From: Amnibacterium sp.
GTDB lineage: Bacteria > Actinomycetota > Actinomycetes > Actinomycetales > Microbacteriaceae
Reading direction: 5' to 3'
NCBI RefSeq assembly: GCF_036559085.1
Contig: NZ_DATBTU010000075.1
Coordinates: 68,705 to 132,704 of the forward strand
DNA: 64,000 bases
Shown: piece after piece, positions 1 to 64,000 of the stretch
How positions within the stretch are numbered: position 1 is the first letter of the stretch
How the letters are laid out: the number at the start of each line of letters is the position of its first letter
Position numbers and translations under genes: made by a program
The notes under the pieces: model-generated
What the model saw: the letters and a program-made list of their open reading frames with translations, nothing else
The model's database searches: none
Told to the model about the DNA's origin: nothing

Positions 1-745
1 TCGCGGCCTCCAGCACGTAGACCCAGTCGAGCACCTCGGGGAAGAAGCAGGCGCGGTACAGCTCGAGGAACCCGACGACGGGGTCGAGCCCGTAGAGGAA
101 GTGCAGGGTCGGGTTGCCGAGCCTGAACGAGTAGATGACCGGGGCGCCGTAGAAGAGCAGGCGCGTGACGAGCTTCACGACCCGCTCGAGGTCGCGGAGG
201 AACACCGACGCGGGCGCGATGATCAGGTTGATCCCGACCGTCAGCGTGATCTGCAGGATCAGCGCCAGCGGCAGGTAGACCAGGGCCTCGAGCACCGGCG
301 CCTTCTGCGTGATGAGCGCGAAGAAGGCGATCACCGGCAGGCTGATCAGGAACTCGATGCCCTTCGAGGCGATCTGGCGGAGGATCCAGATGCTCCGGGG
401 GATCTTCACCGAGCGGATCAGCTTCGCCTCGGAGCGGAACGCCTTCGTCGCGTCCGAGACGTTGCCGCTGAACCAGGTCCAGGGCAGCAGCGCCGAGAGC
501 AGGAAGACGATGTACGGCTCCTGCCCCGCCTTGCCGTGCGGGATGATCAGCGTGAAGACGAACCAGTAGATCCCGGCCATCAGCAGCGGGTCGATGATCG
601 ACCAGAGGTAGCCGAGGGCGCTCGTCGTGTAGCGGACCTTGAGGTCGCGGGTCGTGAGCAGCCAGAGCGCGTGGCGGTACCGCGTCCAGTAGCCCGGGCG
701 CCGCGACTCACGCACGGTGCGAGGCGCGGTCACGGCTGCGGTCAC
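1..745 (-). CDS. ABC-2 type transporter permease (Wzm/TagG-like), runs off the window edge
   Basis: Manual minus-strand translation: VTAAVTAPRTVRESRRPGYWTRYRHALWLLTTRDLKVRYTTSALGYLWSIIDPLL...FLRDLERVVKLVTRLLFYGAPVIY. RDLKxRY and FxRDL are ABC-2 permease motifs. GTG at 745 with GAGGA upstream. Not in the ORF track. Confidence 0.85.
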   Translation of the reverse strand, partial: MTAAVTAPRTVRESRRPGYWTRYRHALWLLTTRDLKVRYTTSALGYLWSIIDPLLMAGIYWFVFTLIIPHGKAGQEPYIVFLLSALLPWTWFSGNVSDATKAFRSEAKLIRSVKIPRSIWILRQIASKGIEFLISLPVIAFFALITQKAPVLEALVYLPLALILQITLTVGINLIIAPASVFLRDLERVVKLVTRLLFYGAPVIYSFRLGNPTLHFLYGLDPVVGFLELYRACFFPEVLDWVYVLEAA

Positions 746-902
746 GGAGATCCTCACGTGTCGAGGGGGCGATCCGGCACGGATCGGGCGCACGGCGTGG
801 GCGGAGCGCCGGGACGCCATGCTAATCGACGGGCCCGTCGGGGGACGGCTCACCCGTCGGCGCGCCCGGACGCCTCCTGGCCTCGGTTGCTACCGTGCCC
901 GT

Positions 903-2396
903 GTGACCCCTGCAGCCGAGTCGGACCCCGTGGACCGCGATCCGGAGCAGGCGTCCGTCGCGCCGGAGTCGCCCGCCGCCCCGGAGGCGCCGTCCGCCCT
1001 GCCGCCCGTCCCGGCGGAACCGGCGGTCGCAGCGGATGCTGCGGAGCCGCCCACCGCACCGAAGCGGCCCGCACGCGCGAAGGCGGCGACCGGCGACGCG
1101 GCGTCCCCCGAGCGGCCCGCGCGAGCGAAGGCGGTGGCCACGAGGGCCGGCGCCGCGAAGGCCGCGACGGCGAAGGCTCCGGCCGCGAAGCCGGGCTCCG
1201 GCTCCACCGCTGCGAAGCGCACGACCGGCGCCGCGAAGGCCGGCACCGCCGCGAGCCGGGCCGGGGCCGCACCGGGCGAGGCGCCCCCGAAGCGAACGAG
1301 CACGCGGGCCCCGGCCCGCCGCATCGCCGCGGCCGACCAGGCGGCCGACACGGTGCGGGACCGCTCCGGGAAGGCCGGCGCGGCGCGGCCCGCTCCCGCG
1401 GCGGCGGCGGGCGAGGTCGAGGAGACCCGGACCGAGCAGCTTCCCCCGGCCGAGGAGGGGCCGACCAGGGAGCTCCAGCCGACCCTGCAGTCCGAGCCCG
1501 CCGTCGCCGCAGCCGACCGGACCACCGAACTCCTCGCCGTGCCCGACGACGAGCCGACGACCCTGCTACCCGTGGCGGAGCAGGCGCCCCCGCCGGCGGC
1601 CGCCGCATCCGATTCGTCGACGGCCCGCTTCAAGACGCGGCCGGTGCTGAAGATCGAGGGGCTCGCGAAACGGTTCGGCCCCACCCTCGCGGTGGCCGGC
1701 ATCGACCTCACCGTGCAGCCCGGCTCGTTCTACGGGATCGTCGGCCCGAACGGCGCGGGCAAGACCACCACGCTGTCGATGATCACCGGGCTGCTGCGGC
1801 CCGACGCCGGCAGCGTGCACGTGCACGGCATCGACGTCTGGAAGGAGCCGGAGCGGGCCAAGCGCGCCATCGGCGTGCTGCCCGACGCGCTCCGCCTCTT
1901 CGACCGGCTCTCCGGCGCGCAGCTCCTCCACTACTCCGGGGTGCTCCGCGGGCTCGACGCCGCGACCGTGCGGCAGCGCAGCGCGGACCTCGTGCAGGCG
2001 TTCGGCCTCGAGGACGCGACCGGCCGTCTCGTCGCCGACTACTCCGCGGGCATGACGAAGAAGATCGCCCTGGCCTGCGCGATGATCCACTCGCCGCGGC
2101 TGCTCGTGCTCGACGAGCCGTTCGAGTCGGTCGACCCGGTCTCCGCGGCCAACATCGTCGAGATCCTGCAGCGCTATGTGCGCGCAGGCGGCACGGTCGT
2201 GCTCTCCAGCCACGGGATGGACCTCATCCAACGGGTCTGCGACCACGTCGCGATCATCATCGACGGGCAGGTGCTCGCGGCCGGCACCGTCGACGAGGTG
2301 CGCGGCGAGCAGAGCCTCGAGGACCGGTTCGTCGACCTCGCAGGCGGTCGCAAGGCCGCCGAGGGCCTGGAGTGGCTGCACAGCTTCTCGGACTGA
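903..2396 (+). CDS. ABC transporter ATP-binding protein with a ~245-aa low-complexity N-terminal extension
   Basis: Walker A GPNGAGKT, signature YSAGM, Walker B LLVLDEP, H-loop SSH. Start uncertain (GTG 903 chosen; ORF open from 717). Confidence 0.85.
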   Translation: MTPAAESDPVDRDPEQASVAPESPAAPEAPSALPPVPAEPAVAADAAEPPTAPKRPARAKAATGDAASPERPARAKAVATRAGAAKAATAKAPAAKPGSGSTAAKRTTGAAKAGTAASRAGAAPGEAPPKRTSTRAPARRIAAADQAADTVRDRSGKAGAARPAPAAAAGEVEETRTEQLPPAEEGPTRELQPTLQSEPAVAAADRTTELLAVPDDEPTTLLPVAEQAPPPAAAASDSSTARFKTRPVLKIEGLAKRFGPTLAVAGIDLTVQPGSFYGIVGPNGAGKTTTLSMITGLLRPDAGSVHVHGIDVWKEPERAKRAIGVLPDALRLFDRLSGAQLLHYSGVLRGLDAATVRQRSADLVQAFGLEDATGRLVADYSAGMTKKIALACAMIHSPRLLVLDEPFESVDPVSAANIVEILQRYVRAGGTVVLSSHGMDLIQRVCDHVAIIIDGQVLAAGTVDEVRGEQSLEDRFVDLAGGRKAAEGLEWLHSFSD

Positions 2397-2425
2397 CCGG
2401 GCGCTGACCCCGGGGAGTGCGACGG

Positions 2426-2821
2426 ATGCCACGGGTCTCGGTCGGGGTGCTGATCCGCGGCGGGCGGGTGCTGCTCTGCCATCGCGTCGTCGAGAAGGTG
2501 CACGACCCGGACCGGTGGGACTTCCCCGGGGGTCACGTGGAGCCGGGCGAGTCCGACGGCGAGGCGCTCGCCCGGGAGCTCGAGGAGGAGGTCGGCGTCG
2601 TGGTCGAGCCGCCGAGCCGGCCCTGCGACCTCGAGGTGAGGAGAGGCTCCGAACGCCCTCCACAGTCGGCCGCCGAGCGGGCATGCGGGGTGCACCGATC
2701 GCACATTCGGGTCGCGCAGCGGTGGCGCTTCGAACGTGCATCGCTGACGGTCAGCCACTGCCGCACACCCGTCCAGGTCCGCGCATTCGACACGCCGCGC
2801 CCACGCGTTACCGATTTGTGA
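2426..2821 (+). pseudogene. NUDIX hydrolase, probably truncated or degenerate after ~2635
   Basis: Nudix box GGHVEPGESDGEALARELEEEVG is intact. After CDLEV the codons switch to AGG/AGA/CCT/CCA/ATT, rare in this genome, and the protein sequence loses Nudix character. Confidence 0.6.
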
Positions 2822-2844
2822 CCTGACGGAAGTGCTGCTACTTT
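2816..2844 (+). promoter_or_regulatory. SigA-type promoter for the NlpC/P60 gene
   Basis: TTGTGA (2816-2821), 17-nt spacer, TACTTT (2839-2844). Confidence 0.6.
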
Positions 2845-2989
2845 CCACCGGTCGCCGGTCAGCCAGGACCGCGCAGGCGCCCATCACACCGCCGCCCCCC
2901 TCTCTCCGCCGCTGCCCGCCCTCGGCCGCGGAGGCGCTGCCGCACGCCCGTGCGCGCTCGCCGGGCGGCCCGACTGGAAGCTGCTCATC

Positions 2990-3475
2990 TTGCGATCCCT
3001 CGTCACGAAGGTCCGTGTCCTCACCCTCGCCGCCGCACTCGTGGTCGCCCCGGCCGTCACCGTGGCCGCCGCGCCCGCCGCTGAGGCGGCGACCGCGCAC
3101 CACACGCCCGCGCGGCTGACGGCGCTGGCCTACGCGAAGCACAAGCTCGGCGACGCCTACCGCTACGGCGCCGCCGGCCCGAACGCGTTCGACTGCTCAG
3201 GCCTCACCATGCGCGCCTACGGCGCCGCGAAGAAGAGCATCGGCGGTCACTCGGCCACGGCCCAGTACCGCTCCGCCCGCGCGAAGCACCAGCTGCGCAC
3301 GTTCAAGCACGTCCTGCGCGGCGACCTGCTCTTCTACGGGACGACCAGTGACGTCTACCACGTCGCCATCTACGCCGGCGGCGGCAAGATGATCGAGGCG
3401 CCCCACGCGGGCGCCAAGGTCCGCCTCGTGAAGGTGCGCAAGGGCGACCTGCTCTCCAACGTCGCCAACCCTTGA
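2990..3475 (+). CDS. Secreted NlpC/P60 (C40) peptidoglycan endopeptidase
   Basis: Signal peptide ending AEA; YRYGAAGPNAFDCSGL catalytic Cys motif; GDLLFY; HVAIYAGGGKMIEA. Confidence 0.93.
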   Translation: MRSLVTKVRVLTLAAALVVAPAVTVAAAPAAEAATAHHTPARLTALAYAKHKLGDAYRYGAAGPNAFDCSGLTMRAYGAAKKSIGGHSATAQYRSARAKHQLRTFKHVLRGDLLFYGTTSDVYHVAIYAGGGKMIEAPHAGAKVRLVKVRKGDLLSNVANP

Positions 3476-3632
3476 GGCGGTTCGACGCGCATCCCCGCGC
3501 GGGGGCGGCCTCGCTCGCTCCTGACGTCGAGCGGACCCGCCCTCCTCAGAGGCCCGTCGGGCGCCGCCAGTAGGCTTGAGGCCCCGCGAAGTTCCCGCGG
3601 TACCGAAGACCTGATCAGAGGCGTGTTGTAGG

Positions 3633-5201
3633 GTGATCGCGCAGTTCCTCCGCTTGAAGCTGCAGCTGACCGCGAACGCCTTCCGCCGCAGCACCTGGCA
3701 GGTCGTCGGGATCGCCATCGGCCTGCTCTACGGGGGAGCGGTCACGCTGCTGGCCGTCATCGCGCTGATCGGGCTCCGGTTCGTCTCCGTCGCCGTCACC
3801 GGGCCCGTGGTCGTGATCGGCGGCTCGCTGACCGTGCTCGGCTTCCTCGTGGTGCCGCTGCTGCTCGGCGTCGACGACACCCTCGACCCGCGCCGCTTCG
3901 CGCTCTTCGGGGTCGATCGCACCCGGCTCGCGGTCGCCCTCGCGGTCGCGGCGCTCGTCTCCATCCCGTCGATCGTGATCACCCTCGTGTCGCTCGCCAC
4001 CCTCGTGACCTGGGCGCGGTCGCCCGGCGCGTTCGTCGTCGCGCTGCTCGCCGCGCCCTGCACCATCGCGATCTGCGTGCTCGTCGCGCGGATCAGCGCC
4101 GCGGCCGCCGGGCTGCTGCTCGCCACGCGCCGGTCCCGCGAGGCGCTCGCCGGCGTCGCGGTGGTCGGCCTCGTGATCCTCTCGCCGGTCATCGTGCTGC
4201 TCAGCACCGTGCGGATCGGCTCCGCCGGCGCGCACGACGGGGCCGTGGTCGCCGCGGTGCTCGGCTGGACGCCGCTCGGCGCCTCCTGGGCCGCTCCGGC
4301 GACGATCGCCGCCGGACACGCCACGGGCCTCCTGCAGCTGCTCGAGGCGATCGCGACGGTCGGGCTGCTCGCCCTCGCCTGGCGGGCCCTCGTCGCGAAG
4401 ACCCTCGTCTCGCCGACGCGGCACGGCCGGCTGCAGTCGTACAGCGGCCTCGGCTGGTTCGGTCGGCTCCCGAGCACACCGGGCTGGGCCGTCGCCGCGC
4501 GCAGCCTCACCTACTGGAGCCGTGACGTGCGGTACCGGGTGAGCATCCTCGTCGTGCCGATCACGCCGATCGTGATCATCCTGGTCCTCGGCTTCGTCGG
4601 CGTGCCCGGCCCCGTGCTCGCGCTGCTGCCGATGCCGATCATCGCGCTGTTCCTCGGCTGGGTCTCGCACAACGACATCGCCTACGACAGCAGCGCCATC
4701 TGGCTGCACGTCGCGGCCGGGGTGCGCGGCCGGGCGGACCGGCTCGGGCGGCTGCTGCCCGTGATCGTCGTCGGTGTCCCCGTGCTCATCGCCGGCTCGA
4801 TCATCTGCGCGGCGATCTTCGGCGACCTCGTCGCCGGGTTCGGGCTGCTCGGCGTCTCCGGCTGCCTGTTCCTCACCGGCATGGGGCTCGGCTCGGTCTC
4901 GTCGGCCCGCCTGCCATATCCGGTGCCCCAGCCCGGCTCCTCGCCGTTCCAGCAGCCGAACTCCTCCAGCGGGCTGACGGCCGCGGTGCAGTCGCTCACC
5001 TTCCTCGGCCAGTTCCTGCCGGCGATCCCCGCGATCGTGCTCGCCGTGCTCGGCCTGATCGGCCCCGACGGGTGGTTCATCGCGTCGTTCGTCGTCGGGC
5101 TCGCCATCGGCGCCATCGTCTTCGCGGTCGGGCTGCAGCTCGGCGCCCGGGTGTTCGAGGCCCGCGGCCCCGAGATCCTCGCGTCCGCGGTCCGGATGTG
5201 A
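3633..5201 (+). CDS. ABC transporter permease-like multi-pass membrane protein (likely partner of the 903-2396 ATPase)
   Basis: About 12 hydrophobic segments, DDTLDPRRFALF and YWSRDVRY motifs, and proximity to an ATPase that has no adjacent permease. Confidence 0.75.
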   Translation: MIAQFLRLKLQLTANAFRRSTWQVVGIAIGLLYGGAVTLLAVIALIGLRFVSVAVTGPVVVIGGSLTVLGFLVVPLLLGVDDTLDPRRFALFGVDRTRLAVALAVAALVSIPSIVITLVSLATLVTWARSPGAFVVALLAAPCTIAICVLVARISAAAAGLLLATRRSREALAGVAVVGLVILSPVIVLLSTVRIGSAGAHDGAVVAAVLGWTPLGASWAAPATIAAGHATGLLQLLEAIATVGLLALAWRALVAKTLVSPTRHGRLQSYSGLGWFGRLPSTPGWAVAARSLTYWSRDVRYRVSILVVPITPIVIILVLGFVGVPGPVLALLPMPIIALFLGWVSHNDIAYDSSAIWLHVAAGVRGRADRLGRLLPVIVVGVPVLIAGSIICAAIFGDLVAGFGLLGVSGCLFLTGMGLGSVSSARLPYPVPQPGSSPFQQPNSSSGLTAAVQSLTFLGQFLPAIPAIVLAVLGLIGPDGWFIASFVVGLAIGAIVFAVGLQLGARVFEARGPEILASAVRM

Positions 5202-5236
5202 CACCGGGCGAGCCGAGGGCGGCATACCCTTGCCGC

Positions 5237-5503
5237 ATGCCTCGCGACAGCATCTCCGACCCCGGCGGCGGCACCTCGACCCTCGACCGCGAGCTCGAGG
5301 AGCTGCTCAACGGCGAGCAGATCGAGGACGGCGACCACGACCGCTTCGCGCACTACGTGCAGAAGGAGAAGATCGTCGAGTCGGCCGTCACCGGCAAGCC
5401 CGTCCGCGCCCTCTGCGGCAAGGTCTGGGTGCCGGGCCGGGATCCGCAGAAGTTCCCGATCTGCCCCGACTGCAAGAAGATCTACGACACCCTGCGCAGC
5501 TGA
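5237..5503 (+). CDS. DUF3039 family small Cys/His protein
   Basis: GDHDRFAHYV...ALCGKVWVP...PICPDCKKIY matches the actinobacterial DUF3039 pattern. Confidence 0.85.
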   Translation: MPRDSISDPGGGTSTLDRELEELLNGEQIEDGDHDRFAHYVQKEKIVESAVTGKPVRALCGKVWVPGRDPQKFPICPDCKKIYDTLRS

Positions 5504-5518
5504 CGCCGCGGCGTCCGG

Positions 5519-6820
5519 TCAGGCGTCCTGGATCACCGTCGGGATCGCCGGGTCGCCTGCCGAGAGGCGCATGCCCTCGAGCGGCAGCTCCCGGATGACG
5601 ACGGCGTGATGCTCCCGCGCTGCGCGGACGCCCGCCACGCCCATGAAGCCGGCCTCCGGCTGCCCGTCGATCACCAGGGGGACGGTGAGCGGCCTGCCCG
5701 TGCCCGGATCGGGCTCGCCGCCGATCACGACGCGCTCCGCGGTCGCCCTGCCCTCGGCGTCGAGGTCCCGCACCGACCACTTGCGGCCGCCGGTGCCGGC
5801 CTTCTCGCTCGAGCGCTTCGCCACCCGGCGCCAGGCGCCGCTCGCATCGGTGTGCTCCACGAGCTTGTAGACGAGGCCGGCCGCAGGGTGCCCCGAGCCG
5901 GACACCAGCGACGTGCCGACGCCGTACGCGTCGACCGGCATGGCGCCGAGCGTGCCGATCGCGTACTCGTCGAGGTCGTTCGTCACGGTGATGCGCGTGC
6001 GGTGCGCGCCGAGCGCGTCGAGCAGCCGCCGGGCCTCGCCGATCACGACGGGCAGATCGCCGGAGTCGATCCGGATGGCGCCGAGCCGGTCGCCGGCGAC
6101 CCGCACCGCCGTCCTGATGCCCTCGGCGATGTCGTAGGTGTCGACGAGCAGCGTGGTGCCCTCGCCCATCGCGGCGATCTGCGATCGGAAGGCGTCCTCC
6201 TCCGAGTCGTGCAGCAGCGTGAACGAGTGGGCGGCGGTCCCCATGGTCGGCACGCCCCAGCGCCGGCCCGCCTCGAGGTTCGAGGTCGCCGAGAAGCCCG
6301 CGATGTACGCGGCGCGGGAGGCGGAGATCGCGGCCCGCTCCTGCGCACGGCGCGAGCCCATCTCGGACACCGGCCTACCGGCCGCGGCCTGCACCATCCG
6401 GGCCGCCGCGGTGGCGACGGCGCTGTCCGCGTTCAGCACGCTGAGGATCAGCGTCTCGAGCACCACCGCCTCGGCGAAGCTGCCCTCGACCGTGAGCAGC
6501 GGCGAGTACGGGAAGTAGAGCTCGCCCTCGCGGTAGCCGCGGATCGAGCCCGTGAAGCGGTAGTCGGCGAGCCACTCGAGCGTGCGGTCGGACACCATCC
6601 GCTCGCTGCCGAGCCAGTGCAGCGCGGCCTCATCGAACCGGAAGCGCCCGATCGCCTCGAGCAGGCGGCCCACGCCCGCGACGACGCCGTAGCGGCGGCC
6701 GCCCGGCAGGCGGCGGCCGAACACCTCGAAGACGCTGCGACGGTCGGCGGTGCCGTCGCCGAGCGCGGCGTCCAGCATCGTCAGCTCGTAGCGGTCGGTC
6801 ATCAGCGCGGTGCTGCTCAC
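5519..6820 (-). CDS. pncB: Nicotinate phosphoribosyltransferase
   Basis: LMTDRYELTM, GTAAHSF (phospho-His motif), LLVDTYD, IRIDSGD, YKLV. Confidence 0.93.
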   Translation of the reverse strand: MSSTALMTDRYELTMLDAALGDGTADRRSVFEVFGRRLPGGRRYGVVAGVGRLLEAIGRFRFDEAALHWLGSERMVSDRTLEWLADYRFTGSIRGYREGELYFPYSPLLTVEGSFAEAVVLETLILSVLNADSAVATAAARMVQAAAGRPVSEMGSRRAQERAAISASRAAYIAGFSATSNLEAGRRWGVPTMGTAAHSFTLLHDSEEDAFRSQIAAMGEGTTLLVDTYDIAEGIRTAVRVAGDRLGAIRIDSGDLPVVIGEARRLLDALGAHRTRITVTNDLDEYAIGTLGAMPVDAYGVGTSLVSGSGHPAAGLVYKLVEHTDASGAWRRVAKRSSEKAGTGGRKWSVRDLDAEGRATAERVVIGGEPDPGTGRPLTVPLVIDGQPEAGFMGVAGVRAAREHHAVVIRELPLEGMRLSAGDPAIPTVIQDA

Positions 6821-6899
6821 GGCAGCAGCCTAGGGACGCCCGCGCCGCACTCGCCGAGTGCGCCCTCCGACCCCGACATCTCCACGGGGTCCGGGCGCG

Positions 6900-6941
6900 T
6901 TCCGCCATTCCGGGCGTGATAAGTAGCCCGGAATGGCGGAA
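6900..6941. repeat. Perfect 16-bp inverted repeat with a 10-nt loop between divergent genes
   Basis: TTCCGCCATTCCGGGC-gtgataagta-GCCCGGAATGGCGGAA. Confidence 0.8.
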
Positions 6942-7098
6942 GCCGCCCGGGATCGAGGCCGGGCGCCCCCGTACTGGGTACTGCCGAAGCGCCACCCCCG
7001 CTGCATACGCTCGACGGACGCCCGGTGCACCCACGCCGAGCGCTCCGCCGGCCACCCATCCGGTGCAGCAGCCTTTTCCCCGAAAGGTCCATTCCCCC

Positions 7099-7269
7099 AT
7101 GCTCGGATCCCCGAGCGTCGCCGCCCGGCTCCTCGCCGTGCCCGCGCACCGCTCCTCGTTCGTCCTCTGGGACTACGTGCCGGCAGCGGTCGTCGCCGTC
7201 GTGCTCCTCGCCTTCGCCGTCACCCTCGTCGTGGTCGCCACCCACCAGCACCGCGACGTCGACCACTAG
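7099..7269 (+). CDS. Small single-pass membrane protein (56 aa), hypothetical
   Basis: ATG 7099 with GAAAGG upstream; one hydrophobic helix ([22 protein letters not shown]); GC3-rich codons. Confidence 0.55.
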
Positions 7270-7309
7270 CCAGGCACCTCCCTCGGTTGCACCGTTAGGC
7301 TTCCCGCCC

Positions 7310-8161
7310 GTGACGGATGCACCGATCGGGGTCTTCGACTCCGGCGTCGGCGGCTTGACCGTCGCCCGCGCGATCCTCGACCAGCTGCCGAACGAGGCGA
7401 TCCTCTACGTCGGAGACACCGCCCACTCGCCCTACGGCCCGAAGCCGCTCGCCGAGGTGCGGGCCTACGCCCTCGCGGTCCTCGACGACCTCGTCGCCCA
7501 GGGCGTGAAGCTGCTCGTCATCGCCTGCAACACCGCCTCCGCGGCGATGTTCCGCGACGCGCGGGAGCGCTTCACGATCGGCGCGGGCATCCCGGTCGTC
7601 GAGGTCGTGCTGCCCGCGGTCCGAGCGGCTGCGCGCCAGACGCGCACGAAGCGGATCGGCGTCATCGGCACCGAGGGCACCGTGCGGTCGAACGCCTACG
7701 TCGACGCGTTCGTCGCGGATCCGGCGATCCAGGTCGTGCAGGCCGCCTGCCCTCGCTTCGTCGACTTCGTCGAGGCGGGCGTGACCACCGGCCCGGAGCT
7801 GTTCGCGGCGGCGGAGGAGTACCTCGCCCCGCTGAAGGCCGCGCAGGTGGACACGGTGCTGCTCGGCTGCACCCACTACCCGCTGCTCTCGTCCGCCATC
7901 CGCTACGTGATGGGGGCCGATGTCGAGCTCGTCTCGTGCGCGGCGGAGACCGCCAACGACGTGTACCAGCAGCTCGTGCAGCACGGGCTGCTGCGCACCG
8001 CCGCCACCCCGCCGCGGCACGTGTTCGAGGCCACCGGCACCAGCGAGGCCGCCTTCCTCCGCCTCGCGCGACGGTTCCTCGGCCCCGAGGTGCCGTCCGT
8101 CGACCTCGTCCACACCGGCGCGATCCCCGTGCCGCCCGCCTCACACGGAGGATCCCGATGA
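7310..8161 (+). CDS. murI: Glutamate racemase
   Basis: [21 protein letters not shown] and LLGCTHYP (both catalytic Cys). Confidence 0.96.
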
Positions 8162-8892
8162 CCGAACGCCGTGACGGCCGAGCCCCCGACGAGCTGCGGC
8201 CCGTCACCATCGAACGGGGCTGGAGCAGCCAGGCCGAGGGCAGCGCGCTCATCTCGTTCGGGAGCACCCGGGTGCTCTGCACCGCCTCGTTCACCAACGG
8301 CGTGCCCCGGTGGCTGCAGGGCAAGGGCCGCGGCTGGGTCACCGCCGAGTACGCGATGCTGCCGCGCGCGACCAACGAGCGGAGCGACCGCGAGAGCGTG
8401 AAGGGTCGCATCGGCGGCCGCACCCACGAGATCTCGCGCCTCATCGGACGGGCGCTCCGCGCCGTCGTCGACACGAAGGCGCTCGGCGAGAACACGATCG
8501 TCCTCGACTGCGACGTGCTGCAGGCCGACGGCGGCACCCGCACCGCGGCGATCACCGGTGCCTACGTCGCGCTCGCGGATGCCATCGCCTGGGGCCGCGA
8601 GCAGCGCTTCCTCGGGCAGCGCTCGCAGCCGCTCGTCGACAGCGTGGCTGCGGTGTCGGTGGGCATCATCGACGGCGTCCCCATGCTCGATCTGGCATAC
8701 ACCGAGGACGTGCGCGCCGAGACCGACATGAACATCGTCACGACCGGCCGCGGCCTCTTCGTCGAGGTGCAGGGCACCGCCGAGGGCGCCCCGTTCGACC
8801 GTCGCGAGCTCGACGCCCTGCTCGACCTCGGCGTCGCCGGCACGGCCGCGCTGACCGCGCTGCAGCTCGACGCCCTCGGAACCGGGTCGTGA
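8158..8892 (+). CDS. rph: Ribonuclease PH
   Basis: [44 protein letters not shown]; ATGA overlap with murI. Confidence 0.96.
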
Positions 8893-9476
8893 CCGCCGCC
8901 GATCGCTTCCCGCGCATCGTGCTCGCCACCGGCAACGCCCACAAGCTGGCCGAGCTGCGGGCCATCCTCGAGCCGCTGCTGCCCGGCGTCGAGCTCATCG
9001 GCTACGACGGCCCGTCGCCGGTCGAGGACGGCGCCACCTTCCTCGCCAACGCGCTCATCAAGGCGACCGCCGCGAACGCCGCCACCGGGCTGCCCGCGCT
9101 CGCGGACGACTCCGGCATCGCCGTCACTGCGCTCGGCGGCGCCCCGGGCATCCATTCGGCCCGCTACGCCGGCACGGGACGCGACGACGACAACCGCGCG
9201 CTGCTGCTCAGCCGGATGGCGGACGAGGCGGATCGCCGGGCGCACTTCGTCTGCGCCGCGGTGCTGGTCGCCGGTGATGAGCGGTACGAGGTCGAGGCCG
9301 AGTGGCCGGGCGAGGTGCTGCGCGAGCCCGAGGGCGACGGCGGCTTCGGCTACGACCCGCTGTTCCAGCCGTCGGGGGAGCACCGGTCGGCGGCGGCGAT
9401 GACCGCCGAGGAGAAGAACGCGGTGAGCCACCGCGGCACGGCGTTCCGCGCGCTCGCGGCGCAGCTGGACGCCTGA
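8889..9476 (+). CDS. rdgB: Non-canonical purine NTP pyrophosphatase (RdgB/HAM1)
   Basis: [30 protein letters not shown]. Confidence 0.95.
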
Positions 9477-9477
9477 G

Positions 9478-10155
9478 TCACTCCGTCGCGGGCTCGTCGG
9501 TCGCGGCCCGCTTGGCCTTCCGCCGGTTCGACAGCAGGTGGAGCCCGGTGGGACCGAGGCTCAGCACGACGGCGGCCAGCAGGATCACGTCGATGTAGTG
9601 CACGACGAAGTAGCGCACCGGCGGGATGCCGCCGAGCAGGAACCCGAGGAACGTGATCCCGAAGCCCCACGCGATCGCGCCGATCAGGTTGTAGAGCGTG
9701 TACTTCCGCTTCGGCATCCGGCCGACGCCGGCCGCGATCGGCGCGAACGTCCGCACGATCGGCACGAACCGGGCGAGGATCACCGCGAGCGGCCCGTACC
9801 GGTCGAAGAAGCGGTTGGTGCGTTGCACCTGCTCCTTGCTGAAGAGGCCGGTCTCCCGCCGCTCGAAGATCCGTGGACCGGTCTTGCGGCCGATGAGGTA
9901 GCCGCACTCGCCCCCCAGGAAGGCGGCGATGCCGATCGCGGGGGCCGCGACCCAGATGCTGACGCCGAGGCCGTGCACGTCGTGCCGCGACAGCAGGCCC
10001 GTGATGATCAGCAGGGTGTCGCCGGGGAAGACGAAGCCGATCAGGAGACCGGTCTCGGCGAAGATGATCAGGCAGACGCCGATGATCGCGTAGGGCCCGA
10101 ACGAGTGGATCAGCTGCGCGGGGTCGAGGAACGGGATCAGCGAGTGCAGATGCAC
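9478..10155 (-). CDS. DedA/VTT family membrane protein
   Basis: IFAETGLLIGFVFPGDTLL and LARFVPIVRTF DedA motifs. Confidence 0.9.
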   Translation of the reverse strand: MHLHSLIPFLDPAQLIHSFGPYAIIGVCLIIFAETGLLIGFVFPGDTLLIITGLLSRHDVHGLGVSIWVAAPAIGIAAFLGGECGYLIGRKTGPRIFERRETGLFSKEQVQRTNRFFDRYGPLAVILARFVPIVRTFAPIAAGVGRMPKRKYTLYNLIGAIAWGFGITFLGFLLGGIPPVRYFVVHYIDVILLAAVVLSLGPTGLHLLSNRRKAKRAATDEPATE

Positions 10156-10204
10156 GGCGTCCCTCCCTCGGCTCGAGCGGCGCGCGCCGCGACGATGCGG
10201 CGGG

Positions 10205-10284
10205 TGCGGAAGGAGGGACTCGAACCCTCACGCCGAAGCACAGGAACCTAAATCCTGCGTGTCTGCCAATTCCACCACTCCCGC
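10205..10284 (-). tRNA. tRNA-Leu (anticodon TAG), CCA not encoded
   Basis: GCGGGAGTGGTGGAATTGGCAGACACGCAGGATTTAGGTTCCTGTGCTTCGGCGTGAGGGTTCGAGTCCCTCCTTCCGCA: 7-bp acceptor stem, long variable arm, TTCGA T-loop. Confidence 0.96.
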
Positions 10285-10555
10285 ATCGGGCGGGCTCAGT
10301 GTAGTGGGGAGGCACGACGGGACGAGGGCGCCGCGTGGCGGGCGTGGGGTCGCGAGGACCCGGCGTCCCCGATCCGCGTCGCCGGTCCCGCTGGACCGCA
10401 TTCACCCGTACCAGGTGATGGTCCGGGATCATCCGGCGCGGATGCTGGGCCCGCAGCAGTCGTCGGGACCGTCACACCGACCCGTGAAGGTCACGGGCCG
10501 TCCGAGGGGTTCCACAACCCCGGCGCCCGCGAGCGAGCTTCGAGGGAGTCGAACT

Positions 10556-11101
10556 GTGAGCAAGTCGGATGTGCCACTTGAGCTGTACATCGCCGCCTAC
10601 ATGGACCCGGACGGCGCCCAGCAGGACTGGGACGGGATCAAGCAGATGGTCGCTGACAAGGTGATCGACGTCGAGGCGATGGCGCTGGTGAGCCGCGACG
10701 AGAACGGCAAGATCCACGTCAAGGACGATGCGCACCACGCCCGTCACGGTGCCAAGAAGGGCGCCATCGGTGGGGCGCTGGTCGGCCTGATCTTCCCGCC
10801 CACGATCATCGCCGGCGCGGTCGTCGGCGCCGCCGCCGGCGGGGTCGCCGGTGGCGTGCTGACCCGCGTCGAACGGCGGAAGATCAAGGCCGACGTGGAG
10901 GCCACCCTGCCCGTCGGGTCCTCCGCCATCGTGGCGCTGTTCGAGGAGCGGTGGCTCGGCGACCTGGAGAAGGCGCTGGCCAAGGCCGACCGCTTCCAGC
11001 TGGAGCACCTCCACGACGACGACCACGAGGTGGTCGACGAGGCCGACGAGACGCCGGCGCCCGCGACGGCTGCGGCGTCGTCCCCCTCCAGCGCCGCCTG
11101 A
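10556..11101 (+). CDS. DUF1269-like membrane protein with glycine-zipper helices
   Basis: GAKKGAIGGALVGLIFPP...GAVVGAAAGG; GSSAIVAL; GAGGGAG RBS upstream of GTG. Confidence 0.75.
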   Translation: MSKSDVPLELYIAAYMDPDGAQQDWDGIKQMVADKVIDVEAMALVSRDENGKIHVKDDAHHARHGAKKGAIGGALVGLIFPPTIIAGAVVGAAAGGVAGGVLTRVERRKIKADVEATLPVGSSAIVALFEERWLGDLEKALAKADRFQLEHLHDDDHEVVDEADETPAPATAAASSPSSAA

Positions 11102-11109
11102 ATCGCTCC

Positions 11110-11157
11110 GCCGAAGGGCCTCGGAGGGCGCTGACGCGACCTCCGAGGCCCTTCGGC
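11110..11157 (+). terminator. 18-bp perfect hairpin after the DUF1269-like gene
   Basis: GCCGAAGGGCCTCGGAGG / CCTCCGAGGCCCTTCGGC, 9 nt after the stop codon. Confidence 0.7.
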
Positions 11158-11207
11158 CTGTGGAGAACCGGCGACGCGCTCGGCCCGGGGCCGACACACT
11201 GGCGGGC

Positions 11208-12428
11208 GTGGCGGATCCCATCCAGCTGATCAGCGCCGTCGTCCGCGACCGGGCGCGCCGAGGCGAGCTCGCCGACGACGGACCTGCCGACGCGGTCCGC
11301 GAGGAGCTGCGGCGGTACGCGGAGCACGCGGTCGCGTCGGGCGCGCCGCTGCTCGGCGACGAGCGCCAGGCGGAGCGGCTGATCGTCGCGGAGCTCACGG
11401 GTTTCGGGCCGCTGCAGCCGCTGCTCGACGACCCCGAGGTCGAGGAGATCTGGATCAACGGCCCCACGAGGGTCTTCGCCGCTCGTGGGGGCGTGGCCGA
11501 GCTGACGCCGATCGTGCTCGGCGAGCAGGAGGTGCGCGACCTCGTCGAGCGGATGCTCGTGACCAGCGGGCGGCGCGTCGACCTCTCCTCCCCGTTCGTC
11601 GACGCGTCGCTGCCCGACGGCTCGCGCCTCCACGTGGTGATCCCGGACATCACTCGGCAGCACTGGGCGGTGAACATCCGCAAGTTCTCCGATCGCGTGG
11701 TCGACCTCGACGCCCTGGTCGCGGGCGGCTCCCTGCCGGCGCACGCCGCGGAGTTCCTCCGCGCCGCGATGCTCGCCGGGATGAACGTGCTCGTGTCCGG
11801 GGCGACGCAGGCGGGCAAGACCACCCTGCTGAACGCCCTGCTCGCTGCGGGCCGGCCGTCGGATCGTGTCATCACGGTGGAGGAGACCTTCGAGCTGAGG
11901 TCGCCGGGCCGCGACGCCGTGGCGATGCAGTGCCGCCAGCCGAGCCTCGAGGGCGGCGGCGAGGTGACCCTGCGCCGGCTCATCAAGGAGGCGCTGCGGA
12001 TGCGGCCCGACCGGCTCGTGGTCGGCGAGGTGCGTGAGGCGGAGGCCCTCGACCTGCTCATCGCGTTGAACTCCGGGATCCCCGGCGCGTGCAGCATCCA
12101 CGCGAACTCCGCCCGGGACGCCCTGACGAAGCTCTGCACCCTGCCGCTGCTCGCGGGCCGCAACATCGACGCCGCCTTCGTCGTGCCGACGGTCGCGGCG
12201 TGCGTCGAGCTCGTGGTGCACTGCGAGCTGCTCGCCTCCGGACGACGGCGGGTCACCGAGATCCTCGCCCCGACCGGCGTCGTCACGGACGGCGGCGTGA
12301 TCGAGGCGAGCCGCGTGTTCACGCTCGAGGACGGGGCGCTTCGGCCCCGCACCGGCGTGCTCCCGCGGTCGGCGAAGTTCGAGGCGGCCGGCCTCGACGT
12401 GCAGGCGCTGCTCGGACGAGCGGCGTGA
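11208..12428 (+). CDS. tadA: Tad/Flp pilus assembly ATPase (CpaF/TadA)
   Basis: VEEIWING, Walker A GATQAGKTT, ITVEETFEL, ALRMRPDRLVVGEVR, SIHANS. Confidence 0.93.
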   Translation: MADPIQLISAVVRDRARRGELADDGPADAVREELRRYAEHAVASGAPLLGDERQAERLIVAELTGFGPLQPLLDDPEVEEIWINGPTRVFAARGGVAELTPIVLGEQEVRDLVERMLVTSGRRVDLSSPFVDASLPDGSRLHVVIPDITRQHWAVNIRKFSDRVVDLDALVAGGSLPAHAAEFLRAAMLAGMNVLVSGATQAGKTTLLNALLAAGRPSDRVITVEETFELRSPGRDAVAMQCRQPSLEGGGEVTLRRLIKEALRMRPDRLVVGEVREAEALDLLIALNSGIPGACSIHANSARDALTKLCTLPLLAGRNIDAAFVVPTVAACVELVVHCELLASGRRRVTEILAPTGVVTDGGVIEASRVFTLEDGALRPRTGVLPRSAKFEAAGLDVQALLGRAA

Positions 12429-13285
12429 TCCCCGCGCTGGGGGCCCTCGGCGGCCTCGGCCTCCTGCTCGTGCTCGCCCCGCTGCTCTGGCCCGCCTCGC
12501 GCCGCATCGAGCGGCCGCGCCGTGCATCCGACCGGATCGCGGACCGCCTCGAGCGCGCGGGCGTCCGGGCGATCGCGCCGGGGATGTTCCTGCCCGTCTC
12601 CGTCCTGCTCGGCCTCGCCGCCGGCGCGCTCGCCCTCGCGGCCACCGGGCTGCCGGTCGTCGCGGCCTTGGCCACCCTCGCCGCCGCGGTCGCGCCGTGG
12701 ACGGTGCTCGGCTGGCGGGCCCGCGCCCGCGTCCGGGCGGCACGAGCCCTCTGGCCGGTCGTCGTGGACGCCCTCGTCGCGTCGATCCGCGCCGGGATGC
12801 CGCTGCCCGACGCCGTCGCCGCGCTCGCCGACGAGGGGCCCGCCCCGCTCCGCTCCGGCTTCGCGCGGTTCGCCGCCCGCTGGCGCGAGACCGGCACGGC
12901 GTCCGTCGCGCTCGACGCGGCGAAGGCGCACTTCGCCGACCCGACCGCCGACCGGCTGATCGAGATCGTCCGGATGGCCCGGCAGGTGGGCGGCACGGAG
13001 CTGCCGTCCGTGCTCCGCGACCTCGCCGTGCACCTGCGCGCGGACCTCGCGCTCCGATCCGAGATGGAGGCCCGGCAGTCGTGGGTCACCGGCGCGGGCA
13101 AGCTCGGCCTCGCGGCGCCGTGGATCGTGCTCGTGCTGCTCGCCACGCGTCCCGAGGGCGCGGCGGCCTACGGCACGCCGGCGGGCGGTGTGCTCATCGC
13201 CGGCGCCGCGGTCGTCACGTTCGCCGCATACCGGGTGATGGTCGCGATCGGCAGGCTGCCGGAGGACCGGCGGTGGTTCCGGTGA
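12425..13285 (+). CDS. tadB: Tad inner-membrane platform protein (T2SSF, TadB-like)
   Basis: SIRAGMPLPDAV T2SSF motif; GTGA overlap with tadA. Confidence 0.85.
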   Translation: MIPALGALGGLGLLLVLAPLLWPASRRIERPRRASDRIADRLERAGVRAIAPGMFLPVSVLLGLAAGALALAATGLPVVAALATLAAAVAPWTVLGWRARARVRAARALWPVVVDALVASIRAGMPLPDAVAALADEGPAPLRSGFARFAARWRETGTASVALDAAKAHFADPTADRLIEIVRMARQVGGTELPSVLRDLAVHLRADLALRSEMEARQSWVTGAGKLGLAAPWIVLVLLATRPEGAAAYGTPAGGVLIAGAAVVTFAAYRVMVAIGRLPEDRRWFR

Positions 13286-14226
13286 GCCTCGAACCGGGCC
13301 TCGCGCTCGCGATGGCATGCGGCATCGGGATCGGGCTCGGCCTCTGGAGCATCGCGAGCCGCCTGCCAGCCTTCGCCCGGCCGCGGCTGGCGACGCGGAT
13401 CGCCCCGTTCCTGCTCGACGTCTCGCCGGAGGCCCGGCGCCTGCACGAGCGCGCCCCTGCCGACCCGGTGCCCGTGCTCGGGGTGCTCGCGGTACCGCTG
13501 CTCGAGGGCTTCCAACGCGGGTTCGGCGCCGTGCTCGGCACTGAAGACCGCACCGCCGTCCGGCTCCGGCGCGCCGGCCTGGCGCGGAGCGTCGAGGCGC
13601 AGCGCCTCCGCCAGCTGGGCTGGACCGTCGCCGGGGCGGTCACCGGCGGCGGGGCCGCCGTGCTCGCGGGGCTCGCCGGATCCGCGTCGCAGCTCGCGAT
13701 CGTCGCGGCGCCGATCGTCGGGGCGGGGATCGGGCTGGCCGCGTCCGACCACGCCCTCACCCGGGCCGCGCGGAAGCGAGCCGCTCGCCTCGAGAGCGAG
13801 CTGCCCACCGTTCTCGAGTTCGTCGCGCTCAGCCTCGCGGCGGGCGAGGGCGTGCACGACGCGCTGGCCCGCGTCGCACGCGTGGGCAGCGGCGTCCTCG
13901 CGGACGAGCTCGGCCGGGTCGTGGCCGAGACCCGCGTCGGGGTGCCGCTCGGGGCGGCCCTCGCCCGGCTCGGCGACGACCTCGTGCTGCCCGCGCTGAC
14001 CCGCTGCCTCACCCACATCGCCGCGGCGCTGGAGCGCGGTTCGCCGCTCGCCGAGCTGCTGCGCGTGCAGGCGGCGGACGCGCGGGAGGAGGCGCGACGC
14101 GCGATGCTCGAGACCGCGGGCAGGAAGGAGGTCGCGATGCTCGTGCCGCTGGTGTTCCTGATCCTGCCGGTCACCGTCGCGTTCGCGGTCTGGCCGGGCA
14201 TCGTGGTGCTGCAGACCCGCCTCTGA
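13282..14226 (+). CDS. tadC: Tad inner-membrane platform protein (T2SSF, TadC-like)
   Basis: ELPTVLEFVALSLAAGEG, ERGSPLAELL, MLVPLVFLILP. Confidence 0.85.
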   Translation: MSLEPGLALAMACGIGIGLGLWSIASRLPAFARPRLATRIAPFLLDVSPEARRLHERAPADPVPVLGVLAVPLLEGFQRGFGAVLGTEDRTAVRLRRAGLARSVEAQRLRQLGWTVAGAVTGGGAAVLAGLAGSASQLAIVAAPIVGAGIGLAASDHALTRAARKRAARLESELPTVLEFVALSLAAGEGVHDALARVARVGSGVLADELGRVVAETRVGVPLGAALARLGDDLVLPALTRCLTHIAAALERGSPLAELLRVQAADAREEARRAMLETAGRKEVAMLVPLVFLILPVTVAFAVWPGIVVLQTRL

Positions 14227-14242
14227 GCCAGCCGCCCGCGCC

Positions 14243-14317
14243 ATCTGCAGGATCTCGGACGATCTGCGGGACCGATCGACCGGATCCCTGCGGCGGACGG
14301 CCGCGGATCCTGCGGAT
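14243..14317. repeat. Nested-palindrome repeat, family 1 (diverged copy)
   Basis: CAGGAT 14248, CGGGAC 14267, degenerate third box, ATCCTG 14307; same 65-nt span as the other copies. Confidence 0.6.
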
Positions 14318-14329
14318 CGCTCGGCGGGG

Positions 14330-15039
14330 CTAGAGCTCCGGCGCGACCGGCTCCAGCGCGGCGCGCACCATCTCGGCCGGGCCCTCGTGCCGGCCGGCGA
14401 ACTCGCGGTAGTCGACCTCGTACCCTTCCGCCTCGAGGGCGGGGACGAGGCGACGGCTGCAGCGCTCGATCGGCAGCACCGGGTCCTCGGTCCCGTGCGA
14501 GACGAAGACCGCGGGGCGTCCGGCCCTGGTCGGCGCGGCGAGGAAGCCGGGGAGAAGGCGAGGATGCGGCTGAAGAGCCGCCCGTTCGTCGTGCCGAGCG
14601 ACAGCGCGTAGGACGCGCCGTCGGAGAAGCCGCCGATCACGATCCGGGCGGCGTCGACCTCGAACCGGTCGAGCACGAACGCGATCGTGCGGTCGATCTC
14701 GGCGACGTCGGGGCCGAATCCGCCGCGGCTCACGTCCCAGGTCGCGTCGCCGGACTTCGGCGCGAGCACGAGGACGCCGCGGCGTTCGGCCTCGACCTGC
14801 AGGAACGGGAGCATGCCCGCGGGGCCGCCGCCCGCGCCGTGCAGCAGGACGACCAGCGCCGCCGGATCCGCGCGCCGCCGTGGCACGAGGAGCGCGGGCC
14901 CGACGCCGGGGCTGCCGTCGAGCCAGGTGATGCCGGGCTCCAGGGCGTCGCGCGTCGGCGGTGCCGGCAGCACGGACAGCTGGCCGCGCCGCCATCCCTC
15001 GCGCAGGTCGTCGGGCACGTCGAGCGGCAGCTTCGTCAC
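14330..15039 (-). pseudogene. Phospholipase/carboxylesterase (alpha/beta hydrolase) with a 1-nt frameshift at ~14550
   Basis: LLHGAGG and GGFSDG (nucleophile) lie in one frame. GFLAAPTRAGRPAVFVSHGTEDPVLP...FAGRH (Asp/His of the triad) lie in another. The switch occurs at TTC TCC CC|GGC TTC. Confidence 0.75.
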
Positions 15040-15123
15040 GCCGGCCACGCTAGGAACCGGGCCTGAGGCGTTCAGGAGCGGCAGCTGGCAGCGCTCCGAG
15101 GGCCGGCCATGCGCGGAGCGACA

Positions 15124-15522
15124 TCAGTCGAAGAGTGCGCTCCAGCCGTCGAGGCGGCTGCGGCCGTGCGCCCATCCGGCGATGAGCATCGTGCGCACCC
15201 AGTCGTCGAGGCCGGCGGCGGTCACGGTGACCTCCGGCGTCGTGCCGTGCACCGACCACTCGTCGACCTCGGTCTCGGGCGAGCGCACGTCGACCTCGTA
15301 GTCGCCCTCGGTCTCCAGGTACTCGGCGAGCTCGTCCGCGATGTCCTGGTCCTGCGCCGCGAAGGCGAACTCGATCCGCACCGCGCCCGTGGCATCTCCT
15401 GCCACCGACTCCGCCGTGTCGCCGTTCATCTCCTCGAGCTCGGCGAGGTTCTCCGCCACCCAGTCCGCCGGCGCCGCACCGCGCTCCGGCTCGGGCAGCG
15501 TCTCCTCGATCGGGACCGCCAC
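15124..15522 (-). CDS. Acidic protein, RraB-like (RNase E inhibitor RraB-type domain)
   Basis: AAGGAG RBS then GTG 15522; RIEFAF...DELAEYL...EV...LDDWV...LDGWS pattern resembles RraB-family proteins. Confidence 0.55.
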   Translation of the reverse strand: MAVPIEETLPEPERGAAPADWVAENLAELEEMNGDTAESVAGDATGAVRIEFAFAAQDQDIADELAEYLETEGDYEVDVRSPETEVDEWSVHGTTPEVTVTAAGLDDWVRTMLIAGWAHGRSRLDGWSALFD

Positions 15523-15588
15523 GTCGGTCTCCTTCCTCGTCGTCGACCCCCATCGTGCCCTGCCGCGCCCATGGCGAGAGAATGGGGT

Positions 15589-16632
15589 GTGCCAGACGCC
15601 GATGGAGCCGCGCCCTTCCGCCTCGACGTGGGCGGCGATCCCGGCACCGACCCGCTCGCCCTCGCGCGCCGCGCCGCCGAGGCGGAGGCGGAGGGCTTCG
15701 ACGGGATCGGAGCGTCCGAGACCCGGCACGACCCGTTCCTGAGTCTCGCGCTCGCCGCCCGCGAGACGACGACCATCGACCTGCTCAGCACCGTGGCGGT
15801 CGCGTTCGCCCGCAACCCGATGACCGTCGCCCAGAGCGCCTACGACCTGCAGGCGATCTCCGGCGGCCGCTTCCTGCTCGGGCTCGGCTCCCAGGTGCAG
15901 CCGCACATCGAGAAGCGGTTCTCCATGCCGTGGTCGAAGCCCGCCGCCCGGATGGCCGAGTTCGTCCGCGCCGTCCGCGCGATCTGGGCGACGTGGCAGA
16001 CCGGCGAGCCGCTGCGCTTCCGCGGCGAGTTCTACACGCACACCCTCATGACCCCGTTCTTCAGCCCGCCCGCGGTCCCCGAGGGGCCGCCGCCGGTCTG
16101 GATCGCCGCGGTGGGGGAGCGGATGACGGAGGTCGCCGGCGAGGTCGGTGACGGCCTGCACGCGCACAGCTTCACCACCCCGCGCTACGTCACCGAGGTG
16201 AGCGTGCCCGCGCTCGCCCGCGGCGCGGAACGCGCCGGCCGGGACGTCGCTGAGGTCGGGATCTCGCTGCCCGCCCTGATCGCCGTCGGCGACGACGACG
16301 CGGCGCTGCAGGTGGCCATCCGCGCGACGAGAGCGCAGATCGGCTTCTACGGCAGCACGCCCGCCTACTTGCCGGTGCTCGCGGCGCACGGCTGGAACGA
16401 CCTGCACGAGCGGCTGCACGAGGCCTCCCGTCGCGGCGACTGGGCCGCGATGGGCGACCTCGTGTCCGACGAGGTGCTCGAGACCTTCGCGGCGATCGGA
16501 TCCGCCGAGTCGGTGGCGCGGGAGCTCCGATCCCGGTACGCCGGCGTCGTGTCGCGCCTCTCGTTCAGCGCGAGCTACCCGATCGCGCCGCAGACCACCG
16601 CCGCGCTCGTCCGAGGGCTCCGCACCGGCTGA
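15589..16632 (+). CDS. LLM-class F420-dependent oxidoreductase (TIGR03617-like)
   Basis: ETRHDPF, VAFARNPMTVAQ, SGGRFLLGLGSQVQPHIEKRFSMPW, TLMTPFFSP. Confidence 0.85.
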   Translation: MPDADGAAPFRLDVGGDPGTDPLALARRAAEAEAEGFDGIGASETRHDPFLSLALAARETTTIDLLSTVAVAFARNPMTVAQSAYDLQAISGGRFLLGLGSQVQPHIEKRFSMPWSKPAARMAEFVRAVRAIWATWQTGEPLRFRGEFYTHTLMTPFFSPPAVPEGPPPVWIAAVGERMTEVAGEVGDGLHAHSFTTPRYVTEVSVPALARGAERAGRDVAEVGISLPALIAVGDDDAALQVAIRATRAQIGFYGSTPAYLPVLAAHGWNDLHERLHEASRRGDWAAMGDLVSDEVLETFAAIGSAESVARELRSRYAGVVSRLSFSASYPIAPQTTAALVRGLRTG

Positions 16633-16641
16633 CCCGGCCCG

Positions 16642-16851
16642 TCACTCCTCGGGCGGCGCGTTCCGGCGGCTCGCCCGCACGAGCACCACGATGCCGGCGA
16701 TGATCACGACGGCCCCGATCACGCTGACGACGACCCAGAGCACCTCGGCGAGCCCGTCGGTCACGGCGAGCTGCGCGATCACGCCGACGAAGAGGATCAG
16801 CACGCCGAGCAGCGTCAGGGCGACGCCGAGGCGGGAGGGTCGGCTGGGCAC
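16642..16851 (-). CDS. Small two-helix membrane protein, hypothetical
   Basis: 69-aa ORF with two hydrophobic segments and typical codon usage. Confidence 0.6.
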   Translation of the reverse strand: MPSRPSRLGVALTLLGVLILFVGVIAQLAVTDGLAEVLWVVVSVIGAVVIIAGIVVLVRASRRNAPPEE

Positions 16852-16901
16852 CCGGTGACGCTACTCCCGGACCGTATGAGCGCCCCACCCGCGCCCGCTG
16901 C

Positions 16902-16979
16902 GTGCGTTCTGCAGGATCCCGCGCGGTCTGCAGGACGACGCGCCGATATCGGTCCTGCACACCGCACGCCGTCCTGCAC
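16902..16979. repeat. Nested-palindrome repeat, family 1
   Basis: CAGGAT-13-CAGGAC-15-GTCCTG-13-GTCCTG; 71/78 identical to 17556-17633. Confidence 0.85.
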
Positions 16980-17008
16980 TCCGATCATGGCCGGCGGCGC
17001 CGCCCGGG

Positions 17009-17419
17009 CTAGCCGCCGATGGCGAGCAGCACGCAGAGCACGGCGAGCGCGGCGGTGATGCCGCCCATGCCCCAGCGCTCGAGCGGATGCCGCCCGGCGA
17101 GGTTGCCCGCCGTGTTCAGCGCGAACAGTCCGGCGACGATCCAGACGCCGACACGGACGACGGGGCTGCCCGGCTGGGCGGCCCCGAGCATCCCGCCGTG
17201 GAGCAGGAGCAGGCCGCCGATGCCGAGCAGCACGATCGCGGTGATGGCGCTGGCGACGCGGAGCCGCTGGGGGAGGCGGCCGTCCGGTTGCGCCGACCGA
17301 CCGCCGTACGCCGCGCCGGCGAGCGGGGCGCCGGCCGCCAGCGCCACCTGGAAGGCGGCGCCGAGCAGCAGCAGCACGAGGGCGACCGCCGTGAGGACCG
17401 CGACGACGGTGTGGGGCAT
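17009..17419 (-). CDS. Four-helix membrane protein, hypothetical
   Basis: 136 aa; ALAAGAPL...AYGG...LPQRLRVAS...LFALNTAGNLAG...ERW; GGAAGGA RBS-like sequence upstream. Confidence 0.75.
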   Translation of the reverse strand: MPHTVVAVLTAVALVLLLLGAAFQVALAAGAPLAGAAYGGRSAQPDGRLPQRLRVASAITAIVLLGIGGLLLLHGGMLGAAQPGSPVVRVGVWIVAGLFALNTAGNLAGRHPLERWGMGGITAALAVLCVLLAIGG

Positions 17420-17555
17420 GCCGGTTCCTTCCCTGTCGACCCTCCGGAAGGCCGGCGCGGGTGCTCCTCACCGTATCGATGGGGGAGCGGAGCCCGAGGC
17501 AGCGCGCGGCAGCGCCCGCCGCTGTCGCAGCGCGGGCCCGCATCCCACCCTTCGT

Positions 17556-17637
17556 GTGCGTTCTGCAGGATCCCGCGCGGTCCGCAGGACGACACATCGA
17601 TATCGGTCCTGCGCACCGCTCGCCGTCCTGCAGAACG
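17556..17637. repeat. Nested-palindrome repeat, family 1
   Basis: CGTTCTGCAGGAT-13-CAGGAC-15-GTCCTG-13-GTCCTGCAGAACG; outer arms fully complementary. Confidence 0.85.
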
Positions 17638-17723
17638 ACCGAGGTCGCCCGGCGCCCTGTGGACAACTCCTGCGGGCCGGCCCCGGCGCGCGTCACACTG
17701 CGCGGGTGGCGAGGGAGGCCGAC

Positions 17724-17900
17724 GTGAAGACACTGCTCACTGACGTGCGGACGCGGATCGACGACGAGCGGGGCGACGTGCCCGGCTGGGTGCTCGTGAC
17801 GTTGATGACCGCAGGACTGGTGGTGCTGCTGTGGGGCGTCGCCGGCCCGGCGCTCACGAACCTGTTCCAGCAGGCGATCTCGAGCGTCTCCGGCATATGA
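17724..17900 (+). CDS. Flp-like pilin
   Basis: GGGAGG RBS; DERGDVPGWVLVTLMTAGLV, a class III signal-peptide-like G|D site followed by a hydrophobic helix. Confidence 0.8.
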   Translation: MKTLLTDVRTRIDDERGDVPGWVLVTLMTAGLVVLLWGVAGPALTNLFQQAISSVSGI

Positions 17901-18277
17901 CCCCGTTCGGCGAGCGCGGCTCCGCCCCGGTGGAGTTCGTGCTGGTCGGGGTGCTGCTCGTCGCGCTCGTGATCGGAGTGCTGCAGGTCGCGGCCGTGCT
18001 CTTCGTCCGCAACACCGCCCTCGACGCCGCGGCGGAAGGCGCCAGGTGGGCGGCGATCGATGGCGCGCCGGCCGCGGGCGTCGCCCGCACCCGCCAGGTG
18101 CTGACGACGGCGCTCGGACCGGGCTACGCCCGCGACGTGGTGGGCGGCACGTCCGCCGAAGCCGGTATCCCCGTCGCGGTCGTCACGGTCCGCACGCCGC
18201 TCCCGGTGCTCGGCCTGCTGGGGCCCGCGGCCGCGCTCGAGGTGTCCGGTCATGCGGCGCTCGAACCCGCTCCCTGA
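17897..18277 (+). CDS. tadE: TadE-like pseudopilin
   Basis: ERGSAPVEFVLV...AAAEGARWAA. Confidence 0.85.
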   Translation: MTPFGERGSAPVEFVLVGVLLVALVIGVLQVAAVLFVRNTALDAAAEGARWAAIDGAPAAGVARTRQVLTTALGPGYARDVVGGTSAEAGIPVAVVTVRTPLPVLGLLGPAAALEVSGHAALEPAP

Positions 18278-18713
18278 CGGCGGCGCGGAGTCCGGCTCCG
18301 CCGCGGTCGAGTTCCTCACCCTCGGGGTGCTGCTGCTCGTCCCCGTCGTCTACCTGGTGCTCGTGCTGGCGACGCTGCAGGGCGCGGCCTTCGCGGCGGA
18401 GGGTGCGGCGAGGCAGGCGGCGCGCGAGCTCGTGCTGGCGCCCACGGATGCGGACGGGCGCCGTGCGGCAGCCGCGGCCGTCGAGGTCGGGCTCGTGGAC
18501 TGGCGGATCCCCGAGTCCGCAGCCGCGGTCGACGTGCGCTGCGCGCCGGACCCCGCCGACTGCCTCGTGCCGCGCGGCTCGGCGACCGTGACGGTGCGGG
18601 TCGCCGTCGCACTCCCGCTGCTGCCGCCGGCGCTTCGGCTCGGCACGCCGGGCGCCATCCCCGTCGAGGCGACGGCGGTCCAGCGCGTGTCGATGTTCGA
18701 GGTGGCGCGGTGA
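18252..18713 (+). CDS. TadE-like pseudopilin (second)
   Basis: ESGSAAVEFLTL...AAEGAARQAAR. Confidence 0.8.
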   Translation: MRRSNPLPDGGAESGSAAVEFLTLGVLLLVPVVYLVLVLATLQGAAFAAEGAARQAARELVLAPTDADGRRAAAAAVEVGLVDWRIPESAAAVDVRCAPDPADCLVPRGSATVTVRVAVALPLLPPALRLGTPGAIPVEATAVQRVSMFEVAR

Positions 18714-19138
18714 GACGCGGGGACGAGGGCTCGACGGTGCCGCTCATCCTCGTGTTCCTGATGATCGCCGCCGGCTTCGTCGTCGTGGCCGCGGGCGCGA
18801 CCGCCCTGCACCTCGAGCGGCTGCGGCTGCTCACGATCGCGGACGGCGCGGCGCTCGCCGCGGCGGAGTCGTTCCGGGTCGCCGATGCTCGGGTCAGCGG
18901 GAGCACGGTGGTGCCCTCCCTCGGCGACGCGGACGTGCGGGCGACGGCCGCCGCCTATCTCGGTGCGGCGGACACCGCCGGGCTCAGCGACCTGCGGCTC
19001 GACGAGGCGCGCACCCCCGACGGGCGGTCCGCGCTCGTCCGGCTGACCGCCACGTGGCATCCGCCGATCGCGAGCGCGCTGCTGCCGGTCTCGGTCCCCG
19101 TCACGGTGGAATCGACCGCCGCTGCGCGCTTCCGCTGA
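18710..19138 (+). CDS. TadG-related pilus assembly protein
   Basis: DEGSTVPLIL...LLTIADGAALAAA. Confidence 0.8.
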   Translation: MRRGDEGSTVPLILVFLMIAAGFVVVAAGATALHLERLRLLTIADGAALAAAESFRVADARVSGSTVVPSLGDADVRATAAAYLGAADTAGLSDLRLDEARTPDGRSALVRLTATWHPPIASALLPVSVPVTVESTAAARFR

Positions 19139-19224
19139 GGGATCCGGCGACGTTCAGCCGCTTCAGGTGATCCGCGCCGCCCGGGATGCTGGTTGCGTCG
19201 CTCCATGGACGCTGTGGAGCGAGC

Positions 19225-20406
19225 GTGAGCGCGAACGGACGCGCCGTGCTGAAGCCGGACGCACCTGCTGAGGCCGCCGAGGACGGCCCGGCCGGGAGCG
19301 AGACGCCCTCCCTGCTGCAGGTGCTGCGTCGGCCGCTCGCCGATGCCGCGTCGGTGGAGTCGGTCGGCCTCGTGGCCGGCGCAATCGTCTTCGTCGTCGG
19401 GGGCGTCACGACGTTCCTGATCGCGGACGGCCGCGACCTCCCCATCTCCGGGCCGGGCTCCGTCGGTGAGATCGTCGCGATCGGCGGCGCGATCGTCGCC
19501 GCCGTGGTCCTGGTGGCCGTCGCCCTGCTGCTCCGCAGGCGCGAGGCCCGGCTCCACGGCACGGTCCGGCCAGGGCGGCTGCGGCTCCATCCGTTGGACG
19601 CGATCGCCCTCGCGGTCGCGCACGCGATCATCGCCCTGCTCGCCTGGACGGCGATCGCGGCCGTCGTCGAGCTGTCCTTCATCGACGCCGTGGTCTTCCC
19701 GTTCTCGGCGGCCCTGCTCGCCGGCGTGGCGATGGCGGTGACCGCCTACGCCGCCTTCCTGTCCGCGGCGCACCTCAGCGCGACGTCGCTGTCGCTGGTG
19801 CTCGCCGTCTTCCTGGTCGTCGGGATGTTCGCGAGCATGCTCACCGCATCCGATCCGCACTGGTGGCAGAAGAACCTCAGCTCGCTCGGGATCACCGGAG
19901 ACGTCTCCGCGCTCGCGTTCAACCTCACCCTGATCATCGCGGGCGTGATCGTCTCGGCGATCGCGCATGCGGCGACCGTCGCGCTGCCCGACGGGACCCG
20001 GGCCGAGCGCCGGGGCAGGGCGTCGGTGCGCACGTCGCTCGTCCTGATCGGCGTCTTCCTGGCGTGCGTGGGCATCTTCAAGGCGGACGTGTTCTTCTGG
20101 GTCCACACGCTCGTCGCGGTCGGCATGCTCGTCGTCTTCGCCGTGCTGGTGGTGCGGCTGCCGCGGACCATCCCGGCGATGCCGCGCGTGTTCCGGCTCC
20201 TCGGCGACGTCTTCCTCGGCGTGATCGCGTTCCTCGCCGTGCTCTACGTGACCGGCTACTACAACCTCACCGCGGTCGAGCTGGTGTCGGCCATCCTGAT
20301 CTTCAGCTGGATCATCCTCTTCCTGCGGAACACCGGTGCCATCACGTCGGCTCCGGTGCAGGATGTCGTCGAGGGCTCGTCCGTGCCGGCGACCGGGGTC
20401 GCGTGA
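19225..20406 (+). CDS. Multi-pass membrane protein (DUF998-like C-terminal half)
   Basis: About 10 hydrophobic segments; DPHWWQKNLSSLG, FNLTLIIAG, ACVGIF, WVHTLVA. Confidence 0.7.
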   Translation: MSANGRAVLKPDAPAEAAEDGPAGSETPSLLQVLRRPLADAASVESVGLVAGAIVFVVGGVTTFLIADGRDLPISGPGSVGEIVAIGGAIVAAVVLVAVALLLRRREARLHGTVRPGRLRLHPLDAIALAVAHAIIALLAWTAIAAVVELSFIDAVVFPFSAALLAGVAMAVTAYAAFLSAAHLSATSLSLVLAVFLVVGMFASMLTASDPHWWQKNLSSLGITGDVSALAFNLTLIIAGVIVSAIAHAATVALPDGTRAERRGRASVRTSLVLIGVFLACVGIFKADVFFWVHTLVAVGMLVVFAVLVVRLPRTIPAMPRVFRLLGDVFLGVIAFLAVLYVTGYYNLTAVELVSAILIFSWIILFLRNTGAITSAPVQDVVEGSSVPATGVA

Positions 20407-20430
20407 GCACGGCGGGGTGATCCGGTCGGT

Positions 20431-20928
20431 TCAGCCCTGCGGTCCCATGACGAGCAGGCTCGAGGTCGCCGTCGCGTAGACGGTGCCCGCCTCGTCGGTG
20501 AGCACCCCTTCGGCGAACGCGACCCGGCGCCCGCGCTTCACCACGGTGCCGGTCGCCGTCACGGGACCGACCGACGGCAGCAGCGGGCGCAGGTAGCTCA
20601 CCGAGAGGTCGATGGAGGTGTAGCCGGTGCCGGCGGGCAGCGTCGTGTGCACGGCGCAGCCGACCGCCGTGTCGAGCATCGTGCAGGCGAGTCCGCCGTG
20701 GACCACGCCGAGCGGGTTGAAGAACGCCTCCCGGGGGTCGCAGCCGACGGTGATCCGGCCGTCCTCGACGTCGCTGAAGCGCATGCCGAACACCCGCGCG
20801 ATCGGTGGCGCCGGTAGGCGGCCATCGCTCATCCGGCGGAGGTACTCGATGCCGGGGAGGTCCGCGAAGCGAGGCAGCGCCTCCGCGGGATCGGTCCATT
20901 CGACGACCAGGCGGCGATCCGTGTCCAC
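20431..20928 (-). CDS. PaaI family thioesterase (hotdog fold)
   Basis: FFNPLGVVHGGLACTMLDTAVGCAV; GTVVKRGRRVAFAEG. Confidence 0.92.
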   Translation of the reverse strand: MDTDRRLVVEWTDPAEALPRFADLPGIEYLRRMSDGRLPAPPIARVFGMRFSDVEDGRITVGCDPREAFFNPLGVVHGGLACTMLDTAVGCAVHTTLPAGTGYTSIDLSVSYLRPLLPSVGPVTATGTVVKRGRRVAFAEGVLTDEAGTVYATATSSLLVMGPQG

Positions 20929-21048
20929 ACGACGACGCTAGCCGACCCGCGCCACACTTCGCGAAATGTTGCAACCGACAGGCCTCGGTTCCTGCGGCAC
21001 CCGAAGTGGGAGCGGGTGTGCGGGCCGAGGCTGACCTAGGGTCGGCTC

Positions 21049-23049
21049 GTGCCGGGGGGCGAGGAACGAGGGGGACGGCTGCGCGCTCGGACCCTGGGGA
21101 TCGCGCTCACCTTCGCCCTCCTCACGCTCGGCGCCCCGGTCGCCGCCGGGGCCGACGAGCTCCCGGCACCGGTCACGGTCGCTCCGGCCGACAGCCCGTC
21201 GCCGGACCCGGCACCCACGGTGGGCGAGCCGGCGCCGCTGCCGTCCGCGCAGGACCCGGCGCCCGCGACCGACCCGCCGACGGGCGACCCGAGCCCGACC
21301 GGCCCGCCGTCGGGTCCGGCGGCGTCGCCGACGCCTGAGCCCTCCATGATTCCGACCGAGACGCCCTCGCCTGCGCCCACCGCCTCCGCGACCCCGCCGC
21401 CGCCCGCACCGCTGCCGCTCGCGATCACCCTGCCCGCCGATCCCGTGCTCACGCTGCCGAACGGCGACGGATTCCGGGACGCCCTCACGGTGACCGCGAC
21501 CGCGCCGATCGCCGCTCCGATCACGATCACGGCCGTCCGCCTCGGAAGGACGATCACCGTCGCGAGGTCCGTCTCGACCACCCCCGACCATGGCGGGTGG
21601 TCGGCCAGGGTGCGGGTCCCGCTCGGATCCCTCGCCGCGGGCTCCTGGACGCTGCATGTCGCGCAGACCGGCCGGAACGTCGCGGCGGCGCACGTCCTTC
21701 GGGTGGGCTCCGGAGCCGTCCGGACCCTCTCGGTCACCCTGGATCGGTCGGCGTACTTCCCCAAGAGTCCCGGCGCGCCCTCGCGGGTCGGCGTGACGGT
21801 GCGGGCCGCCGACGAGACCGGCGCGGCCCTGCCGATCGCCGGCACGCTCACCGCCTCCGCCGGCCGCGCCTCCCGGACCGCGACGATCAGCCGCGTCGCT
21901 CGGGGCGCCGGGCGCGTGTCCGTCAGCGGGTTCCCGGACGGCACCGGGGTGGTGTCGGTCCGCGTCACCGGTCCGTCGGGCGCGTCGCGCACGGCCACCC
22001 GGTCGATCCACCTGGAGCCGACGCTGATCCGCAAGGTCACCGCCGCGCGCTCGTGGCCGACCGTGCAGCCCGTGATCGACGACCAGCTCGACACGGTGAC
22101 CGTCTCGGCGAGTGCGACGACGAGCTCCGGCGTCGTCGTGCCGGTGCACGGGGACATCCGGATCAGCCGCGGCGGCAGGGTCGTACGCACCTGGTCCCTG
22201 ACCTCCTCGGCGATGCGACACGGGGTCTGGGACGGTCGCGTCAAGGGCCTGATCGTCGCCGGCACCTACACCGTCACCGTGCGCGAGCGCGGCCCCGACG
22301 GCGGCACCGTGACCGCCGCGACCACCGTCTCGGTCAGCACGGCCCACCTGCCCTACCGCATCCGCGTCCTCGCGCAGCTTCGAAGCGGCAACGAGCAGGG
22401 CCTCGCGATCGGGCGGATCGGCGGCGCGACCCGCGTCTTCGCGGGCGTCGACGTCGGCGGCGGCAAGGCGCGGATCGACGAGTACGACCTCTCGGGGAAG
22501 CACATCGCCTCCTCAGCACCCCTGTCGCTCGGGCACGCCGCCGAGATCGCCGTGGGCGCGAAGGACGGCCTGCTCTACGTCGCGAACGGCAGCGCGGCGG
22601 CCCCGACGAGCATCGGGGTCGTCGACCCGATCGGATGGCGCCTCGTGCGGACGATCGACGCGGCGGCCCTCGGCGTGAACGGCATGATCGCCACCGACCC
22701 GACGCGGGGGTTCGTCGTCTTCGCGAACCTGCCCGGTGCGCCGTACACGGTGACGCCGATGGCCGCCGACGGGACCTTCGGTGCATCCGTGCCGATCCCC
22801 GATCCGGGTGGCGTGCCACAGGGGATCGAGGTCGTCGGCCACCAGTGGTGGATCTACACGAGTCTCGCGGGTGGCGGGAACCGGATCACGAAGGTCGACC
22901 CGGCGACGGGCCACAGCCTCGGGACGATCGAGCTGGCGATGCCCGGCGAGGGGGAGGGCGAGGCCATCGATGCCGCTACCGGTCGCGTCTACGTCGGCTG
23001 CCACGGCCCGAACCGCTTCGGCGTGCTCGAACGGGTGGTCGTCCGCTAG
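21049..23049 (+). CDS. Secreted protein: Pro-rich stalk, Ig/FlgD-like domains and C-terminal beta-propeller
   Basis: Signal peptide (...GAPVAAGA|DE); Pro/Thr linker; PNGDGFRD and WDGR...AGTYTVTV FlgD-Ig-like motifs; C-terminal repeats with QG/GH/EG turns. Confidence 0.7.
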   Translation: MPGGEERGGRLRARTLGIALTFALLTLGAPVAAGADELPAPVTVAPADSPSPDPAPTVGEPAPLPSAQDPAPATDPPTGDPSPTGPPSGPAASPTPEPSMIPTETPSPAPTASATPPPPAPLPLAITLPADPVLTLPNGDGFRDALTVTATAPIAAPITITAVRLGRTITVARSVSTTPDHGGWSARVRVPLGSLAAGSWTLHVAQTGRNVAAAHVLRVGSGAVRTLSVTLDRSAYFPKSPGAPSRVGVTVRAADETGAALPIAGTLTASAGRASRTATISRVARGAGRVSVSGFPDGTGVVSVRVTGPSGASRTATRSIHLEPTLIRKVTAARSWPTVQPVIDDQLDTVTVSASATTSSGVVVPVHGDIRISRGGRVVRTWSLTSSAMRHGVWDGRVKGLIVAGTYTVTVRERGPDGGTVTAATTVSVSTAHLPYRIRVLAQLRSGNEQGLAIGRIGGATRVFAGVDVGGGKARIDEYDLSGKHIASSAPLSLGHAAEIAVGAKDGLLYVANGSAAAPTSIGVVDPIGWRLVRTIDAAALGVNGMIATDPTRGFVVFANLPGAPYTVTPMAADGTFGASVPIPDPGGVPQGIEVVGHQWWIYTSLAGGGNRITKVDPATGHSLGTIELAMPGEGEGEAIDAATGRVYVGCHGPNRFGVLERVVVR

Positions 23050-24314
23050 GCCGCCCGCGTCCTCGGGATGTAGCGGGGCACCCACCTCAGGATGAGCCCG
23101 GCGCCCACGAGCCCGACCAGGCCCATCACGCCGGCGGCCGCCGCCACCGAGGCGACGGCGGTGACGCCCGCCACGACGAGGGGCGCCGCCGCGTTGCCGG
23201 CATCTCCCGTGAATCGGTAGGCGCCGAGGAACGGCGCAGGATCGTGCCGGGGCGCGAGGTCGGCGCCGAAGGTCATCAGGATGCCGCTGCCGATGCCGTT
23301 CGCGACGGCGAGGAACATCGTGATGGCGACGAACCAGGCGACCGCCGAGTGGAGCCCGGCCGTCGCGAACAGCGCGAGGTGGCCGATCGCGAGCCCGATC
23401 ATCGAGGGCAGGGCGCTCCACAGGCGGCCGAAGCGGTCCATGATCTGGCCGCTCGAGAAGAACAGGGCGAAGTCGATGGCGCCGGCGACGCCGATCACGA
23501 GCGCGATCGTCGGCTCGGGCAGGTGCAGGCTCACCCCGATGAGCGGCACGATCACCTGCCGGCTCGCCCGCAGGCCACCGATCAGGGCGGCGTTGGTCCC
23601 CATCCGGGTGAGGACGCCGCGATGCTCCACGAGGGTGCGGAACAGTCCGACGCGATCGGGCGGTGCCGGTTCCCCGACGGCGTCGACCTGGGGGCGCGCG
23701 GCGGCCGCCCGGATCGCCGACATCCGTCGGGCGGCGAGGACCTCGGTCGGGTCCGGCAGCGCGAGCAGCACCGCGCCCGCGGCGAAGCAGGCGATCGCGT
23801 CGATCCAGAACGCCGCCTGCGTGCTGCCGGCCAGCCCGATCACGGCCGCGGCGATGAAGGGGCCGACGAAGTAGCCGGCCCGGAACATCCCGCCGAGCAG
23901 CGACAGCGCCCGCGCCCGGTAGGCGAGCGGCACGAAGGAGGTCATGAAGGCCTGACGGGCGAGCGCGAACGACGCCGTCGCGATGCCGACGAGCAGCACG
24001 CCGATGGCGAGCACGAACGGGTTCGGCGACAGCAGCGCGACGACGAGGCCGAGCAGCGCCGCGGTGGCCGACCACAGCATCGCGTTCCGCTCGCCGATGC
24101 GGGCGACGATCCATCCGCTCGGCAGGTCGCCGATCAGCTGGCCGAGGGTGATGCACGCCGCGATCAGGCCGGCGAGGGCCAGCGAGGCGCCGAGGTGCAC
24201 GGCGGCGACGGGGATGATCGGGATGATCGCGCCCTCGCCGGTCGCGAACAGCAGCGACGGCAGGTAGACCGGCAGTGCGACGGATCCGAGCCGGAAGGAT
24301 TCGGTCGTCGTCAT
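23046..24314 (-). CDS. MFS transporter
   Basis: 12 hydrophobic segments; [10 protein letters not shown] and GQIMDRFGR motif-A loops. Confidence 0.9.
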
Positions 24315-24387
24315 CGCCTTCGAGCCTACGCCGCGGCGGATGCGGCCCCGGCGGGGTGCGCCCGGCGCCAATAGACTGGCGGCACTC

Positions 24388-25506
24388 ATGGTGCAACTCG
24401 ATTACGCCGCCCGGCTCGCCTCGCTCAAGAGCACCCTCGACGACGTGCTGTCCGTCGTGGACCTGGACTCGCTGAAGGCTCGGATCGCGACGCTCAGCGA
24501 GCAGGCCGGGGTGCCCGACCTGTGGGACGACCCGGAGGCCGCGCAGAAGGTGACGAGCGCGCTCAGCCACGCGCAGTCGGAGCTCGCGAGGATCACCGCG
24601 GTGCAGCGGCGGCTCGACGACCTCGAGGTGCTCGTCGAGCTCGTCAACGCGGAGGAGGACGAGGGCCAGGCGGCCGAGACCGCCGCGGAGGCCGAGTCCG
24701 AGCTCGCCGGCGTGCAGGCGACCATCGACGAGCTCGAGGTCCAGACCCTGCTGAACGGCGAGTACGACCCGCGACCAGCGGTCGTCACGATCCGGGCCGG
24801 CGCCGGCGGCGTGGACGCGGCCGACTTCGCGGAGATGCTGCTGCGCATGTACCTGCGGTGGGCCGAGCAGCACAAGTATTCCGTCACGGTCATGGACACC
24901 TCCTACGCGGAGGAGGCGGGCATCAAGTCCGCCACCATCGAGGTCGACGCCCCCTACGCGTTCGGCACGCTCTCGGTCGAGGCGGGCACCCACCGGCTCG
25001 TCCGGATGAGCCCGTTCAACTCCGCCGGCAAGCGGCAGACGAGCTTCGCCGCCGTCGAGGTCATCCCGCTGCTCGAGGAGTCGAGCGTCATCGAGGTGCC
25101 GGAGAGCGACATCCGCGTCGACGTCTTCCGTTCGAGCGGCCCCGGCGGCCAGAGCGTCAACACCACCGACTCCGCTGTGCGCATCACCCACCTCCCGACG
25201 GGGATCGTCGTCTCGATGCAGAACGAGAAGAGCCAGATCCAGAACCGCGCCGCCGCCCTGCGGGTGCTGCAGTCCCGGCTGCTCATCCAGAAGCGCGAGG
25301 AGGAGGCCGCGAAGAAGAAGGAGCTGGCCGGCACCATCACCGCGAGCTGGGGCGACCAGATCCGCTCCTACGTGCTCGCTCCCTATCAGATGGTCAAGGA
25401 TCTCCGGAGCGAGTACGAGGTGAACAACCCGTCCGCCGTGTTCGACGGCGACCTGGACGGCTTCCTCTCCGCCGGCATCCGCTGGCGGAAGCGAGCGGTG
25501 GACTGA
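24388..25506 (+). CDS. prfB: Peptide chain release factor 2 (no programmed frameshift)
   Basis: SPF tripeptide (RMSPFNS), [14 protein letters not shown]; continuous ORF. Confidence 0.97.
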
Positions 25507-25672
25507 TCAGGGGCTTTCCCGCCGTCACCACCCCGTCTCGCGTGCTCGGCCGGTCCGTCGGTCTCGCCGCTCCGACACGCCGAGGAGTAGGCTTCCCGCC
25601 ACCTCTCACACGTCCCCGATCCGGCCAGCCTGCGCGGAGCCCCCGCCGGATGTGCCTAGGCTGCCAGCCGTC

Positions 25673-27082
25673 ATGATCCGCTTCGATTCCGTCACCAAGC
25701 GCTACCGCGGTGCTCCGCGAGCCGCCCTCGACGACGTGTCCCTCGAGATCGGCAGCGGCGAGTTCGTCTTCCTCGTCGGTGCCTCCGGCAGCGGCAAGTC
25801 CAGCCTGCTGCGCCTCATGCTCCGCGAGGAGCGCCCGACGTCCGGCGAGATCCACGTGCTCGGCCAGCGGCTCACGTCCATCTCGAGCCGCAAGGTGCCG
25901 TACTTCCGTCGCAGCCTCGGGGTCGTGTTCCAGGACTTCCGGCTGCTGCCGAACAAGACCGTCTTCGACAACGTCGCCTTCACCCTGCAGGTGATCGGCA
26001 AGTCCCGCGGGTTCATCGAGTCCGCGGTGCCCGACGTGCTCGGCATGGTGGGTCTCAGCGAGAAGGCGCAGAACCTGCCGACGGAGCTGTCGGGCGGTGA
26101 GCAGCAGCGGGTCGCCATCGCCCGCGCCGTCGTGAACAAGCCGGCGATCCTGCTCGCGGACGAGCCCACCGGCAACCTCGACCCGACCACGAGCGACGAG
26201 ATCATGTCGGTGCTCGACCGGATCAACGACGCCGGCACGACCGTCGTGATGGCCACCCACGACGTGACCATCGTCGACCGGATGCAGAAGCGCGTCATCG
26301 AGCTCGTCGGCGGCCGCATCATCCGCGACGAGGAGGAGGCGACCTACGTCACCTCCTCCATCCCGATCCAGCGCCCCGCGGCGCAGGACGTGGCGCCCGG
26401 CGACACCGGTTCGCTGCCGGTCTGGGCCCGCCGCGGACGCGACCGCAAGGAGCCGCCGGTCACGACCGGGCCGACGGTCGCCCCCGGAGCACCGCCGCAG
26501 ACCGCGTGGCAGCAGCCGCCCCTCGCGGTCGCGCCGGCGGCGCCCCGCCCGGCCACCGGCCCGCAGCCCACCGTCGAGCCGCCCACAGGGCCGAGCTCGC
26601 ACGCCGTGCCGCACGAGGAGCCGGCGCGTCCGCCCGTGTGGGCGCGGTCCGACACCGGCCCGGTGCTCACCGCGACGGGTGACAGCACGCCCTGGCGGCG
26701 CCCTGAGCCGACGCCCCGCGCGACGCCCGAGGCGACGAGCCTCTTCTTCGCCGCGCCCCTGCCGCCGCGCCGCCCCGCCGACGAGGACCTGCCGGCGGCG
26801 GACCCGGGCCTCGACGCCGACGACCGGCCGCGCTTCGACCTTCGGCCCGGGCCGCGGACGGTGCAGGAGCCGACGCCGGCGGAGCGGACCGATCCGCGGA
26901 TCGCCGTGCGCCCGCGGACCGGACCCATCGACCTCGATGACACCGGCGACCCGGAGGGCCTCGCCCGCCGGGCCGGTCGGCACCGCGTGCCGCCGCTGCC
27001 GGACCATCTCGACTTCATCACCGGGCTCGGGCTGCGCGACCAGCGCCCGGCCGGTGACGAGGAAGTAGGGCCCTCCTCATGA
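25673..27082 (+). CDS. ftsE: Cell-division ATP-binding protein FtsE with a ~240-aa Pro-rich C-terminal tail
   Basis: [34 protein letters not shown]; followed by ftsX and smpB. Confidence 0.95.
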
Positions 27083-27993
27083 GACTCGGACTCGTGCTCG
27101 CGGAGGCCGGCAACGGCCTGCGCCGCAACCTCTCGATGGTCGTCTCCATCGTGCTCGTCACCTTCGTCTCGCTGACGTTCGTCGGCGCCGCGGCCCTGCT
27201 GCAGCTGCAGATCGGGCAGATGAAGAACTTCTGGTACGACAAGGCCCAGGTGGCCGTCTACCTCTGCAACGGCGAGGTGCCGAGCGCCCACTGCGGCGGC
27301 GGCAGCGCGACCCCCGCGCAGATCAAGGCGATCGGCGCCGCGCTGCACGACCCGACGCTGAAGAAGTTCATCAACAAGACGTACTTCGAGGACCACCAGC
27401 AGGCGTACGACAACTTCAAGGCGCAGTTCAAGGGCAACCCGGTCGCCGACTACGTGACGCCGGACCTCCTGAACGAGGCCTACTGGGTCAACCTCAAGGA
27501 CCCGTCGCAGTCGCCGATCATCGCGCAGGCCGTGGGCGACCTGCCCGGCGTCGACGCGGTCACCGACCAGCGCCGGCTGCTCGACCAGATCTTCGCGGTG
27601 CTGAACACGGCGTCGATCACGGCGGCGAGCATCGCCGCGCTGATGCTGGTCGCCGCGGCCCTGCTGATCTCCACGACCATCCGCCTGTCGGCGTTCTCGC
27701 GGCGCCGGGAGATCGGGATCATGCGGCTCGTCGGCGCCTCGAACCGGTTCATCCAGACCCCGTTCATCCTCGAGGGCGTGCTGGCGGCCCTGATCGGGTC
27801 GGTGCTCGCGGGCGCCGCGACGGTCGGGATCGTGCAGTTCTTCGTGCAGGGCTTCCTCGCCCAGGCGCAGAAGGAGATCGCCTTCGTGACGGTGCCGGAT
27901 GCGCTGGGGGTGGTGCCGATCCTCATCGGCGTCAGCGTGCTCCTCGCGGCCGTCTCGGCGAACATCGCGATCAGCCGCTACCTCCGCGTCTAG
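27079..27993 (+). CDS. ftsX: Cell-division permease-like protein FtsX
   Basis: [34 protein letters not shown]. Confidence 0.95.
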
Positions 27994-28080
27994 CCACGAC
28001 GTGCCCGGCTGTTCAGCGGGTGCACCGCTGTAGACTGCTGGGCTGCCCGTTCGGGCGGTACGACGACGGAGGTGGCCCGG

Positions 28081-28557
28081 ATGCCCAGGGAGCAGGGGCG
28101 CAAGGTCGTGGCCAGCAATCGGCGCGCCCGCCACGACTACACGATCGAGGACACCGTCGAGGCGGGCCTCGTTCTGACCGGCACGGAGGTCAAGTCGCTG
28201 CGCCAGGGGCGCGCGTCGCTGATCGACGGCTACGCCTTCATCGACGGCGGCGAGGCCTACCTCGACGCCGTGCACATCCCCGAGTACAACCAGGGCACCT
28301 GGACCAACCACCCGCCCCGCCGCACCCGGAAGCTGCTGCTGCACAAGCAGCAGATCCTGAAGCTCTCCAGCCGGGTGAAGGAGGGCGGCTACACCCTCGT
28401 GCCGCTGTCGCTCTACTTCAGCGACGGCAGGGCGAAGGTGGAGCTCGCGGTGGCGAAGGGCAAGCGCGAGTACGACAAGCGTCAGGCGCTGCGCGAGCGC
28501 CAGGATCGCCGCGAGGCCGAGCGGGCGATGTCCACGCGCCGGAACCTCGGCGAGTAG
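28081..28557 (+). CDS. smpB: SsrA-binding protein
   Basis: [33 protein letters not shown]. Confidence 0.97.
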
Positions 28558-28667
28558 CACCCTTCCGACTGCTCGACCCTGGGAACCCTGGGCGCTAAAT
28601 CCGTTCATCGACACCACTTCGCGGGTGTTTCGGCGTGGCCGGAGCAACCGACCGGTAGCGTCGCGGC

Positions 28668-29168
28668 GTGCCTCTCACCGCCCTCCGCGACGATCCGCTC
28701 AGCCCCGACGTCATCGCCTTCCTGGCGGAGCACCTCGCGGACATGCGGCGGATCTCGCCGCCGGAGAGCGTGCACGCGCTGGAGCCGGCGGCGCTCGCCC
28801 GCTCGGGTGCCGCGTTCTGGACCGTCCGCGAGGCGGATCGGCCGATCGGATGCGGCGCGCTCACGGCCCTCGGCGAGGACGAGGGCGAGCTGAAGTCGAT
28901 GCGGACTGCGCACACCGCGCGGGGCCGCGGCGTCGCGACCGTACTCATCGCCGCGATCGTGGCCGAGGCGAAGGCGCGCGGCTACCGCCGGCTGCTGCTG
29001 GAGACGGGCACCGAGCAGTACTTCCAGGCGGCACGGCGCCTCTACGAGCGAGCGGGCTTCCGGCAGCGCGGGCCGTTCGCCGGCTACCGCGAGGATCCGC
29101 ACAGCGCCTACTACGAGCTGGAGCTGCAGCCGGATCCGGGAATGGCCGTGCCGGCAGAACGGTTCTAG
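28668..29168 (+). CDS. GNAT family N-acetyltransferase
   Basis: PPESVHAL, ELKSMRT, RGRGVA acetyl-CoA motif, LETG, ARRLYER. Confidence 0.9.
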   Translation: MPLTALRDDPLSPDVIAFLAEHLADMRRISPPESVHALEPAALARSGAAFWTVREADRPIGCGALTALGEDEGELKSMRTAHTARGRGVATVLIAAIVAEAKARGYRRLLLETGTEQYFQAARRLYERAGFRQRGPFAGYREDPHSAYYELELQPDPGMAVPAERF

Positions 29169-29200
29169 ACTGTCGGAACCTCCACGAGGGGGTGCCTCCA

Positions 29201-29639
29201 ACTCCACAGTGCGACAGCGGCTCCGCGCCGTCATGGGGATGATCGGTTTCGACATTGCCTGATCTACGACGGAAAGCGGGCCGAGGATGCGTGCTTATCT
29301 CGATAACGATGCACGCAAACAACAGGTGCCAGTAAGACTCGCACCGCCTTCGCTCTCGCTGCGTAAGCAAGAGTAGACAAGGCCGTCGGACCGGGTTCGC
29401 CTCCGCCCCGGTATCCGGCGTCATCTAGGGGGCTTGCTGCGGAAGTCCTGCCTCGGGGCTCCGTGGGACTCGAACCGGGACTGGGCCTGTCGTCCGTAAC
29501 CTGCCTGTGGCAAGGGACGGGGCCGAGCAGAACGTCACACACAGGCTGCGCCCGGAGAAGACGTCGTTCTCCAGCAGTGGACGGGGGTTCGATTCCCCCC
29601 ATCTCCACTCCTCGCGCGGACCGCTGTCGCACTGCGGAG
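29201..29639 (+). repeat. Long inverted repeat bracketing the tmRNA (arms 29201-29228 and 29613-29639)
   Basis: ACTCCACAGTGCGACAGCGGCTCCGCGC vs reverse complement of the right arm ACTCCGCAGTGCGACAGCGG-TCCGCGC: one mismatch, one bulge. Confidence 0.85.
29235..29606 (+). ncRNA. ssrA: tmRNA; tag reading frame (A)ASKTRTAFALAA at 29328-29366
   Basis: 5' GGGGATGATCGGTTTCGAC; 3' GGGGGTTCGATTCCCCCATCTCCA; acceptor GGGGATG/CATCTCC; ALAA-stop tag; located near smpB. Confidence 0.96.
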
Positions 29640-29660
29640 TCGATCGCATCGATCGTCGTC

Positions 29661-30908
29661 TCAGGCCGTGCCCGTGAACGTCAGGCCGAGCAGCACCACG
29701 TTCAGCGCGATCACCAGCGCGGCCGATGTCCAGCCTGCGATCCGCAGGCTCCGGCCGGCGACGTACGCGCCCATCACCGCGGGATCCGAGTTGAGGCGGA
29801 TGAGCGGCACCACCGCGAACGGGATCCCGAAGCTCAGCACGACCTGGCTGAGCACGAGGGTCGCCGTCGGCGGCGTGCCGATCGCGAGCAGGGCGAGCGC
29901 GGGCAGCAGCGTGACGGTCCGACGCACGAGCAGCGGCACCCGCACCTTGAGCAGCCCCGCCATCACCTCGGAGCCCGCGTAGGCGCCGACCGACGACGAG
30001 GCCAGGCCGGAGGCGAGCAGCCCGACCGCGAACAGCACGCCGACGACGGGCCCGAGCGCCGAGGTGATCGCGGCGTGCGCGCCCTCGATCGTCCCGGTGC
30101 CCGCGTGCCCCTGCAGGTTGGCCGCGGCGACGACGAGCAGCGCGATGTTCACCGCGCCGGCGAGTGCGAGGGCGACGATGACGTCCCACCGCGTGACCTT
30201 CAGCAGGTGGGGCAGCCGGTCGCCCGCGTCGCCGTGCCGGTCGCGGGTGAGCGACGAGTGCAGGTAGATCGCGTGCGGCATCACGGTGGCCCCGAGCATC
30301 GAGGCGGCCAGCAGGACGGATCCGCCGTCCTTGAGGCGGGGCACGAGGCCGCCGGCGACACCGGGCCAGCTCGTCGAGCCCGTGAAGACGCCCGCGGCGA
30401 AGCCGATCGTCAGCACCGCGAGGAGACCGACGACGATGCCCTCGAACAGCCGCTTGCTGCGGTGCCGCTGCGCCGCGAGCATCACCAGCGACACCCCGCC
30501 GACGATGAGGCCGCCGAGCAGCAGGGGCAGCCCGAAGAGCAGTCGGAGCGCGATCGCGCCGCCGATCACCTCGGCGACGTCGGTCGCGGCGGCCACGCTC
30601 TCCGCCTGCAGCCAGAACGCGATGCGGCCGCGGCGCGACAGCCGCCGGCCGAGGAGCTCGGGCAGGCTCGCGCCGCTGACGAGCCCGAGTCGCGCCGAGC
30701 AGTACTGCACCACGGCCGCGATCGTGTTCGCCACGACCAGCACCCAGACGAGCGCGTAGCCCTCGGTCGCGCCCGCGGTGATGTTGGCGGCGACGTTGCC
30801 CGGATCGACGTAGGCGATCGCGGCGACGAAGGCGGGCCCGAAGCCGGCGACGAGCCGGACGATCGGCACCCGGGGTCGCGCGACGGTCGTCGTGTCGGGC
30901 GCGGTCAC
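29661..30908 (-). CDS. mntH: Nramp family divalent metal (Mn2+) transporter
   Basis: AYVDPGN (DPGN motif), GATVMPHAIYLHS, SSSVGAYAG. Confidence 0.95.
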   Translation of the reverse strand: MTAPDTTTVARPRVPIVRLVAGFGPAFVAAIAYVDPGNVAANITAGATEGYALVWVLVVANTIAAVVQYCSARLGLVSGASLPELLGRRLSRRGRIAFWLQAESVAAATDVAEVIGGAIALRLLFGLPLLLGGLIVGGVSLVMLAAQRHRSKRLFEGIVVGLLAVLTIGFAAGVFTGSTSWPGVAGGLVPRLKDGGSVLLAASMLGATVMPHAIYLHSSLTRDRHGDAGDRLPHLLKVTRWDVIVALALAGAVNIALLVVAAANLQGHAGTGTIEGAHAAITSALGPVVGVLFAVGLLASGLASSSVGAYAGSEVMAGLLKVRVPLLVRRTVTLLPALALLAIGTPPTATLVLSQVVLSFGIPFAVVPLIRLNSDPAVMGAYVAGRSLRIAGWTSAALVIALNVVLLGLTFTGTA

Positions 30909-30922
30909 GGGGGCATCCTGCC

Positions 30923-31564
30923 TCACTCCGGCCGGATCGGGATCCCTCCTGGCTGGGGAAGCACCCCGTCGCGCTCGAGCGCGAGCAGCTGGACCTTCGC
31001 GGCCGCGCCGCCCCGGTAGGCGCCGGTCGTGCCGTCGGAGCGGACGACGCGGTGGCACGGCACGACCAGGGGCACCGGGTTCGTGGCGCACGCGGTGCCG
31101 ACGGCCCGGACCGCGCGCGGGTTGTCCGTGCGGGCGGCGAGCGCGGCGTAGCTGATCCGGACGCCGTACGGCACGGCCTTCAGCTGCTCGAGCACGGCCA
31201 GCCGGAAGCCCCGCGCGAGGCGCAGGTCGATCGCGCCGGTGTAGGGCTCCGCGCCGCCGGCGAAGTAGGCGTCGAGCCAGGCGGCGACCGCGTCGAGCCG
31301 CTTCGGCGACCGCAGCACCCGCGGGCCGACTCGGGTCGCGAGCTCGTCGAGCACGCCGTCCTCGTCCTCGATGGCGAACGCGAGCCGGGCGACGCCGGCC
31401 TCGGTCGCCGCGACGAGCAGCGGTCCGAGGGGCGAGTCCACCCGGCGGTAGTGCACGTCGGGGGAGTCGTCGCCCACCGCTGCCGCCTCGAGGCGGGCGT
31501 GCAGCCGGGCGAGCAGCGCCGGATCCGCGTCCGGCACGGTCAGCGGGGCGAGTGTCTCGGTCAT
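30923..31564 (-). CDS. ogt: Methylated-DNA--protein-cysteine S-methyltransferase with N-terminal extension
   Basis: DSPLGPL, VPYG..ISY, RAVGTACATNPVPLVVPCHRVV (active-site Cys). Confidence 0.95.
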   Translation of the reverse strand: MTETLAPLTVPDADPALLARLHARLEAAAVGDDSPDVHYRRVDSPLGPLLVAATEAGVARLAFAIEDEDGVLDELATRVGPRVLRSPKRLDAVAAWLDAYFAGGAEPYTGAIDLRLARGFRLAVLEQLKAVPYGVRISYAALAARTDNPRAVRAVGTACATNPVPLVVPCHRVVRSDGTTGAYRGGAAAKVQLLALERDGVLPQPGGIPIRPE

Positions 31565-32082
31565 GCGATCTCCTTCCCGGCGAGCAGGGCGCGGAGCCGC
31601 TGCACGCCGTCCGAGGCGGCCTTGCGAGCCGCGGCCGGGGTGGTGCCGGTGAGGTCGGCGACCTCCGTGAACGGCACCCCGGCGAGGTGGTGGTGCACCA
31701 CCGCGGCGCGCTGCCGCGGTGGCAGGAGCTGCAGCGCGGCCCACAGGTCGAGGTCGCGGTCTCCCGGGACCCCGAGCCGCGAATCCGTCTCGGGCAGCTC
31801 GTCCGTGGGGATCGCGGTCCGCGCCTGTGCCCGCAGCACGTCGATGGCCTTGCGGTGCGCGATGGTGACGAGCCAGCCGGCGGTGTTCCCATCGAAGGCG
31901 GGCCAGGCGCGCATCGCGGCGAGGAAGGTCTCGCTCCAGGCGTCCTCGGCGTCGTGCTCGACCAGCATCCCGCGGCAGACCCGCCAGACGAGGGCGCCGT
32001 GCTCCTCGACCACGCGCTCGAACGGGGCCCTGCCGGCGGCGAGGTTCGCGGGCCGGATCGCTCGGGTGGGGGATGCGCTCAC
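31561..32082 (-). CDS. ECF RNA polymerase sigma factor, translationally coupled to ogt
   Basis: DAEDAWSETFLAA, WLVTIAHRKAID (region 2), LPPRQRAAV...EVADLTG (region 4); ATGA overlap with ogt. Confidence 0.9.
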   Translation of the reverse strand: MSASPTRAIRPANLAAGRAPFERVVEEHGALVWRVCRGMLVEHDAEDAWSETFLAAMRAWPAFDGNTAGWLVTIAHRKAIDVLRAQARTAIPTDELPETDSRLGVPGDRDLDLWAALQLLPPRQRAAVVHHHLAGVPFTEVADLTGTTPAAARKAASDGVQRLRALLAGKEIA

Positions 32083-32088
32083 ATCAGG

Positions 32089-32916
32089 TCAACGCGCGGC
32101 GGCGTCGGGATGTGAGGTGCGCAGCCCGATCTTCTCGAGCGCGGCCTCGTGCAGGAGGCCGTTCGTGGCGAGCGCCGTGCCGTGCCAGGGGCCCGGCCGG
32201 CCGTCGAGGGAGGTGAACCGGCCGCCCGCCTCGGTGATGATCGGCACGAGCGCGGCCATGTCCCACACCTTCAGGTCCGGCTCCCCGGCGACGTCGACCT
32301 GGCCCTCGGCGACGAGCACGTACGACCAGAAGTCGCCGAGGCCGCGGGTGCGCCAGCAGCTGCGGGCGAGCGCGAGCAGCCCGTCGAGGGCGCCGGCGTC
32401 GTCCCAGCCCTGCAGCGAGTTGTAGCTGAGCAGGGCGTCGGGCAGCTCCGCCACCTGCGACACCGAGATCCGGGCGGGGGCGCCGGTGCCGCGCTCGGTG
32501 ACCGTGGCCGTCCAGGCGCCGTTGCCGCGCGCGGCCCACCAGCGGCGCCGCAGCGCGGGGGCGGCGACGACGCCGAGCACCGGCTCGCCGTCGACCGCGA
32601 GCGCGATGAGGGTGGCCCAGATCGGCAGGCCGCGGAGGAAGTTCGTCGTGCCGTCGATCGGGTCGATGATCCACTGGCGGCCGGGCAGCGGCTCGCCGCC
32701 GTACTCCTCGCCGAGCACCCCGTCGTCGCGGCGGGCGTCCCGGAGCGCTGCGCGGAGGGCCTGCTCGATCGCCTGGTCCGCATCCGTGACCGGCGTGCGG
32801 TCGGGCTTCGTGGTGATCGTGAGGTCGGATGCGCGGAAGCGGTCGCTGGCGAGCACGTGGGCCATGTCGGCGAGATCGAGCGCGAGCTGCAGGTCCTCGA
32901 AGATGCCGGCGGTCAC
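32089..32916 (-). CDS. hisN: Histidinol-phosphate phosphatase (inositol monophosphatase family)
   Basis: KPDRTPVTDAD, GEEYG, WIIDPIDGTTNF, GDFWSY, WDMAA. Confidence 0.9.
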   Translation of the reverse strand: MTAGIFEDLQLALDLADMAHVLASDRFRASDLTITTKPDRTPVTDADQAIEQALRAALRDARRDDGVLGEEYGGEPLPGRQWIIDPIDGTTNFLRGLPIWATLIALAVDGEPVLGVVAAPALRRRWWAARGNGAWTATVTERGTGAPARISVSQVAELPDALLSYNSLQGWDDAGALDGLLALARSCWRTRGLGDFWSYVLVAEGQVDVAGEPDLKVWDMAALVPIITEAGGRFTSLDGRPGPWHGTALATNGLLHEAALEKIGLRTSHPDAAAR

Positions 32917-32925
32917 GGGCTCAGC

Positions 32926-34020
32926 CTAGGGATCCTCGTCGTCCGCGCCCACGACCCGTCCGCCCCTGGCCTCCAGCAGCCGCTGCAGCGACTCGAGCCG
33001 CCGCCGGCCCGCCTCGCCGAGCTCGCCGCCGTTCACCCGGTCGACGATCTCCCAGTCGTGGGCGTCCTGCAGCAGGATGCCGTCGGGCGGGTCCACGACG
33101 GGGCGGCTCCGCGCGACGAACGACCGCAGGATGTTCGCCGGGTCGACGTGGCCGAGGCCGAACGACCGGATGCCCGGGGTGTCGATGACCCAGCCGGTGG
33201 CGGGGAACCCGGCTGCGACGTCCTCGGGGGTCGCGCGCACCCGCAGCGAGATGCTCGACGACGAGGTGTGCCGGCCGCGGCCGGTGACCGCGTTCACGAC
33301 GCCGGTCGCCCGGCCGGCCTCGGGCACGAGCACGTTGACGATCGTGGACTTGCCGACGCCGGAGTGCCCGACCGCGACCGTGGTGCGGCCGAGGAGCAGG
33401 CGGCGCAGGTCCGTCAGGTCCTCGCCGCGCTGCGTCGTGACGGCGGTGAGGTCGAGCGGCGCGAACTCGGCGAGCAGCGGCGCCGGATCGGCGAGGTCGG
33501 TCTTCGTGACGAGCAGCACGGCGTCGAGCCCGGCGTCGAACGCGGCGACGAGGTAGCGGTCGATGAGCGCCGGCCGCGGCTCGGGGTCGGCGGCCGCGAC
33601 GACGATGAGCAGCTGGTCGGCGTTCGCCACCACCACCCGCTCCACCTCGTCCGTGTCGTCGGCGCTGCGGCGGAGCACGGTGCGGCGGGGCTCGATCCGG
33701 ACGATGCGGGCGAGGGTGCCGGCTTCGCCGCTCGTGTCGCCGACGACGTCGACCGCGTCGCCCGTGACGACGCCCGCCTTGCCGAGCTCGCGTGCGCGTG
33801 TCGCCGGCACGTCCCGCTCCTCGGGCGTCCCCTCGAACAGGAGCACCTGCATCCGTCCGCGATCGACGGTCAGCACGCGCCCGGGCACGGCGTCCTCGTA
33901 CGCGGGCCGCTGCTTCGTGCGGGGCCGGGAGCCGCGCGGGTTCGGGCGGACGTGCGCGTCGGACTCGTCGTACTCCCCGTACGGGCGGTCGTCGTCATCG
34001 TCGTCCGTCAGCCAGCTCAT
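32926..34020 (-). CDS. rsgA: Ribosome small subunit-dependent GTPase A
   Basis: Circularly permuted GTPase motifs [26 protein letters not shown]. Confidence 0.93.
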
Positions 34021-35339
34021 CCGAGCATCCGCCCCCAGCGGTCCGGGAAGTCGGGCATCGTCTTGCTCGTCGTGCCGATGTCGTCGACCGTCAGGCCGTC
34101 CACGGCGAGGCCGAGCAGGGCGCCCGTCGTCGCCATCCGGTGGTCGCCGTAGGCACCCCACGGCCCCGCGGGTGTGTGCAGCGGGCCGGGATCGACGACG
34201 AGTCCGTCCTCGGTCTCCGTCGTCGTGGCCCCGACGGCCGTCAGCTCGGCGGCGAGCGCCGCGAGACGGTCGGTCTCGTGGCCGCGCAGGTGGCCGATGC
34301 CGGTGAAGGTGCTGCGGCCGTCCGCGAAGGCCGCGAGGCCCACCAGCGTCGGGGTGAGCTCGCCGGCCTCCGACAGGTCGAGGTCCACCGCCGTCAGGGG
34401 CCGCGCGAGGGCACCGGCGCCGCCGTCCACCACCAGCGTGTCGTGCTCGCGGCGCACCTCGGCTCCGAACGCGGCGAGGAGCTCGCGGAGCCGGGCGCCG
34501 ACCTGCGTCGTCTCGCCGGGCCAGCCGGGCACCGCGACGGTGCCACCGGCCACGAGCGCCGCGGCGAGGAACGGGGCGGCGTTCGAGAGGTCGGGCTCGA
34601 TCGAGACCTCGCGCCCGCGGATGCGGTGCGGCCAGACCCGCCAGGACGCGGCCGGGGGCTCGAGGCCGATCTCCTCGGCGTGCGCGCCGCGACGCCGCAG
34701 CGCGTCGATCGTCATGTCGATGTGCGGCGTCGAGGGGAGCCGGCTGCCGCGGTGCTCGATGACGATCCCGTCGGGCAGCCGCGCACCGACGAGCAGCAGG
34801 CCCGAGACGAACTGGCTCGATCCCGATGCGTCGATGGTCACGCGGCCGCCGCGCACGCCGTCGCCGCCGGTCACCGTGAAGGGCAGGGTCCCGCGGCCGT
34901 CGTCGTCGACGGTCGCCCCCAGCGCGCGCAGGGACAGCACGGTGGTGGCCATCGGCCGGGCGCGCGCCCGCTCGTCGCCGTCGAAGCGGACGGGGCCGTC
35001 GGCGAGGAGGGCGACGGGTGGCAGGAACCGCATCAGGGTACCGGCGAGGCCGCAGTCGATGTCGGCGCCGCCGGCGACGGGCGCGGGCGTGATCCGCAGG
35101 TCCCCGTCGTCCGTCCGCTCGATCGAGGCGCCCAGCTGCCGGAGGGCGTCGACCATGAGATCCGTGTCGCGTGCCTGCAGCGGACGCCGCAGCGTGGAGG
35201 GGCCGTCGGCGAGCGCGGAGAGGACGAGCTCCCGGTTGGTGAGGCTCTTGGAGCCCGGCAGCTCGACCCTCGCCGCGAGCGGTCCGGACGCCGTCGGCGC
35301 GCGCCACCCCGAGGATCCGGAATAGGTCGGCGCGGGCAT
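34017..35339 (-). CDS. aroA: 3-phosphoshikimate 1-carboxyvinyltransferase (EPSP synthase)
   Basis: [46 protein letters not shown]. Confidence 0.96.
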
Positions 35340-35344
35340 CGGTT
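35319..35344 (+). promoter_or_regulatory. SigH/SigR-type autoregulatory promoter
   Basis: GGAAT (35319-35323), 18 nt, GTT (35342-35344) matches the SigR/SigH consensus; AAGGAGG RBS at 35373-35379 before in-frame GTG 35382/ATG 35385. Confidence 0.75.
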
Positions 35345-35480
35345 CCACCCTAGGTCCGGCGAACGTGAAGTGAAGGAGGGCGTGATGGCGGCAGCAGTGC
35401 TCGACGCGCCGATCCGCGCTCAGCCCGCGCTCGCCCCACGTCCGATCCGCGCCGAGTGGCCGCCCGTAGAATCCTGGGCC

Positions 35481-36284
35481 ATGTCCACTCCGTCCGACCG
35501 CCCCGTCGACGACCACGAGGTCGTCCCCTCCGTCGATCAGGACGAGGACCTCGAGACGCAGGACGAGGACCTCGACGAGCAGGTCGACGAGGCGCCCGAC
35601 GCAGAGACGCTCGAAGACGAGACCGAGGCCGTCGAGGAGGAGCTCGAGGACGTCCCGATCGCGATCGGCGACGAGGAGCTGCGCAGCCTCTTCGAGGAGC
35701 AGGCGCTGCCGTTCCTCGACCAGCTCTACGCGGCGGGCATGCGGATGACCCGCAACCCGGCCGACGCGCAGGACCTCGTCCAGGAGACGTACGTGAAGGC
35801 GTTCAGCGCCTTCCGCCAGTTCCAGCAGGGGACGAACCTGAAGGCCTGGCTGTACCGCATCCTCACGAACACGTTCATCAACAGCTACCGCAAGAAGCAG
35901 CGGGACCCGTACAAGAACACCATCGACGACCTCGAGGACTGGCAGCTCGGCGAGGCCGTCTCCACCACGTCGGCGTCGCGGGTGTCGCGGTCCGCCGAGG
36001 CGGAGGCGATCGACCACCTGCCCGACTCCACGGTGAAGGACGCGTTGCAGTCCATCCCCGAGGACTTCCGGCTGGCGGTCTATCTCGCCGACGTCGAGGG
36101 CTTCTCCTACCAGGAGATCGCCGACATCATGAAGACGCCCGTTGGCACCGTGATGAGCCGCCTCCACCGAGGCCGCCGGCTCCTCCGGGACCGTCTCACC
36201 GATTACGCACAGGAACGCGGGATCGCGATGGGCGCCGTGTCGCGCCGCGCCGCGCCCGCTCGGAGAGGGGCAGTGACGCCATGA
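35481..36284 (+). CDS. sigH: ECF sigma factor SigH/SigR (short form; possible long form from 35382/35385)
   Basis: [55 protein letters not shown]; TAGAAT -10 at 35467-35472. Confidence 0.93.
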
Positions 36285-36523
36285 CCGACTGCGGTTGCGA
36301 GAAGGCCAAGCAGGATCTGGAGGAGTACCTCCACCAGGAGCTGGAGCGCTCCGAGTACGCGGACATCACCGAGCACATGGCCGGGTGCGTGGACTGCGCG
36401 GAGGAGCACCACATCGGTGTCGTGCTCACCGAGGCCGTGCGCAGGGCCTGCCGCGACACGGCGCCCGAGGAGCTCCGCGAGACCGTGATGCTGCAGCTGC
36501 GCCTCATCGCGCGGCACGCGTAG
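36281..36523 (+). CDS. rshA: Zinc-binding anti-sigma factor (RshA/RsrA)
   Basis: ZAS motif HMAGCVDC, N-terminal CGC, APEELR; overlaps the sigH stop codon. Confidence 0.92.
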
Positions 36524-36532
36524 GCGCCGAGC

Positions 36533-36733
36533 TCACCTCCCGCCGAAGAGCCTCCGCAGGGGGCCCGGCAGCCGCTCGAGCAGCGCGTCGACGTCGACGC
36601 CGTACTTCTTGAGGGTCTCCGCGTACTGCATCGGATCGACCTGCTCCGGCAGGTGCTGCTCCGCCTGATCGGCGAGCGCGCCCCTGCCGCGCTGCCGCAG
36701 GAAGTCGACGATGGTCGATCGCGGGATCTGCAT
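36533..36733 (-). CDS. Small hypothetical protein (66 aa)
   Basis: MQIPRSTIVDFLRQRG...ADQAEQHLPEQVD...LKKYGVD; typical codon usage. Confidence 0.7.
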   Translation of the reverse strand: MQIPRSTIVDFLRQRGRGALADQAEQHLPEQVDPMQYAETLKKYGVDVDALLERLPGPLRRLFGGR

Positions 36734-36760
36734 GCCGCCAGCCTGACGCATCCGCCTGGA

Positions 36761-36851
36761 CCGGTCCCGGGCGTAGGGGATCGTGCCCGGAGTAGGGGCC
36801 GAGGCGGTGTGTCGGCCTACGCCTGGCACGAATGCCTACGCCCGGCACCGG
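36761..36851. repeat. Nested-palindrome repeat, family 2 (copy A)
   Basis: CCGGTcCCGGGCGTAGGG-13-GTAGGG-17-GCCTAC-13-GCCTACGCCCGGcACCGG. Confidence 0.85.
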
Positions 36852-36986
36852 GCTGCGGCTCACCCCCATGCAGCGGGACGGCGACCGGCTGCGGGCTCCC
36901 TCGGTGGGGCGAGGGGCAGGGACGGATGGTGGGTGGCCGGCTTCTCGAGGCGGGTCGCCACGTATTGATGGCTGGGTCGGTCGGCG

Positions 36987-37057
36987 ACGGAGGATCTGGT
37001 CGGTAGCGGAGGACGCGGAGGCCGATTCTGTCCTCCGGTAGCGACGGAATCCTCCGT
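36987..37057. repeat. Nested-palindrome repeat, family 1 variant
   Basis: GAGGAT 36990, 13 nt, GAGGAC 37009, 15 nt, GTCCTC 37030, 13 nt, ATCCTC 37049; shares GCCGAT in the central loop with the 16902 copy. Confidence 0.75.
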
Positions 37058-37071
37058 TCGCGCCGCCCTCG

Positions 37072-37156
37072 GTGCCGGGCGTAGGGGACCGTGCGCGTCG
37101 TAGGGGCATATCCGGCGTGTCGGCATACACCCGGGACGATTGCCCACGGCCGGGAC
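37072..37156. repeat. Nested-palindrome repeat, family 2 (copy B)
   Basis: Ungapped 65/82 identity with copy A (36767-36848 vs 37075-37156). Confidence 0.8.
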
Positions 37157-37186
37157 GTGGTGGCCGGCGGCGCGGCCCGCACATGC

Positions 37187-37218
37187 GGATGGGAGGGGCC
37201 GACCGGCCCCTCCCATCC
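37187..37218 (-). terminator. Hairpin downstream of kgd
   Basis: GGATGGGAGGGGCC-gacc-GGCCCCTCCCATCC, perfect 14-bp stem. Confidence 0.75.
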
Positions 37219-37232
37219 GGGCCACGCGTTCG

Positions 37233-41141
<3,909 letters not shown>

Positions 41142-41239
41142 GGTGCTCCTCGCCCACTTCCGTTGCACATCGCTGATCTGCTCGTCCGAGGGTACGCCTC
41201 GGCGTCCGAGCGGCCGGTCAGACGGATACCGTTTCGGCC

Positions 41240-42673
41240 ATGCGTTTCCTCGCGGCGCGCCCCGCCCACGACCTCACGTACTCCGATGTGTTCCTCGTCC
41301 CGGGGCGATCGGGCATCGGCAGCCGGCTCGACGTCTCGCTGGCGCCCGCGGACGGCACCGGTGCGACCATCCCCATCGTCGCCGCGAACATGAACTCGGT
41401 GACCGGACCGCGGTTGGCGGCCGTGCTCGCCCGGCGTGGCGGCCTCGGCGTGCTGCCTCAGGACATGTCGCCCGCGGCGACCGCGGAGGCCGTCGCGTGG
41501 GTGAAGGAGCAGTCGCCGCGGTGGGACTCCCCGTTCGTGCTCGGGCCGGACGACACGGTCGCCGATGCGCTCGAGGTGCTGCCGCCGGTCCCCGGGCGTG
41601 GCGTGGTGCTCGTGGACGGCGAAGGCGCGCTGCTCGGCGGCCTCGAGGCCACGCGGCTCGCCACCGCGCTGCTCGACGCACGGCTCGGTGACCTGCTGCG
41701 CGGCGGCTTCGTGCTCGACGGGACGGTGGAGGACCCGGAGGCGGTCTTCCACGCGCTCGTCGACGCGGATGCGGACTTCGCGCCGGTCGTCGTCGACGGC
41801 GTGCTGGCCGGCACCGTGAGCCGGCGCAGCGCCGTCCGCGGCGCCATCTACAGCCCCGCCCTCGACGGCCTGGGGCGCCTGAAGGTCGCCGCAGCGGTCG
41901 GGATCAACGGCGACGTGGCGGCGCGCGCATCCGCGCTCGCCGGCCTCGGCGTCGACGTGCTCGTGCTCGACACGGCGCACGGGCACCAGGAGGGCATGCT
42001 CGGCGCCCTCGAGCGGGTCGCCGCGCTCGACCTCGGGCTGCCGCTCGTCGCGGGCAACGTCGTGACGGCCGAGGCCGTCGAGGACCTCGTCGATGCCGGT
42101 GCCGACATCCTCAAGGTGGGCGTCGGGCCGGGCGCCATGTGCACGACCCGGATGATGACGGCGGTCGGGCGGCCGCAGTTCTCCGCGGTGCTCGAGACGG
42201 CGGAGGCGGCCCGCGAGGCCGGCGCCCACGTCTGGGCGGACGGCGGGGTGCGCTATCCGCGTGACGTGGCGCTCGCGCTCGCGGCCGGCGCGAGCTCGGT
42301 GATGATCGGCTCCTGGTTCGCGGGCACGATCGAGGCGCCGGGGAGGCTCGAGCACGCCTCCGACGGCGGCCTGTTCAAGCAGAGCTGGGGCATGGCGTCG
42401 ACGAAGGCCGTCGAGGCGCGGTTCGGCGCGGAGGACCCGTGGCGCCTCGCCCGGCGCACCCTCTTCGCGGAGGGGATCTCGTCGTCGCGGATCGCCCTGG
42501 ACCCGCTCCGTCCGGGCCTCGAGGACCTGCTCGACATGATCACCACCGGCGTGCGGTCGTCCTTCACCTACGCGGGTGCGGCGGATCCGGCGCAGTTCCA
42601 CGAGCGCGCGGTGGTGGGCGTGCAGTCCGCGGCCGGATACGAGGAGGGCAAGGCGCTCCCGGTCAGCTGGTGA
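41240..42673 (+). CDS. guaB1: GuaB1 family IMPDH/GMP-reductase-related protein
   Basis: [43 protein letters not shown]. Confidence 0.92.
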
Positions 42674-43667
42674 CCGCCGCCAGCAGGTCGGCCGCCCGGC
42701 GCGAGCCGGGCTCGGCGCGCTCGGTGACGAGCCGCCACATCTCGCGCTGCAGCAGCAGGTTCACCGGCGTCCGCACGCCGTGCAGCCGCCCGACGCGCAC
42801 GATCTCGCCGTTCAGGTGGTCGGTCTCGACCGAGCCCTGACCGCGGGCGACGCTCTGCCAGGTCGAGCCGCCCCGCCGATCCTGCCCGCCGACCGGCGCC
42901 GTGCGGACGCCGCCCGCGAGCGCCGCGCTCCAGGTGGCGTCGTCGACGACCGGGAGCCCGGCGGCCGCGAACGCCGCCAGGCCCTCCTCCGCCGCGCGGG
43001 CCGCGAGCGCGTCGACGACCTCCTCCGCATCCGGCGGCAGATCGGATCCGCAGAGCGCGTCGAGCGCGTTGCCGAGGTTGCGGAGCAGCTTCGCCCGCTT
43101 GAACGCCATGACGTCGTCGACGACGTCGGCGCGGAACCCGGCCGAGGCGAGCGCGCCTGCGACCGTGCGGTCGATCTCGTCGGCGCCGCCCGGTGCGAGC
43201 CCCAGCTGGAGGATGCCGGCGACGTCGGCGCCCTCGCCGATCACGACGCCCGGCTCGAGGTGCGTCGCCGGCAGGTTCACGCACACGCCGTGGACGGCCG
43301 CGAACATCCGGAGGGCGGCGTCCTCGTTCGCGACGCCGTTCTGCAGATGGAGGATCGGCAGCACGTCGCCGGCGCGCTCGCCCCCGACCGCGAGCGACGC
43401 GATCTCGTCGAGCAGCGCCGCGGTCTGCTGCGACTTCACCGCGAGCAGCAGCATGTCGCCGGCGGCGAGCCCGAGCTCCGAGACGGTCGTGGCCGTCCGC
43501 GGCCGCACGTGCAAGGTCCGATCGGGCCGACGCACCTCGAGGCCGCGGTCCCGGATCGCGTCGCCGTGCGCGCCGCGGGCGACGAGCGCCACCTCATGGC
43601 CCTGGTCGACGAGCAGGCCACCGACCACCCCGCCGATCGCGCCCGCCCCGATGACGACGTACCGCAT
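42663..43667 (-). CDS. Ketopantoate reductase (PanE/ApbA) family protein
   Basis: GAGAIG, LLAVKSQQT, LQNGV, KLLRNLGNA, STWQSV...ETDHLNGEIV. Confidence 0.85.
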   Translation of the reverse strand: MRYVVIGAGAIGGVVGGLLVDQGHEVALVARGAHGDAIRDRGLEVRRPDRTLHVRPRTATTVSELGLAAGDMLLLAVKSQQTAALLDEIASLAVGGERAGDVLPILHLQNGVANEDAALRMFAAVHGVCVNLPATHLEPGVVIGEGADVAGILQLGLAPGGADEIDRTVAGALASAGFRADVVDDVMAFKRAKLLRNLGNALDALCGSDLPPDAEEVVDALAARAAEEGLAAFAAAGLPVVDDATWSAALAGGVRTAPVGGQDRRGGSTWQSVARGQGSVETDHLNGEIVRVGRLHGVRTPVNLLLQREMWRLVTERAEPGSRRAADLLAAVTS

Positions 43668-43754
43668 CCATCACTCCCGTCCCGGCTCGGCCGCTAGACT
43701 CGCGGGCCAAATGGACGAGCACCATACGCCGCCCGCCCTGATCCAGTCGGCCGC

Positions 43755-45095
43755 ATGATCATCGACGTCGTCCTTCTCGCCGTCGGCCTGGTGCTCACCC
43801 TGCTCACCGGGTTCTTCGTCGCGGCCGAGTTCTCGCTCGTCAACCTCGACCGTTCGGACCTCGAGGCGCAGGCGCGCAACGGCGCCAAGGGGCTGGCGCC
43901 GATCATCGGCGCCCTCAAGATCACCTCGACGCACCTTTCGAGCGCCCAGCTCGGCATCACGATGACGACGCTGCTGGCGGGCTACACGTTCGAGCCGGCG
44001 CTGTCCGCGTTCCTCGCGGTGCCGCTCGCCGCGCTGCACGTGCCGTCGGCGGCGGTCCTGCCGATCGCGGCGGTGCTCGGCCTGCTCTGCGCGACGGTCA
44101 TCAGCATGGTCGTCGGCGAGCTGCTGCCGAAGAACCTCACCCTCGCGCTGCCGCTGCGGATCGCCCGGGTGGTCGTGCCGTTCCAGGTCGGCTTCACCGC
44201 CGTCTTCCGCCCCGCCGTCACGCTGCTGAACCGCACCGCGAACGCCGTGCTGCGCCTGATCGGCATCGAGCCGAAGGAGGAGCTGTCCGGCGCCCGGAGC
44301 GCCCAGGAGCTCTCCTCGCTGGTGCGCCGCAGCGCCATGGAGGGCGTCCTCGACCGCGAGACCGCCACGCTGCTCACGCGCTCGCTCAGCTTCTCCGGCC
44401 ACACCGCGGCCGATGTGATGACGCCGCGCCCTCGGCTGTCCGTCATCCCCCGGTCGGCATCCGCGGCGGATGTGCTCGAGCTCGCGCGGCGAACCGGCTT
44501 CTCGCGCTTCCCGGTCACCGGCGACGACGGCGTCGACGACGTGGTCGGCCTCGTGCACGTGAAGCAGGCCATGGCCGTGCCGCGCGACCGGCGGGCCGAG
44601 GTGCCGGTCGGCGCCATCGAGACGAAAGCGCTCCGCGTGCCGGAGACCGTCACCCTCGACTCGCTGCTCGGCGAGCTGCGCGGCCGCGGCTACCAGATGG
44701 CCGTCGTGATCGACGAGTACGGCGGCACCGCGGGCGTCGCCACCCTCGAGGACCTCGTCGAGGAGCTCGTCGGCGACCTCGTCGACGAGCACGACCGCAC
44801 CCGCGCGGGCGTCGTCCGCGGACGCGACTCCCTGACGTTCCCCGGCATCATGCGGCCCGACGAGCTCGAGGACCAGGCCGGCGTGCGGGTGCCCGAGAGC
44901 GGCCTCTACGAGACGGTCGCCGGGTTCGTCGTCAGCGAGCTCGGCCGGCTGCCGAAGGTCGGCGACCGGGTCCGCACCGAGCAGGGCGAGCTCGAGGTGC
45001 TGCGGCTCGACGGCAAGCGGATCGACCGGCTGCGGTTCCGCGCGGATCCGTCGGCCCAGGTCGAGCCCTCACCCGTGAGCGCGGAGGCGCCGTGA
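43755..45095 (+). CDS. CNNM/CorC (DUF21-CBS-CBS-CorC) 'hemolysin family' protein
   Basis: FFVAAEFSLV, QLGIT, GELLPKN, VMTPR, SRFPV, VIDEYGGTAGVATLEDLVEELVG. Confidence 0.92.
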   Translation: MIIDVVLLAVGLVLTLLTGFFVAAEFSLVNLDRSDLEAQARNGAKGLAPIIGALKITSTHLSSAQLGITMTTLLAGYTFEPALSAFLAVPLAALHVPSAAVLPIAAVLGLLCATVISMVVGELLPKNLTLALPLRIARVVVPFQVGFTAVFRPAVTLLNRTANAVLRLIGIEPKEELSGARSAQELSSLVRRSAMEGVLDRETATLLTRSLSFSGHTAADVMTPRPRLSVIPRSASAADVLELARRTGFSRFPVTGDDGVDDVVGLVHVKQAMAVPRDRRAEVPVGAIETKALRVPETVTLDSLLGELRGRGYQMAVVIDEYGGTAGVATLEDLVEELVGDLVDEHDRTRAGVVRGRDSLTFPGIMRPDELEDQAGVRVPESGLYETVAGFVVSELGRLPKVGDRVRTEQGELEVLRLDGKRIDRLRFRADPSAQVEPSPVSAEAP

Positions 45096-46126
45096 ACGAC
45101 TGGGCAGGACTCTTCTGGCTCGTGCTGCTGCTCGCGGTCAACGCGTTCTTCGTGGCCGCCGAGTTCGCTGTCATCTCCGCGCGCCGCTCCCAGGTGGAGC
45201 CGCTCGCGGAGGAGGGCCGCCGCTCGGCGCGCACCGCGATCAGCGCGATGGAGCACGCCACCCTGATGCTCTCGACGACGCAGCTCGGCATCACCGCCGC
45301 CTCGCTGCTCATCCTGGAGGTGTCCGAGCCGGCCATCCACCACCTGCTGGAGGCGCCGCTCGGCCTCACCGGGCTGCCCGACGAGGTCATCGGCGGGATC
45401 GGGTTCGTGATCGCGCTGGTCGTCGTCACGTTCCTGCACGTCGTGTTCGGCGAGCTCGTCCCGAAGAACATCGCGTTCTCGGCGCCCGACCGCGCCGTGC
45501 TGCTGCTCGCGACGCCGCTCGTGTTCGTCGCCCGGGTGTTCCGGCCGATCATCTCCGTGCTGAACGGCGTGACGAACGGGCTCGTGCGCCTGTTCGGTGT
45601 GCAGCCGAGGAGCGAGGCGAACAGCACCTTCACGCTCGACGAGGTCGCAACGATCGTCGACACCTCCCGCCGCGAGGGCACGCTGCAGGACGTCTCCGGC
45701 ACGCTGACGGCCACGTTCGAGTTCACGGAGAAGCTCGTCTCCGAGGTGACCGTGCCCATGGACCGGATCGTCACCCTCACCGCCGACGCGACGCCGGCCG
45801 ACCTCGAACGGGCCGTGGCCCAGTCCGGCTTCTCCCGCTACGTGCTGGTGGACGAGAACGGCGAGCCGGTCGGCTACCTGCACCTGAAGGACGTGCTCGA
45901 CCTCGACCCCGGCGAGGTCGACCGGCCCGTGCCGAAGAAGTTCGTACGGCAGCTCACCTCGGTGTTCGCCGAGGCCGAGCTCGAGGACGCCCTCGCCGCG
46001 ATGCGCCGCGGCGGCCACCACCTCGCGCGGGTGCTCGACAAGGACGGCCTCACCCGCGGCATCCTCTTCCTCGAGGACGTCATCGAGGAGCTCGTCGGCG
46101 AGGTCCGGGACGCCACCCGCCGCTGA
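45092..46126 (+). CDS. CNNM/CorC family protein, second paralog lacking the CorC tail
   Basis: FFVAAEFAVI, QLGIT, GELVPKN, LEDVIEELVGEV; overlaps the upstream stop codon. Confidence 0.9.
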   Translation: MNDWAGLFWLVLLLAVNAFFVAAEFAVISARRSQVEPLAEEGRRSARTAISAMEHATLMLSTTQLGITAASLLILEVSEPAIHHLLEAPLGLTGLPDEVIGGIGFVIALVVVTFLHVVFGELVPKNIAFSAPDRAVLLLATPLVFVARVFRPIISVLNGVTNGLVRLFGVQPRSEANSTFTLDEVATIVDTSRREGTLQDVSGTLTATFEFTEKLVSEVTVPMDRIVTLTADATPADLERAVAQSGFSRYVLVDENGEPVGYLHLKDVLDLDPGEVDRPVPKKFVRQLTSVFAEAELEDALAAMRRGGHHLARVLDKDGLTRGILFLEDVIEELVGEVRDATRR

Positions 46127-46139
46127 CCGGCGACGGCCC

Positions 46140-46204
46140 CGACGGGCCACTTCGGGCACGGATGGGCGTCATCGGACGCCCGTTCCGCCCGAAACCGCCC
46201 GTCG
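46140..46204. terminator. Long imperfect hairpin between convergent genes
   Basis: CGACGGG/CCCGTCG, TTCGGGC/GCCCGAA and GGGCGTC/GACGCCC nested around an ATCG loop. Confidence 0.6.
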
Positions 46205-46240
46205 CGATGCGGGAGCGGGCGGCGGGAGTCCGGGCGAGGA

Positions 46241-47335
46241 TCAGCGCTGGCCGGCGGCCCTCGAGCGGCGGCGGGCGGCGCGCACATATTGCGGCGGCCA
46301 CGGGGCGTCGGCGCCGAGGTCCTCGGCGGCCGCGAGCGGGAAGTGCGGGTTGCGCAGGGACGCGCGGGCGATCATGACCGCATCCGCACGGCCGGATGCC
46401 ACGATCTCCTCGGCCTGCTCGGCCTCGGTGATCAGGCCGACGGCGCTGACGGGCACGCCCGCGAGCCGCTTGACCTCCTCCGCCAGCGGCACCTGGTAGC
46501 CGGGACCCACGGGGATCTCGGCGGGGCCGTTGCCGCCGGAGGAGATGTCGAAGAAGTCGGCGCCCGCATCCCGTGCCCAGCCGGCGACCGTCGCGGTCTC
46601 CTCGACGGTCCAGCCGTCCTCGCGCCAGTCGGTGGCGGAGAAGCGGACGTAGAGCGGCGTGCTCGGCGCGGCCGCGCGCACCGCGGCGACGACCTCGAGC
46701 AGCAGCCGGGCGCGGTTCTCGAGCGAGCCGCCGTACGCATCCGTGCGCTGGTTGCTGAGCGGCGAGAGGAACTGGTGCAGCAGGTAGCCGTGCGCGGCGT
46801 GCAGCTCGAGCACGTCGAAGCCGGCCTCGACCGCCCGGCGCGCCGCGGCGGCGAAGTCCTCGACGACCTTCGCGAGCCCGTCGGCGTCGAGCGCGTCCGG
46901 CTCGTCGTAGCCCGGGAACGCGACGGCGGACGGGGCGACGGTCCGCCATCCGCCCTCGCCGACGGGGACGGTGCCGGAGGCGCCGGCGAACGGCGAGTAG
47001 GTCGACGCCTTGCGGCCGGCGTGCGCGAGCTGCACGCCGGTGGCGGTGCCGAGGCCGTGGGCGAAGTCGATGATGCGGGACCAGGCGGCGGCCTGCTGCT
47101 CGTTCCAGATGCCGGTGTCCTGCGGGGAGATGCGCCCCTCGGGGCTCACCGCGGTGGCCTCCGTGAAGACGAGGCCGGCTCCCCCGCGGGCGAGCGAGCC
47201 GAGGTGCACGAGGTGCCACTCGGTGGGCACGCCGTCCTCGTCCTCGACGGAGTACTGGCACATGGGGGCGATCCACAGCCGGTTGGGCAGGGTCAGGCCG
47301 CCCACCTCGATCGGGGAGAACAGCGTGGATGTCAT
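46241..47335 (-). CDS. NADH:flavin oxidoreductase (Old Yellow Enzyme, YqjM/NamA-like)
   Basis: APMCQYS, GRISPQD, QLAHAGRKAS, ELHAAHGYLLHQFLSPLSNQRTDAYGGSLENR, PGYQV. Confidence 0.93.
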   Translation of the reverse strand: MTSTLFSPIEVGGLTLPNRLWIAPMCQYSVEDEDGVPTEWHLVHLGSLARGGAGLVFTEATAVSPEGRISPQDTGIWNEQQAAAWSRIIDFAHGLGTATGVQLAHAGRKASTYSPFAGASGTVPVGEGGWRTVAPSAVAFPGYDEPDALDADGLAKVVEDFAAAARRAVEAGFDVLELHAAHGYLLHQFLSPLSNQRTDAYGGSLENRARLLLEVVAAVRAAAPSTPLYVRFSATDWREDGWTVEETATVAGWARDAGADFFDISSGGNGPAEIPVGPGYQVPLAEEVKRLAGVPVSAVGLITEAEQAEEIVASGRADAVMIARASLRNPHFPLAAAEDLGADAPWPPQYVRAARRRSRAAGQR

Positions 47336-47967
47336 TCGGGCTCCTGGGTGTCGTCGGCGAGGGCGGTGAGGAAGGCGCGGAGCGCCGCGGCCGTCGTGAA
47401 CACGTGCGCTGTCGCGCCGATCGATTCGGCGCCGCGGACGTTCTCCGCCCTGTTGTCCACGAAGACGAGCGCGGCCGGTGCTATTCCGAGCTCGCGGCAG
47501 ACGTGCAGGTAGACCGCGGGATCCGGCTTCGACATCCGCAGCTCGCCTGACACGAACGCCTGCTCGAACCAGCGGCTGATCGGGGCGAACCGGAAGATCC
47601 CGCCGTACTCCTCGGCGGCGTTCGAGAGGAGCGCGAGGCGCGTGCCTCCCGCGGCGAGCTCGCCGATCAGGGCGACGACATCGGGCTCGGCGGTCAGCCA
47701 GCCGCGCATGTCCGCGTTCCAGAGCGACTGCCGGCGGGCCGCGTCCCAGTCCCCGCCGCAGTCCGCCGCGATCCGCCGCCAGTACTCGTCGGAGGTGATC
47801 GTGCCGCCGTCGAGGTCGGCGCGGTAGGCGGCGTAGCCGGCCCAGAACGCGTCGGCGGGCACATCCGCGATCGCCAGGAGCTCCTCGCGGTCGGCCTCGG
47901 TCGGGGTCAGGGAGATCACCTCGCCGTAGTCGAAGACGACGACGCGGTCCCGGATGTGCAGAGCCAT
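47332..47967 (-). CDS. HAD-superfamily phosphatase
   Basis: VVFDYGEV, LLSNA, KPDP, FVDNR. Confidence 0.88.
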   Translation of the reverse strand: MALHIRDRVVVFDYGEVISLTPTEADREELLAIADVPADAFWAGYAAYRADLDGGTITSDEYWRRIAADCGGDWDAARRQSLWNADMRGWLTAEPDVVALIGELAAGGTRLALLSNAAEEYGGIFRFAPISRWFEQAFVSGELRMSKPDPAVYLHVCRELGIAPAALVFVDNRAENVRGAESIGATAHVFTTAAALRAFLTALADDTQEPE

Positions 47968-48017
47968 CCTGGGACGGTACCGAGTCGCCGGCCGAGCGCC
48001 CGCCGTACGCTGCCCGG

Positions 48018-48854
48018 ATGGCAGGGGAGTGGGCGCCCTTCGGCGCCGCGGAGGCGAGGCGCTGGATCGCGGTCCCGGAGTCGGGCGACGACAAGTACTC
48101 GCGGGGCGTGCTCGGGGTGCTGACGGGGTCCGACCGGTTCCCGGGCGCCGCGGTGCTCGGCGTCGAAGGCGCGAGCCGGGCCGGGCTCGGCATGATCCGC
48201 TACGTCGGTCCCGCGCGGGCGGCCGACCTCGTGCTGCAGCGGCGTCCGGAGATCGTCACGGTCGACGGCAGGGTGCAGGCGTGGCTGATCGGCTCGGGGA
48301 TGCCGCCGGAGCGCGACGACGCCCTCGAGCGGCAGGTGCGCGGGATGCTCGGCCAGGGCGTGCCGGTGGTGCTCGACGCCGGCGCCCTCGACCTCGCGAC
48401 GTCGGGCAGCGGGCCGGTCGTCGTCACGCCGCACTACGGCGAGCTCGTGCCCGTGCTCGCCGCCGCGGGTGTGACGACCGACCGGGCGACCGTGCAGGCG
48501 GATCCGCGCACCTGGGCCGTGCGCGCCGCGCACGAGACCGGCACGACGGTGCTGCTGAAGGGCGCCGTCACCCACCTCGCCGACGTCTCCGGGCCGCGCT
48601 TCGCCGTGCAGGCCGGGCCGCCGTGGGTCGCCACGGCCGGCGCGGGCGACGTGCTCGGCGGCGTGCTCGGTGCGCTCGTCGCCACCCACGCCGATGAGAT
48701 CGCCGCGGACCCGGCCGTGCTCGCCGAGATCGCGGCGGCCGCCGCGTGGCTGCACGGGGAGGCCGGGCGGCGCGCGTCCTCCGGTGGCCCGATCGCGGCC
48801 CTGGACATCGCCGAGGCGCTGCCCGCGGTGATCGCGCAGCTGCTCGCCGCCTGA
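48018..48854 (+). CDS. nnrD: ADP/ATP-dependent NAD(P)H-hydrate dehydratase (no epimerase domain)
   Basis: DKYSRG, FPGAAVL, VLDAGAL, TPHYGEL, LLKG, ATAGAGDVLGG. Confidence 0.9.
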   Translation: MAGEWAPFGAAEARRWIAVPESGDDKYSRGVLGVLTGSDRFPGAAVLGVEGASRAGLGMIRYVGPARAADLVLQRRPEIVTVDGRVQAWLIGSGMPPERDDALERQVRGMLGQGVPVVLDAGALDLATSGSGPVVVTPHYGELVPVLAAAGVTTDRATVQADPRTWAVRAAHETGTTVLLKGAVTHLADVSGPRFAVQAGPPWVATAGAGDVLGGVLGALVATHADEIAADPAVLAEIAAAAAWLHGEAGRRASSGGPIAALDIAEALPAVIAQLLAA

Positions 48855-48924
48855 GCCCGCGATCCTGAGGCGCTTCCAAGGCCCGTGGCGCAGCGACGCC
48901 CCGAGCGCCGTCTACGGTCGGATC

Positions 48925-49332
48925 GTGCGAAGAATCGGAGCCGCGGCCGCACTCGGGATCACCGTGGGAGGGCTGCTCGCGGGCTGCACGGCAGCCGGGG
49001 CCGCCGTCCCGGCGCAGTCCGCGGCGCCGGCCGGGCCGGCGAAGGACGGCACCTACTCCGCGACCGGCGACTACGACACCCCGGGCGGCCCCGAGTCCGT
49101 CCACGTCACCCTGTCCGTCGCGTCCGGGATCGTGCGGTCCGTGCAGGTCACCGGGTCCGGCGGCACGCCGAACGCGCAGCACTACGAGGCGGCGTTCGAG
49201 TCCGGCATCGCGGGCGTCGTGGTCGGCAAGAAGCTCGCGGGACTGACCGTCGGCGCCGTCTCCGGCTCGTCGCTCACCGGCGCGGGCTTCGATGCGGCGC
49301 TGAACGCCATCCGCAGCGAAGCGGCCAAGTGA
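48925..49332 (+). CDS. FMN-binding lipoprotein (flavinylation substrate)
   Basis: Lipobox LAGC; DGTYSATGDY.TPGG.ESV.VTL; C-terminal VGAVSGSSLT, equivalent to the [S/T]GA[S/T] flavinylation motif. Confidence 0.85.
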   Translation: MRRIGAAAALGITVGGLLAGCTAAGAAVPAQSAAPAGPAKDGTYSATGDYDTPGGPESVHVTLSVASGIVRSVQVTGSGGTPNAQHYEAAFESGIAGVVVGKKLAGLTVGAVSGSSLTGAGFDAALNAIRSEAAK

Positions 49333-50204
49333 TCGCGACGACCTCGGTCACGGCGTTCGAGGCCATCGGCACCACCTGGCGGATCACGACGGAGCGGCCT
49401 CTCGAGCCCGCGGTGCGCGCCCGGGTCGACGCGCTCGTCGCCGAGTACGACCGGACGTTCTCGCGGTTCCGCTCCGACTCGGCCGTCGCCCGGCTGGCCG
49501 CGACCGGCGGCCCCGTCGACCTCGGCCGCTGGGCGCCGCCACTGATCGACCTGCTGCTCGCCTTCGCCCGCATCACGGACGGCGGGGTGACGCCCCTGGC
49601 CGGCGGCGCCCTCGAGCACCTCGGCTACGACGCCGGCTACTCGTTCGCCGCCGGTCCCGGCTACCGGTCCGCGCCGGCGTGGACGGCCCTCCACCTCGAC
49701 GGCACGGTCGCGACCCTGGACGAGCCGGCCGTGCTCGACGTCGGCGCGGCCGGCAAGGGCCAGCTCGTCGACCTCGTCACCGAGCTGCTCGTCGCCGCCG
49801 GCCATCCGGCCTGCACGGTCGACGCCGGCGGGGACATCCGCGTCGTCGGCCCCGCGGTGCGCGTCGCCCTGGAGCACCCCTTCGACCCCGAGGCCGCCGT
49901 GGCGGTGGTCACGCTGGCCGATGCGGCCATCGCGGGATCCGCGCTGGGCCGCCGAGCCTGGACCGCCCCCGACGGCCGCCGCCTGCATCACGTGCTCGAC
50001 GGCCGCACCGGCCGGCCCGTCGACACGGTCGCCGCCACCTGGGCCGTCGCCGGCAGCGCCATGCTCGCCGACGCGCTCGCGACCGCGCTGTTCCTCGTGG
50101 GGCCGGAGCCGCTCGAGGCCGACTTCGCCTTCGACTGGTTCCGGATGGCGGCCGACGGCCGCGCCCACTGGTCCCCGTCGCTGCAACCGGAGGTCTTCCG
50201 GTGA
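49329..50204 (+). CDS. apbE: FAD:protein FMN transferase (ApbE family), no signal peptide visible
   Basis: AIGT, LDVGAAGKGQLVD, DAGGD, HHVLDGRTGRP, ADALATALF. Confidence 0.9.
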   Translation: MIATTSVTAFEAIGTTWRITTERPLEPAVRARVDALVAEYDRTFSRFRSDSAVARLAATGGPVDLGRWAPPLIDLLLAFARITDGGVTPLAGGALEHLGYDAGYSFAAGPGYRSAPAWTALHLDGTVATLDEPAVLDVGAAGKGQLVDLVTELLVAAGHPACTVDAGGDIRVVGPAVRVALEHPFDPEAAVAVVTLADAAIAGSALGRRAWTAPDGRRLHHVLDGRTGRPVDTVAATWAVAGSAMLADALATALFLVGPEPLEADFAFDWFRMAADGRAHWSPSLQPEVFR

Positions 50205-51736
50205 TCGTGGTCGACCGCATCCGCGGGCCGCTCGGGCGCATCCCGATGGCGCGGCTCGTGCTGATCTGCCTCGCGGCGATCGCCCTCGTCGCCGTGATCG
50301 CCTCGATCCCGCACTGGATCGGCTACCCGACGGCGGGCCTCGTGAGCAGCCTCGTCGTCGCGCTCGTCGCAGCCCGGCTCGCGGCAGCGCTGATGGGCGC
50401 GATCTCCCGCGCGCCGGTGCACGGCACCTCGTCCCTGATCACCGGGCTGATCCTCTTCCTGCTGCTCTACCCCTCGACCAAGCCCGTGGACCTCCTGCTG
50501 CTCGCGGCCGCCGCGATCGTCGCCGCCGCGTCGAAGTACCTCGTGACCGTCGGCGGCCGGCACGTGCTGAACCCGGCCGCGGCAGGGGCCTTCGTCGTCG
50601 GGCTGACCGGCCTGTCGGGCGGGGTCTGGTGGGTCGCGAACCCGGTGCTGCTGCCGCTCGTGGCCGTCACCGGGCTGCTCGTCGCCGTGCGGGTCGGCGC
50701 CGTGCTGCCGGCCCTCGTGCTCGTGGCCGCCGGGGCGCTGCTCGAGTCCACGGCCTCCGTCGCGCAGGGCGCGGAGCCGCTGGCGGCGGTCACGGTCGCG
50801 CTGACGAGCACCCCGCTGGTGTTCCTCGCCGGCTTCATGTTCACCGAGCCCGTCACCCTGCCGCCCCGCACCGGCCAGCGGATGCTCGAGGCCGGCCTCA
50901 TCGCCGTGCTGCTCGCGGTGCCCTACGTGCTGCCGTTCCGGGTGGCCACGTTCGGCCCGAGCCCGGAGCTCACGCTGCTGCTCGGCAACGTGCTCGCCGT
51001 GCTGCTCGCCCGTCCCGTCGCGGCGCAGCTGCGCTTCGCCGGCCGCCGCCCGCTGACCGCGAGCGCCACCGAGTACGCGTTCACGCCGGACAGCCCGGTG
51101 CTGCACCGCGCCGGCCAGTACCTCGAGCTGCAGCTGCCGCACCGCGGCGCGGACCGGCGCGGCATCCGGCGCACCCTCACGATCGTGTCGCCGCCAGGCG
51201 ATCCGGCGCTGCGCGTCGCGGTGCGCACCCGGGAGCCGATGTCGAGCTTCAAGCAGGCGCTCGACGTGCTGCCGCTCGGCAGCCCGGTCCGTGCCGTCAC
51301 GGTGTCGGGGGCGTTCACCCTGCCGGACGACCGGTCGACGCCCCTGCTGCTCGTGGCGAGCGGGATCGGCATCACTCCGTTCGTGAGCCAGCTGGAGGCG
51401 GAGCGGGCGGCGATCGCGGCCGGCGAGGCGCCGCGCGACGTGCTCCTCGTCGACCGGGTGGCCACCGGCGAGGACCTGCCGTACCGGGACGTGCTCGTGG
51501 CGAGCGGCGTCCGCGTGCTCGTCGTCTGTCCCGACCCCGGCACGCTCGGCGGCTTGCCCGAGCACTGGCACGTGGCGCAGCGGTTCGATGCCGCGGCGCT
51601 CGCCGCGGTGCTCCCGGAGCCGCGGCGGCGGATCGCGTACGTCTCCGGATCGCCGGCGTTCATCGCCCGCGCCCGCTCCGTGCTCCGCGCCGCGGGGGTG
51701 CGCCGCATCCGGACCGACGCCTTCGCCGGGTACTGA
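50201..51736 (+). CDS. RnfD/NqrB-like membrane domain fused to a ferredoxin-NADP-reductase-type FAD/NAD(P) domain
   Basis: N-terminal ~270 aa hydrophobic with SKY...RHVLNPAA and FMFTEPVT (NqrB/RnfD-like). C-terminal RTLTIVS, ASGIGITPF, YVSGSP (FNR family). Confidence 0.85.
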   Translation: MIVVDRIRGPLGRIPMARLVLICLAAIALVAVIASIPHWIGYPTAGLVSSLVVALVAARLAAALMGAISRAPVHGTSSLITGLILFLLLYPSTKPVDLLLLAAAAIVAAASKYLVTVGGRHVLNPAAAGAFVVGLTGLSGGVWWVANPVLLPLVAVTGLLVAVRVGAVLPALVLVAAGALLESTASVAQGAEPLAAVTVALTSTPLVFLAGFMFTEPVTLPPRTGQRMLEAGLIAVLLAVPYVLPFRVATFGPSPELTLLLGNVLAVLLARPVAAQLRFAGRRPLTASATEYAFTPDSPVLHRAGQYLELQLPHRGADRRGIRRTLTIVSPPGDPALRVAVRTREPMSSFKQALDVLPLGSPVRAVTVSGAFTLPDDRSTPLLLVASGIGITPFVSQLEAERAAIAAGEAPRDVLLVDRVATGEDLPYRDVLVASGVRVLVVCPDPGTLGGLPEHWHVAQRFDAAALAAVLPEPRRRIAYVSGSPAFIARARSVLRAAGVRRIRTDAFAGY

Positions 51737-51749
51737 GTACGCTCGCCCC

Positions 51750-53018
51750 GTGAGCGGGAGCGGCGGCCGGCGGAGTCGCCCCCTCGGGCTCGTGGTCCTC
51801 ATCGCCGCATTCGTGCTGCTGCACGGGCTGCTCGGCGTCGCCGGGCTCGTGCCTGGCCTCGGGGGCCCCTGGGCCGACCCGACTCCGTTCGGCGACGTGA
51901 TCAGCGTCTACCGCTTCTGGATCGACTACTGGCACCAGAACGGGCAGCTCGTCGGCATCGACACCCCGTGGGTCTACCCGCTGCTCGCGCTCGTGCCGAT
52001 GCTCGCGGTGTCGGTCGCGGGCGACGCCGCCTACGGGCCCGTCTGGGTCGTGCTCGTGACGCTGCTCGACGTCGGCGCGCTGGTGCTCGTCGCCCGGCGC
52101 AGCCGCCGGCTCGCGTGGTGGTGGGTGCTGTTCACCGCCTGCCTCGGCCCGGTCGCGATCGGGCGGATCGACGCGGTCGCGCTGCCGATCGCGATCGCCG
52201 GCGTGCTCGTGATCGGATCGCGACCCCTGCTCGCCACGGTGCTGCTGTCGGTCGCCACCTGGGTGAAGGTCTGGCCGGCCGCGGTCATCGCCGCGCTGCT
52301 CGTCGCGGGCAAGCGGACCGCCGCCGTGATCACCGGCGTCGCGTTCACCTCCGCCGTCGTGATCGGCGGAGCCGTCGCGCTCGGCGCCGGGCGCAACGTG
52401 TTCTCGTTCGTGGCCGCGCAGACCGGCCGCGGGCTGCAGGTCGAGGCGCCGGTGACCGGCCTCTGGCTGATCGACGTGCTGCTGCGGGTGCCCGGCGCAT
52501 CCGTCTACTACGACCGGGACATCCTCACCTTCCAGGTGGCGGGCGTCGGCGTCACGCAGACCGCGGCGGTGATGACGGCGGTGCTCGCGGTCGGGGCGCT
52601 GATCGTGCTCGGGCTGGCCCTGCTCGCCCGGCTCCGCGGCGGTCGGGACGAGGACGTCGTCGCGCTCACCGCGTTCGGCCTCGTCTCCGCGTTCCTCGCC
52701 CTGAACAAGGTCGGCTCGCCGCAGTACCTCACCTGGTTCGTCGCGCCGATCCTGCTCGGCCTCCTCACGACCCGCCGGTTCCGCTTCCCGGCGATCGTCG
52801 TGCCGATCATGGCCGTGCTCACCCAGCTGGTGTACCCGTGGGGCTACTCGCTCGTCGTGAACGCGGCGCCGATCGGCATCATCGTGCTCGAGCTGCGCAA
52901 CCTGCTCGAGGTCGTGCTGCTCGCCTGGACGATCGGCGCGCTGCTGCGCACGCGCGCCGAGACGACGCCGGGCACGCGGCCGCAGCCCGAGCGCCTGCCG
53001 GACCGCGCGCTGTCCTGA
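51750..53018 (+). CDS. Glycosyltransferase family 87 (DUF2029), polyprenol-P-mannose-dependent
   Basis: WVYPLLA, GRID, WVKVWP, RGLQVE, NKVGSPQY; multi-pass membrane protein. Confidence 0.85.
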   Translation: MSGSGGRRSRPLGLVVLIAAFVLLHGLLGVAGLVPGLGGPWADPTPFGDVISVYRFWIDYWHQNGQLVGIDTPWVYPLLALVPMLAVSVAGDAAYGPVWVVLVTLLDVGALVLVARRSRRLAWWWVLFTACLGPVAIGRIDAVALPIAIAGVLVIGSRPLLATVLLSVATWVKVWPAAVIAALLVAGKRTAAVITGVAFTSAVVIGGAVALGAGRNVFSFVAAQTGRGLQVEAPVTGLWLIDVLLRVPGASVYYDRDILTFQVAGVGVTQTAAVMTAVLAVGALIVLGLALLARLRGGRDEDVVALTAFGLVSAFLALNKVGSPQYLTWFVAPILLGLLTTRRFRFPAIVVPIMAVLTQLVYPWGYSLVVNAAPIGIIVLELRNLLEVVLLAWTIGALLRTRAETTPGTRPQPERLPDRALS

Positions 53019-53024
53019 ACGACG

Positions 53025-53056
53025 GATCGCGCGGAAGCCGAGGCCTCCGCGCGATC
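53025..53056. terminator. Hairpin between convergent genes
   Basis: GATCGCGCGGA / TCCGCGCGATC, 11-bp stem. Confidence 0.6.
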
Positions 53057-53081
53057 GCGTGCTGGTTCCGGATGCGACCGG

Positions 53082-53735
53082 TCAGTCGGTCTGGAGCAGG
53101 ATCCCGTCCTGGATCGCGCGCTTCCGCAGCGCGACCTTGGTGCCGACGTCGAAGCCCGCGACCCGGTACTTCTCGCGGATGCGCTTGAGGTAGGACTTCG
53201 CCGTCTCCTCGGAGATGCCGAGCTCGTAGGCGACGGTCTTCACCGGCTCGCCGCCGCCGTAGAGGGCCATGACGCGGCGCTCCTGCGCGGACAGCTTCGG
53301 GGATCCGCCGACGTCGCCGGAGTTGATCGCGAGGTCGAGCTCGGCGGAGATGTAGGCCTCGCCGCGGTGGGCGGCGCGGATCGCGTTGACGATCATCGAC
53401 ACGTCTTCGCTCTTCGGCACGTAGCCGAGCGCGCCGGAGGCGAGCGCCTCGCGCACGATGTTCGGCTCCGTGTAGCTCGACATGAGCACCGTCGAGACGC
53501 CGGTCTGCTTCAGCTGCGCGAGGCGCAGGGAGACGGGCGTGTTGTCCTTCAGGTCGACGTCGAGCAGGACCACGTCGACGGGGAAGCCGGGGTGCGCGAG
53601 CAGCTCGGGGAAGGTGGTCACGGCGGCGACCAGCTGGATGTCGGAGGCGGCCCCGCGGATCCACTCGGTGAGGGCGCCGAGGAGCATCTTGTGGTCGTCG
53701 ACGAGGGCGAGGCGGATGGTGCCGGAGTCGGTCAC
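53082..53735 (-). CDS. NarL/LuxR-type response regulator (canonical receiver)
   Basis: LVDDH, VLLDVDL (phosphoacceptor Asp), LMS, YVPK; C-terminal HTH LSAQERRVM...ISEETAKSYLKR. Confidence 0.92.
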   Translation of the reverse strand: MTDSGTIRLALVDDHKMLLGALTEWIRGAASDIQLVAAVTTFPELLAHPGFPVDVVLLDVDLKDNTPVSLRLAQLKQTGVSTVLMSSYTEPNIVREALASGALGYVPKSEDVSMIVNAIRAAHRGEAYISAELDLAINSGDVGGSPKLSAQERRVMALYGGGEPVKTVAYELGISEETAKSYLKRIREKYRVAGFDVGTKVALRKRAIQDGILLQTD

Positions 53736-53778
53736 GGGGGGTCCTTTGCTTGCGCCGTGGGGGGGCGGACGGGCGGGG

Positions 53779-55086
53779 TCAGCGCTCGGCGGGCTTCTCG
53801 ACCACGCAGTCGATCTCCACGCAGAGGCTGCCACCGCGCTGGGAGTCGATGTGGCGTCCGACCTTGCGCATAGCGTCCCACGTGGCCGGGTCGACGCGGC
53901 TGCGCGCCACGCCGGTGGTCTGGATGACGATCGGCACCCGCATCGTCTTCGCCTTGCCCTCGACGGGCTTCGCCGGGCCGACCGTGATCTCGATCGCGAC
54001 GCGGGTCGCGCTGCGGCGGGACCGCTCGGGGGTGTCGCCGAGCATGAGCCAGACCGCCTGCAGCAGGGCGTCGCGCTGCTTCGGGTCGAGCAGGCCGGCG
54101 AGCGACTCCGGGTCGGACAGCGTGACGGCGCGGCCGAGCAGCTCGGACTCGCTGATCGCGTGGTAGAGCCAGGTCTGCCTGCGCCCCTCGATGAGGTGCA
54201 GGCGCAGCTCGGTCGCGAGCTCGGCCGCCGCCTGCGCCGAGGCGGGGTTCAGGGGGAGCCGGGTGCGGCCCGTGGCGACGGAGTCGAGCAGCTGCTCGGC
54301 GGCGAGGTCGAGGCGGGCGAGCTCCTCGGAGGCGAGCATCCCGACCGCGAACCTGGGCGCGGAGACGGTGGACTGCACGAGCACGCGCTCGAGCTCGCGG
54401 CCGACGATCCGCCGGAACGAGTGCACGATCAGGGCCGCGATCACCGGCGGCAGCACCGCGCGGCCGATCATCGCGACGGCGGACTCGAGGCCGCCCTCGG
54501 GCACGGGGGAGCCGGCCCACGACGCGAGCACGAGGACGGCGAGCACGAGGCCCAGGCCGCCGGCGGCGAGGATGACGCTCCGGCTGGACCGCACGCCGAC
54601 CATCGCCAGCAGCACGAGCGCCGTCGCAGGTGCAGCGGTGAGATCACGGGCGAGGTCACCGCCGCCCCAGACCGCGAGTGCGTCGAGCGCCACGACACCG
54701 CCGAGGCCGCCGACCAGGGCGCCGCCGATCCAGGGGCTGAGGGTGTCGCCGGCGGAGCGCGAGGCGAAGGCGAGGCCGACGAGCAGGCCCGCGAGCAGCA
54801 GCCAGGCCAGCGCGGCGAGCCCCGGCGCCGGATAGCTGCGCCACTCGAAGGCGAACCGCCCGATGTCGAAGCACAGCAGCAGCACCGCCATGATCGTGGC
54901 GGCGATGCCGAGGAAGCCGGTCCCGAGGCTCGTGCGCGCCGGGCGGGGGCCCGCCTCCGCCCGCGGCAGCCGGAGCGCGGGAAGGCGCCGGACGACGTCG
55001 TCGCGGTCCGCGGTGGCGGTGCGGTGGGCGCGCCGAGGGGCGAGGATCGACGCGACGGCGACGTCCTGCTCGGGGGCGACGGTCAT
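53779..55086 (-). CDS. Membrane protein resembling a degenerate histidine kinase (pseudokinase)
   Basis: Six TM segments, then a coiled-coil/DHp-like region without His and a GHKL-like region without N or G boxes; layout parallels the upstream kinase. Confidence 0.6.
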   Translation of the reverse strand: MTVAPEQDVAVASILAPRRAHRTATADRDDVVRRLPALRLPRAEAGPRPARTSLGTGFLGIAATIMAVLLLCFDIGRFAFEWRSYPAPGLAALAWLLLAGLLVGLAFASRSAGDTLSPWIGGALVGGLGGVVALDALAVWGGGDLARDLTAAPATALVLLAMVGVRSSRSVILAAGGLGLVLAVLVLASWAGSPVPEGGLESAVAMIGRAVLPPVIAALIVHSFRRIVGRELERVLVQSTVSAPRFAVGMLASEELARLDLAAEQLLDSVATGRTRLPLNPASAQAAAELATELRLHLIEGRRQTWLYHAISESELLGRAVTLSDPESLAGLLDPKQRDALLQAVWLMLGDTPERSRRSATRVAIEITVGPAKPVEGKAKTMRVPIVIQTTGVARSRVDPATWDAMRKVGRHIDSQRGGSLCVEIDCVVEKPAER

Positions 55087-56291
55087 CGGGGAACCTCCAG
55101 GACCACGGTCGTCCCGGAGCCCTGGGCCGAGAAGACGCGGGCGTTGCCGCCCATCTCGGTCAGGCGGGCGACGATCGACTCCCGGTAGCCGAGCTTGCCG
55201 GCCGGGACGGCTGCGGGTTCGAATCCGACCCCGTTGTCGGTGACCAGCGCGCGGACCGTGGTCTCGTCGTCGGTGATCGTGACGTGCGCCTCCTTGACGC
55301 CGGAGTGTCGGCGCACGTTCTCGAGGCACTCACCGAGCGCCAGCAGGAAGCGGTCGAGCTTCTGCGGCGGCAGCGACACGGACGTCGCGCCGTGCCAGCT
55401 GACCTCGAGGCCGAGGCGCTCGAACCGCTGGCGGACGCTCTCCAGCGAGTCACCCGGGTCCGCAGTCGCGCCGTCGCTGGTGCCCTCGTCGTCAGCGGAG
55501 GGGCCCGAGACGACGCTGAGCGGCGAGGCCGAGAGGCGCAGCTGGCGCAGCAGGCGCGCGTCGTCGCCGGCCTGGCGCCGCAGCGCGTCGCGGCTGACGC
55601 CGACGCCGGAGTGGGCGAGCAGGGTGAGGGTGGCGAGCACGGTGTCGTGCAGCAGGCGCGCGCCCTGGCGGCGCTGCGCCTCGGTCTCGCTCGCCTGCCG
55701 CTCGCTGCGGTGCGCGCGGCCGATCGAGGAGACGCGGCGGGCGGCTCGCAGCAGGCCGGCGGACAGCACCGCGCCGGCGGCGACGAGGCCGCTCCATCCG
55801 GCGATCGTGGAGAGGGCGGCGAGGCCGAGCAGCGTCTGGCCGGCGAAGACGACGACCACGACGATCATGGTCACCGCGAACGCGCCGACCAGCACGAGCA
55901 TGCGGCCGAGGCTGATCGTGAGCAGCACCGCGGCGGCGGCGATCGCACCGGAGGTGAGCACCCGCATCGCGTCGGCGAGGGGCAGCGGCAGCTCGGCGGT
56001 GCCGGCGAGCCCCGTCCAGCCGGTGAAGGCGCCCGCGGCCTCGCAGCGCAGCAGGATGACGGCGGCGAGGCCGAGCACGATGGTGGCGATCGGCCACTCG
56101 ACGGCCTTCGTCTGCCCCATCCGCACCTGCGCGCCCGCCAGCAGCGCGAAGAACGGCAGCGCGAGCAGCAGCGCCGGGAGCGTCATGCCGCCCAGCACGA
56201 GCAGCAGGAACGCGACGACGGTGGAGGTGAGCCCGATCAGCCGGGCGCTCTCGGCGAGGAGCCGGTCGCGTTGCTTGAGGATGCGTTCCAT
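55083..56291 (-). CDS. Sensor histidine kinase (HisKA_3/NarX-like class)
   Basis: H box ARLLHDTV, N box ECLENVRRHS, G1 TDNGVGF, GSGTTV. Alternative start at 56348. Confidence 0.9.
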   Translation of the reverse strand: MERILKQRDRLLAESARLIGLTSTVVAFLLLVLGGMTLPALLLALPFFALLAGAQVRMGQTKAVEWPIATIVLGLAAVILLRCEAAGAFTGWTGLAGTAELPLPLADAMRVLTSGAIAAAAVLLTISLGRMLVLVGAFAVTMIVVVVVFAGQTLLGLAALSTIAGWSGLVAAGAVLSAGLLRAARRVSSIGRAHRSERQASETEAQRRQGARLLHDTVLATLTLLAHSGVGVSRDALRRQAGDDARLLRQLRLSASPLSVVSGPSADDEGTSDGATADPGDSLESVRQRFERLGLEVSWHGATSVSLPPQKLDRFLLALGECLENVRRHSGVKEAHVTITDDETTVRALVTDNGVGFEPAAVPAGKLGYRESIVARLTEMGGNARVFSAQGSGTTVVLEVPR

Positions 56292-56471
56292 GACTTCCGC
56301 TGCGGGTGTCGACGCGCGGCCGCGGGGGTGCGGGGCGCGAGTCGTCATGGAAACACACACCGTGCCCCGGACAGGGGGTGCCGCGCCGGTTGAAGGTTTT
56401 GCGTTTCCCATCCGGTACCCGAGCGCGTCGGCGGATGCAGGCACCCATCGCGCGGATCCGGAGTTCCTGCG

Positions 56472-56509
56472 CGACACGCCGTCCGCGGCGCTCGAACTGC
56501 GGCGTGTCG
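56472..56509 (-). terminator. Hairpin downstream of the second response regulator
   Basis: CGACACGCCG / CGGCGTGTCG, 10-bp stem. Confidence 0.5.
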
Positions 56510-56547
56510 TCCGGTTTCTCCGGAACGGCGCGATCAGCGCGGCGCGA

Positions 56548-57282
56548 TCACTCGGGCGGGATCCAGCCCTCACGGATGGCGTGGCGGCGCAGCAGCAGCT
56601 TCGTGCCGAGGTCGACGCCGGCCGCCCGGTACTTGCGACGGCCGCGCTTGATGTAGCTCTTCGCGGTCTGGTCGGTCGTCGCCATGTGCAGGGCCACCTC
56701 GTGCACGCTGCGGCCGCCCGCGTACAGCTGCAGCGCCATGAGCTCCTGCTTGCCGAGGCTCGGATCCGCGCGGTTCGCGTACTCCTCGAGCGCCGCGGCG
56801 ACCGCGGGGGAGCGGTGCTGCCGCCCGTGCGCCACGTCGTGCACCGCAGCGACCAGCTCGTCGGCCGACTCGGTCTTCGCGACGAACGCCGCCGCACCCG
56901 CGGACAGGGCCGCGTGCACGGTGGCCGGGTCGCCGGAGCGGGCGAGCACGACGACGGGGACATGCGCCTCCTCGAGCGACTTCAGCTTCTGGTCGAACGG
57001 CACGCCGTCCTCGAGGTTGTACTCGACCACGACGACGTCGACGGGGAAGGCCGGATGCGTGAGCAGGTCGTCCCAGCGGGTGAGCGCTGCCGTCACATCG
57101 ATGCGGCTGCGGGCCGCGCCGAGCCGCGCGGCGAGCCCCTCGACGAGGAGGCGGTGGTCGTCGACGATCGCGATCCGCACCCGGTGGGTGCCGGCACCGT
57201 TGCCGTCGAGCGGGCGCCGATGCGCGGACAGCGGATGCGTGTCGGCCGTCATCGTGCCGATCCGCTGCTCCTCGATCGTCAT
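56548..57282 (-). CDS. NarL/LuxR-type response regulator, atypical receiver (Asp to Glu)
   Basis: IVDDH, VVVEYNL at the phosphoacceptor position, VLARS at the Ser/Thr position, FVAK; HTH LGKQELMAL...TAKSYIKR. Confidence 0.9.
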   Translation of the reverse strand: MTIEEQRIGTMTADTHPLSAHRRPLDGNGAGTHRVRIAIVDDHRLLVEGLAARLGAARSRIDVTAALTRWDDLLTHPAFPVDVVVVEYNLEDGVPFDQKLKSLEEAHVPVVVLARSGDPATVHAALSAGAAAFVAKTESADELVAAVHDVAHGRQHRSPAVAAALEEYANRADPSLGKQELMALQLYAGGRSVHEVALHMATTDQTAKSYIKRGRRKYRAAGVDLGTKLLLRRHAIREGWIPPE

Positions 57283-57337
57283 GCGGTCCCTCCCGGCGCC
57301 CATCGTAGGGCGAAGGACGCCCCCGGGGGCGCGCCGT

Positions 57338-58543
57338 TCAGAGGCTCAGCAGGCGGGCGATCGAGCGCCCCACGGCCTCGCGCTCGATGAGGAACGCGTC
57401 GTGCCCGAAGGGGGACTCCAGCACGATCGGGCGCGGTCCGTCGACCGTCGTCGGGACCGCCCGCGCGATCCGCTCCTGGTCCGCGACGGGGTAGAGCCGG
57501 TCCGAGTCGATGCCGAGCACGAGCGTCGGGGCGCTGATCGTCGCGAGGGCGGCCTCGACGCCGCCGCGGCCCCGGCCGACGTCGTGGGAGCTCATGGCGT
57601 CGACGAGGCGGATGTAGCTGTTCGCGTCGAAGCGGCGCGGGAACCGGTTGCCGTGGAAGTCGAGGTACGACTCGACCGCGAAGCGGCCGTGCGCGCCGAG
57701 GGGGGAGACGTCGCTCTGCCACGAGCGGCCGAACCGCTCGTTCAGCTCACCCGCGCTGCGGTAGTTGAGCAGGGCCATCCGTCGGGCGAGCGCGAGGCCG
57801 CGGTGCGGCCCCTCGCCGTCGGGGGCGTCGTAGTAGTCGCCGCCCCGGAAGCGCGGGTCCGAGCGCACGGCCTCGGTCTGCACCGAGTTGAGGGCGATCT
57901 GGTCCGCGGTCGACGCGGGCGGCGCGGCGAGCACGGCGACCCGCCCCACCCGATCGGGCAGCCCGATGGCCCACTCGAGGGCGTGCATCCCGCCCATCGA
58001 GCCGCCGAGCACCGCGGCGAAACGGTCGATGCCGAGCGCGTCGGCGAACGCGGCCTGCGCGGCGACCTGGTCGCGGATGGTGAGGAAGGGGAACCGGCCG
58101 CCCCACTCGACGAGGTCGGGGCCGAGTGACGCCGGGCCGGTCGTGCCCTGGCAGCCGCCGAGGATGTTCGGGGCGACGACGAACCAGCGATCGGTGTCGA
58201 TCGGGAGGCCGGGCCCCACCATCCCGGCCCACCACCCCGCCGTCGGCTGGCCGGGTGCCGCCGGGCCGACGACGTGCGCGTCGCCGGTGAGCGCGTGCAG
58301 GACGAGCACGGCGTTGTCGCGCGCCGCGTTCAGGGTGCCCCACTGCTCGTACGCGATCCGCACGTGCGGCAGCGAACCGCCGACCTCGAGGGGGAGGTCG
58401 CCGATCGGGACGAAGCGGCGGTCGGCGACCGGATCACCCTCCCGCCAGGCGCCGCTCGCGGGCGGCTTGCCGATCAGCTGGCGCGCATCCGCGTCCGTGA
58501 TCGGCCGCGCCGCCTCGGAGTCCTCCGACGTCTGCCAGTCCAT
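57338..58543 (-). CDS. metX: Homoserine O-acetyltransferase
   Basis: LVLHALTGDAH, GGCQGTTG, GGSMGG, RFDANSY, FGHDAFL. Confidence 0.95.
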   Translation of the reverse strand: MDWQTSEDSEAARPITDADARQLIGKPPASGAWREGDPVADRRFVPIGDLPLEVGGSLPHVRIAYEQWGTLNAARDNAVLVLHALTGDAHVVGPAAPGQPTAGWWAGMVGPGLPIDTDRWFVVAPNILGGCQGTTGPASLGPDLVEWGGRFPFLTIRDQVAAQAAFADALGIDRFAAVLGGSMGGMHALEWAIGLPDRVGRVAVLAAPPASTADQIALNSVQTEAVRSDPRFRGGDYYDAPDGEGPHRGLALARRMALLNYRSAGELNERFGRSWQSDVSPLGAHGRFAVESYLDFHGNRFPRRFDANSYIRLVDAMSSHDVGRGRGGVEAALATISAPTLVLGIDSDRLYPVADQERIARAVPTTVDGPRPIVLESPFGHDAFLIEREAVGRSIARLLSL

Positions 58544-58566
58544 GTCCCGCCCAGTATGGATGCGCT

Positions 58567-58609
58567 GGAAGGGGCGCCCCAGCTGTGTGACAGCGAGGGC
58601 GCCCCTTCC
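58567..58609 (-). terminator. 13-bp hairpin between metY and metX
   Basis: GGAAGGGGCGCCC / GGGCGCCCCTTCC, with an inner GCTGT/ACAGC stem. Confidence 0.6.
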
Positions 58610-58622
58610 GGATCGGATGGTC

Positions 58623-59939
58623 CTAGACCGTGGTCTCCTGGAAGGAGCGGGCGGCCTTCAGGCCGGCCTCGAGGTCCGCCTTCAGGTCGTCGATGTGCTC
58701 GAGCCCGATCGAGAGGCGCACGAGGCCCGGCGTGACACCGGTCGTCAGCTGCTGCTCGGGCGTGAGCTGCGAGTGCGTCGTCGAGGCGGGGTGGATGACG
58801 AGCGAGCGCACGTCGCCGATGTTCGCGAGGTGGCTGAACAGGTGCAGGCTCTCGACGAAGCGCCGGCCGGCGTCGACGCCGCCCTTCAGCTCGAACGACA
58901 CGACCGCGCCGACGCCCTTCGGGGCGTAGCGGTTCGCCGCGGCGTACCAGGGGCTCGACGGCAGGCCCGCGTAGTTCACGCTGGCGACGTCCTCGTGGTT
59001 CTCGAGCCACTCGGCGATCTCCTGCGTGTTCTGCACGTGCCGCTCGATCCGCAGCGACAGCGTCTCGATGCCCTGGATGAGCGAGAAGGCGGTGTCGGGG
59101 GAGACGGCGGCGCCGATGTCCCGGAGCAGCTGGACGCGCGCCTTGATGATGTACGCGATGCCGTCGCCGACGGCGGTCGTGTACGAGGCGCCGTGGTACG
59201 AGGGGTCCGGCTCGGTGAGGCCCGGGAACTTGTCGACGTGCTCGCTCCACTTGAAGCGGCCGCCGTCGACGATCGCGCCCGCGACCACGGTGCCGTGGCC
59301 GCCGAGGAACTTCGTCGCCGAGTGCACGACGATGTCGGCCCCGTGCTCGAACGGGCGGATGAGGTACGGGGTCGCGATCGTGTTGTCGACGATCAGGGGG
59401 ATGTCGTTCTCGTGCGCCACGTCGGCGACGGTGCGGATGTCGAGGACGTTGATCCTCGGGTTGCCGATCGTCTCCGCGAAGAACAGCTTCGTGTTCGGCC
59501 GCACGGCCGCGCGCCACGCCTCGGGGTCGTCCTGGTCCTCGACGAAGGTCGTCTCGATGCCGAGCTTCGCGAGCGTGTACTTGAAGAGGTTGTAGGTGCC
59601 GCCGTAGATCGAGCTCGACGAGACGATGTGGTCGCCCGCCTGCGCGATGTTCAGCACGGCGAAGGTCTCCGCCGCCTGCCCGGAGGCCAGCAGCAGGGCC
59701 GCGGTGCCGCCCTCGAGGGCCGCGATCCGCTCCTCCACGACCGCCTGGGTCGGGTTCTGGATGCGGTTGTAGATGTTGCCGAACTCGGCGAGGGCGAAGA
59801 GGTTCTTCGCGTGGTCGGCGGAGTTGAAGACGTACGACGTCGTCTTGTAGATGGGGGTCGCCCGCGCGTTGGTCACGGGGTCGGGGGCTGCACCGGCGTG
59901 GATCTGCTCGGTCTCGAAGTGCCAGGAGTGCTCGGTCAT
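58623..59939 (-). CDS. metY: O-acetylhomoserine/O-acetylserine sulfhydrylase
   Basis: [41 protein letters not shown] (PLP Lys), [17 protein letters not shown]. Confidence 0.95.
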
Positions 59940-60031
59940 GCGGGCAACGCTAGGAAGGTGGGCCGCGGGGCGGTAGCGGCGGCGACACATGCCGTAACGA
60001 AGGCCCAGCGCGCGTGCTCTTGAATGGCCCT

Positions 60032-60805
60032 ATGACGCGCAGAGCAGTGGTGACCGGGGCCAGCACGGGGATCGGGGCGGCCGCCGTCCGCCTTCTGCGC
60101 GAGCACGGCTGGGACGTCGTGGCCGTCGCGCGGCGCCAGGAGCGGCTCGCGGCGCTCGCCGCGGAGACCGGCTGCGACTTCGTCGTCGCGGACCTCACCG
60201 TCGCCGAGGACGTCGACCGCCTCGCCGCCGAGGTCGCCGCAGGGGGCCCGCTCACGACGCTCGTCAACAACGCCGGCGGCGCCCGCGGGCTCGCGACCGT
60301 GGAGGCCGGCAGCGTGGAGGACTGGCGGTGGATGTTCGAGGCGAACGTGATCGCCACGAAACGGGTGACGTCCGCCCTGCTGCCGCTGCTGCGGGACGGC
60401 GCCGAGGCGACCGGATCCGCCGACATCGTCACGGTCACCTCGATCGCCGGGCACATCGCCTACGAGGGCGGCAGCGGGTACAACGCGGCGAAGTTCGCCG
60501 AGCACGCCCTCGTCGCGGTGCTGCGCCTCGAGCTCGCCGGCGAGCCGATCCGCGTGATCGAGGTCGCGCCGGGACTCGTGAAGACGGAGGAGTTCTCCCT
60601 CAACCGCTTCGGCGGCGACCAGGCCAGGGCGGATGCCGTCTACGCGGACGTCCCCGAGCCGCTGACCGCCGAGGACATCGCCGAGAGCATCGTCGGCGCG
60701 GTGGAGCTGCCGGCGCACGTGAACCTCGACCTGATCACCATCAAGCCGGTCGCGCAGGCCGCCCCGTCGAAGCTCGTGAAGGGGAAGATCGCCGTCAAGC
60801 GCTGA
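60032..60805 (+). CDS. Short-chain dehydrogenase/reductase (YdfG-like)
   Basis: TGASTGIG, VNNAGG, YNAAK catalytic motif. Confidence 0.92.
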   Translation: MTRRAVVTGASTGIGAAAVRLLREHGWDVVAVARRQERLAALAAETGCDFVVADLTVAEDVDRLAAEVAAGGPLTTLVNNAGGARGLATVEAGSVEDWRWMFEANVIATKRVTSALLPLLRDGAEATGSADIVTVTSIAGHIAYEGGSGYNAAKFAEHALVAVLRLELAGEPIRVIEVAPGLVKTEEFSLNRFGGDQARADAVYADVPEPLTAEDIAESIVGAVELPAHVNLDLITIKPVAQAAPSKLVKGKIAVKR

Positions 60806-60879
60806 CGCCGGCGGCCCGGCACCGCACCTCGACGCAGATCGCAGGTGCGCGCCGGCGCCGGCAGGCGGAGGATTCCGGC

Positions 60880-63657
60880 GTGACCGGTGGGCGCAGCTCC
60901 GACACCCTCTCGCCGCGTGAGCGGGAGGTGCTCGGTGCTGTCGCCGAGCACCGTACGAACGCCGAGATCGCAGCCGAGCTGTTCATCTCGGTGCGGACGG
61001 TGGAGAGTCACGTCGCCGCGCTGCTGCGCAAGACGTCCGCCGGCGACCGGCGAGCGCTGATCGCCGCGGCACCAGGCCTGCTGCGAGCGGGATCCGGATC
61101 GGGGCGCTCCACGCGCTCCTCCGTCACGTCCTTCGTGGGCCGCGTGGCCGAGCGGGAGGCGCTCGGGGCGGCGCTGGACGAGCACCCGCTCGTCACCGCG
61201 CTCGGTCCCGGCGGGGTGGGGAAGACCCGCCTCGCGCAGGCGGTGATGGCCGAGCGGGGCGACCGGTACGCGGACGGCGCGTGGTACGTGGATCTCGTCC
61301 CGGTGACCGACCCGGAACGGGTCGCGCCCGCGATCGCCGCGGTGCTCGGCATCCCGGAGCGGCAGGACCGATCGCTCGCCGAGGGACTCGCGGCCTGGCT
61401 CGCCGGCCGCGATCTGCTGCTCGTGCTCGACAACTGCGAGCACCTGCTCGACGGCGTCGCCGCGCTCCTCGAGCACCTGCTGCTCGCGAGCGGCGGCCTC
61501 GTCGTGCTCGCGACGAGCCGCACGCGGCTCGCGGTCCCGTTCGAATCGGTCTTCCCGGTGCCCGGGCTGTCCTCGGACCGGGACGGCGCCCCCGGCGACG
61601 CCGTGCGGCTGTTCGAGGCGCGGGCGGCTGCGGCCGGCGTGGTGCTCGGCCCGGAGCTGCGGCCGCGCGTCGCCCACGTCTGCGACGCGCTCGACGGCAT
61701 GGCCCTCGCGATCGAGCTCGCCGCCGCGCGCCTGCCGGCGATGGGGCTCGACGGCCTGGAGGCGGGGCTCGCCGACCGGCTCCCGATGCTCACCGGAGGC
61801 CGCCGGGCCGACGACCGCCATCGCTCGCTGCGCGCCACGCTGGACTGGAGCTACGCCCTGCTGCCGGCCGCGGACAAGGCGGTGCTGCGCGGCGTCGCCG
61901 TGTTCGCGGCGCCCTTCTCCGCCTCCGCTGCCGCGAGCGTCCTCCAGGACGACCGGAGCACCGGGGCGGAGGTCGAGGTGCTGGCGGAGCTGGCCGACAG
62001 CAGTCTCGTGATCGCCGAGCTCGGCCCACGAGGAACCCGCTACCGGCTGCTCGAGACGATCCGCCAGTACGGCGCCGAGCGGCTCGCGGAGCATGGCGAG
62101 GACCTCGCCACCCGCTCCGCGCATCTCGCCTGGTGCGCCGGGGAGGCGGAGGAGCTCCGCTCGCGGACGGATGCGGGAGGCGAGCTCTGGCGGGAGGACT
62201 TCGACGCCGTCGCCGACGACCTCCGCGCGGCGCTGGCCTGGGCGCGAGGGCGCCCCGACTGCCGCGCCGTCGCGTACCGGCTCGCGGAACGGTTCGGGTC
62301 GGCCCTGTTCACCCGCGGCCGGCCCGCGGAGTCGCAGCGACGGCTGGAGGAGGCGGCGGCGCTCGCCGCAGATCCCGCCACCGCTGCGTCCTGCCTCCGA
62401 GCCGCGGCGGGTGCGGCGGAGGCGCGACAAGCCGGCAACGAGTCGTTCCGCCTGCGGCGCGACGCTGCGGCCGCGTTCGTCCGGGCCGGCGATCCCGCCG
62501 GGGGCGCCGAGGAGCTGACCAAGGCGGCGTTGCTGGTCATCCGCTTCAACATGCTGTCCCCGCCTCCGGGACCCGAGGAGGTCCGGTCGCTGCTCACGGA
62601 CGCCCGCCGCCTCGCCGGCGACGACCCGGTCGCACAGGGCCGTGTGCTCGCATCCGAGGCGTGCCTCGCGCCCCAGGACGACGCGACCAGCGCGGAGCTC
62701 GCGCGCCGGGCCATCGAGCTCACGCACCGCGCGGGCGACGCCGTCGGGGAGAGCGTGGCGCTCGACGCCCTCTGCGCGGTGCAGCTCACGCTGGGTGATC
62801 TCCAGGCCGGGGCGGCGAGCGCGTTCCGGCGCGTCGAGCTCCTCGACCCGCTGGTGATCACCCCGGAGCTCGGCTTCGAGCTCTTCGACGCGCTCGGCAT
62901 GTCGACCGGCTGCGCCGTCGGTGTGGGGGACCTCACGCTCGCCGCGCGCTTCGCGGGTCGGATCCTCGCCCTGCCCTACTACGCGGAGGAGCAGCACCTC
63001 GCGACCACACGCTTGCTGATCGTCGACGCGCTCGCCGGGAACCTCGAGCGGTGCGCCCTGATGGCCGAGCGCTTCCGCGAGGACTGGGACCGTGCGGGCC
63101 GTCCCCTGGCGTCGAACCTCAGCGCCCCGGCGCTGTCCGCCTCGGTGGCCTTCGCGCTGCTCGGGGACGACGCGGCCGCTGCCGAGTGGCGAGCGGTGAC
63201 GGATCTGCTGCTCACCGGCCCCGAGCGCGACGAGGAGTTCGACCTGAGCAGCCTGGAGGTCCTGGTGCTGCTCCACCGCTGCCGCTTCGACGAGGCGGTG
63301 CGGCGACTCACCCGCGATCCCCTGCGACCGGACGACTGGTACAACGCCGCCTGGCGCCCCTGGTACGCCGCGCTCTGGGCCGAGGCCGCCGTGCTCGCCG
63401 ACCTCCCGGATGCGGCCGAACGGGTGGCCCGCGCGCGCCGCGTCGGGGCGCCGAACCCGATCGCGGTCGCCCTGCTCGACCGGGCGGCGGCGCTGCTCGA
63501 TGGGGACGAAGCAGCGCTGCCGGCGATCGCCGAGCGCCTTCGCGCGGCAGGCTGCCCCTACCAGGCGGCGCGGACGGGCCTCCTCGCCGCACCCGGGGAC
63601 CTGCGGGAGCAGGGGGCGGCCGACATGGCCCGGCTCGGCGCCACCGTCCGGAAGTAG
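60880..63657 (+). CDS. LuxR-type HTH + STAND/NB-ARC-like ATPase + helical-repeat transcriptional regulator
   Basis: GGAGGA RBS; LSPREREVL...TNAEIAAELFISVRTVESHV; FVGR; GPGGVGKTRLA; LLVLDNCEH; LATSR; CDALDGMALAIELAAAR. Confidence 0.88.
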   Translation: MTGGRSSDTLSPREREVLGAVAEHRTNAEIAAELFISVRTVESHVAALLRKTSAGDRRALIAAAPGLLRAGSGSGRSTRSSVTSFVGRVAEREALGAALDEHPLVTALGPGGVGKTRLAQAVMAERGDRYADGAWYVDLVPVTDPERVAPAIAAVLGIPERQDRSLAEGLAAWLAGRDLLLVLDNCEHLLDGVAALLEHLLLASGGLVVLATSRTRLAVPFESVFPVPGLSSDRDGAPGDAVRLFEARAAAAGVVLGPELRPRVAHVCDALDGMALAIELAAARLPAMGLDGLEAGLADRLPMLTGGRRADDRHRSLRATLDWSYALLPAADKAVLRGVAVFAAPFSASAAASVLQDDRSTGAEVEVLAELADSSLVIAELGPRGTRYRLLETIRQYGAERLAEHGEDLATRSAHLAWCAGEAEELRSRTDAGGELWREDFDAVADDLRAALAWARGRPDCRAVAYRLAERFGSALFTRGRPAESQRRLEEAAALAADPATAASCLRAAAGAAEARQAGNESFRLRRDAAAAFVRAGDPAGGAEELTKAALLVIRFNMLSPPPGPEEVRSLLTDARRLAGDDPVAQGRVLASEACLAPQDDATSAELARRAIELTHRAGDAVGESVALDALCAVQLTLGDLQAGAASAFRRVELLDPLVITPELGFELFDALGMSTGCAVGVGDLTLAARFAGRILALPYYAEEQHLATTRLLIVDALAGNLERCALMAERFREDWDRAGRPLASNLSAPALSASVAFALLGDDAAAAEWRAVTDLLLTGPERDEEFDLSSLEVLVLLHRCRFDEAVRRLTRDPLRPDDWYNAAWRPWYAALWAEAAVLADLPDAAERVARARRVGAPNPIAVALLDRAAALLDGDEAALPAIAERLRAAGCPYQAARTGLLAAPGDLREQGAADMARLGATVRK

Positions 63658-63658
63658 G

Positions 63659-64000
63659 TCAGACCCGCCCGATCACGCCGCCGAGGATCAGGCGGGCGCC
63701 GGCCACGACCGCGAGCAGCACGGCGGCCGCCGTCGCGCCGACGAACGCCAGGCCGGCCACAGCGACGGCGAACAGCACCGCCTCCGTGAGCAGCCGGCCC
63801 CGTGGATCGAGGCGGCGGGCCGCCCGTGGTGCGAGGAAGGCGCCCCACACGACGACGACCACGACCGGCAGCAGCACGGCCGCCACGACGCGCACGGGCA
63901 GCGGGGCGGGGAGCGCGAGCCCGATGCCGACCGCGGCGACGAGCAGCGCCGCCTCGCAGGCGAGGGCGAGCACGGCGTTGAGGAGGATCGCGAAGCGCAC
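63659..64000 (-). CDS. YrdB/DUF2568-like membrane protein (start at the window edge)
   Basis: LALACE...VWGAFLAPRA...EAVLF pattern; four hydrophobic segments. Confidence 0.7.
   Translation of the reverse strand: MRFAILLNAVLALACEAALLVAAVGIGLALPAPLPVRVVAAVLLPVVVVVVWGAFLAPRAARRLDPRGRLLTEAVLFAVAVAGLAFVGATAAAVLLAVVAGARLILGGVIGRV

Follow-up and report, generated by a model that had tools for sequence, protein, structure and literature searches.

The six repeat copies that a sequence-only reading had singled out in a 64-kb stretch of Amnibacterium DNA (the window, meaning the whole stretch that was analysed) come from a larger set of about 200 imperfect palindromes, which are scattered between genes, fall into nine families and make up one superfamily. 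Every family has its own cognate among the paralogues of a two-domain protein. The cognate product joins an N-terminal AbiEi-type winged-helix module to a C-terminal Vsr/EDxHD-type (DUF559) or related nuclease domain. We estimate a probability of about 0.6 that the palindromes and their genes form a REPIN-RAYT-like system driven by this nuclease, which would mobilise the repeats.

Palindromes of the window and their 19-nt period

All six copies were found where they had been proposed, as imperfect palindromes of ~86 nt each from 14236-14323 to 37070-37156, and codon-usage gene calls place every one of them between genes. The first is a diverged family A palindrome (14236-14323; boxes CTGCAGGAT / CTGCGGGAC; nhmmer family A locus C75:82940-83027) in the convergent gap between a T2SSF-like gene (13282-14226, + strand) and an ORF at 14330-14995 (- strand). 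A second family A copy (16901-16987) has four TGCAGGA(Y)/(R)TCCTGCA boxes with a period of 19 and an inner gap of 15, lies downstream of a 137-aa gene (17009-17419, - strand) and is also present in the closest relative, G010. The third (17556-17641) occupies a divergent intergenic region, in a 112-nt segment (17536-17647) that is absent from the orthologous site of G010. Because one of its flanking A copies is missing in that relative, the 137-aa gene is bracketed only by accident and was rejected as a mobiliser.

The other three copies belong to a B-spacer-E-B array with a GC-rich hairpin (36759-37232), bordered by a 67-aa ORF and by the stop codon of the 2-oxoglutarate dehydrogenase gene. 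The array contains a family B palindrome (36762-36848) built of GTSCCGGSYGTAGGS units with period 19, a family E palindrome (36979-37066; boxes ACGGAGGAT / GCGGAGGAC, period 19) and a degenerate B copy (37070-37156) with 79% identity to the first. The last two form an E-B doublet, and family E adjoins family B in all 5 of 5 cases. The sequence-only reading had assigned the copy at 36990 to the same family as the A copies; its CGGAGGA boxes define instead the separate family E, whose cognate proteins group as sister to those of B, not to those of A. The range between 14243 and 37156 consequently holds three related families (A, B and E), not two unrelated ones. Beyond that range, the window contains a family C palindrome (6878-6960; ATTCCGGGCG boxes, period 19), a family H palindrome (46142-46203; GGGCG boxes, period ~10) and a family I palindrome (56446-56536, or C75:125150-125240; ATCGCGCCGTTCCGGAG...GACACGCCG). 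An Rfam search of the window matched only a tmRNA and one tRNA, leaving the palindromes without an Rfam family. Genes near the window copies (T2SSF, luciferase-like monooxygenase, 2-oxoglutarate dehydrogenase, ECF sigma and anti-sigma, small ORFs) were rejected as mobilisers, being housekeeping genes or genes without a domain.

The nested-palindrome geometry exceeds chance. A whole-genome scan for box6-N(sp)-box6-loop-rc-N(sp)-rc returned 384 hits at 219 loci with sp=13, compared with ~140 hits at ~125 loci for neighbouring spacers that are not multiples of three. Seven of the nine families, all but H and I, use an exact 19-nt period. It was kept in 134 of the 142 arms of the five families scored (A, 34/36; B, 44/44; C, 37/40; E, 9/10; F, 10/12), the inner gap is constant within each family, and an alignment of 16 family A copies over 97 columns has single gaps only at its two ends. 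What had been described as 6-nt boxes separated by free spacers are 19-nt units, two to an arm, of which ~13-16 nt are conserved per family. Counts of the motif GCAGGA-N13-GCAGGA range from 1 to 202 per genome across the genus and are ~0-4 in each other genus searched.

Hairpin quality is uneven among the six copies: DNA-fold z is -6.4 for 17556-17641, -5.6 for 36762-36848, -2.2 for 14236-14323 and -0.9 for 37070-37156, with values of -5.6 and -2.1 for the other two. The suggested check for compensatory change found it in only 1 of the 15 predicted pairs of family A, so the hairpin is a putative form; the cognate protein may recognise single-stranded or cruciform DNA.

Placement at gene ends and turnover between relatives

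The host is a soil actinobacterium with a genome of 3.0 Mb and 72.7% GC, represented by an assembly that is 92% complete. Pattern searching and copy counting, as the sequence-only reading had advised, extended the catalogue far beyond the six window copies to ~204 elements, with 149 loci in families A-H and 55 in family I. Tandem arrays and doublets occur among them. Flanking genes are convergent at 63, tandem at 69 and divergent at 13 of 145 A-H loci, against 489, 1859 and 489, respectively, for background intergenic regions. Most loci adjoin gene 3' ends, 0-25 nt from the stop codon.

This 3'-end bias speaks against our preferred explanation insofar as it is equally expected of terminators. 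The palindromes could be host-selected terminators or mRNA-stabilising hairpins, with the AbiEi-nuclease proteins as accessory binding or processing factors or regulators instead of replicators, and the strong enrichment at 3' ends and in convergent gaps (mostly <=25 nt from the stop) as well as the good folding of several copies (z down to -6.4) are consistent with such a role. It also has a published precedent in the Tuberculosis Rho-independent terminator (TRIT) motif, a set of 147 palindromes conserved at the ends of Mycobacterium genes; its authors suspected that a factor binds them (PMC3152330). TRIT elements are mostly bidirectional, overlap stop codons at about -8 and are reported only in Mycobacterium (PMC3152330). 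Compared by position and description only, the two sets are similar in their placement near stop codons: both are conserved palindromes of an actinobacterium tightly tied to gene termini, and TRIT has ~150 copies. However, TRIT is one motif, read as a terminator and with no cognate gene described, whereas here there are nine families, partner genes and turnover. The hairpins of Amnibacterium are followed by no T-tract, 13 A-H copies lie in divergent promoter regions, and the arrays, doublets and degenerate copies are also at odds with host-selected terminators. So are the coexistence of nine families, the lineage-specific content (family D has 40 copies in this genome and is present in only 4 of 21 genomes) and the retention of nuclease catalytic residues in the partner protein. 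We thus regard a terminator origin as unlikely. Under the nuclease-driven explanation, insertions near gene 3' ends would persist through being tolerated at such sites, and the elements may act as terminators incidentally.

Variable presence between relatives that are ~90% identical argues further against selection by the host as terminators. As the proposed comparison of filled and empty sites had anticipated, elements are present or absent at orthologous positions, with empty sites in both G010 and G012. For example, the site of the array at 36759-37232 is reduced to ~27 nt in G012 and to one B-like copy in G006, and the full array is found in G010. Four filled/empty comparisons with G010 revealed no consistent target-site duplication; a possible 5-nt repeat (GCCCG) flanks the segment at 17536/17648, and none is seen at C35:21316 or C66:3906. 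At the C5 locus the whole cassette of gene and palindromes has been swapped; the breakpoints coincide exactly with the outer edges of the palindromes, the flanks are 95-100% identical and the borders abut other genes. We also considered a 'solo-LTR-like' origin, in which a cassette inserts and palindrome-palindrome recombination drops the gene. At three solo-B sites G010 has 1.0-1.5 kb of extra DNA, but the genes on it (HNH/DUF222-like, a probable 2OG-Fe(II) oxygenase judged from its translation, and a reductase fragment) are unrelated, and this origin was rejected.

Cognate genes and their products

In five families, copies flank a single-copy gene, one per family, in the arrangement [palindrome]-~120 nt-gene-<=15 nt-[palindrome]: C57:40095-40910 between A copies, C5:35096-35920 between B copies, C75:27156-28097 between C copies, C44:30396-31325 between H copies and C69:22293-23174 between I copies. 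All five intact group-1 and group-2 genes are flanked in this way by their own palindrome family, and group-2 homologues have the identical cassette layout. No cognate genes for families D, E, F and G were found in this 92%-complete assembly, and all four have them in sister species. A family D element begins 5 nt past the stop of G007:C408:102-1007, and boxes of the E, F and G types follow the homologues L033/L018, L055/57/62/63 and L064, respectively. A 574-aa gene between D copies, which resembles a secreted phosphoesterase, was rejected as the partner of D; since relatives show the same flanks around it, its position is read as a conserved one.

At 34 of 71 homologue loci, a palindrome with four boxes and an exact 19-nt period begins 1-39 nt past the stop (77 nt in one case), and 31 of those 34 have a second copy upstream, with arms at about -190 and -145. 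A related-locus search with a single protein query returned only 3 loci. Over the more than 70 homologue loci of the genus, box sequences vary in step with the protein tree, sister proteins have boxes in common and the 19-nt period is fixed. The box changes with the protein lineage, and geometry and catalytic residues stay constant. These patterns fit two further suggestions of the sequence-only reading, namely that the spacing is held by a box-recognising protein and that different boxes reflect paralogous enzymes of different specificity.

The protein type is currently annotated as 'very-short-patch-repair endonuclease' or 'AbiEi antitoxin domain protein'. It matches Pfam DUF559 at 4e-9, and Foldseek with its AF2 model (pLDDT 95.8) retrieved AbiEi 6y8q (E 2e-5), the catalytic domain of I-Bth0305I (3r3p; TM 0.73, rmsd 2.7) and Vsr (1cw0). 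The N-terminal 180-250 residues have the fold of AbiEi and Rv2827c (1zel), with a PADLOC AbiEi match at 4e-11. Six residues (D211, E221, D223, H228, D235 and R238) are invariant in 51 sequences. Across the homologues of the genus the nuclease core, where column entropy reaches its minimum, is conserved, and the putative DNA-binding part is variable, with the highest entropy in residues 1-30 and 106-135.

The N-terminal fold is shared with the AbiEi antitoxin of the type IV AbiE toxin-antitoxin system. AbiEi binds inverted repeats. Unlike AbiE, which pairs the antitoxin gene with an adjacent AbiEii nucleotidyltransferase toxin gene, the cassette holds a single ORF between its palindromes and no AbiEii gene; the product has a nuclease fused at the C-terminus, and the repeats flank the gene and are also scattered elsewhere. 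The C-terminal domain has the Vsr-like fold of I-Bth0305I and E. coli Vsr, including invariant residues of the E-D-H-D type. I-Bth0305I is reportedly a dimer with a ~60-bp footprint on a pseudopalindromic site, and the putative target here is likewise long and pseudopalindromic.

Candidate mechanism and competing origins

REPIN-RAYT systems consist of REP doublets and a REP-associated tyrosine transposase (PMC3116915, PMC3337134, bioRxiv 10.1101/2021.07.10.451892). The elements of Amnibacterium resemble them as short hairpin-forming palindromes in tens of intergenic copies, with a single-copy cognate gene flanked by its own repeat, several paralogous gene-repeat pairs per genome, the gene at a syntenic locus and no target-site duplication. 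They differ in their actinobacterial host, in an arm of two 19-bp direct units in place of a 20-25-nt REP hairpin with a GTAG tag, and in a partner that is no Y1/HUH transposase and combines an AbiEi winged helix with a Vsr/EDxHD (DUF559) nuclease. In REPs the base of the 20-40-bp hairpin bears a conserved tag, GTAG or CGTC (PMC3733652); here GTAGG occurs only in family B, inside each of the four units, and the other boxes differ. A RAYT/Y1 transposase was rejected as the partner because the gene is absent: a PF01797 (Y1_Tnp) search of the 92%-complete genome gave no match and produced hits in 6 of 14 control genomes. The idea of REP/REPIN-like repeats with an enzyme encoded elsewhere thus survives in the bracketed cognate genes and fails for an HUH/RAYT enzyme; among the candidates that had been named, the DUF559/Vsr-like and AbiEi-like proteins stand and HUH/RAYT does not. 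Our literature search for links between DUF559 or Actinobacteria and REP/REPIN found nothing relevant.

In the mechanism that we favour, the variable winged-helix module would read one 19-bp unit, and an oligomer with two protomers per arm, and four per element or extruded hairpin pair, would set the 19-bp period. Unrelated-looking boxes may share one geometry because the oligomer fixes that period. The nuclease would nick or cut its own palindrome, and repair would copy, maintain or relocate it, as an analogue of REPIN-RAYT in which a nuclease replaces the HUH transposase. Binding, cleavage and mobilisation by the cognate protein are all inferred from sequence and predicted structure. We know of no strand-transfer activity in PD-(D/E)XK/Vsr-type nucleases, and the copying step is for this reason without precedent.

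The genes could alternatively be free-standing homing-endonuclease genes, with the dispersed palindromes serving as target or landing sites and AbiEi-style autoregulatory operators, not as copies made by the enzyme. The match to the catalytic domain of the EDxHD homing endonuclease I-Bth0305I, the replacement of the entire [palindrome-gene-palindrome] cassette at C5 with 100% identical flank sequence and the operator-like position of the upstream palindrome, ~120 nt before the start codon, would all fit. We nonetheless judge this improbable, about as much so as a terminator origin. Genes of EDxHD homing endonucleases lie in an intron or intein, or beside a cleavable site that their own insertion disrupts; these genes stand free between complete palindromes and not half-sites, encode an AbiEi-like N-terminal module, and have a presumed site that flanks the gene whole and is dispersed genome-wide. 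Furthermore, comparison with the empty sites of relatives shows solo palindromes to be insertions in their own right, the genes keep syntenic loci in three species, and intact target sites coexist with the gene in one and the same genome. Far less probable still are ordinary MITEs moved by a conventional DDE/HUH transposase encoded elsewhere, with a coincidental DUF559 link. In favour of this origin are the short, palindromic form of the elements, their dispersal and their variable presence, and Tn402, Tn7 and Mu end types have multiple subterminal binding sites with a period of ~19-22 bp. Against it, the fixed-length target-site duplication that flanks the terminal inverted repeats of MITEs was not seen consistently at the four filled/empty sites, the genome has no Y1 transposase, and the five intact group-1/group-2 genes each lie between copies of their own family, as do the genes at dozens of loci in relatives.

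High-GC Actinobacteria are rich in REP-like repeats, for which to our knowledge no cognate enzyme has been published. Because every repeat family can here be paired with a specific gene, the origin and persistence of actinobacterial repeats become testable. Tentatively, and at slightly less than even odds, we propose that a hitherto undescribed class of replicators, each a repeat with its enzyme, may exist in Amnibacterium and, as the distribution of homologues suggests, in other Microbacteriaceae. It would comprise dozens of diversifying AbiEi-winged-helix/Vsr-type nuclease paralogues, each recognising its own palindrome on a fixed scaffold of two 19-bp units per arm and spreading or maintaining that palindrome via nuclease-triggered repair, not transposase chemistry. 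Such replicators would give a function to the widespread, uncharacterised DUF559/Vsr-like nucleases fused to AbiEi-like domains and provide a natural collection of proteins with their matching DNA sites, from which a recognition code might be deduced. With boxes swapped on a conserved 19-bp scaffold, there are dozens of protein-site pairs for studying how DNA specificity evolves. The repeats also have a practical effect, in that they fragment assemblies of metagenomes, where many contigs with homologues reach only 1.0-1.4 kb.

Palindrome families with a 19-nt period

The six window copies (14248, 16912, 17566, 36773, 36990 and 37081) have the sequences described in the sequence-only reading, which sorted them into two families sharing one nested-palindrome geometry. 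Its first family included the copy at 36990, which belongs to family E and not to family A of the catalogue described below. A repeat finder recovered the pairs 16902–16993/17556–17647 (86% identical) and 36762–36848/37070–37156 (79%), and likewise the inverted arms of the window copies. An Rfam search of the window matched only one tmRNA gene (29235–29610, 141.9 bits) and one tRNA gene (10205–10284), both ordinary; the window palindromes matched no Rfam family. The window corresponds to C75:68705–132704 of the assembly, and the names of public protein matches point to Amnibacterium (Microbacteriaceae).

The 13-nt spacer (sp) seen in the window recurs across the genome. A scan of the assembly (3.02 Mb, 84 contigs, 72.7% GC, 92% complete) with the pattern box-N(sp)-box-loop-rc-N(sp)-rc returned 384 matches at 219 loci for sp=13, compared with ~140 matches at ~125 loci for nearby spacers whose length is not divisible by three. 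Seventy-three multi-register loci fall into sequence families, and iterated nhmmer searches yielded 149 loci in families D (40), H (27), B (24), A (21), C (20), F (8), E (5) and G (4). Each box forms the core of a 19-nt unit, most of which is conserved among the members of a family. This period was found in the arms of families A (34/36), B (44/44), C (37/40), E (9/10) and F (10/12) and, by inspection, in D and G; the inner gap is constant within each family. The exceptions are family H (~10) and a ninth family, I (26), which has 55 loci genome-wide, including a window copy at 56446–56536 (C75:125150–125240; ATCGCGCCGTTCCGGAG...GACACGCCG), and explains a smaller excess in the scan at sp=20. 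A non-complementary 7-nt bubble (AAAYCGG vs TTCCTGC) gives the family I element an orientation.

We also noted two variations on the 19-nt theme. Each family D arm (e.g., C12:21321–21397) includes a perfect 14-bp palindrome, TGTCCGCACGGACA; its two copies lie 38 nt (2 x 19) apart, which gives D the alternative of folding into two small hairpins. An element of the CAGCAGGAC type in the related genome G005 (L145, G005:C1:531850–532350, about 165–350) has eight tandem 19-nt units in the left arm and two in the right, so the unit can amplify on its own.

Recognition as a single-stranded hairpin or cruciform had been proposed from the window. As ssDNA, three of the six copies folded much more stably than shuffled sequences (z -5.6 to -6.4), two did so modestly and one did not. 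In the family A consensus structure, pairing is confined to the boxes and the CGGT/ACCG beside them, the internal loops are 8x8, and a covariation check found compensatory change in 1 of 15 pairs. The conservation therefore looks like that of sequence units recognised on both arms, which the protein may read either as duplex DNA or as an extruded hairpin.

Gene calls from a home-made codon-usage caller (2921 genes, 89% coding) placed 145 of the 149 A–H loci in 63 convergent, 69 tandem and 13 divergent gaps, against 489, 1859 and 489 background intergenic regions, respectively. A stop codon lies 0–25 nt from most A–H loci, and family I is similarly distributed. All five E copies form a doublet with a B copy. 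Directly 3' of the 2-oxoglutarate dehydrogenase gene stop (window 37186–37216) is a GC-rich perfect hairpin, GGGAGGGGCCGACCGGCCCCTCCC, present in the relative G010 and absent from G012, that looks like the gene's own terminator.

Cassettes of AbiEi-nuclease genes and cognate palindromes

Each palindrome family is associated with its own AbiEi-nuclease paralogue, as was shown directly and repeatedly. The partner candidates proposed from the window included HUH/RAYT transposases and DUF559 proteins. No Y1/RAYT transposase was found in the 92%-complete genome; the DUF559 search returned eight matches, and genes of this type are bracketed by their own palindrome family. The gene at C57:40095–40910 (272 aa) lies between family A copies (39727–39815, 39846–39931 and 40911–40997), that at C5:35096–35920 (275 aa) between family B copies (34874–34959 and 35927–36013), and that at C69:22293–23174 between copies of its cognate family I (22204–22295 and 23343–23433). 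Two genes of a related 310-aa group, C75:27156–28097 (314 aa) and C44:30396–31325 (310 aa), are bracketed by family C and family H copies, respectively. Hence, every intact member of both protein groups in this genome has a dispersed cognate family. No cognate gene was found in the assembly for families D, E, F and G.

Related loci extend this picture. Of 41 related genomes, 28 carry group-1 homologues, and genomes within the genus have 2–12 each. Among 71 loci read, 34 have a four-box palindrome whose period is exactly 19 and which begins 1–39 nt 3' of the stop (77 nt at one locus); in 31 of these, another copy lies upstream of the gene, its arms near -190 and -145 relative to the protein start. 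Group-2 homologues have the same cassette layout. The boxes vary widely (TGCAGGA, GTAGG, ACGGAGGA, TCCGGCAG, GACGGCGA, TCAGGA, CAGCAGGA, GGCAGGC and TCGAGCAG), and sister proteins in the protein tree have common boxes. The E-type protein (L033) is sister to the B-type (L029/L003); F-type boxes are found after L055/57/62/63 and G-type boxes after L064/L060. A family D element lies 5 nt 3' of the stop of G007:C408:102–1007. Together, the loci here and in relatives show that each of the nine families has a cognate paralogue in at least one genome of the genus. The conserved layout, the co-variation of boxes with the protein at fixed geometry and the turnover of the elements are likewise shown directly and repeatedly. 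Genomes of the genus contain 1–202 copies of GCAGGA-N13-GCAGGA, compared with ~0–4 in each other genus searched; apart from this genome, family D occurs only in G010, G007 and G012.

A frameshifted group-1 paralogue at C23:53025–53824 (two tblastn pieces) is followed by its own palindrome, CTGCGCAAACGACGGAGAAATCGC..., outside all catalogued families, and has the look of a cassette in decay. A third DUF559 group, more distant and ~300–330 aa long, comprises C60:5377–6198, C74:9975–10571, C55:~63226–64110 and C10:~94809–95697. A palindrome lies directly 3' of the C60 gene (perfect, with 24-bp arms) and of the C74 gene; none is evident 3' of the C55 and C10 genes, and no copy of a catalogued family lies close to any of these four genes. 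Many metagenomic homologues are on contigs of 1.0–1.4 kb, about one cassette in size, suggesting that the repeats on either side interrupt assembly.

Domains of the partner proteins and known systems

Group 1 matches Pfam DUF559 (4e-9) and REase_MTES_1575; no NCBIfam model matches either group. In Foldseek searches with an AF2 model (51 homologues, pLDDT 95.8), residues ~1–188 matched the AbiEi antitoxin 6y8q (E 2e-5), and the C-terminal ~90 residues matched the catalytic domain of the homing endonuclease I-Bth0305I (3r3p, TM 0.73, rmsd 2.7) and aligned with Vsr (1cw0) and NGO0050 (3hrl). D211, E221, D223, H228, D235 and R238 are invariant among the 51 homologues. Entropy per column reaches its minimum in the nuclease core (0.6–1.0) and its maximum at residues 1–30 and 106–135 (>2). 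The group-2 model (pLDDT 93) matches Rv2827c (1zel) and AbiEi, PADLOC AbiEi models match its N-terminus (4e-11), and its E-x-D-G motif is at the same place as in group 1. It also matches Vsr, more weakly. The nuclease assignment is weaker for group 2 than for group 1.

A protein oligomer would set the 19-bp period, and the nuclease may act on the palindrome in a way that copies or maintains the elements. In its logic, the closest known system is REPIN-RAYT (PMC3116915, PMC3337134), whose defining enzyme is absent here. The closest published actinobacterial repeat, TRIT (PMC3152330), is read as a terminator without a known partner. The similarity of the nuclease domain to EDxHD homing endonucleases (PMC3239194) keeps alive a homing-type reading. 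None of the papers found in our literature searches connected DUF559 proteins to dispersed palindromes.

Turnover between relatives

The closest relative, G010, is a 70%-complete bin with two haplotypes. The B-E-B array (36762–37156) is complete in G010, reduced to one B-like copy in G006 and replaced by ~27 nt in G012. The A copy at 17556–17641 lies inside a 112-nt segment missing from G010, where the left flank is ~78% and the right flank ~91% identical; a 5-nt GCCCG is the sole candidate for a duplication. A comparison of filled and empty sites, as the sequence-only reading had envisaged, covered 23 isolated A and B sites and found C35:21316 and C66:3906 cleanly empty in G010, the latter in one of its two haplotypes, and a remnant at C14:13041. 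None of them shows a consistent target duplication. The bin holds two haplotypes of several regions (contigs C1 vs C13, C18 vs C11/C19); at C66:3906 one haplotype has the A element and the other does not, and filled and empty alleles thus appear to coexist in one population.

Whole cassettes also differ. At a locus 3' of an SdhB-like gene (named by reading the upstream translation), this genome and G010 share flanks of 100% and 95% identity, but the cassette as a whole differs (B-type here, GACGGAGAT-type in G010), and the limits of the divergence coincide exactly with the outer palindrome edges. G010 and G007 both have the C57 cassette in a syntenic position (gene 82% and 74% identical, flanks 90–94%). 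At locus L110 (G010:C14:233000–235000), where this genome has only a solo B element, G010 carries on the minus strand (382–1626) a 415-aa ORF with an HNH motif, which from its sequence we take to be a DUF222/REP13E12-like endonuclease.

Follow-up and report, generated by a model that had tools for sequence, protein, structure and literature searches.

The described system closest to the locus reported here is the 'NQR/RNF-like system', a published class of flavinylation-based transmembrane electron-transfer systems (Méheust et al. 2021 eLife, PMC8238504; Huang et al. 2024 mSystems, PMC11334425). According to the accessible text of these two studies, the class is found in Actinobacteria, the candidate phyla radiation and Ktedonobacteria, the threonine that bears covalent FMN in RnfD/NqrB is missing from its membrane domain (as reported by Huang et al.), and an AlphaFold-multimer complex puts the flavin of the FMNb subunit at the flavin site of the membrane subunit. 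No purified, assayed or biochemically characterised member was found in the accessible part of the published literature on the class. As proposed, it provides a minimal two-protein route that brings electrons of NAD(P)H to the cell surface by flavins alone, and it is common among soil Actinomycetota as well as in Patescibacteria, whose genomes are reduced.

We analysed a 64,000-nt stretch of DNA from Amnibacterium sp. (GCF_036559085.1, contig NZ_DATBTU010000075.1, positions 68,705-132,704 of the forward strand), which is referred to as the window and which contains the three consecutive genes listed in Table 1. We think it likely that this locus is a member of the NQR/RNF-like system. It shares with the class, as the accessible descriptions present it, the fusion of an NqrB/RnfD-like domain to a reductase, the extracytosolic FMN-binding subunit, the ApbE protein, the taxa and the loss of the threonine, and it differs from those descriptions in nothing essential; the acceptor residue in the window is a Ser (SGSS), not a Thr (SGAT). 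An initial annotation of this DNA had pointed out that minimal 'NQR/RNF-like' clusters were already noted in comparative genomics, which the accessible text of both studies bears out. Conceptually, there is nothing new here beyond what these two texts contain, the class being already described and common. Our survey does document, for the loci examined, a Pfam undercount, the conservation of the three-gene core alone, and a dedicated ApbE that is consistently leaderless.

Table 1. Features of the three-gene locus, in window positions
Feature	Coordinates	Strand	Basis
P0001, FMNb lipoprotein, 135 aa	48925..49332	+	translation, homolog alignment, profiles, AF2 fold
P0002, ApbE-family FAD:protein FMN transferase, 291 aa	49329..50204	+	PF02424, PDB profile
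P0003, whole gene, membrane-reductase fusion	50201-51736	+	open reading frame
P0003 N-terminal part, RnfD/NqrB-like membrane domain, residues ~1-273	50201..51020	+	profiles, AF2
P0003 C-terminal part, FNR-type FAD/NAD(P)H reductase domain, residues ~274-511	51021..51736	+	NCBIfam, PDB profile, Foldseek

The locus can also be compared with four better-known types of system. It resembles the RnfC-RnfD-RnfG branch of Rnf (A. vinelandii 8ahx; E. coli RsxABCDGE) in the homology of its membrane domain to RnfD, in the FMN_bind fold and motif that its FMNb shares with RnfG and NqrC, and in having NAD(H) as the cytoplasmic partner. However, RnfA and RnfE are absent here, the three-gene module has no RnfB, a fused FNR domain stands in place of RnfC (which holds FMN and two 4Fe-4S clusters), the ~70-residue loop of RnfD that carries the flavinylated Thr is deleted in P0003, the FMNb protein is a lipoprotein rather than a single-helix-anchored subunit, and there is no ion-pumping apparatus. 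Na+-NQR (NqrA-F) likewise offers counterparts to the membrane domain (NqrB), the FMN subunit (NqrC) and the FNR-type NADH-oxidising input (NqrF), but the window system lacks the ferredoxin domain of NqrF, the 2Fe-2S cluster of NqrD/E and NqrA, gives no evidence of a quinone site, and presumably passes electrons one way outward rather than along a semicircular path. Flavin-based EET of Listeria (Ndh2, EetA/B, PplA, FmnB) also feeds electrons outward from NADH in a Gram-positive bacterium, with a surface lipoprotein bearing ApbE-attached FMN as the terminal carrier. The Listeria path uses the quinone pool, whereas here a reductase is fused directly to an RnfD-like domain, and FmnB is an exported lipoprotein with FAD delivered by an ECF transporter, whereas the window ApbE is leaderless. 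Finally, MsrQ-like (ferric-reductase domain) systems also fuse a membrane domain with an NAD-binding domain of FNR type, and have an FMN_bind protein and an ApbE encoded adjacently. The membrane part of these systems, however, is a di-haem cytochrome b, whereas no haem-type signature is present in the membrane domain of P0003.

Gene structure and distribution of the three-gene core

All three frames give stop-free translations throughout, and GC3 in the coding frame is 0.92-1.0 except near the start of P0001. The GC3 plot switches frame at ~49330 and ~50200, which are the proposed gene junctions, and both junctions read GTGA, with the TGA stop of one gene overlapping the GTG start of the next. 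These overlaps, described in the initial annotation and in agreement with the coordinates, both junctions and the frame switches, suggest that the three genes are co-expressed. The GTG start of P0003 at 50201 is backed by the conserved N-terminal residues G12 and R18, and scans for promoters and terminators returned nothing informative. As had also been noted, no Fe-S motif is found in any of the three proteins by a motif and Cys scan, the Cys counts being one, one and two in P0001, P0002 and P0003.

There is nothing unusual about an NQR/RNF-like module in this lineage: its membrane domain occurs in 84 of the 201 genomes of the host's family, 664 clusters (at 50% identity) were recovered at E<=1e-30, and the core of FMNb, ApbE and fusion genes recurs in Actinomycetota, Patescibacteria and Chloroflexota. 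In the window, the ApbE and FMNb lipoprotein genes lie directly upstream of P0003 with overlapping stop and start codons, in keeping with the flavinylation-associated clusters of Méheust et al. (2021), where ApbE, an FMN-binding gene or both are close by and one or more of them has a signal peptide or lipidation site. The arrangement seen in the window is widespread and is not due to chance: the ApbE gene adjoins the fusion gene in 72 of 80 clustered fusion-gene rows (window included), and FMNb is directly upstream in ~70 loci, with the order FMNb-ApbE-fusion in ~50 that have an actinobacterial-type FMNb and in ~20 that have a second type. The window proteins fall below the Pfam thresholds of PF03116, PF00175 and PF04205, and would thus be missed by the Pfam-based definition given in the accessible text. 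The 127 clusters reported in that text fall far short of the full extent of the class, which Pfam-based counts greatly underestimate.

Two kinds of candidate were rejected in the course of this survey. ApbE-fusion or overlong 'fusion' homologs (metagenome; P0021 of 790 aa, P0121 and P0013) are frameshifted assemblies with out-of-frame stretches. No Pfam domain is found in the extra 'FMNb-like' ORFs that lie upstream in Arthrobacter loci, and these were probably clustered via low-complexity Ala/Pro/Ser linkers.

There is no conserved fourth gene across the 80 loci, and, since only the three-gene core is conserved, the acceptor of the electrons is probably not encoded nearby. The neighbours of the window locus encode a NAD(P)HX dehydratase, an OYE reductase, a HAD hydrolase and a GT87 glycosyltransferase. 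Flavinylated systems are often tied to iron, and a VIT1 ferrous transporter accompanies 6 of the 127 published clusters (PMC8238504, accessible text), which would fit a system that serves specifically as an assimilatory ferric or metal reductase. However, no iron, metal or acceptor gene lies near the window locus or recurs among the 80 loci. Furthermore, the genome contains two MsrQ-like flavinylation clusters (on contigs C45 and C58), and its VIT1 iron-transporter gene is located in the one on C45, which, unlike the window cluster, also has a NuoF-like gene and is the better candidate for iron reduction. At the window locus a dedicated ferric reductase is unlikely, and iron reduction is a guess; the iron or other metal acceptor originally suggested has no support at this locus, its neighbours being unrelated to metal.

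The membrane-reductase fusion

P0003 itself matches no Pfam family at E<=0.1, while PF03116 is reached by 11 of its 34 close homologs (40-93% identity) and PF00175 by 20 of the 34. The NqrB/RnfD-like domain, of PF03116 type in the definition of Méheust et al. (2021), is thus recognised by profile evidence rather than by the literal Pfam criterion. The P0003 family profile matches RnfD 8ahx_D with an E of 2.5e-4, and hhalign against E. coli RsxD gives an E of 8.5e-6 over 184 columns, with residues 71-266 of P0003 corresponding to 71-335 of RsxD. In this alignment, RsxD ~148-220, including the SQAT site, is unmatched in P0003, and there is no [ST]G[AS][ST] motif anywhere in P0003. The loss of the flavinylated Thr that is conserved in NqrB/RnfD, by which Huang et al. 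(2024) refined the class, is thereby reproduced. The homology to RnfD is drawn from these sequence profiles, not from a structure search of the membrane domain; among the best 50 Foldseek matches listed for the full-length P0003 model, only the FNR domain is represented.

Searched with PF02508 and PF03116, the genome yields nothing for the former and no second match for the latter, which agrees, for these two families, with the earlier statement that other Rnf/Nqr subunits are lacking. Since the loop is deleted and these matches are absent, P0003 is a homolog of RnfD/NqrB and not a subunit of Rnf or NQR: it has neither the covalent-FMN Thr loop nor the RnfA/E or NqrD/E partners of RnfD/NqrB proper.

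The membrane domain has ten predicted helices with both termini inside; the AF2 model that shows these helices has a pLDDT of mostly 86-98 here, and the loop charges fit an N-in orientation. With this topology, the FNR domain is cytoplasmic and the shortened 136-150 loop lies on the outer face. In RnfD/NqrB, the FMN is on the same (outer) side as the loop, about 8 Å from the riboflavin (PMC12174285). As the covalent-FMN loop is deleted in P0003, any flavin that its membrane domain holds would be non-covalent.

Conserved motifs of the membrane domain are SSLITGL, ASKYL...RHVLNPAA, WW and TEPVTLPP, and the charged or polar membrane-embedded residues K112, R120/H121, E216, E256 and N263 are invariant in the family. 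Such residues could belong to an ion pathway kept by the RnfD/NqrB-like domain, in which case the protein would be an energy-coupled device whose electron transfer from NAD(P)H is coupled to Na+/H+, or is driven by a gradient. RnfD/NqrB indeed has relatives among the ammonium/urea transporters, and an ion path through it has been proposed for NQR and for some Rnf complexes (PMC12174285). However, the invariant residues may just as well serve to bind a flavin, little driving force is available between NAD(P)H and a flavin, and RnfA/E (NqrD/E) with their intramembrane 2Fe-2S cluster, as well as the RnfG switching cycle, all of them central to every proposed pumping mechanism, are absent. We regard energy coupling as very improbable, and favour a membrane domain that conducts electrons outward.

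The reductase domain corresponds to the C-terminal NqrF-like NAD-binding domain (PF00175) in the definition of Méheust et al. (2021). Besides the Pfam matches of its homologs, it is recognised through NCBIfam FNR-type families (best 4e-13), the PDB profile 5ogx (9.5e-18) and Foldseek matches to flavohaemoglobin and FNR reductases (1e-13). It carries the motifs RRTLTI (RxYS-like), SSFK and GIGITPF and an invariant C-terminal ...DAFAGY, and no ferredoxin or Fe-S domain was found in P0003. Together with the RsxD and 8ahx_D matches, these results uphold the RnfD/NqrB-like-reductase fusion that had been proposed.

The FMN-binding lipoprotein and the proposed electron path

P0001 consists of a signal peptide (MRRIGAAAALGITVGGLLAG, followed by Cys; the lipobox LLAGC spans residues 17-21), a ~20-residue Ala/Pro linker and a divergent FMN_bind domain at 40-135. 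It has no direct Pfam match, PF04205 included. Against RsxG of E. coli as a single sequence, the FMNb profile gave no significant hhalign match, so the link to FMN_bind was made via PF04205-positive orthologs and fold matches. With hhalign, the FMNb profile matched the PF04205-positive FMNb of Patescibacteria/Chloroflexota (Prob 95%, E 2.5e-8), aligning SGSS with SGAT, and a PDB profile aligned VSGsSLT with VSGATYT of 8p2a. In the AF2 model, pLDDT is 82-94 for the larger part of the domain and 69 in one block. The fold search ranks the FMN-binding domain 8p2a first (prob 1.00, TMt 0.64); 3o6u, NqrC and RnfG come lower in the list. P0001 thus has both features of FMN_bind, the fold and a C-terminal motif of the [S/T]GA[S/T] type, and the FMN-binding lipoprotein with LAGC and SGSSLT of the initial annotation is recovered, although by profile and fold and not by Pfam.

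The motif VSGSSLT, residues 112-118, is the sole [ST]G[AS][ST] motif among the three proteins. In an alignment of 31 homologs it is invariant or nearly so, V112, S113, G114, S116, L117 and T118 being invariant, and the lipobox is kept in most rows. Ser116 is the flavinylation site predicted from the sequence, and P0001 is predicted to carry its FMN covalently.

In the path that we propose, ApbE would move FMN from FAD onto Ser116 of the FMNb lipoprotein, and the cytoplasmic FNR domain of P0003 would oxidise NAD(P)H on its FAD. The RnfD-like domain would carry the electrons across the membrane, probably via a non-covalent flavin at the position, near the cytoplasmic side, where RnfD/NqrB binds riboflavin non-covalently, and the covalent FMN of FMNb would dock where RnfD/NqrB normally holds its own covalent FMN. 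The surface FMN would pass electrons to an extracytoplasmic acceptor. This would amount to the RnfC-RnfD-RnfG branch of Rnf run outwards, with the FNR domain replacing RnfC. The path is the same as the class model in the accessible text of the two studies (PMC8238504; PMC11334425), and the tests made here agree with it. The wire first suggested for this locus, from NAD(P)H via FAD and a membrane flavin to surface FMN, also fits that model, with the qualification that, the loop being deleted, its membrane flavin could not be bound covalently. The distance from FAD to FMN is too long for electron transfer without an intermediate cofactor, which counts against the wire.

An ApbE protein without a leader

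P0002 was correctly called an ApbE flavin transferase: it matches PF02424 at 1.5e-39 (136.6 bits, with a cut-off of 25.6), residues 14-260 covering profile positions 2-249. Its best PDB matches are ApbE/Ftp structures, in which HHvLDgrTGrP is aligned with the conserved H-x-LDP motif; in the alignment to 5mgy and 1vrm, HHVLDGRTGRP is matched with YSHTLDPQSGQP and YHHILDPSTGYP.

P0002 does not show the exported or lipid-anchored location that is usual for extracytosolic substrates. Its core motif FEAIGT begins at residue 10, a hydrophobic segment is lacking at the N-terminus, where none would fit, and the upstream extension of the frame is non-coding by GC3. Orthologs start 0-20 residues before the core motif in ~50 actinobacterial-type and ~25 Patescibacteria/Chloroflexota-type loci, and in low-GC genomes in-frame stops leave them no space for a leader. 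None of the four ApbE paralogs in this genome has a leader, and the adjacent FMN_bind proteins have a lipobox or a signal anchor. The calls on signal peptides rest on hydrophobicity and on how far the frames stay open, rather than on a dedicated predictor; the same scan found hydrophobic leaders on ApbE of low-GC, small-genome Actinomycetota, and thus has positive controls.

An ApbE that lacks an export signal while its substrate is a lipoprotein is a misfit with the textbook scheme of extracytoplasmic flavinylation. A leader is not a defining feature of the ApbE family, since cytosolic ApbEs exist, namely in Klebsiella and trypanosomatids (PMC12052999), but P0002 departs from the scheme published for the NQR/RNF-like system, and the accessible text of the two studies of that system (PMC8238504, PMC11334425) contains no discussion of a leaderless ApbE.

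The combination of leaderless ApbEs with signal-bearing substrates hints at flavinylation before export. It is a tentative possibility that the FMNb precursor receives its FMN from the leaderless ApbE ahead of export or in the course of it, with the electron wire unchanged. The start positions in loci of both types, the four paralogs, the positive leader scan and the precedent of cytoplasmic ApbEs all favour this, as does the acceptor motif, which is 20 residues away from the C-terminus of P0001, in the last part to be exported. However, the substrates of the known cytoplasmic ApbEs are themselves cytoplasmic. Export would generally use Sec, with Tat conceivable where there is a twin arginine, as in the MRR of the window's FMNb signal. 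As a route for FMNb, Tat was rejected: twin arginines are not conserved in the 31-homolog alignment, and three of six Patescibacteria genomes with the system (these are MAGs) have no TatC. Sec would therefore have to carry the FMN-modified chain, and we know of no reported case of Sec export for this modification.

In its general form, the proposal that cytoplasmic ApbE flavinylates a Sec- or lipoprotein-exported FMN_bind precursor before translocation, in NQR/RNF-like and other flavinylation clusters of high-GC Actinomycetes, is rather doubtful. If it were true, a covalently FMN-modified chain would be exported and no extracellular FAD supply would be needed. This would fit lineages in which, on our reading, the envelope fails to hold back FAD outside the membrane. 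This would constitute a route of extracytoplasmic flavoprotein biogenesis that we did not find described in the accessible literature on these systems. The leaderless ApbE makes the location of flavinylation approachable by experiment, and cheaply so. The lack of an export signal on this ApbE had escaped the initial annotation.

Architecture of the three-gene module

The three consecutive genes encode a candidate FMN-bearing lipoprotein (FMNb, P0001), an ApbE flavin transferase (P0002) and a fusion protein (P0003). All three have stop-free translations, and a plot of third-codon-position G+C (GC3) across them switches frame at ~49330 and ~50200, with a coding-frame GC3 of 0.92-1.0 except near the start of the first gene. 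At both junctions, the sequence GTGA overlaps the stop of one gene with the GTG start of the next, and the gene arrangement initially proposed is thus borne out. For P0003, the GTG at 50201 is favoured over an internal ATG because the N-terminal residues are conserved: the first 15 are kept across the family, and conserved positions include G12 and R18.

Genes of the module, its neighbours and other flavinylation loci of the genome (window coordinates unless a contig is named)
Feature	Position	Strand	Remark
P0001 (FMNb)	48925-49332	+	
P0002 (ApbE)	49329-50204	+	
P0003 (fusion)	50201-51736	+	
OYE-family NADH:flavin oxidoreductase	46241-47329	-	neighbour
HAD hydrolase	47332-47967	-	neighbour
NAD(P)HX dehydratase	48018-48854	+	70 nt upstream of FMNb gene
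GT87-family membrane glycosyltransferase	51750-53018	+	starts 14 nt past P0003 stop
Second flavinylation cluster	C45:214-6012		outside window; basis: sequence motifs and PF02424/PF04205 matches only
Third flavinylation cluster	C58:30335-33143	-	leaderless ApbE, ferric-reductase-like/FNR fusion, FMN_bind protein
Orphan leaderless ApbE	C28:58995-60200		

The identity of P0002 as an ApbE is confirmed by a PF02424 match (1.5e-39) that covers nearly the entire profile, and by alignment with solved ApbE/Ftp structures, conserved His-containing motif included. P0001 has no match in Pfam or NCBIfam. Its N-terminus (MRRIGAAAALGITVGGLLAG followed by C) is a typical lipoprotein signal, and the lipobox is kept in most of 31 FMNb homologs, a few distant ones having a plain membrane anchor instead. 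When its profile was compared with FMNb orthologs from Patescibacteria and Chloroflexota, which include a genuine PF04205 FMN_bind protein, the two aligned with a probability of 95% (E 2.5e-8, hhalign), and the invariant VSGSSLT fell on VSGATxT. A PDB profile search paired VSGSSLT in the same way with the FMN-binding domain 8p2a, which is also the top fold match of the AF2 model (confident for most of the domain), ahead of CPE2226, NqrC and RnfG. Since VSGSSLT thus aligns with the known FMN_bind motif, the predicted FMN acceptor is Ser116, which lies in the single [ST]G[AS][ST] occurrence across the three proteins. The lipoprotein assignment of the initial annotation therefore stands.

The fusion protein and its proposed electron path

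The C-terminal half of P0003 is matched by NCBIfam FNR-family models (best 4e-13), and the family profile finds the reductase GcoB at 9.5e-18 together with many FNR-type reductases. Foldseek pairs the AF2 model (pLDDT 90.5) at ~1e-13 with flavohaemoglobin and FNR reductase domains; the matches listed for the whole protein are those of the FNR domain. P0003 has no ferredoxin domain and only two Cys, in line, as far as tested, with the claim that Fe-S motifs are lacking.

P0003 itself has no Pfam match, and 11 of its 34 homologs reach PF03116. Its N-terminal half has ten predicted helices and both ends on the inner side, the N-terminus being positively charged; an RNF/NQR review gives this architecture for RnfD/NqrB (PMC12174285). 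A profile of this part alone finds A. vinelandii RnfD at 2.5e-4, and hhalign aligns P0003 with E. coli RsxD (E 8.5e-6, 184 columns), with the motifs SALxTGL, K..(G)...FNPA and T(D/E)PxT in common. Together these results uphold the proposed union of an RnfD/NqrB-like domain with a cytoplasmic FAD/NAD(P)H reductase. The alignment has one large gap: RsxD ~148-220, the flavinylated SQAT loop, has no counterpart in P0003. The membrane domain is thus RnfD-like, and without this loop it cannot hold FMN covalently.

These features reproduce those of the published NQR/RNF-like system, to which the locus belongs. Méheust et al. 2021 defined this system from 127 clusters, chiefly of Actinobacteria and the candidate phyla radiation (PMC8238504), and Huang et al. 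2024 modelled a Ktedonobacter two-subunit complex, described the class membrane domain as without the NqrB/RnfD flavinylation site, and suggested that FMN of the extracytosolic subunit reaches a non-covalent flavin site of the membrane subunit (PMC11334425). The initial annotation already cited such clusters, so that the finding correctly annotates a class described before, its interpretation supported but previously published.

In Rnf and NQR, electrons pass from FMN of RnfG/NqrC to covalent FMN and then riboflavin of RnfD/NqrB, the latter ~8 Å away on the cytoplasmic side, and on to RnfC or quinone (PMC12174285). The most economical reading of the module would be a reversed RnfC-D-G branch. 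NAD(P)H would reduce the FAD of the FNR domain, from which electrons would pass to a non-covalent flavin within the RnfD-like domain, then to the lipoprotein's covalent FMN, docked at the place of the deleted FMN-holding loop, and finally to an external acceptor. Only the parts list and the loop deletion are observed, and we infer the membrane flavin, the electron direction and the acceptor; the wire agrees with the one first proposed and with the published class model.

Genomic context and related loci

The genome (3.0 Mb, ~92% complete), whose best-named homologs come from Amnibacterium, has no further match to PF03116 and none to the RnfA/E-type family PF02508, so that within these two families no other Rnf/Nqr subunits were found, as claimed. 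It encodes a haem-copper oxidase, which agrees, as far as tested, with an aerobic actinobacterium. The suggested role in iron reduction has no local support. The VIT1 gene of this genome belongs to another cluster, MsrQ-like and located on contig C45, which also holds a NuoF-like gene. That cluster comprises, in order, a ferric-reductase-like membrane protein/FNR fusion, an FMN_bind lipoprotein (MRLRALVYSLAGC...VSGATYT), a VIT1-like protein (GANDGIVS), a leaderless ApbE, a second MsrQ-like membrane protein and a NuoF-like protein (GRGGAGFPT). Judged by its motifs, it resembles the MsrQ-like/VIT1 iron system that Méheust 2021 described (PMC8238504) and would be a better candidate for iron reduction than the three-gene module. 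The FMN_bind protein of the C58 cluster has an N-terminal anchor (MRRAPIVITATLVG...VSGATYT).

Screening one genome for each species gave more than 318 relatives, of which 80 loci were fetched, the window being added for clustering. ApbE adjoins the fusion gene in 72 of 80 clustered rows (window included), and FMNb lies directly upstream in ~70 loci, actinobacterial-type (SGSS) and Patescibacteria/Chloroflexota-type (SGAT) motifs pooled. Across the 80 loci, no fourth gene family is common beyond lineage-specific synteny. None of the neighbours in the table recurs at related loci, nor do the nearby two-component genes on the opposite strand. Since the OYE, HAD and NAD(P)HX dehydratase genes, which are flavin- or NAD(P)H-related, do not recur there, their adjacency is probably coincidental. 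The GT87 gene may be co-transcribed with the module; it is not conserved beside it in other genomes.

Within the window's family, 84 of 201 genomes have the membrane domain, as do 45 of 101 genera. A search of 1.84 billion library representatives gave 664 50%-identity clusters at E<=1e-30, nearly all of ~500 aa. P0001 and P0003 score too low for Pfam to report PF04205, PF03116 or PF00175, so the class is undercounted by surveys that rely on Pfam, the published 127 clusters among them. Three metagenome homologs (P0013, P0021, P0121) were rejected as ApbE or extended fusions, being frameshifted assemblies with long out-of-frame stretches.

In the tree, the window clusters with Amnibacterium within a single Actinomycetota clade, whose sister is a Candidatus Saccharimonadales copy; the remaining Patescibacteria, together with Chloroflexota and a few further bins, fall on the opposite side. 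Gene transfer between Actinomycetota and Patescibacteria is possible. The Saccharimonadales locus has an SGSS FMNb and a long ApbE; most other Patescibacteria have an SGAT FMNb and a short ApbE of ~248 aa.

ApbE without a leader

Signal peptides were called from hydrophobicity and open-frame limits. The core motif of P0002 begins at residue 10, and GC3 marks the upstream stretch of frame as non-coding. Orthologs begin 0-20 residues ahead of the core (~50 actinobacterial-type and ~25 Patescibacteria/Chloroflexota-type loci), in-frame stops leaving no room for a leader in low-GC genomes. With the copies on C45, C58 and C28, the genome has four ApbE genes, all leaderless, and the adjacent FMN_bind proteins carry a lipobox or signal anchor. 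The searched passages of PMC8238504, PMC11334425 and PMC12052999 do not address a missing ApbE leader in such systems; those of the last, an ApbE review, note cytosolic ApbEs solely for cytosolic substrates. One possible explanation, which we regard as tentative and rather unlikely, is that the FMNb precursor is flavinylated in the cytoplasm and then exported. Twin arginines are not conserved across the 31 aligned FMNb homologs, and TatC is missing from three Patescibacteria genomes carrying the system.

In a phylum sample (L094-L121), ApbE from Actinomycetota lineages with small, low-GC genomes mostly starts with a clear hydrophobic leader or anchor, which provides positive controls for the scan, and ApbE of high-GC Actinomycetota has none, several having a stop codon 2-14 codons before the core. 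This split may reflect two flavinylation modes inside one phylum.
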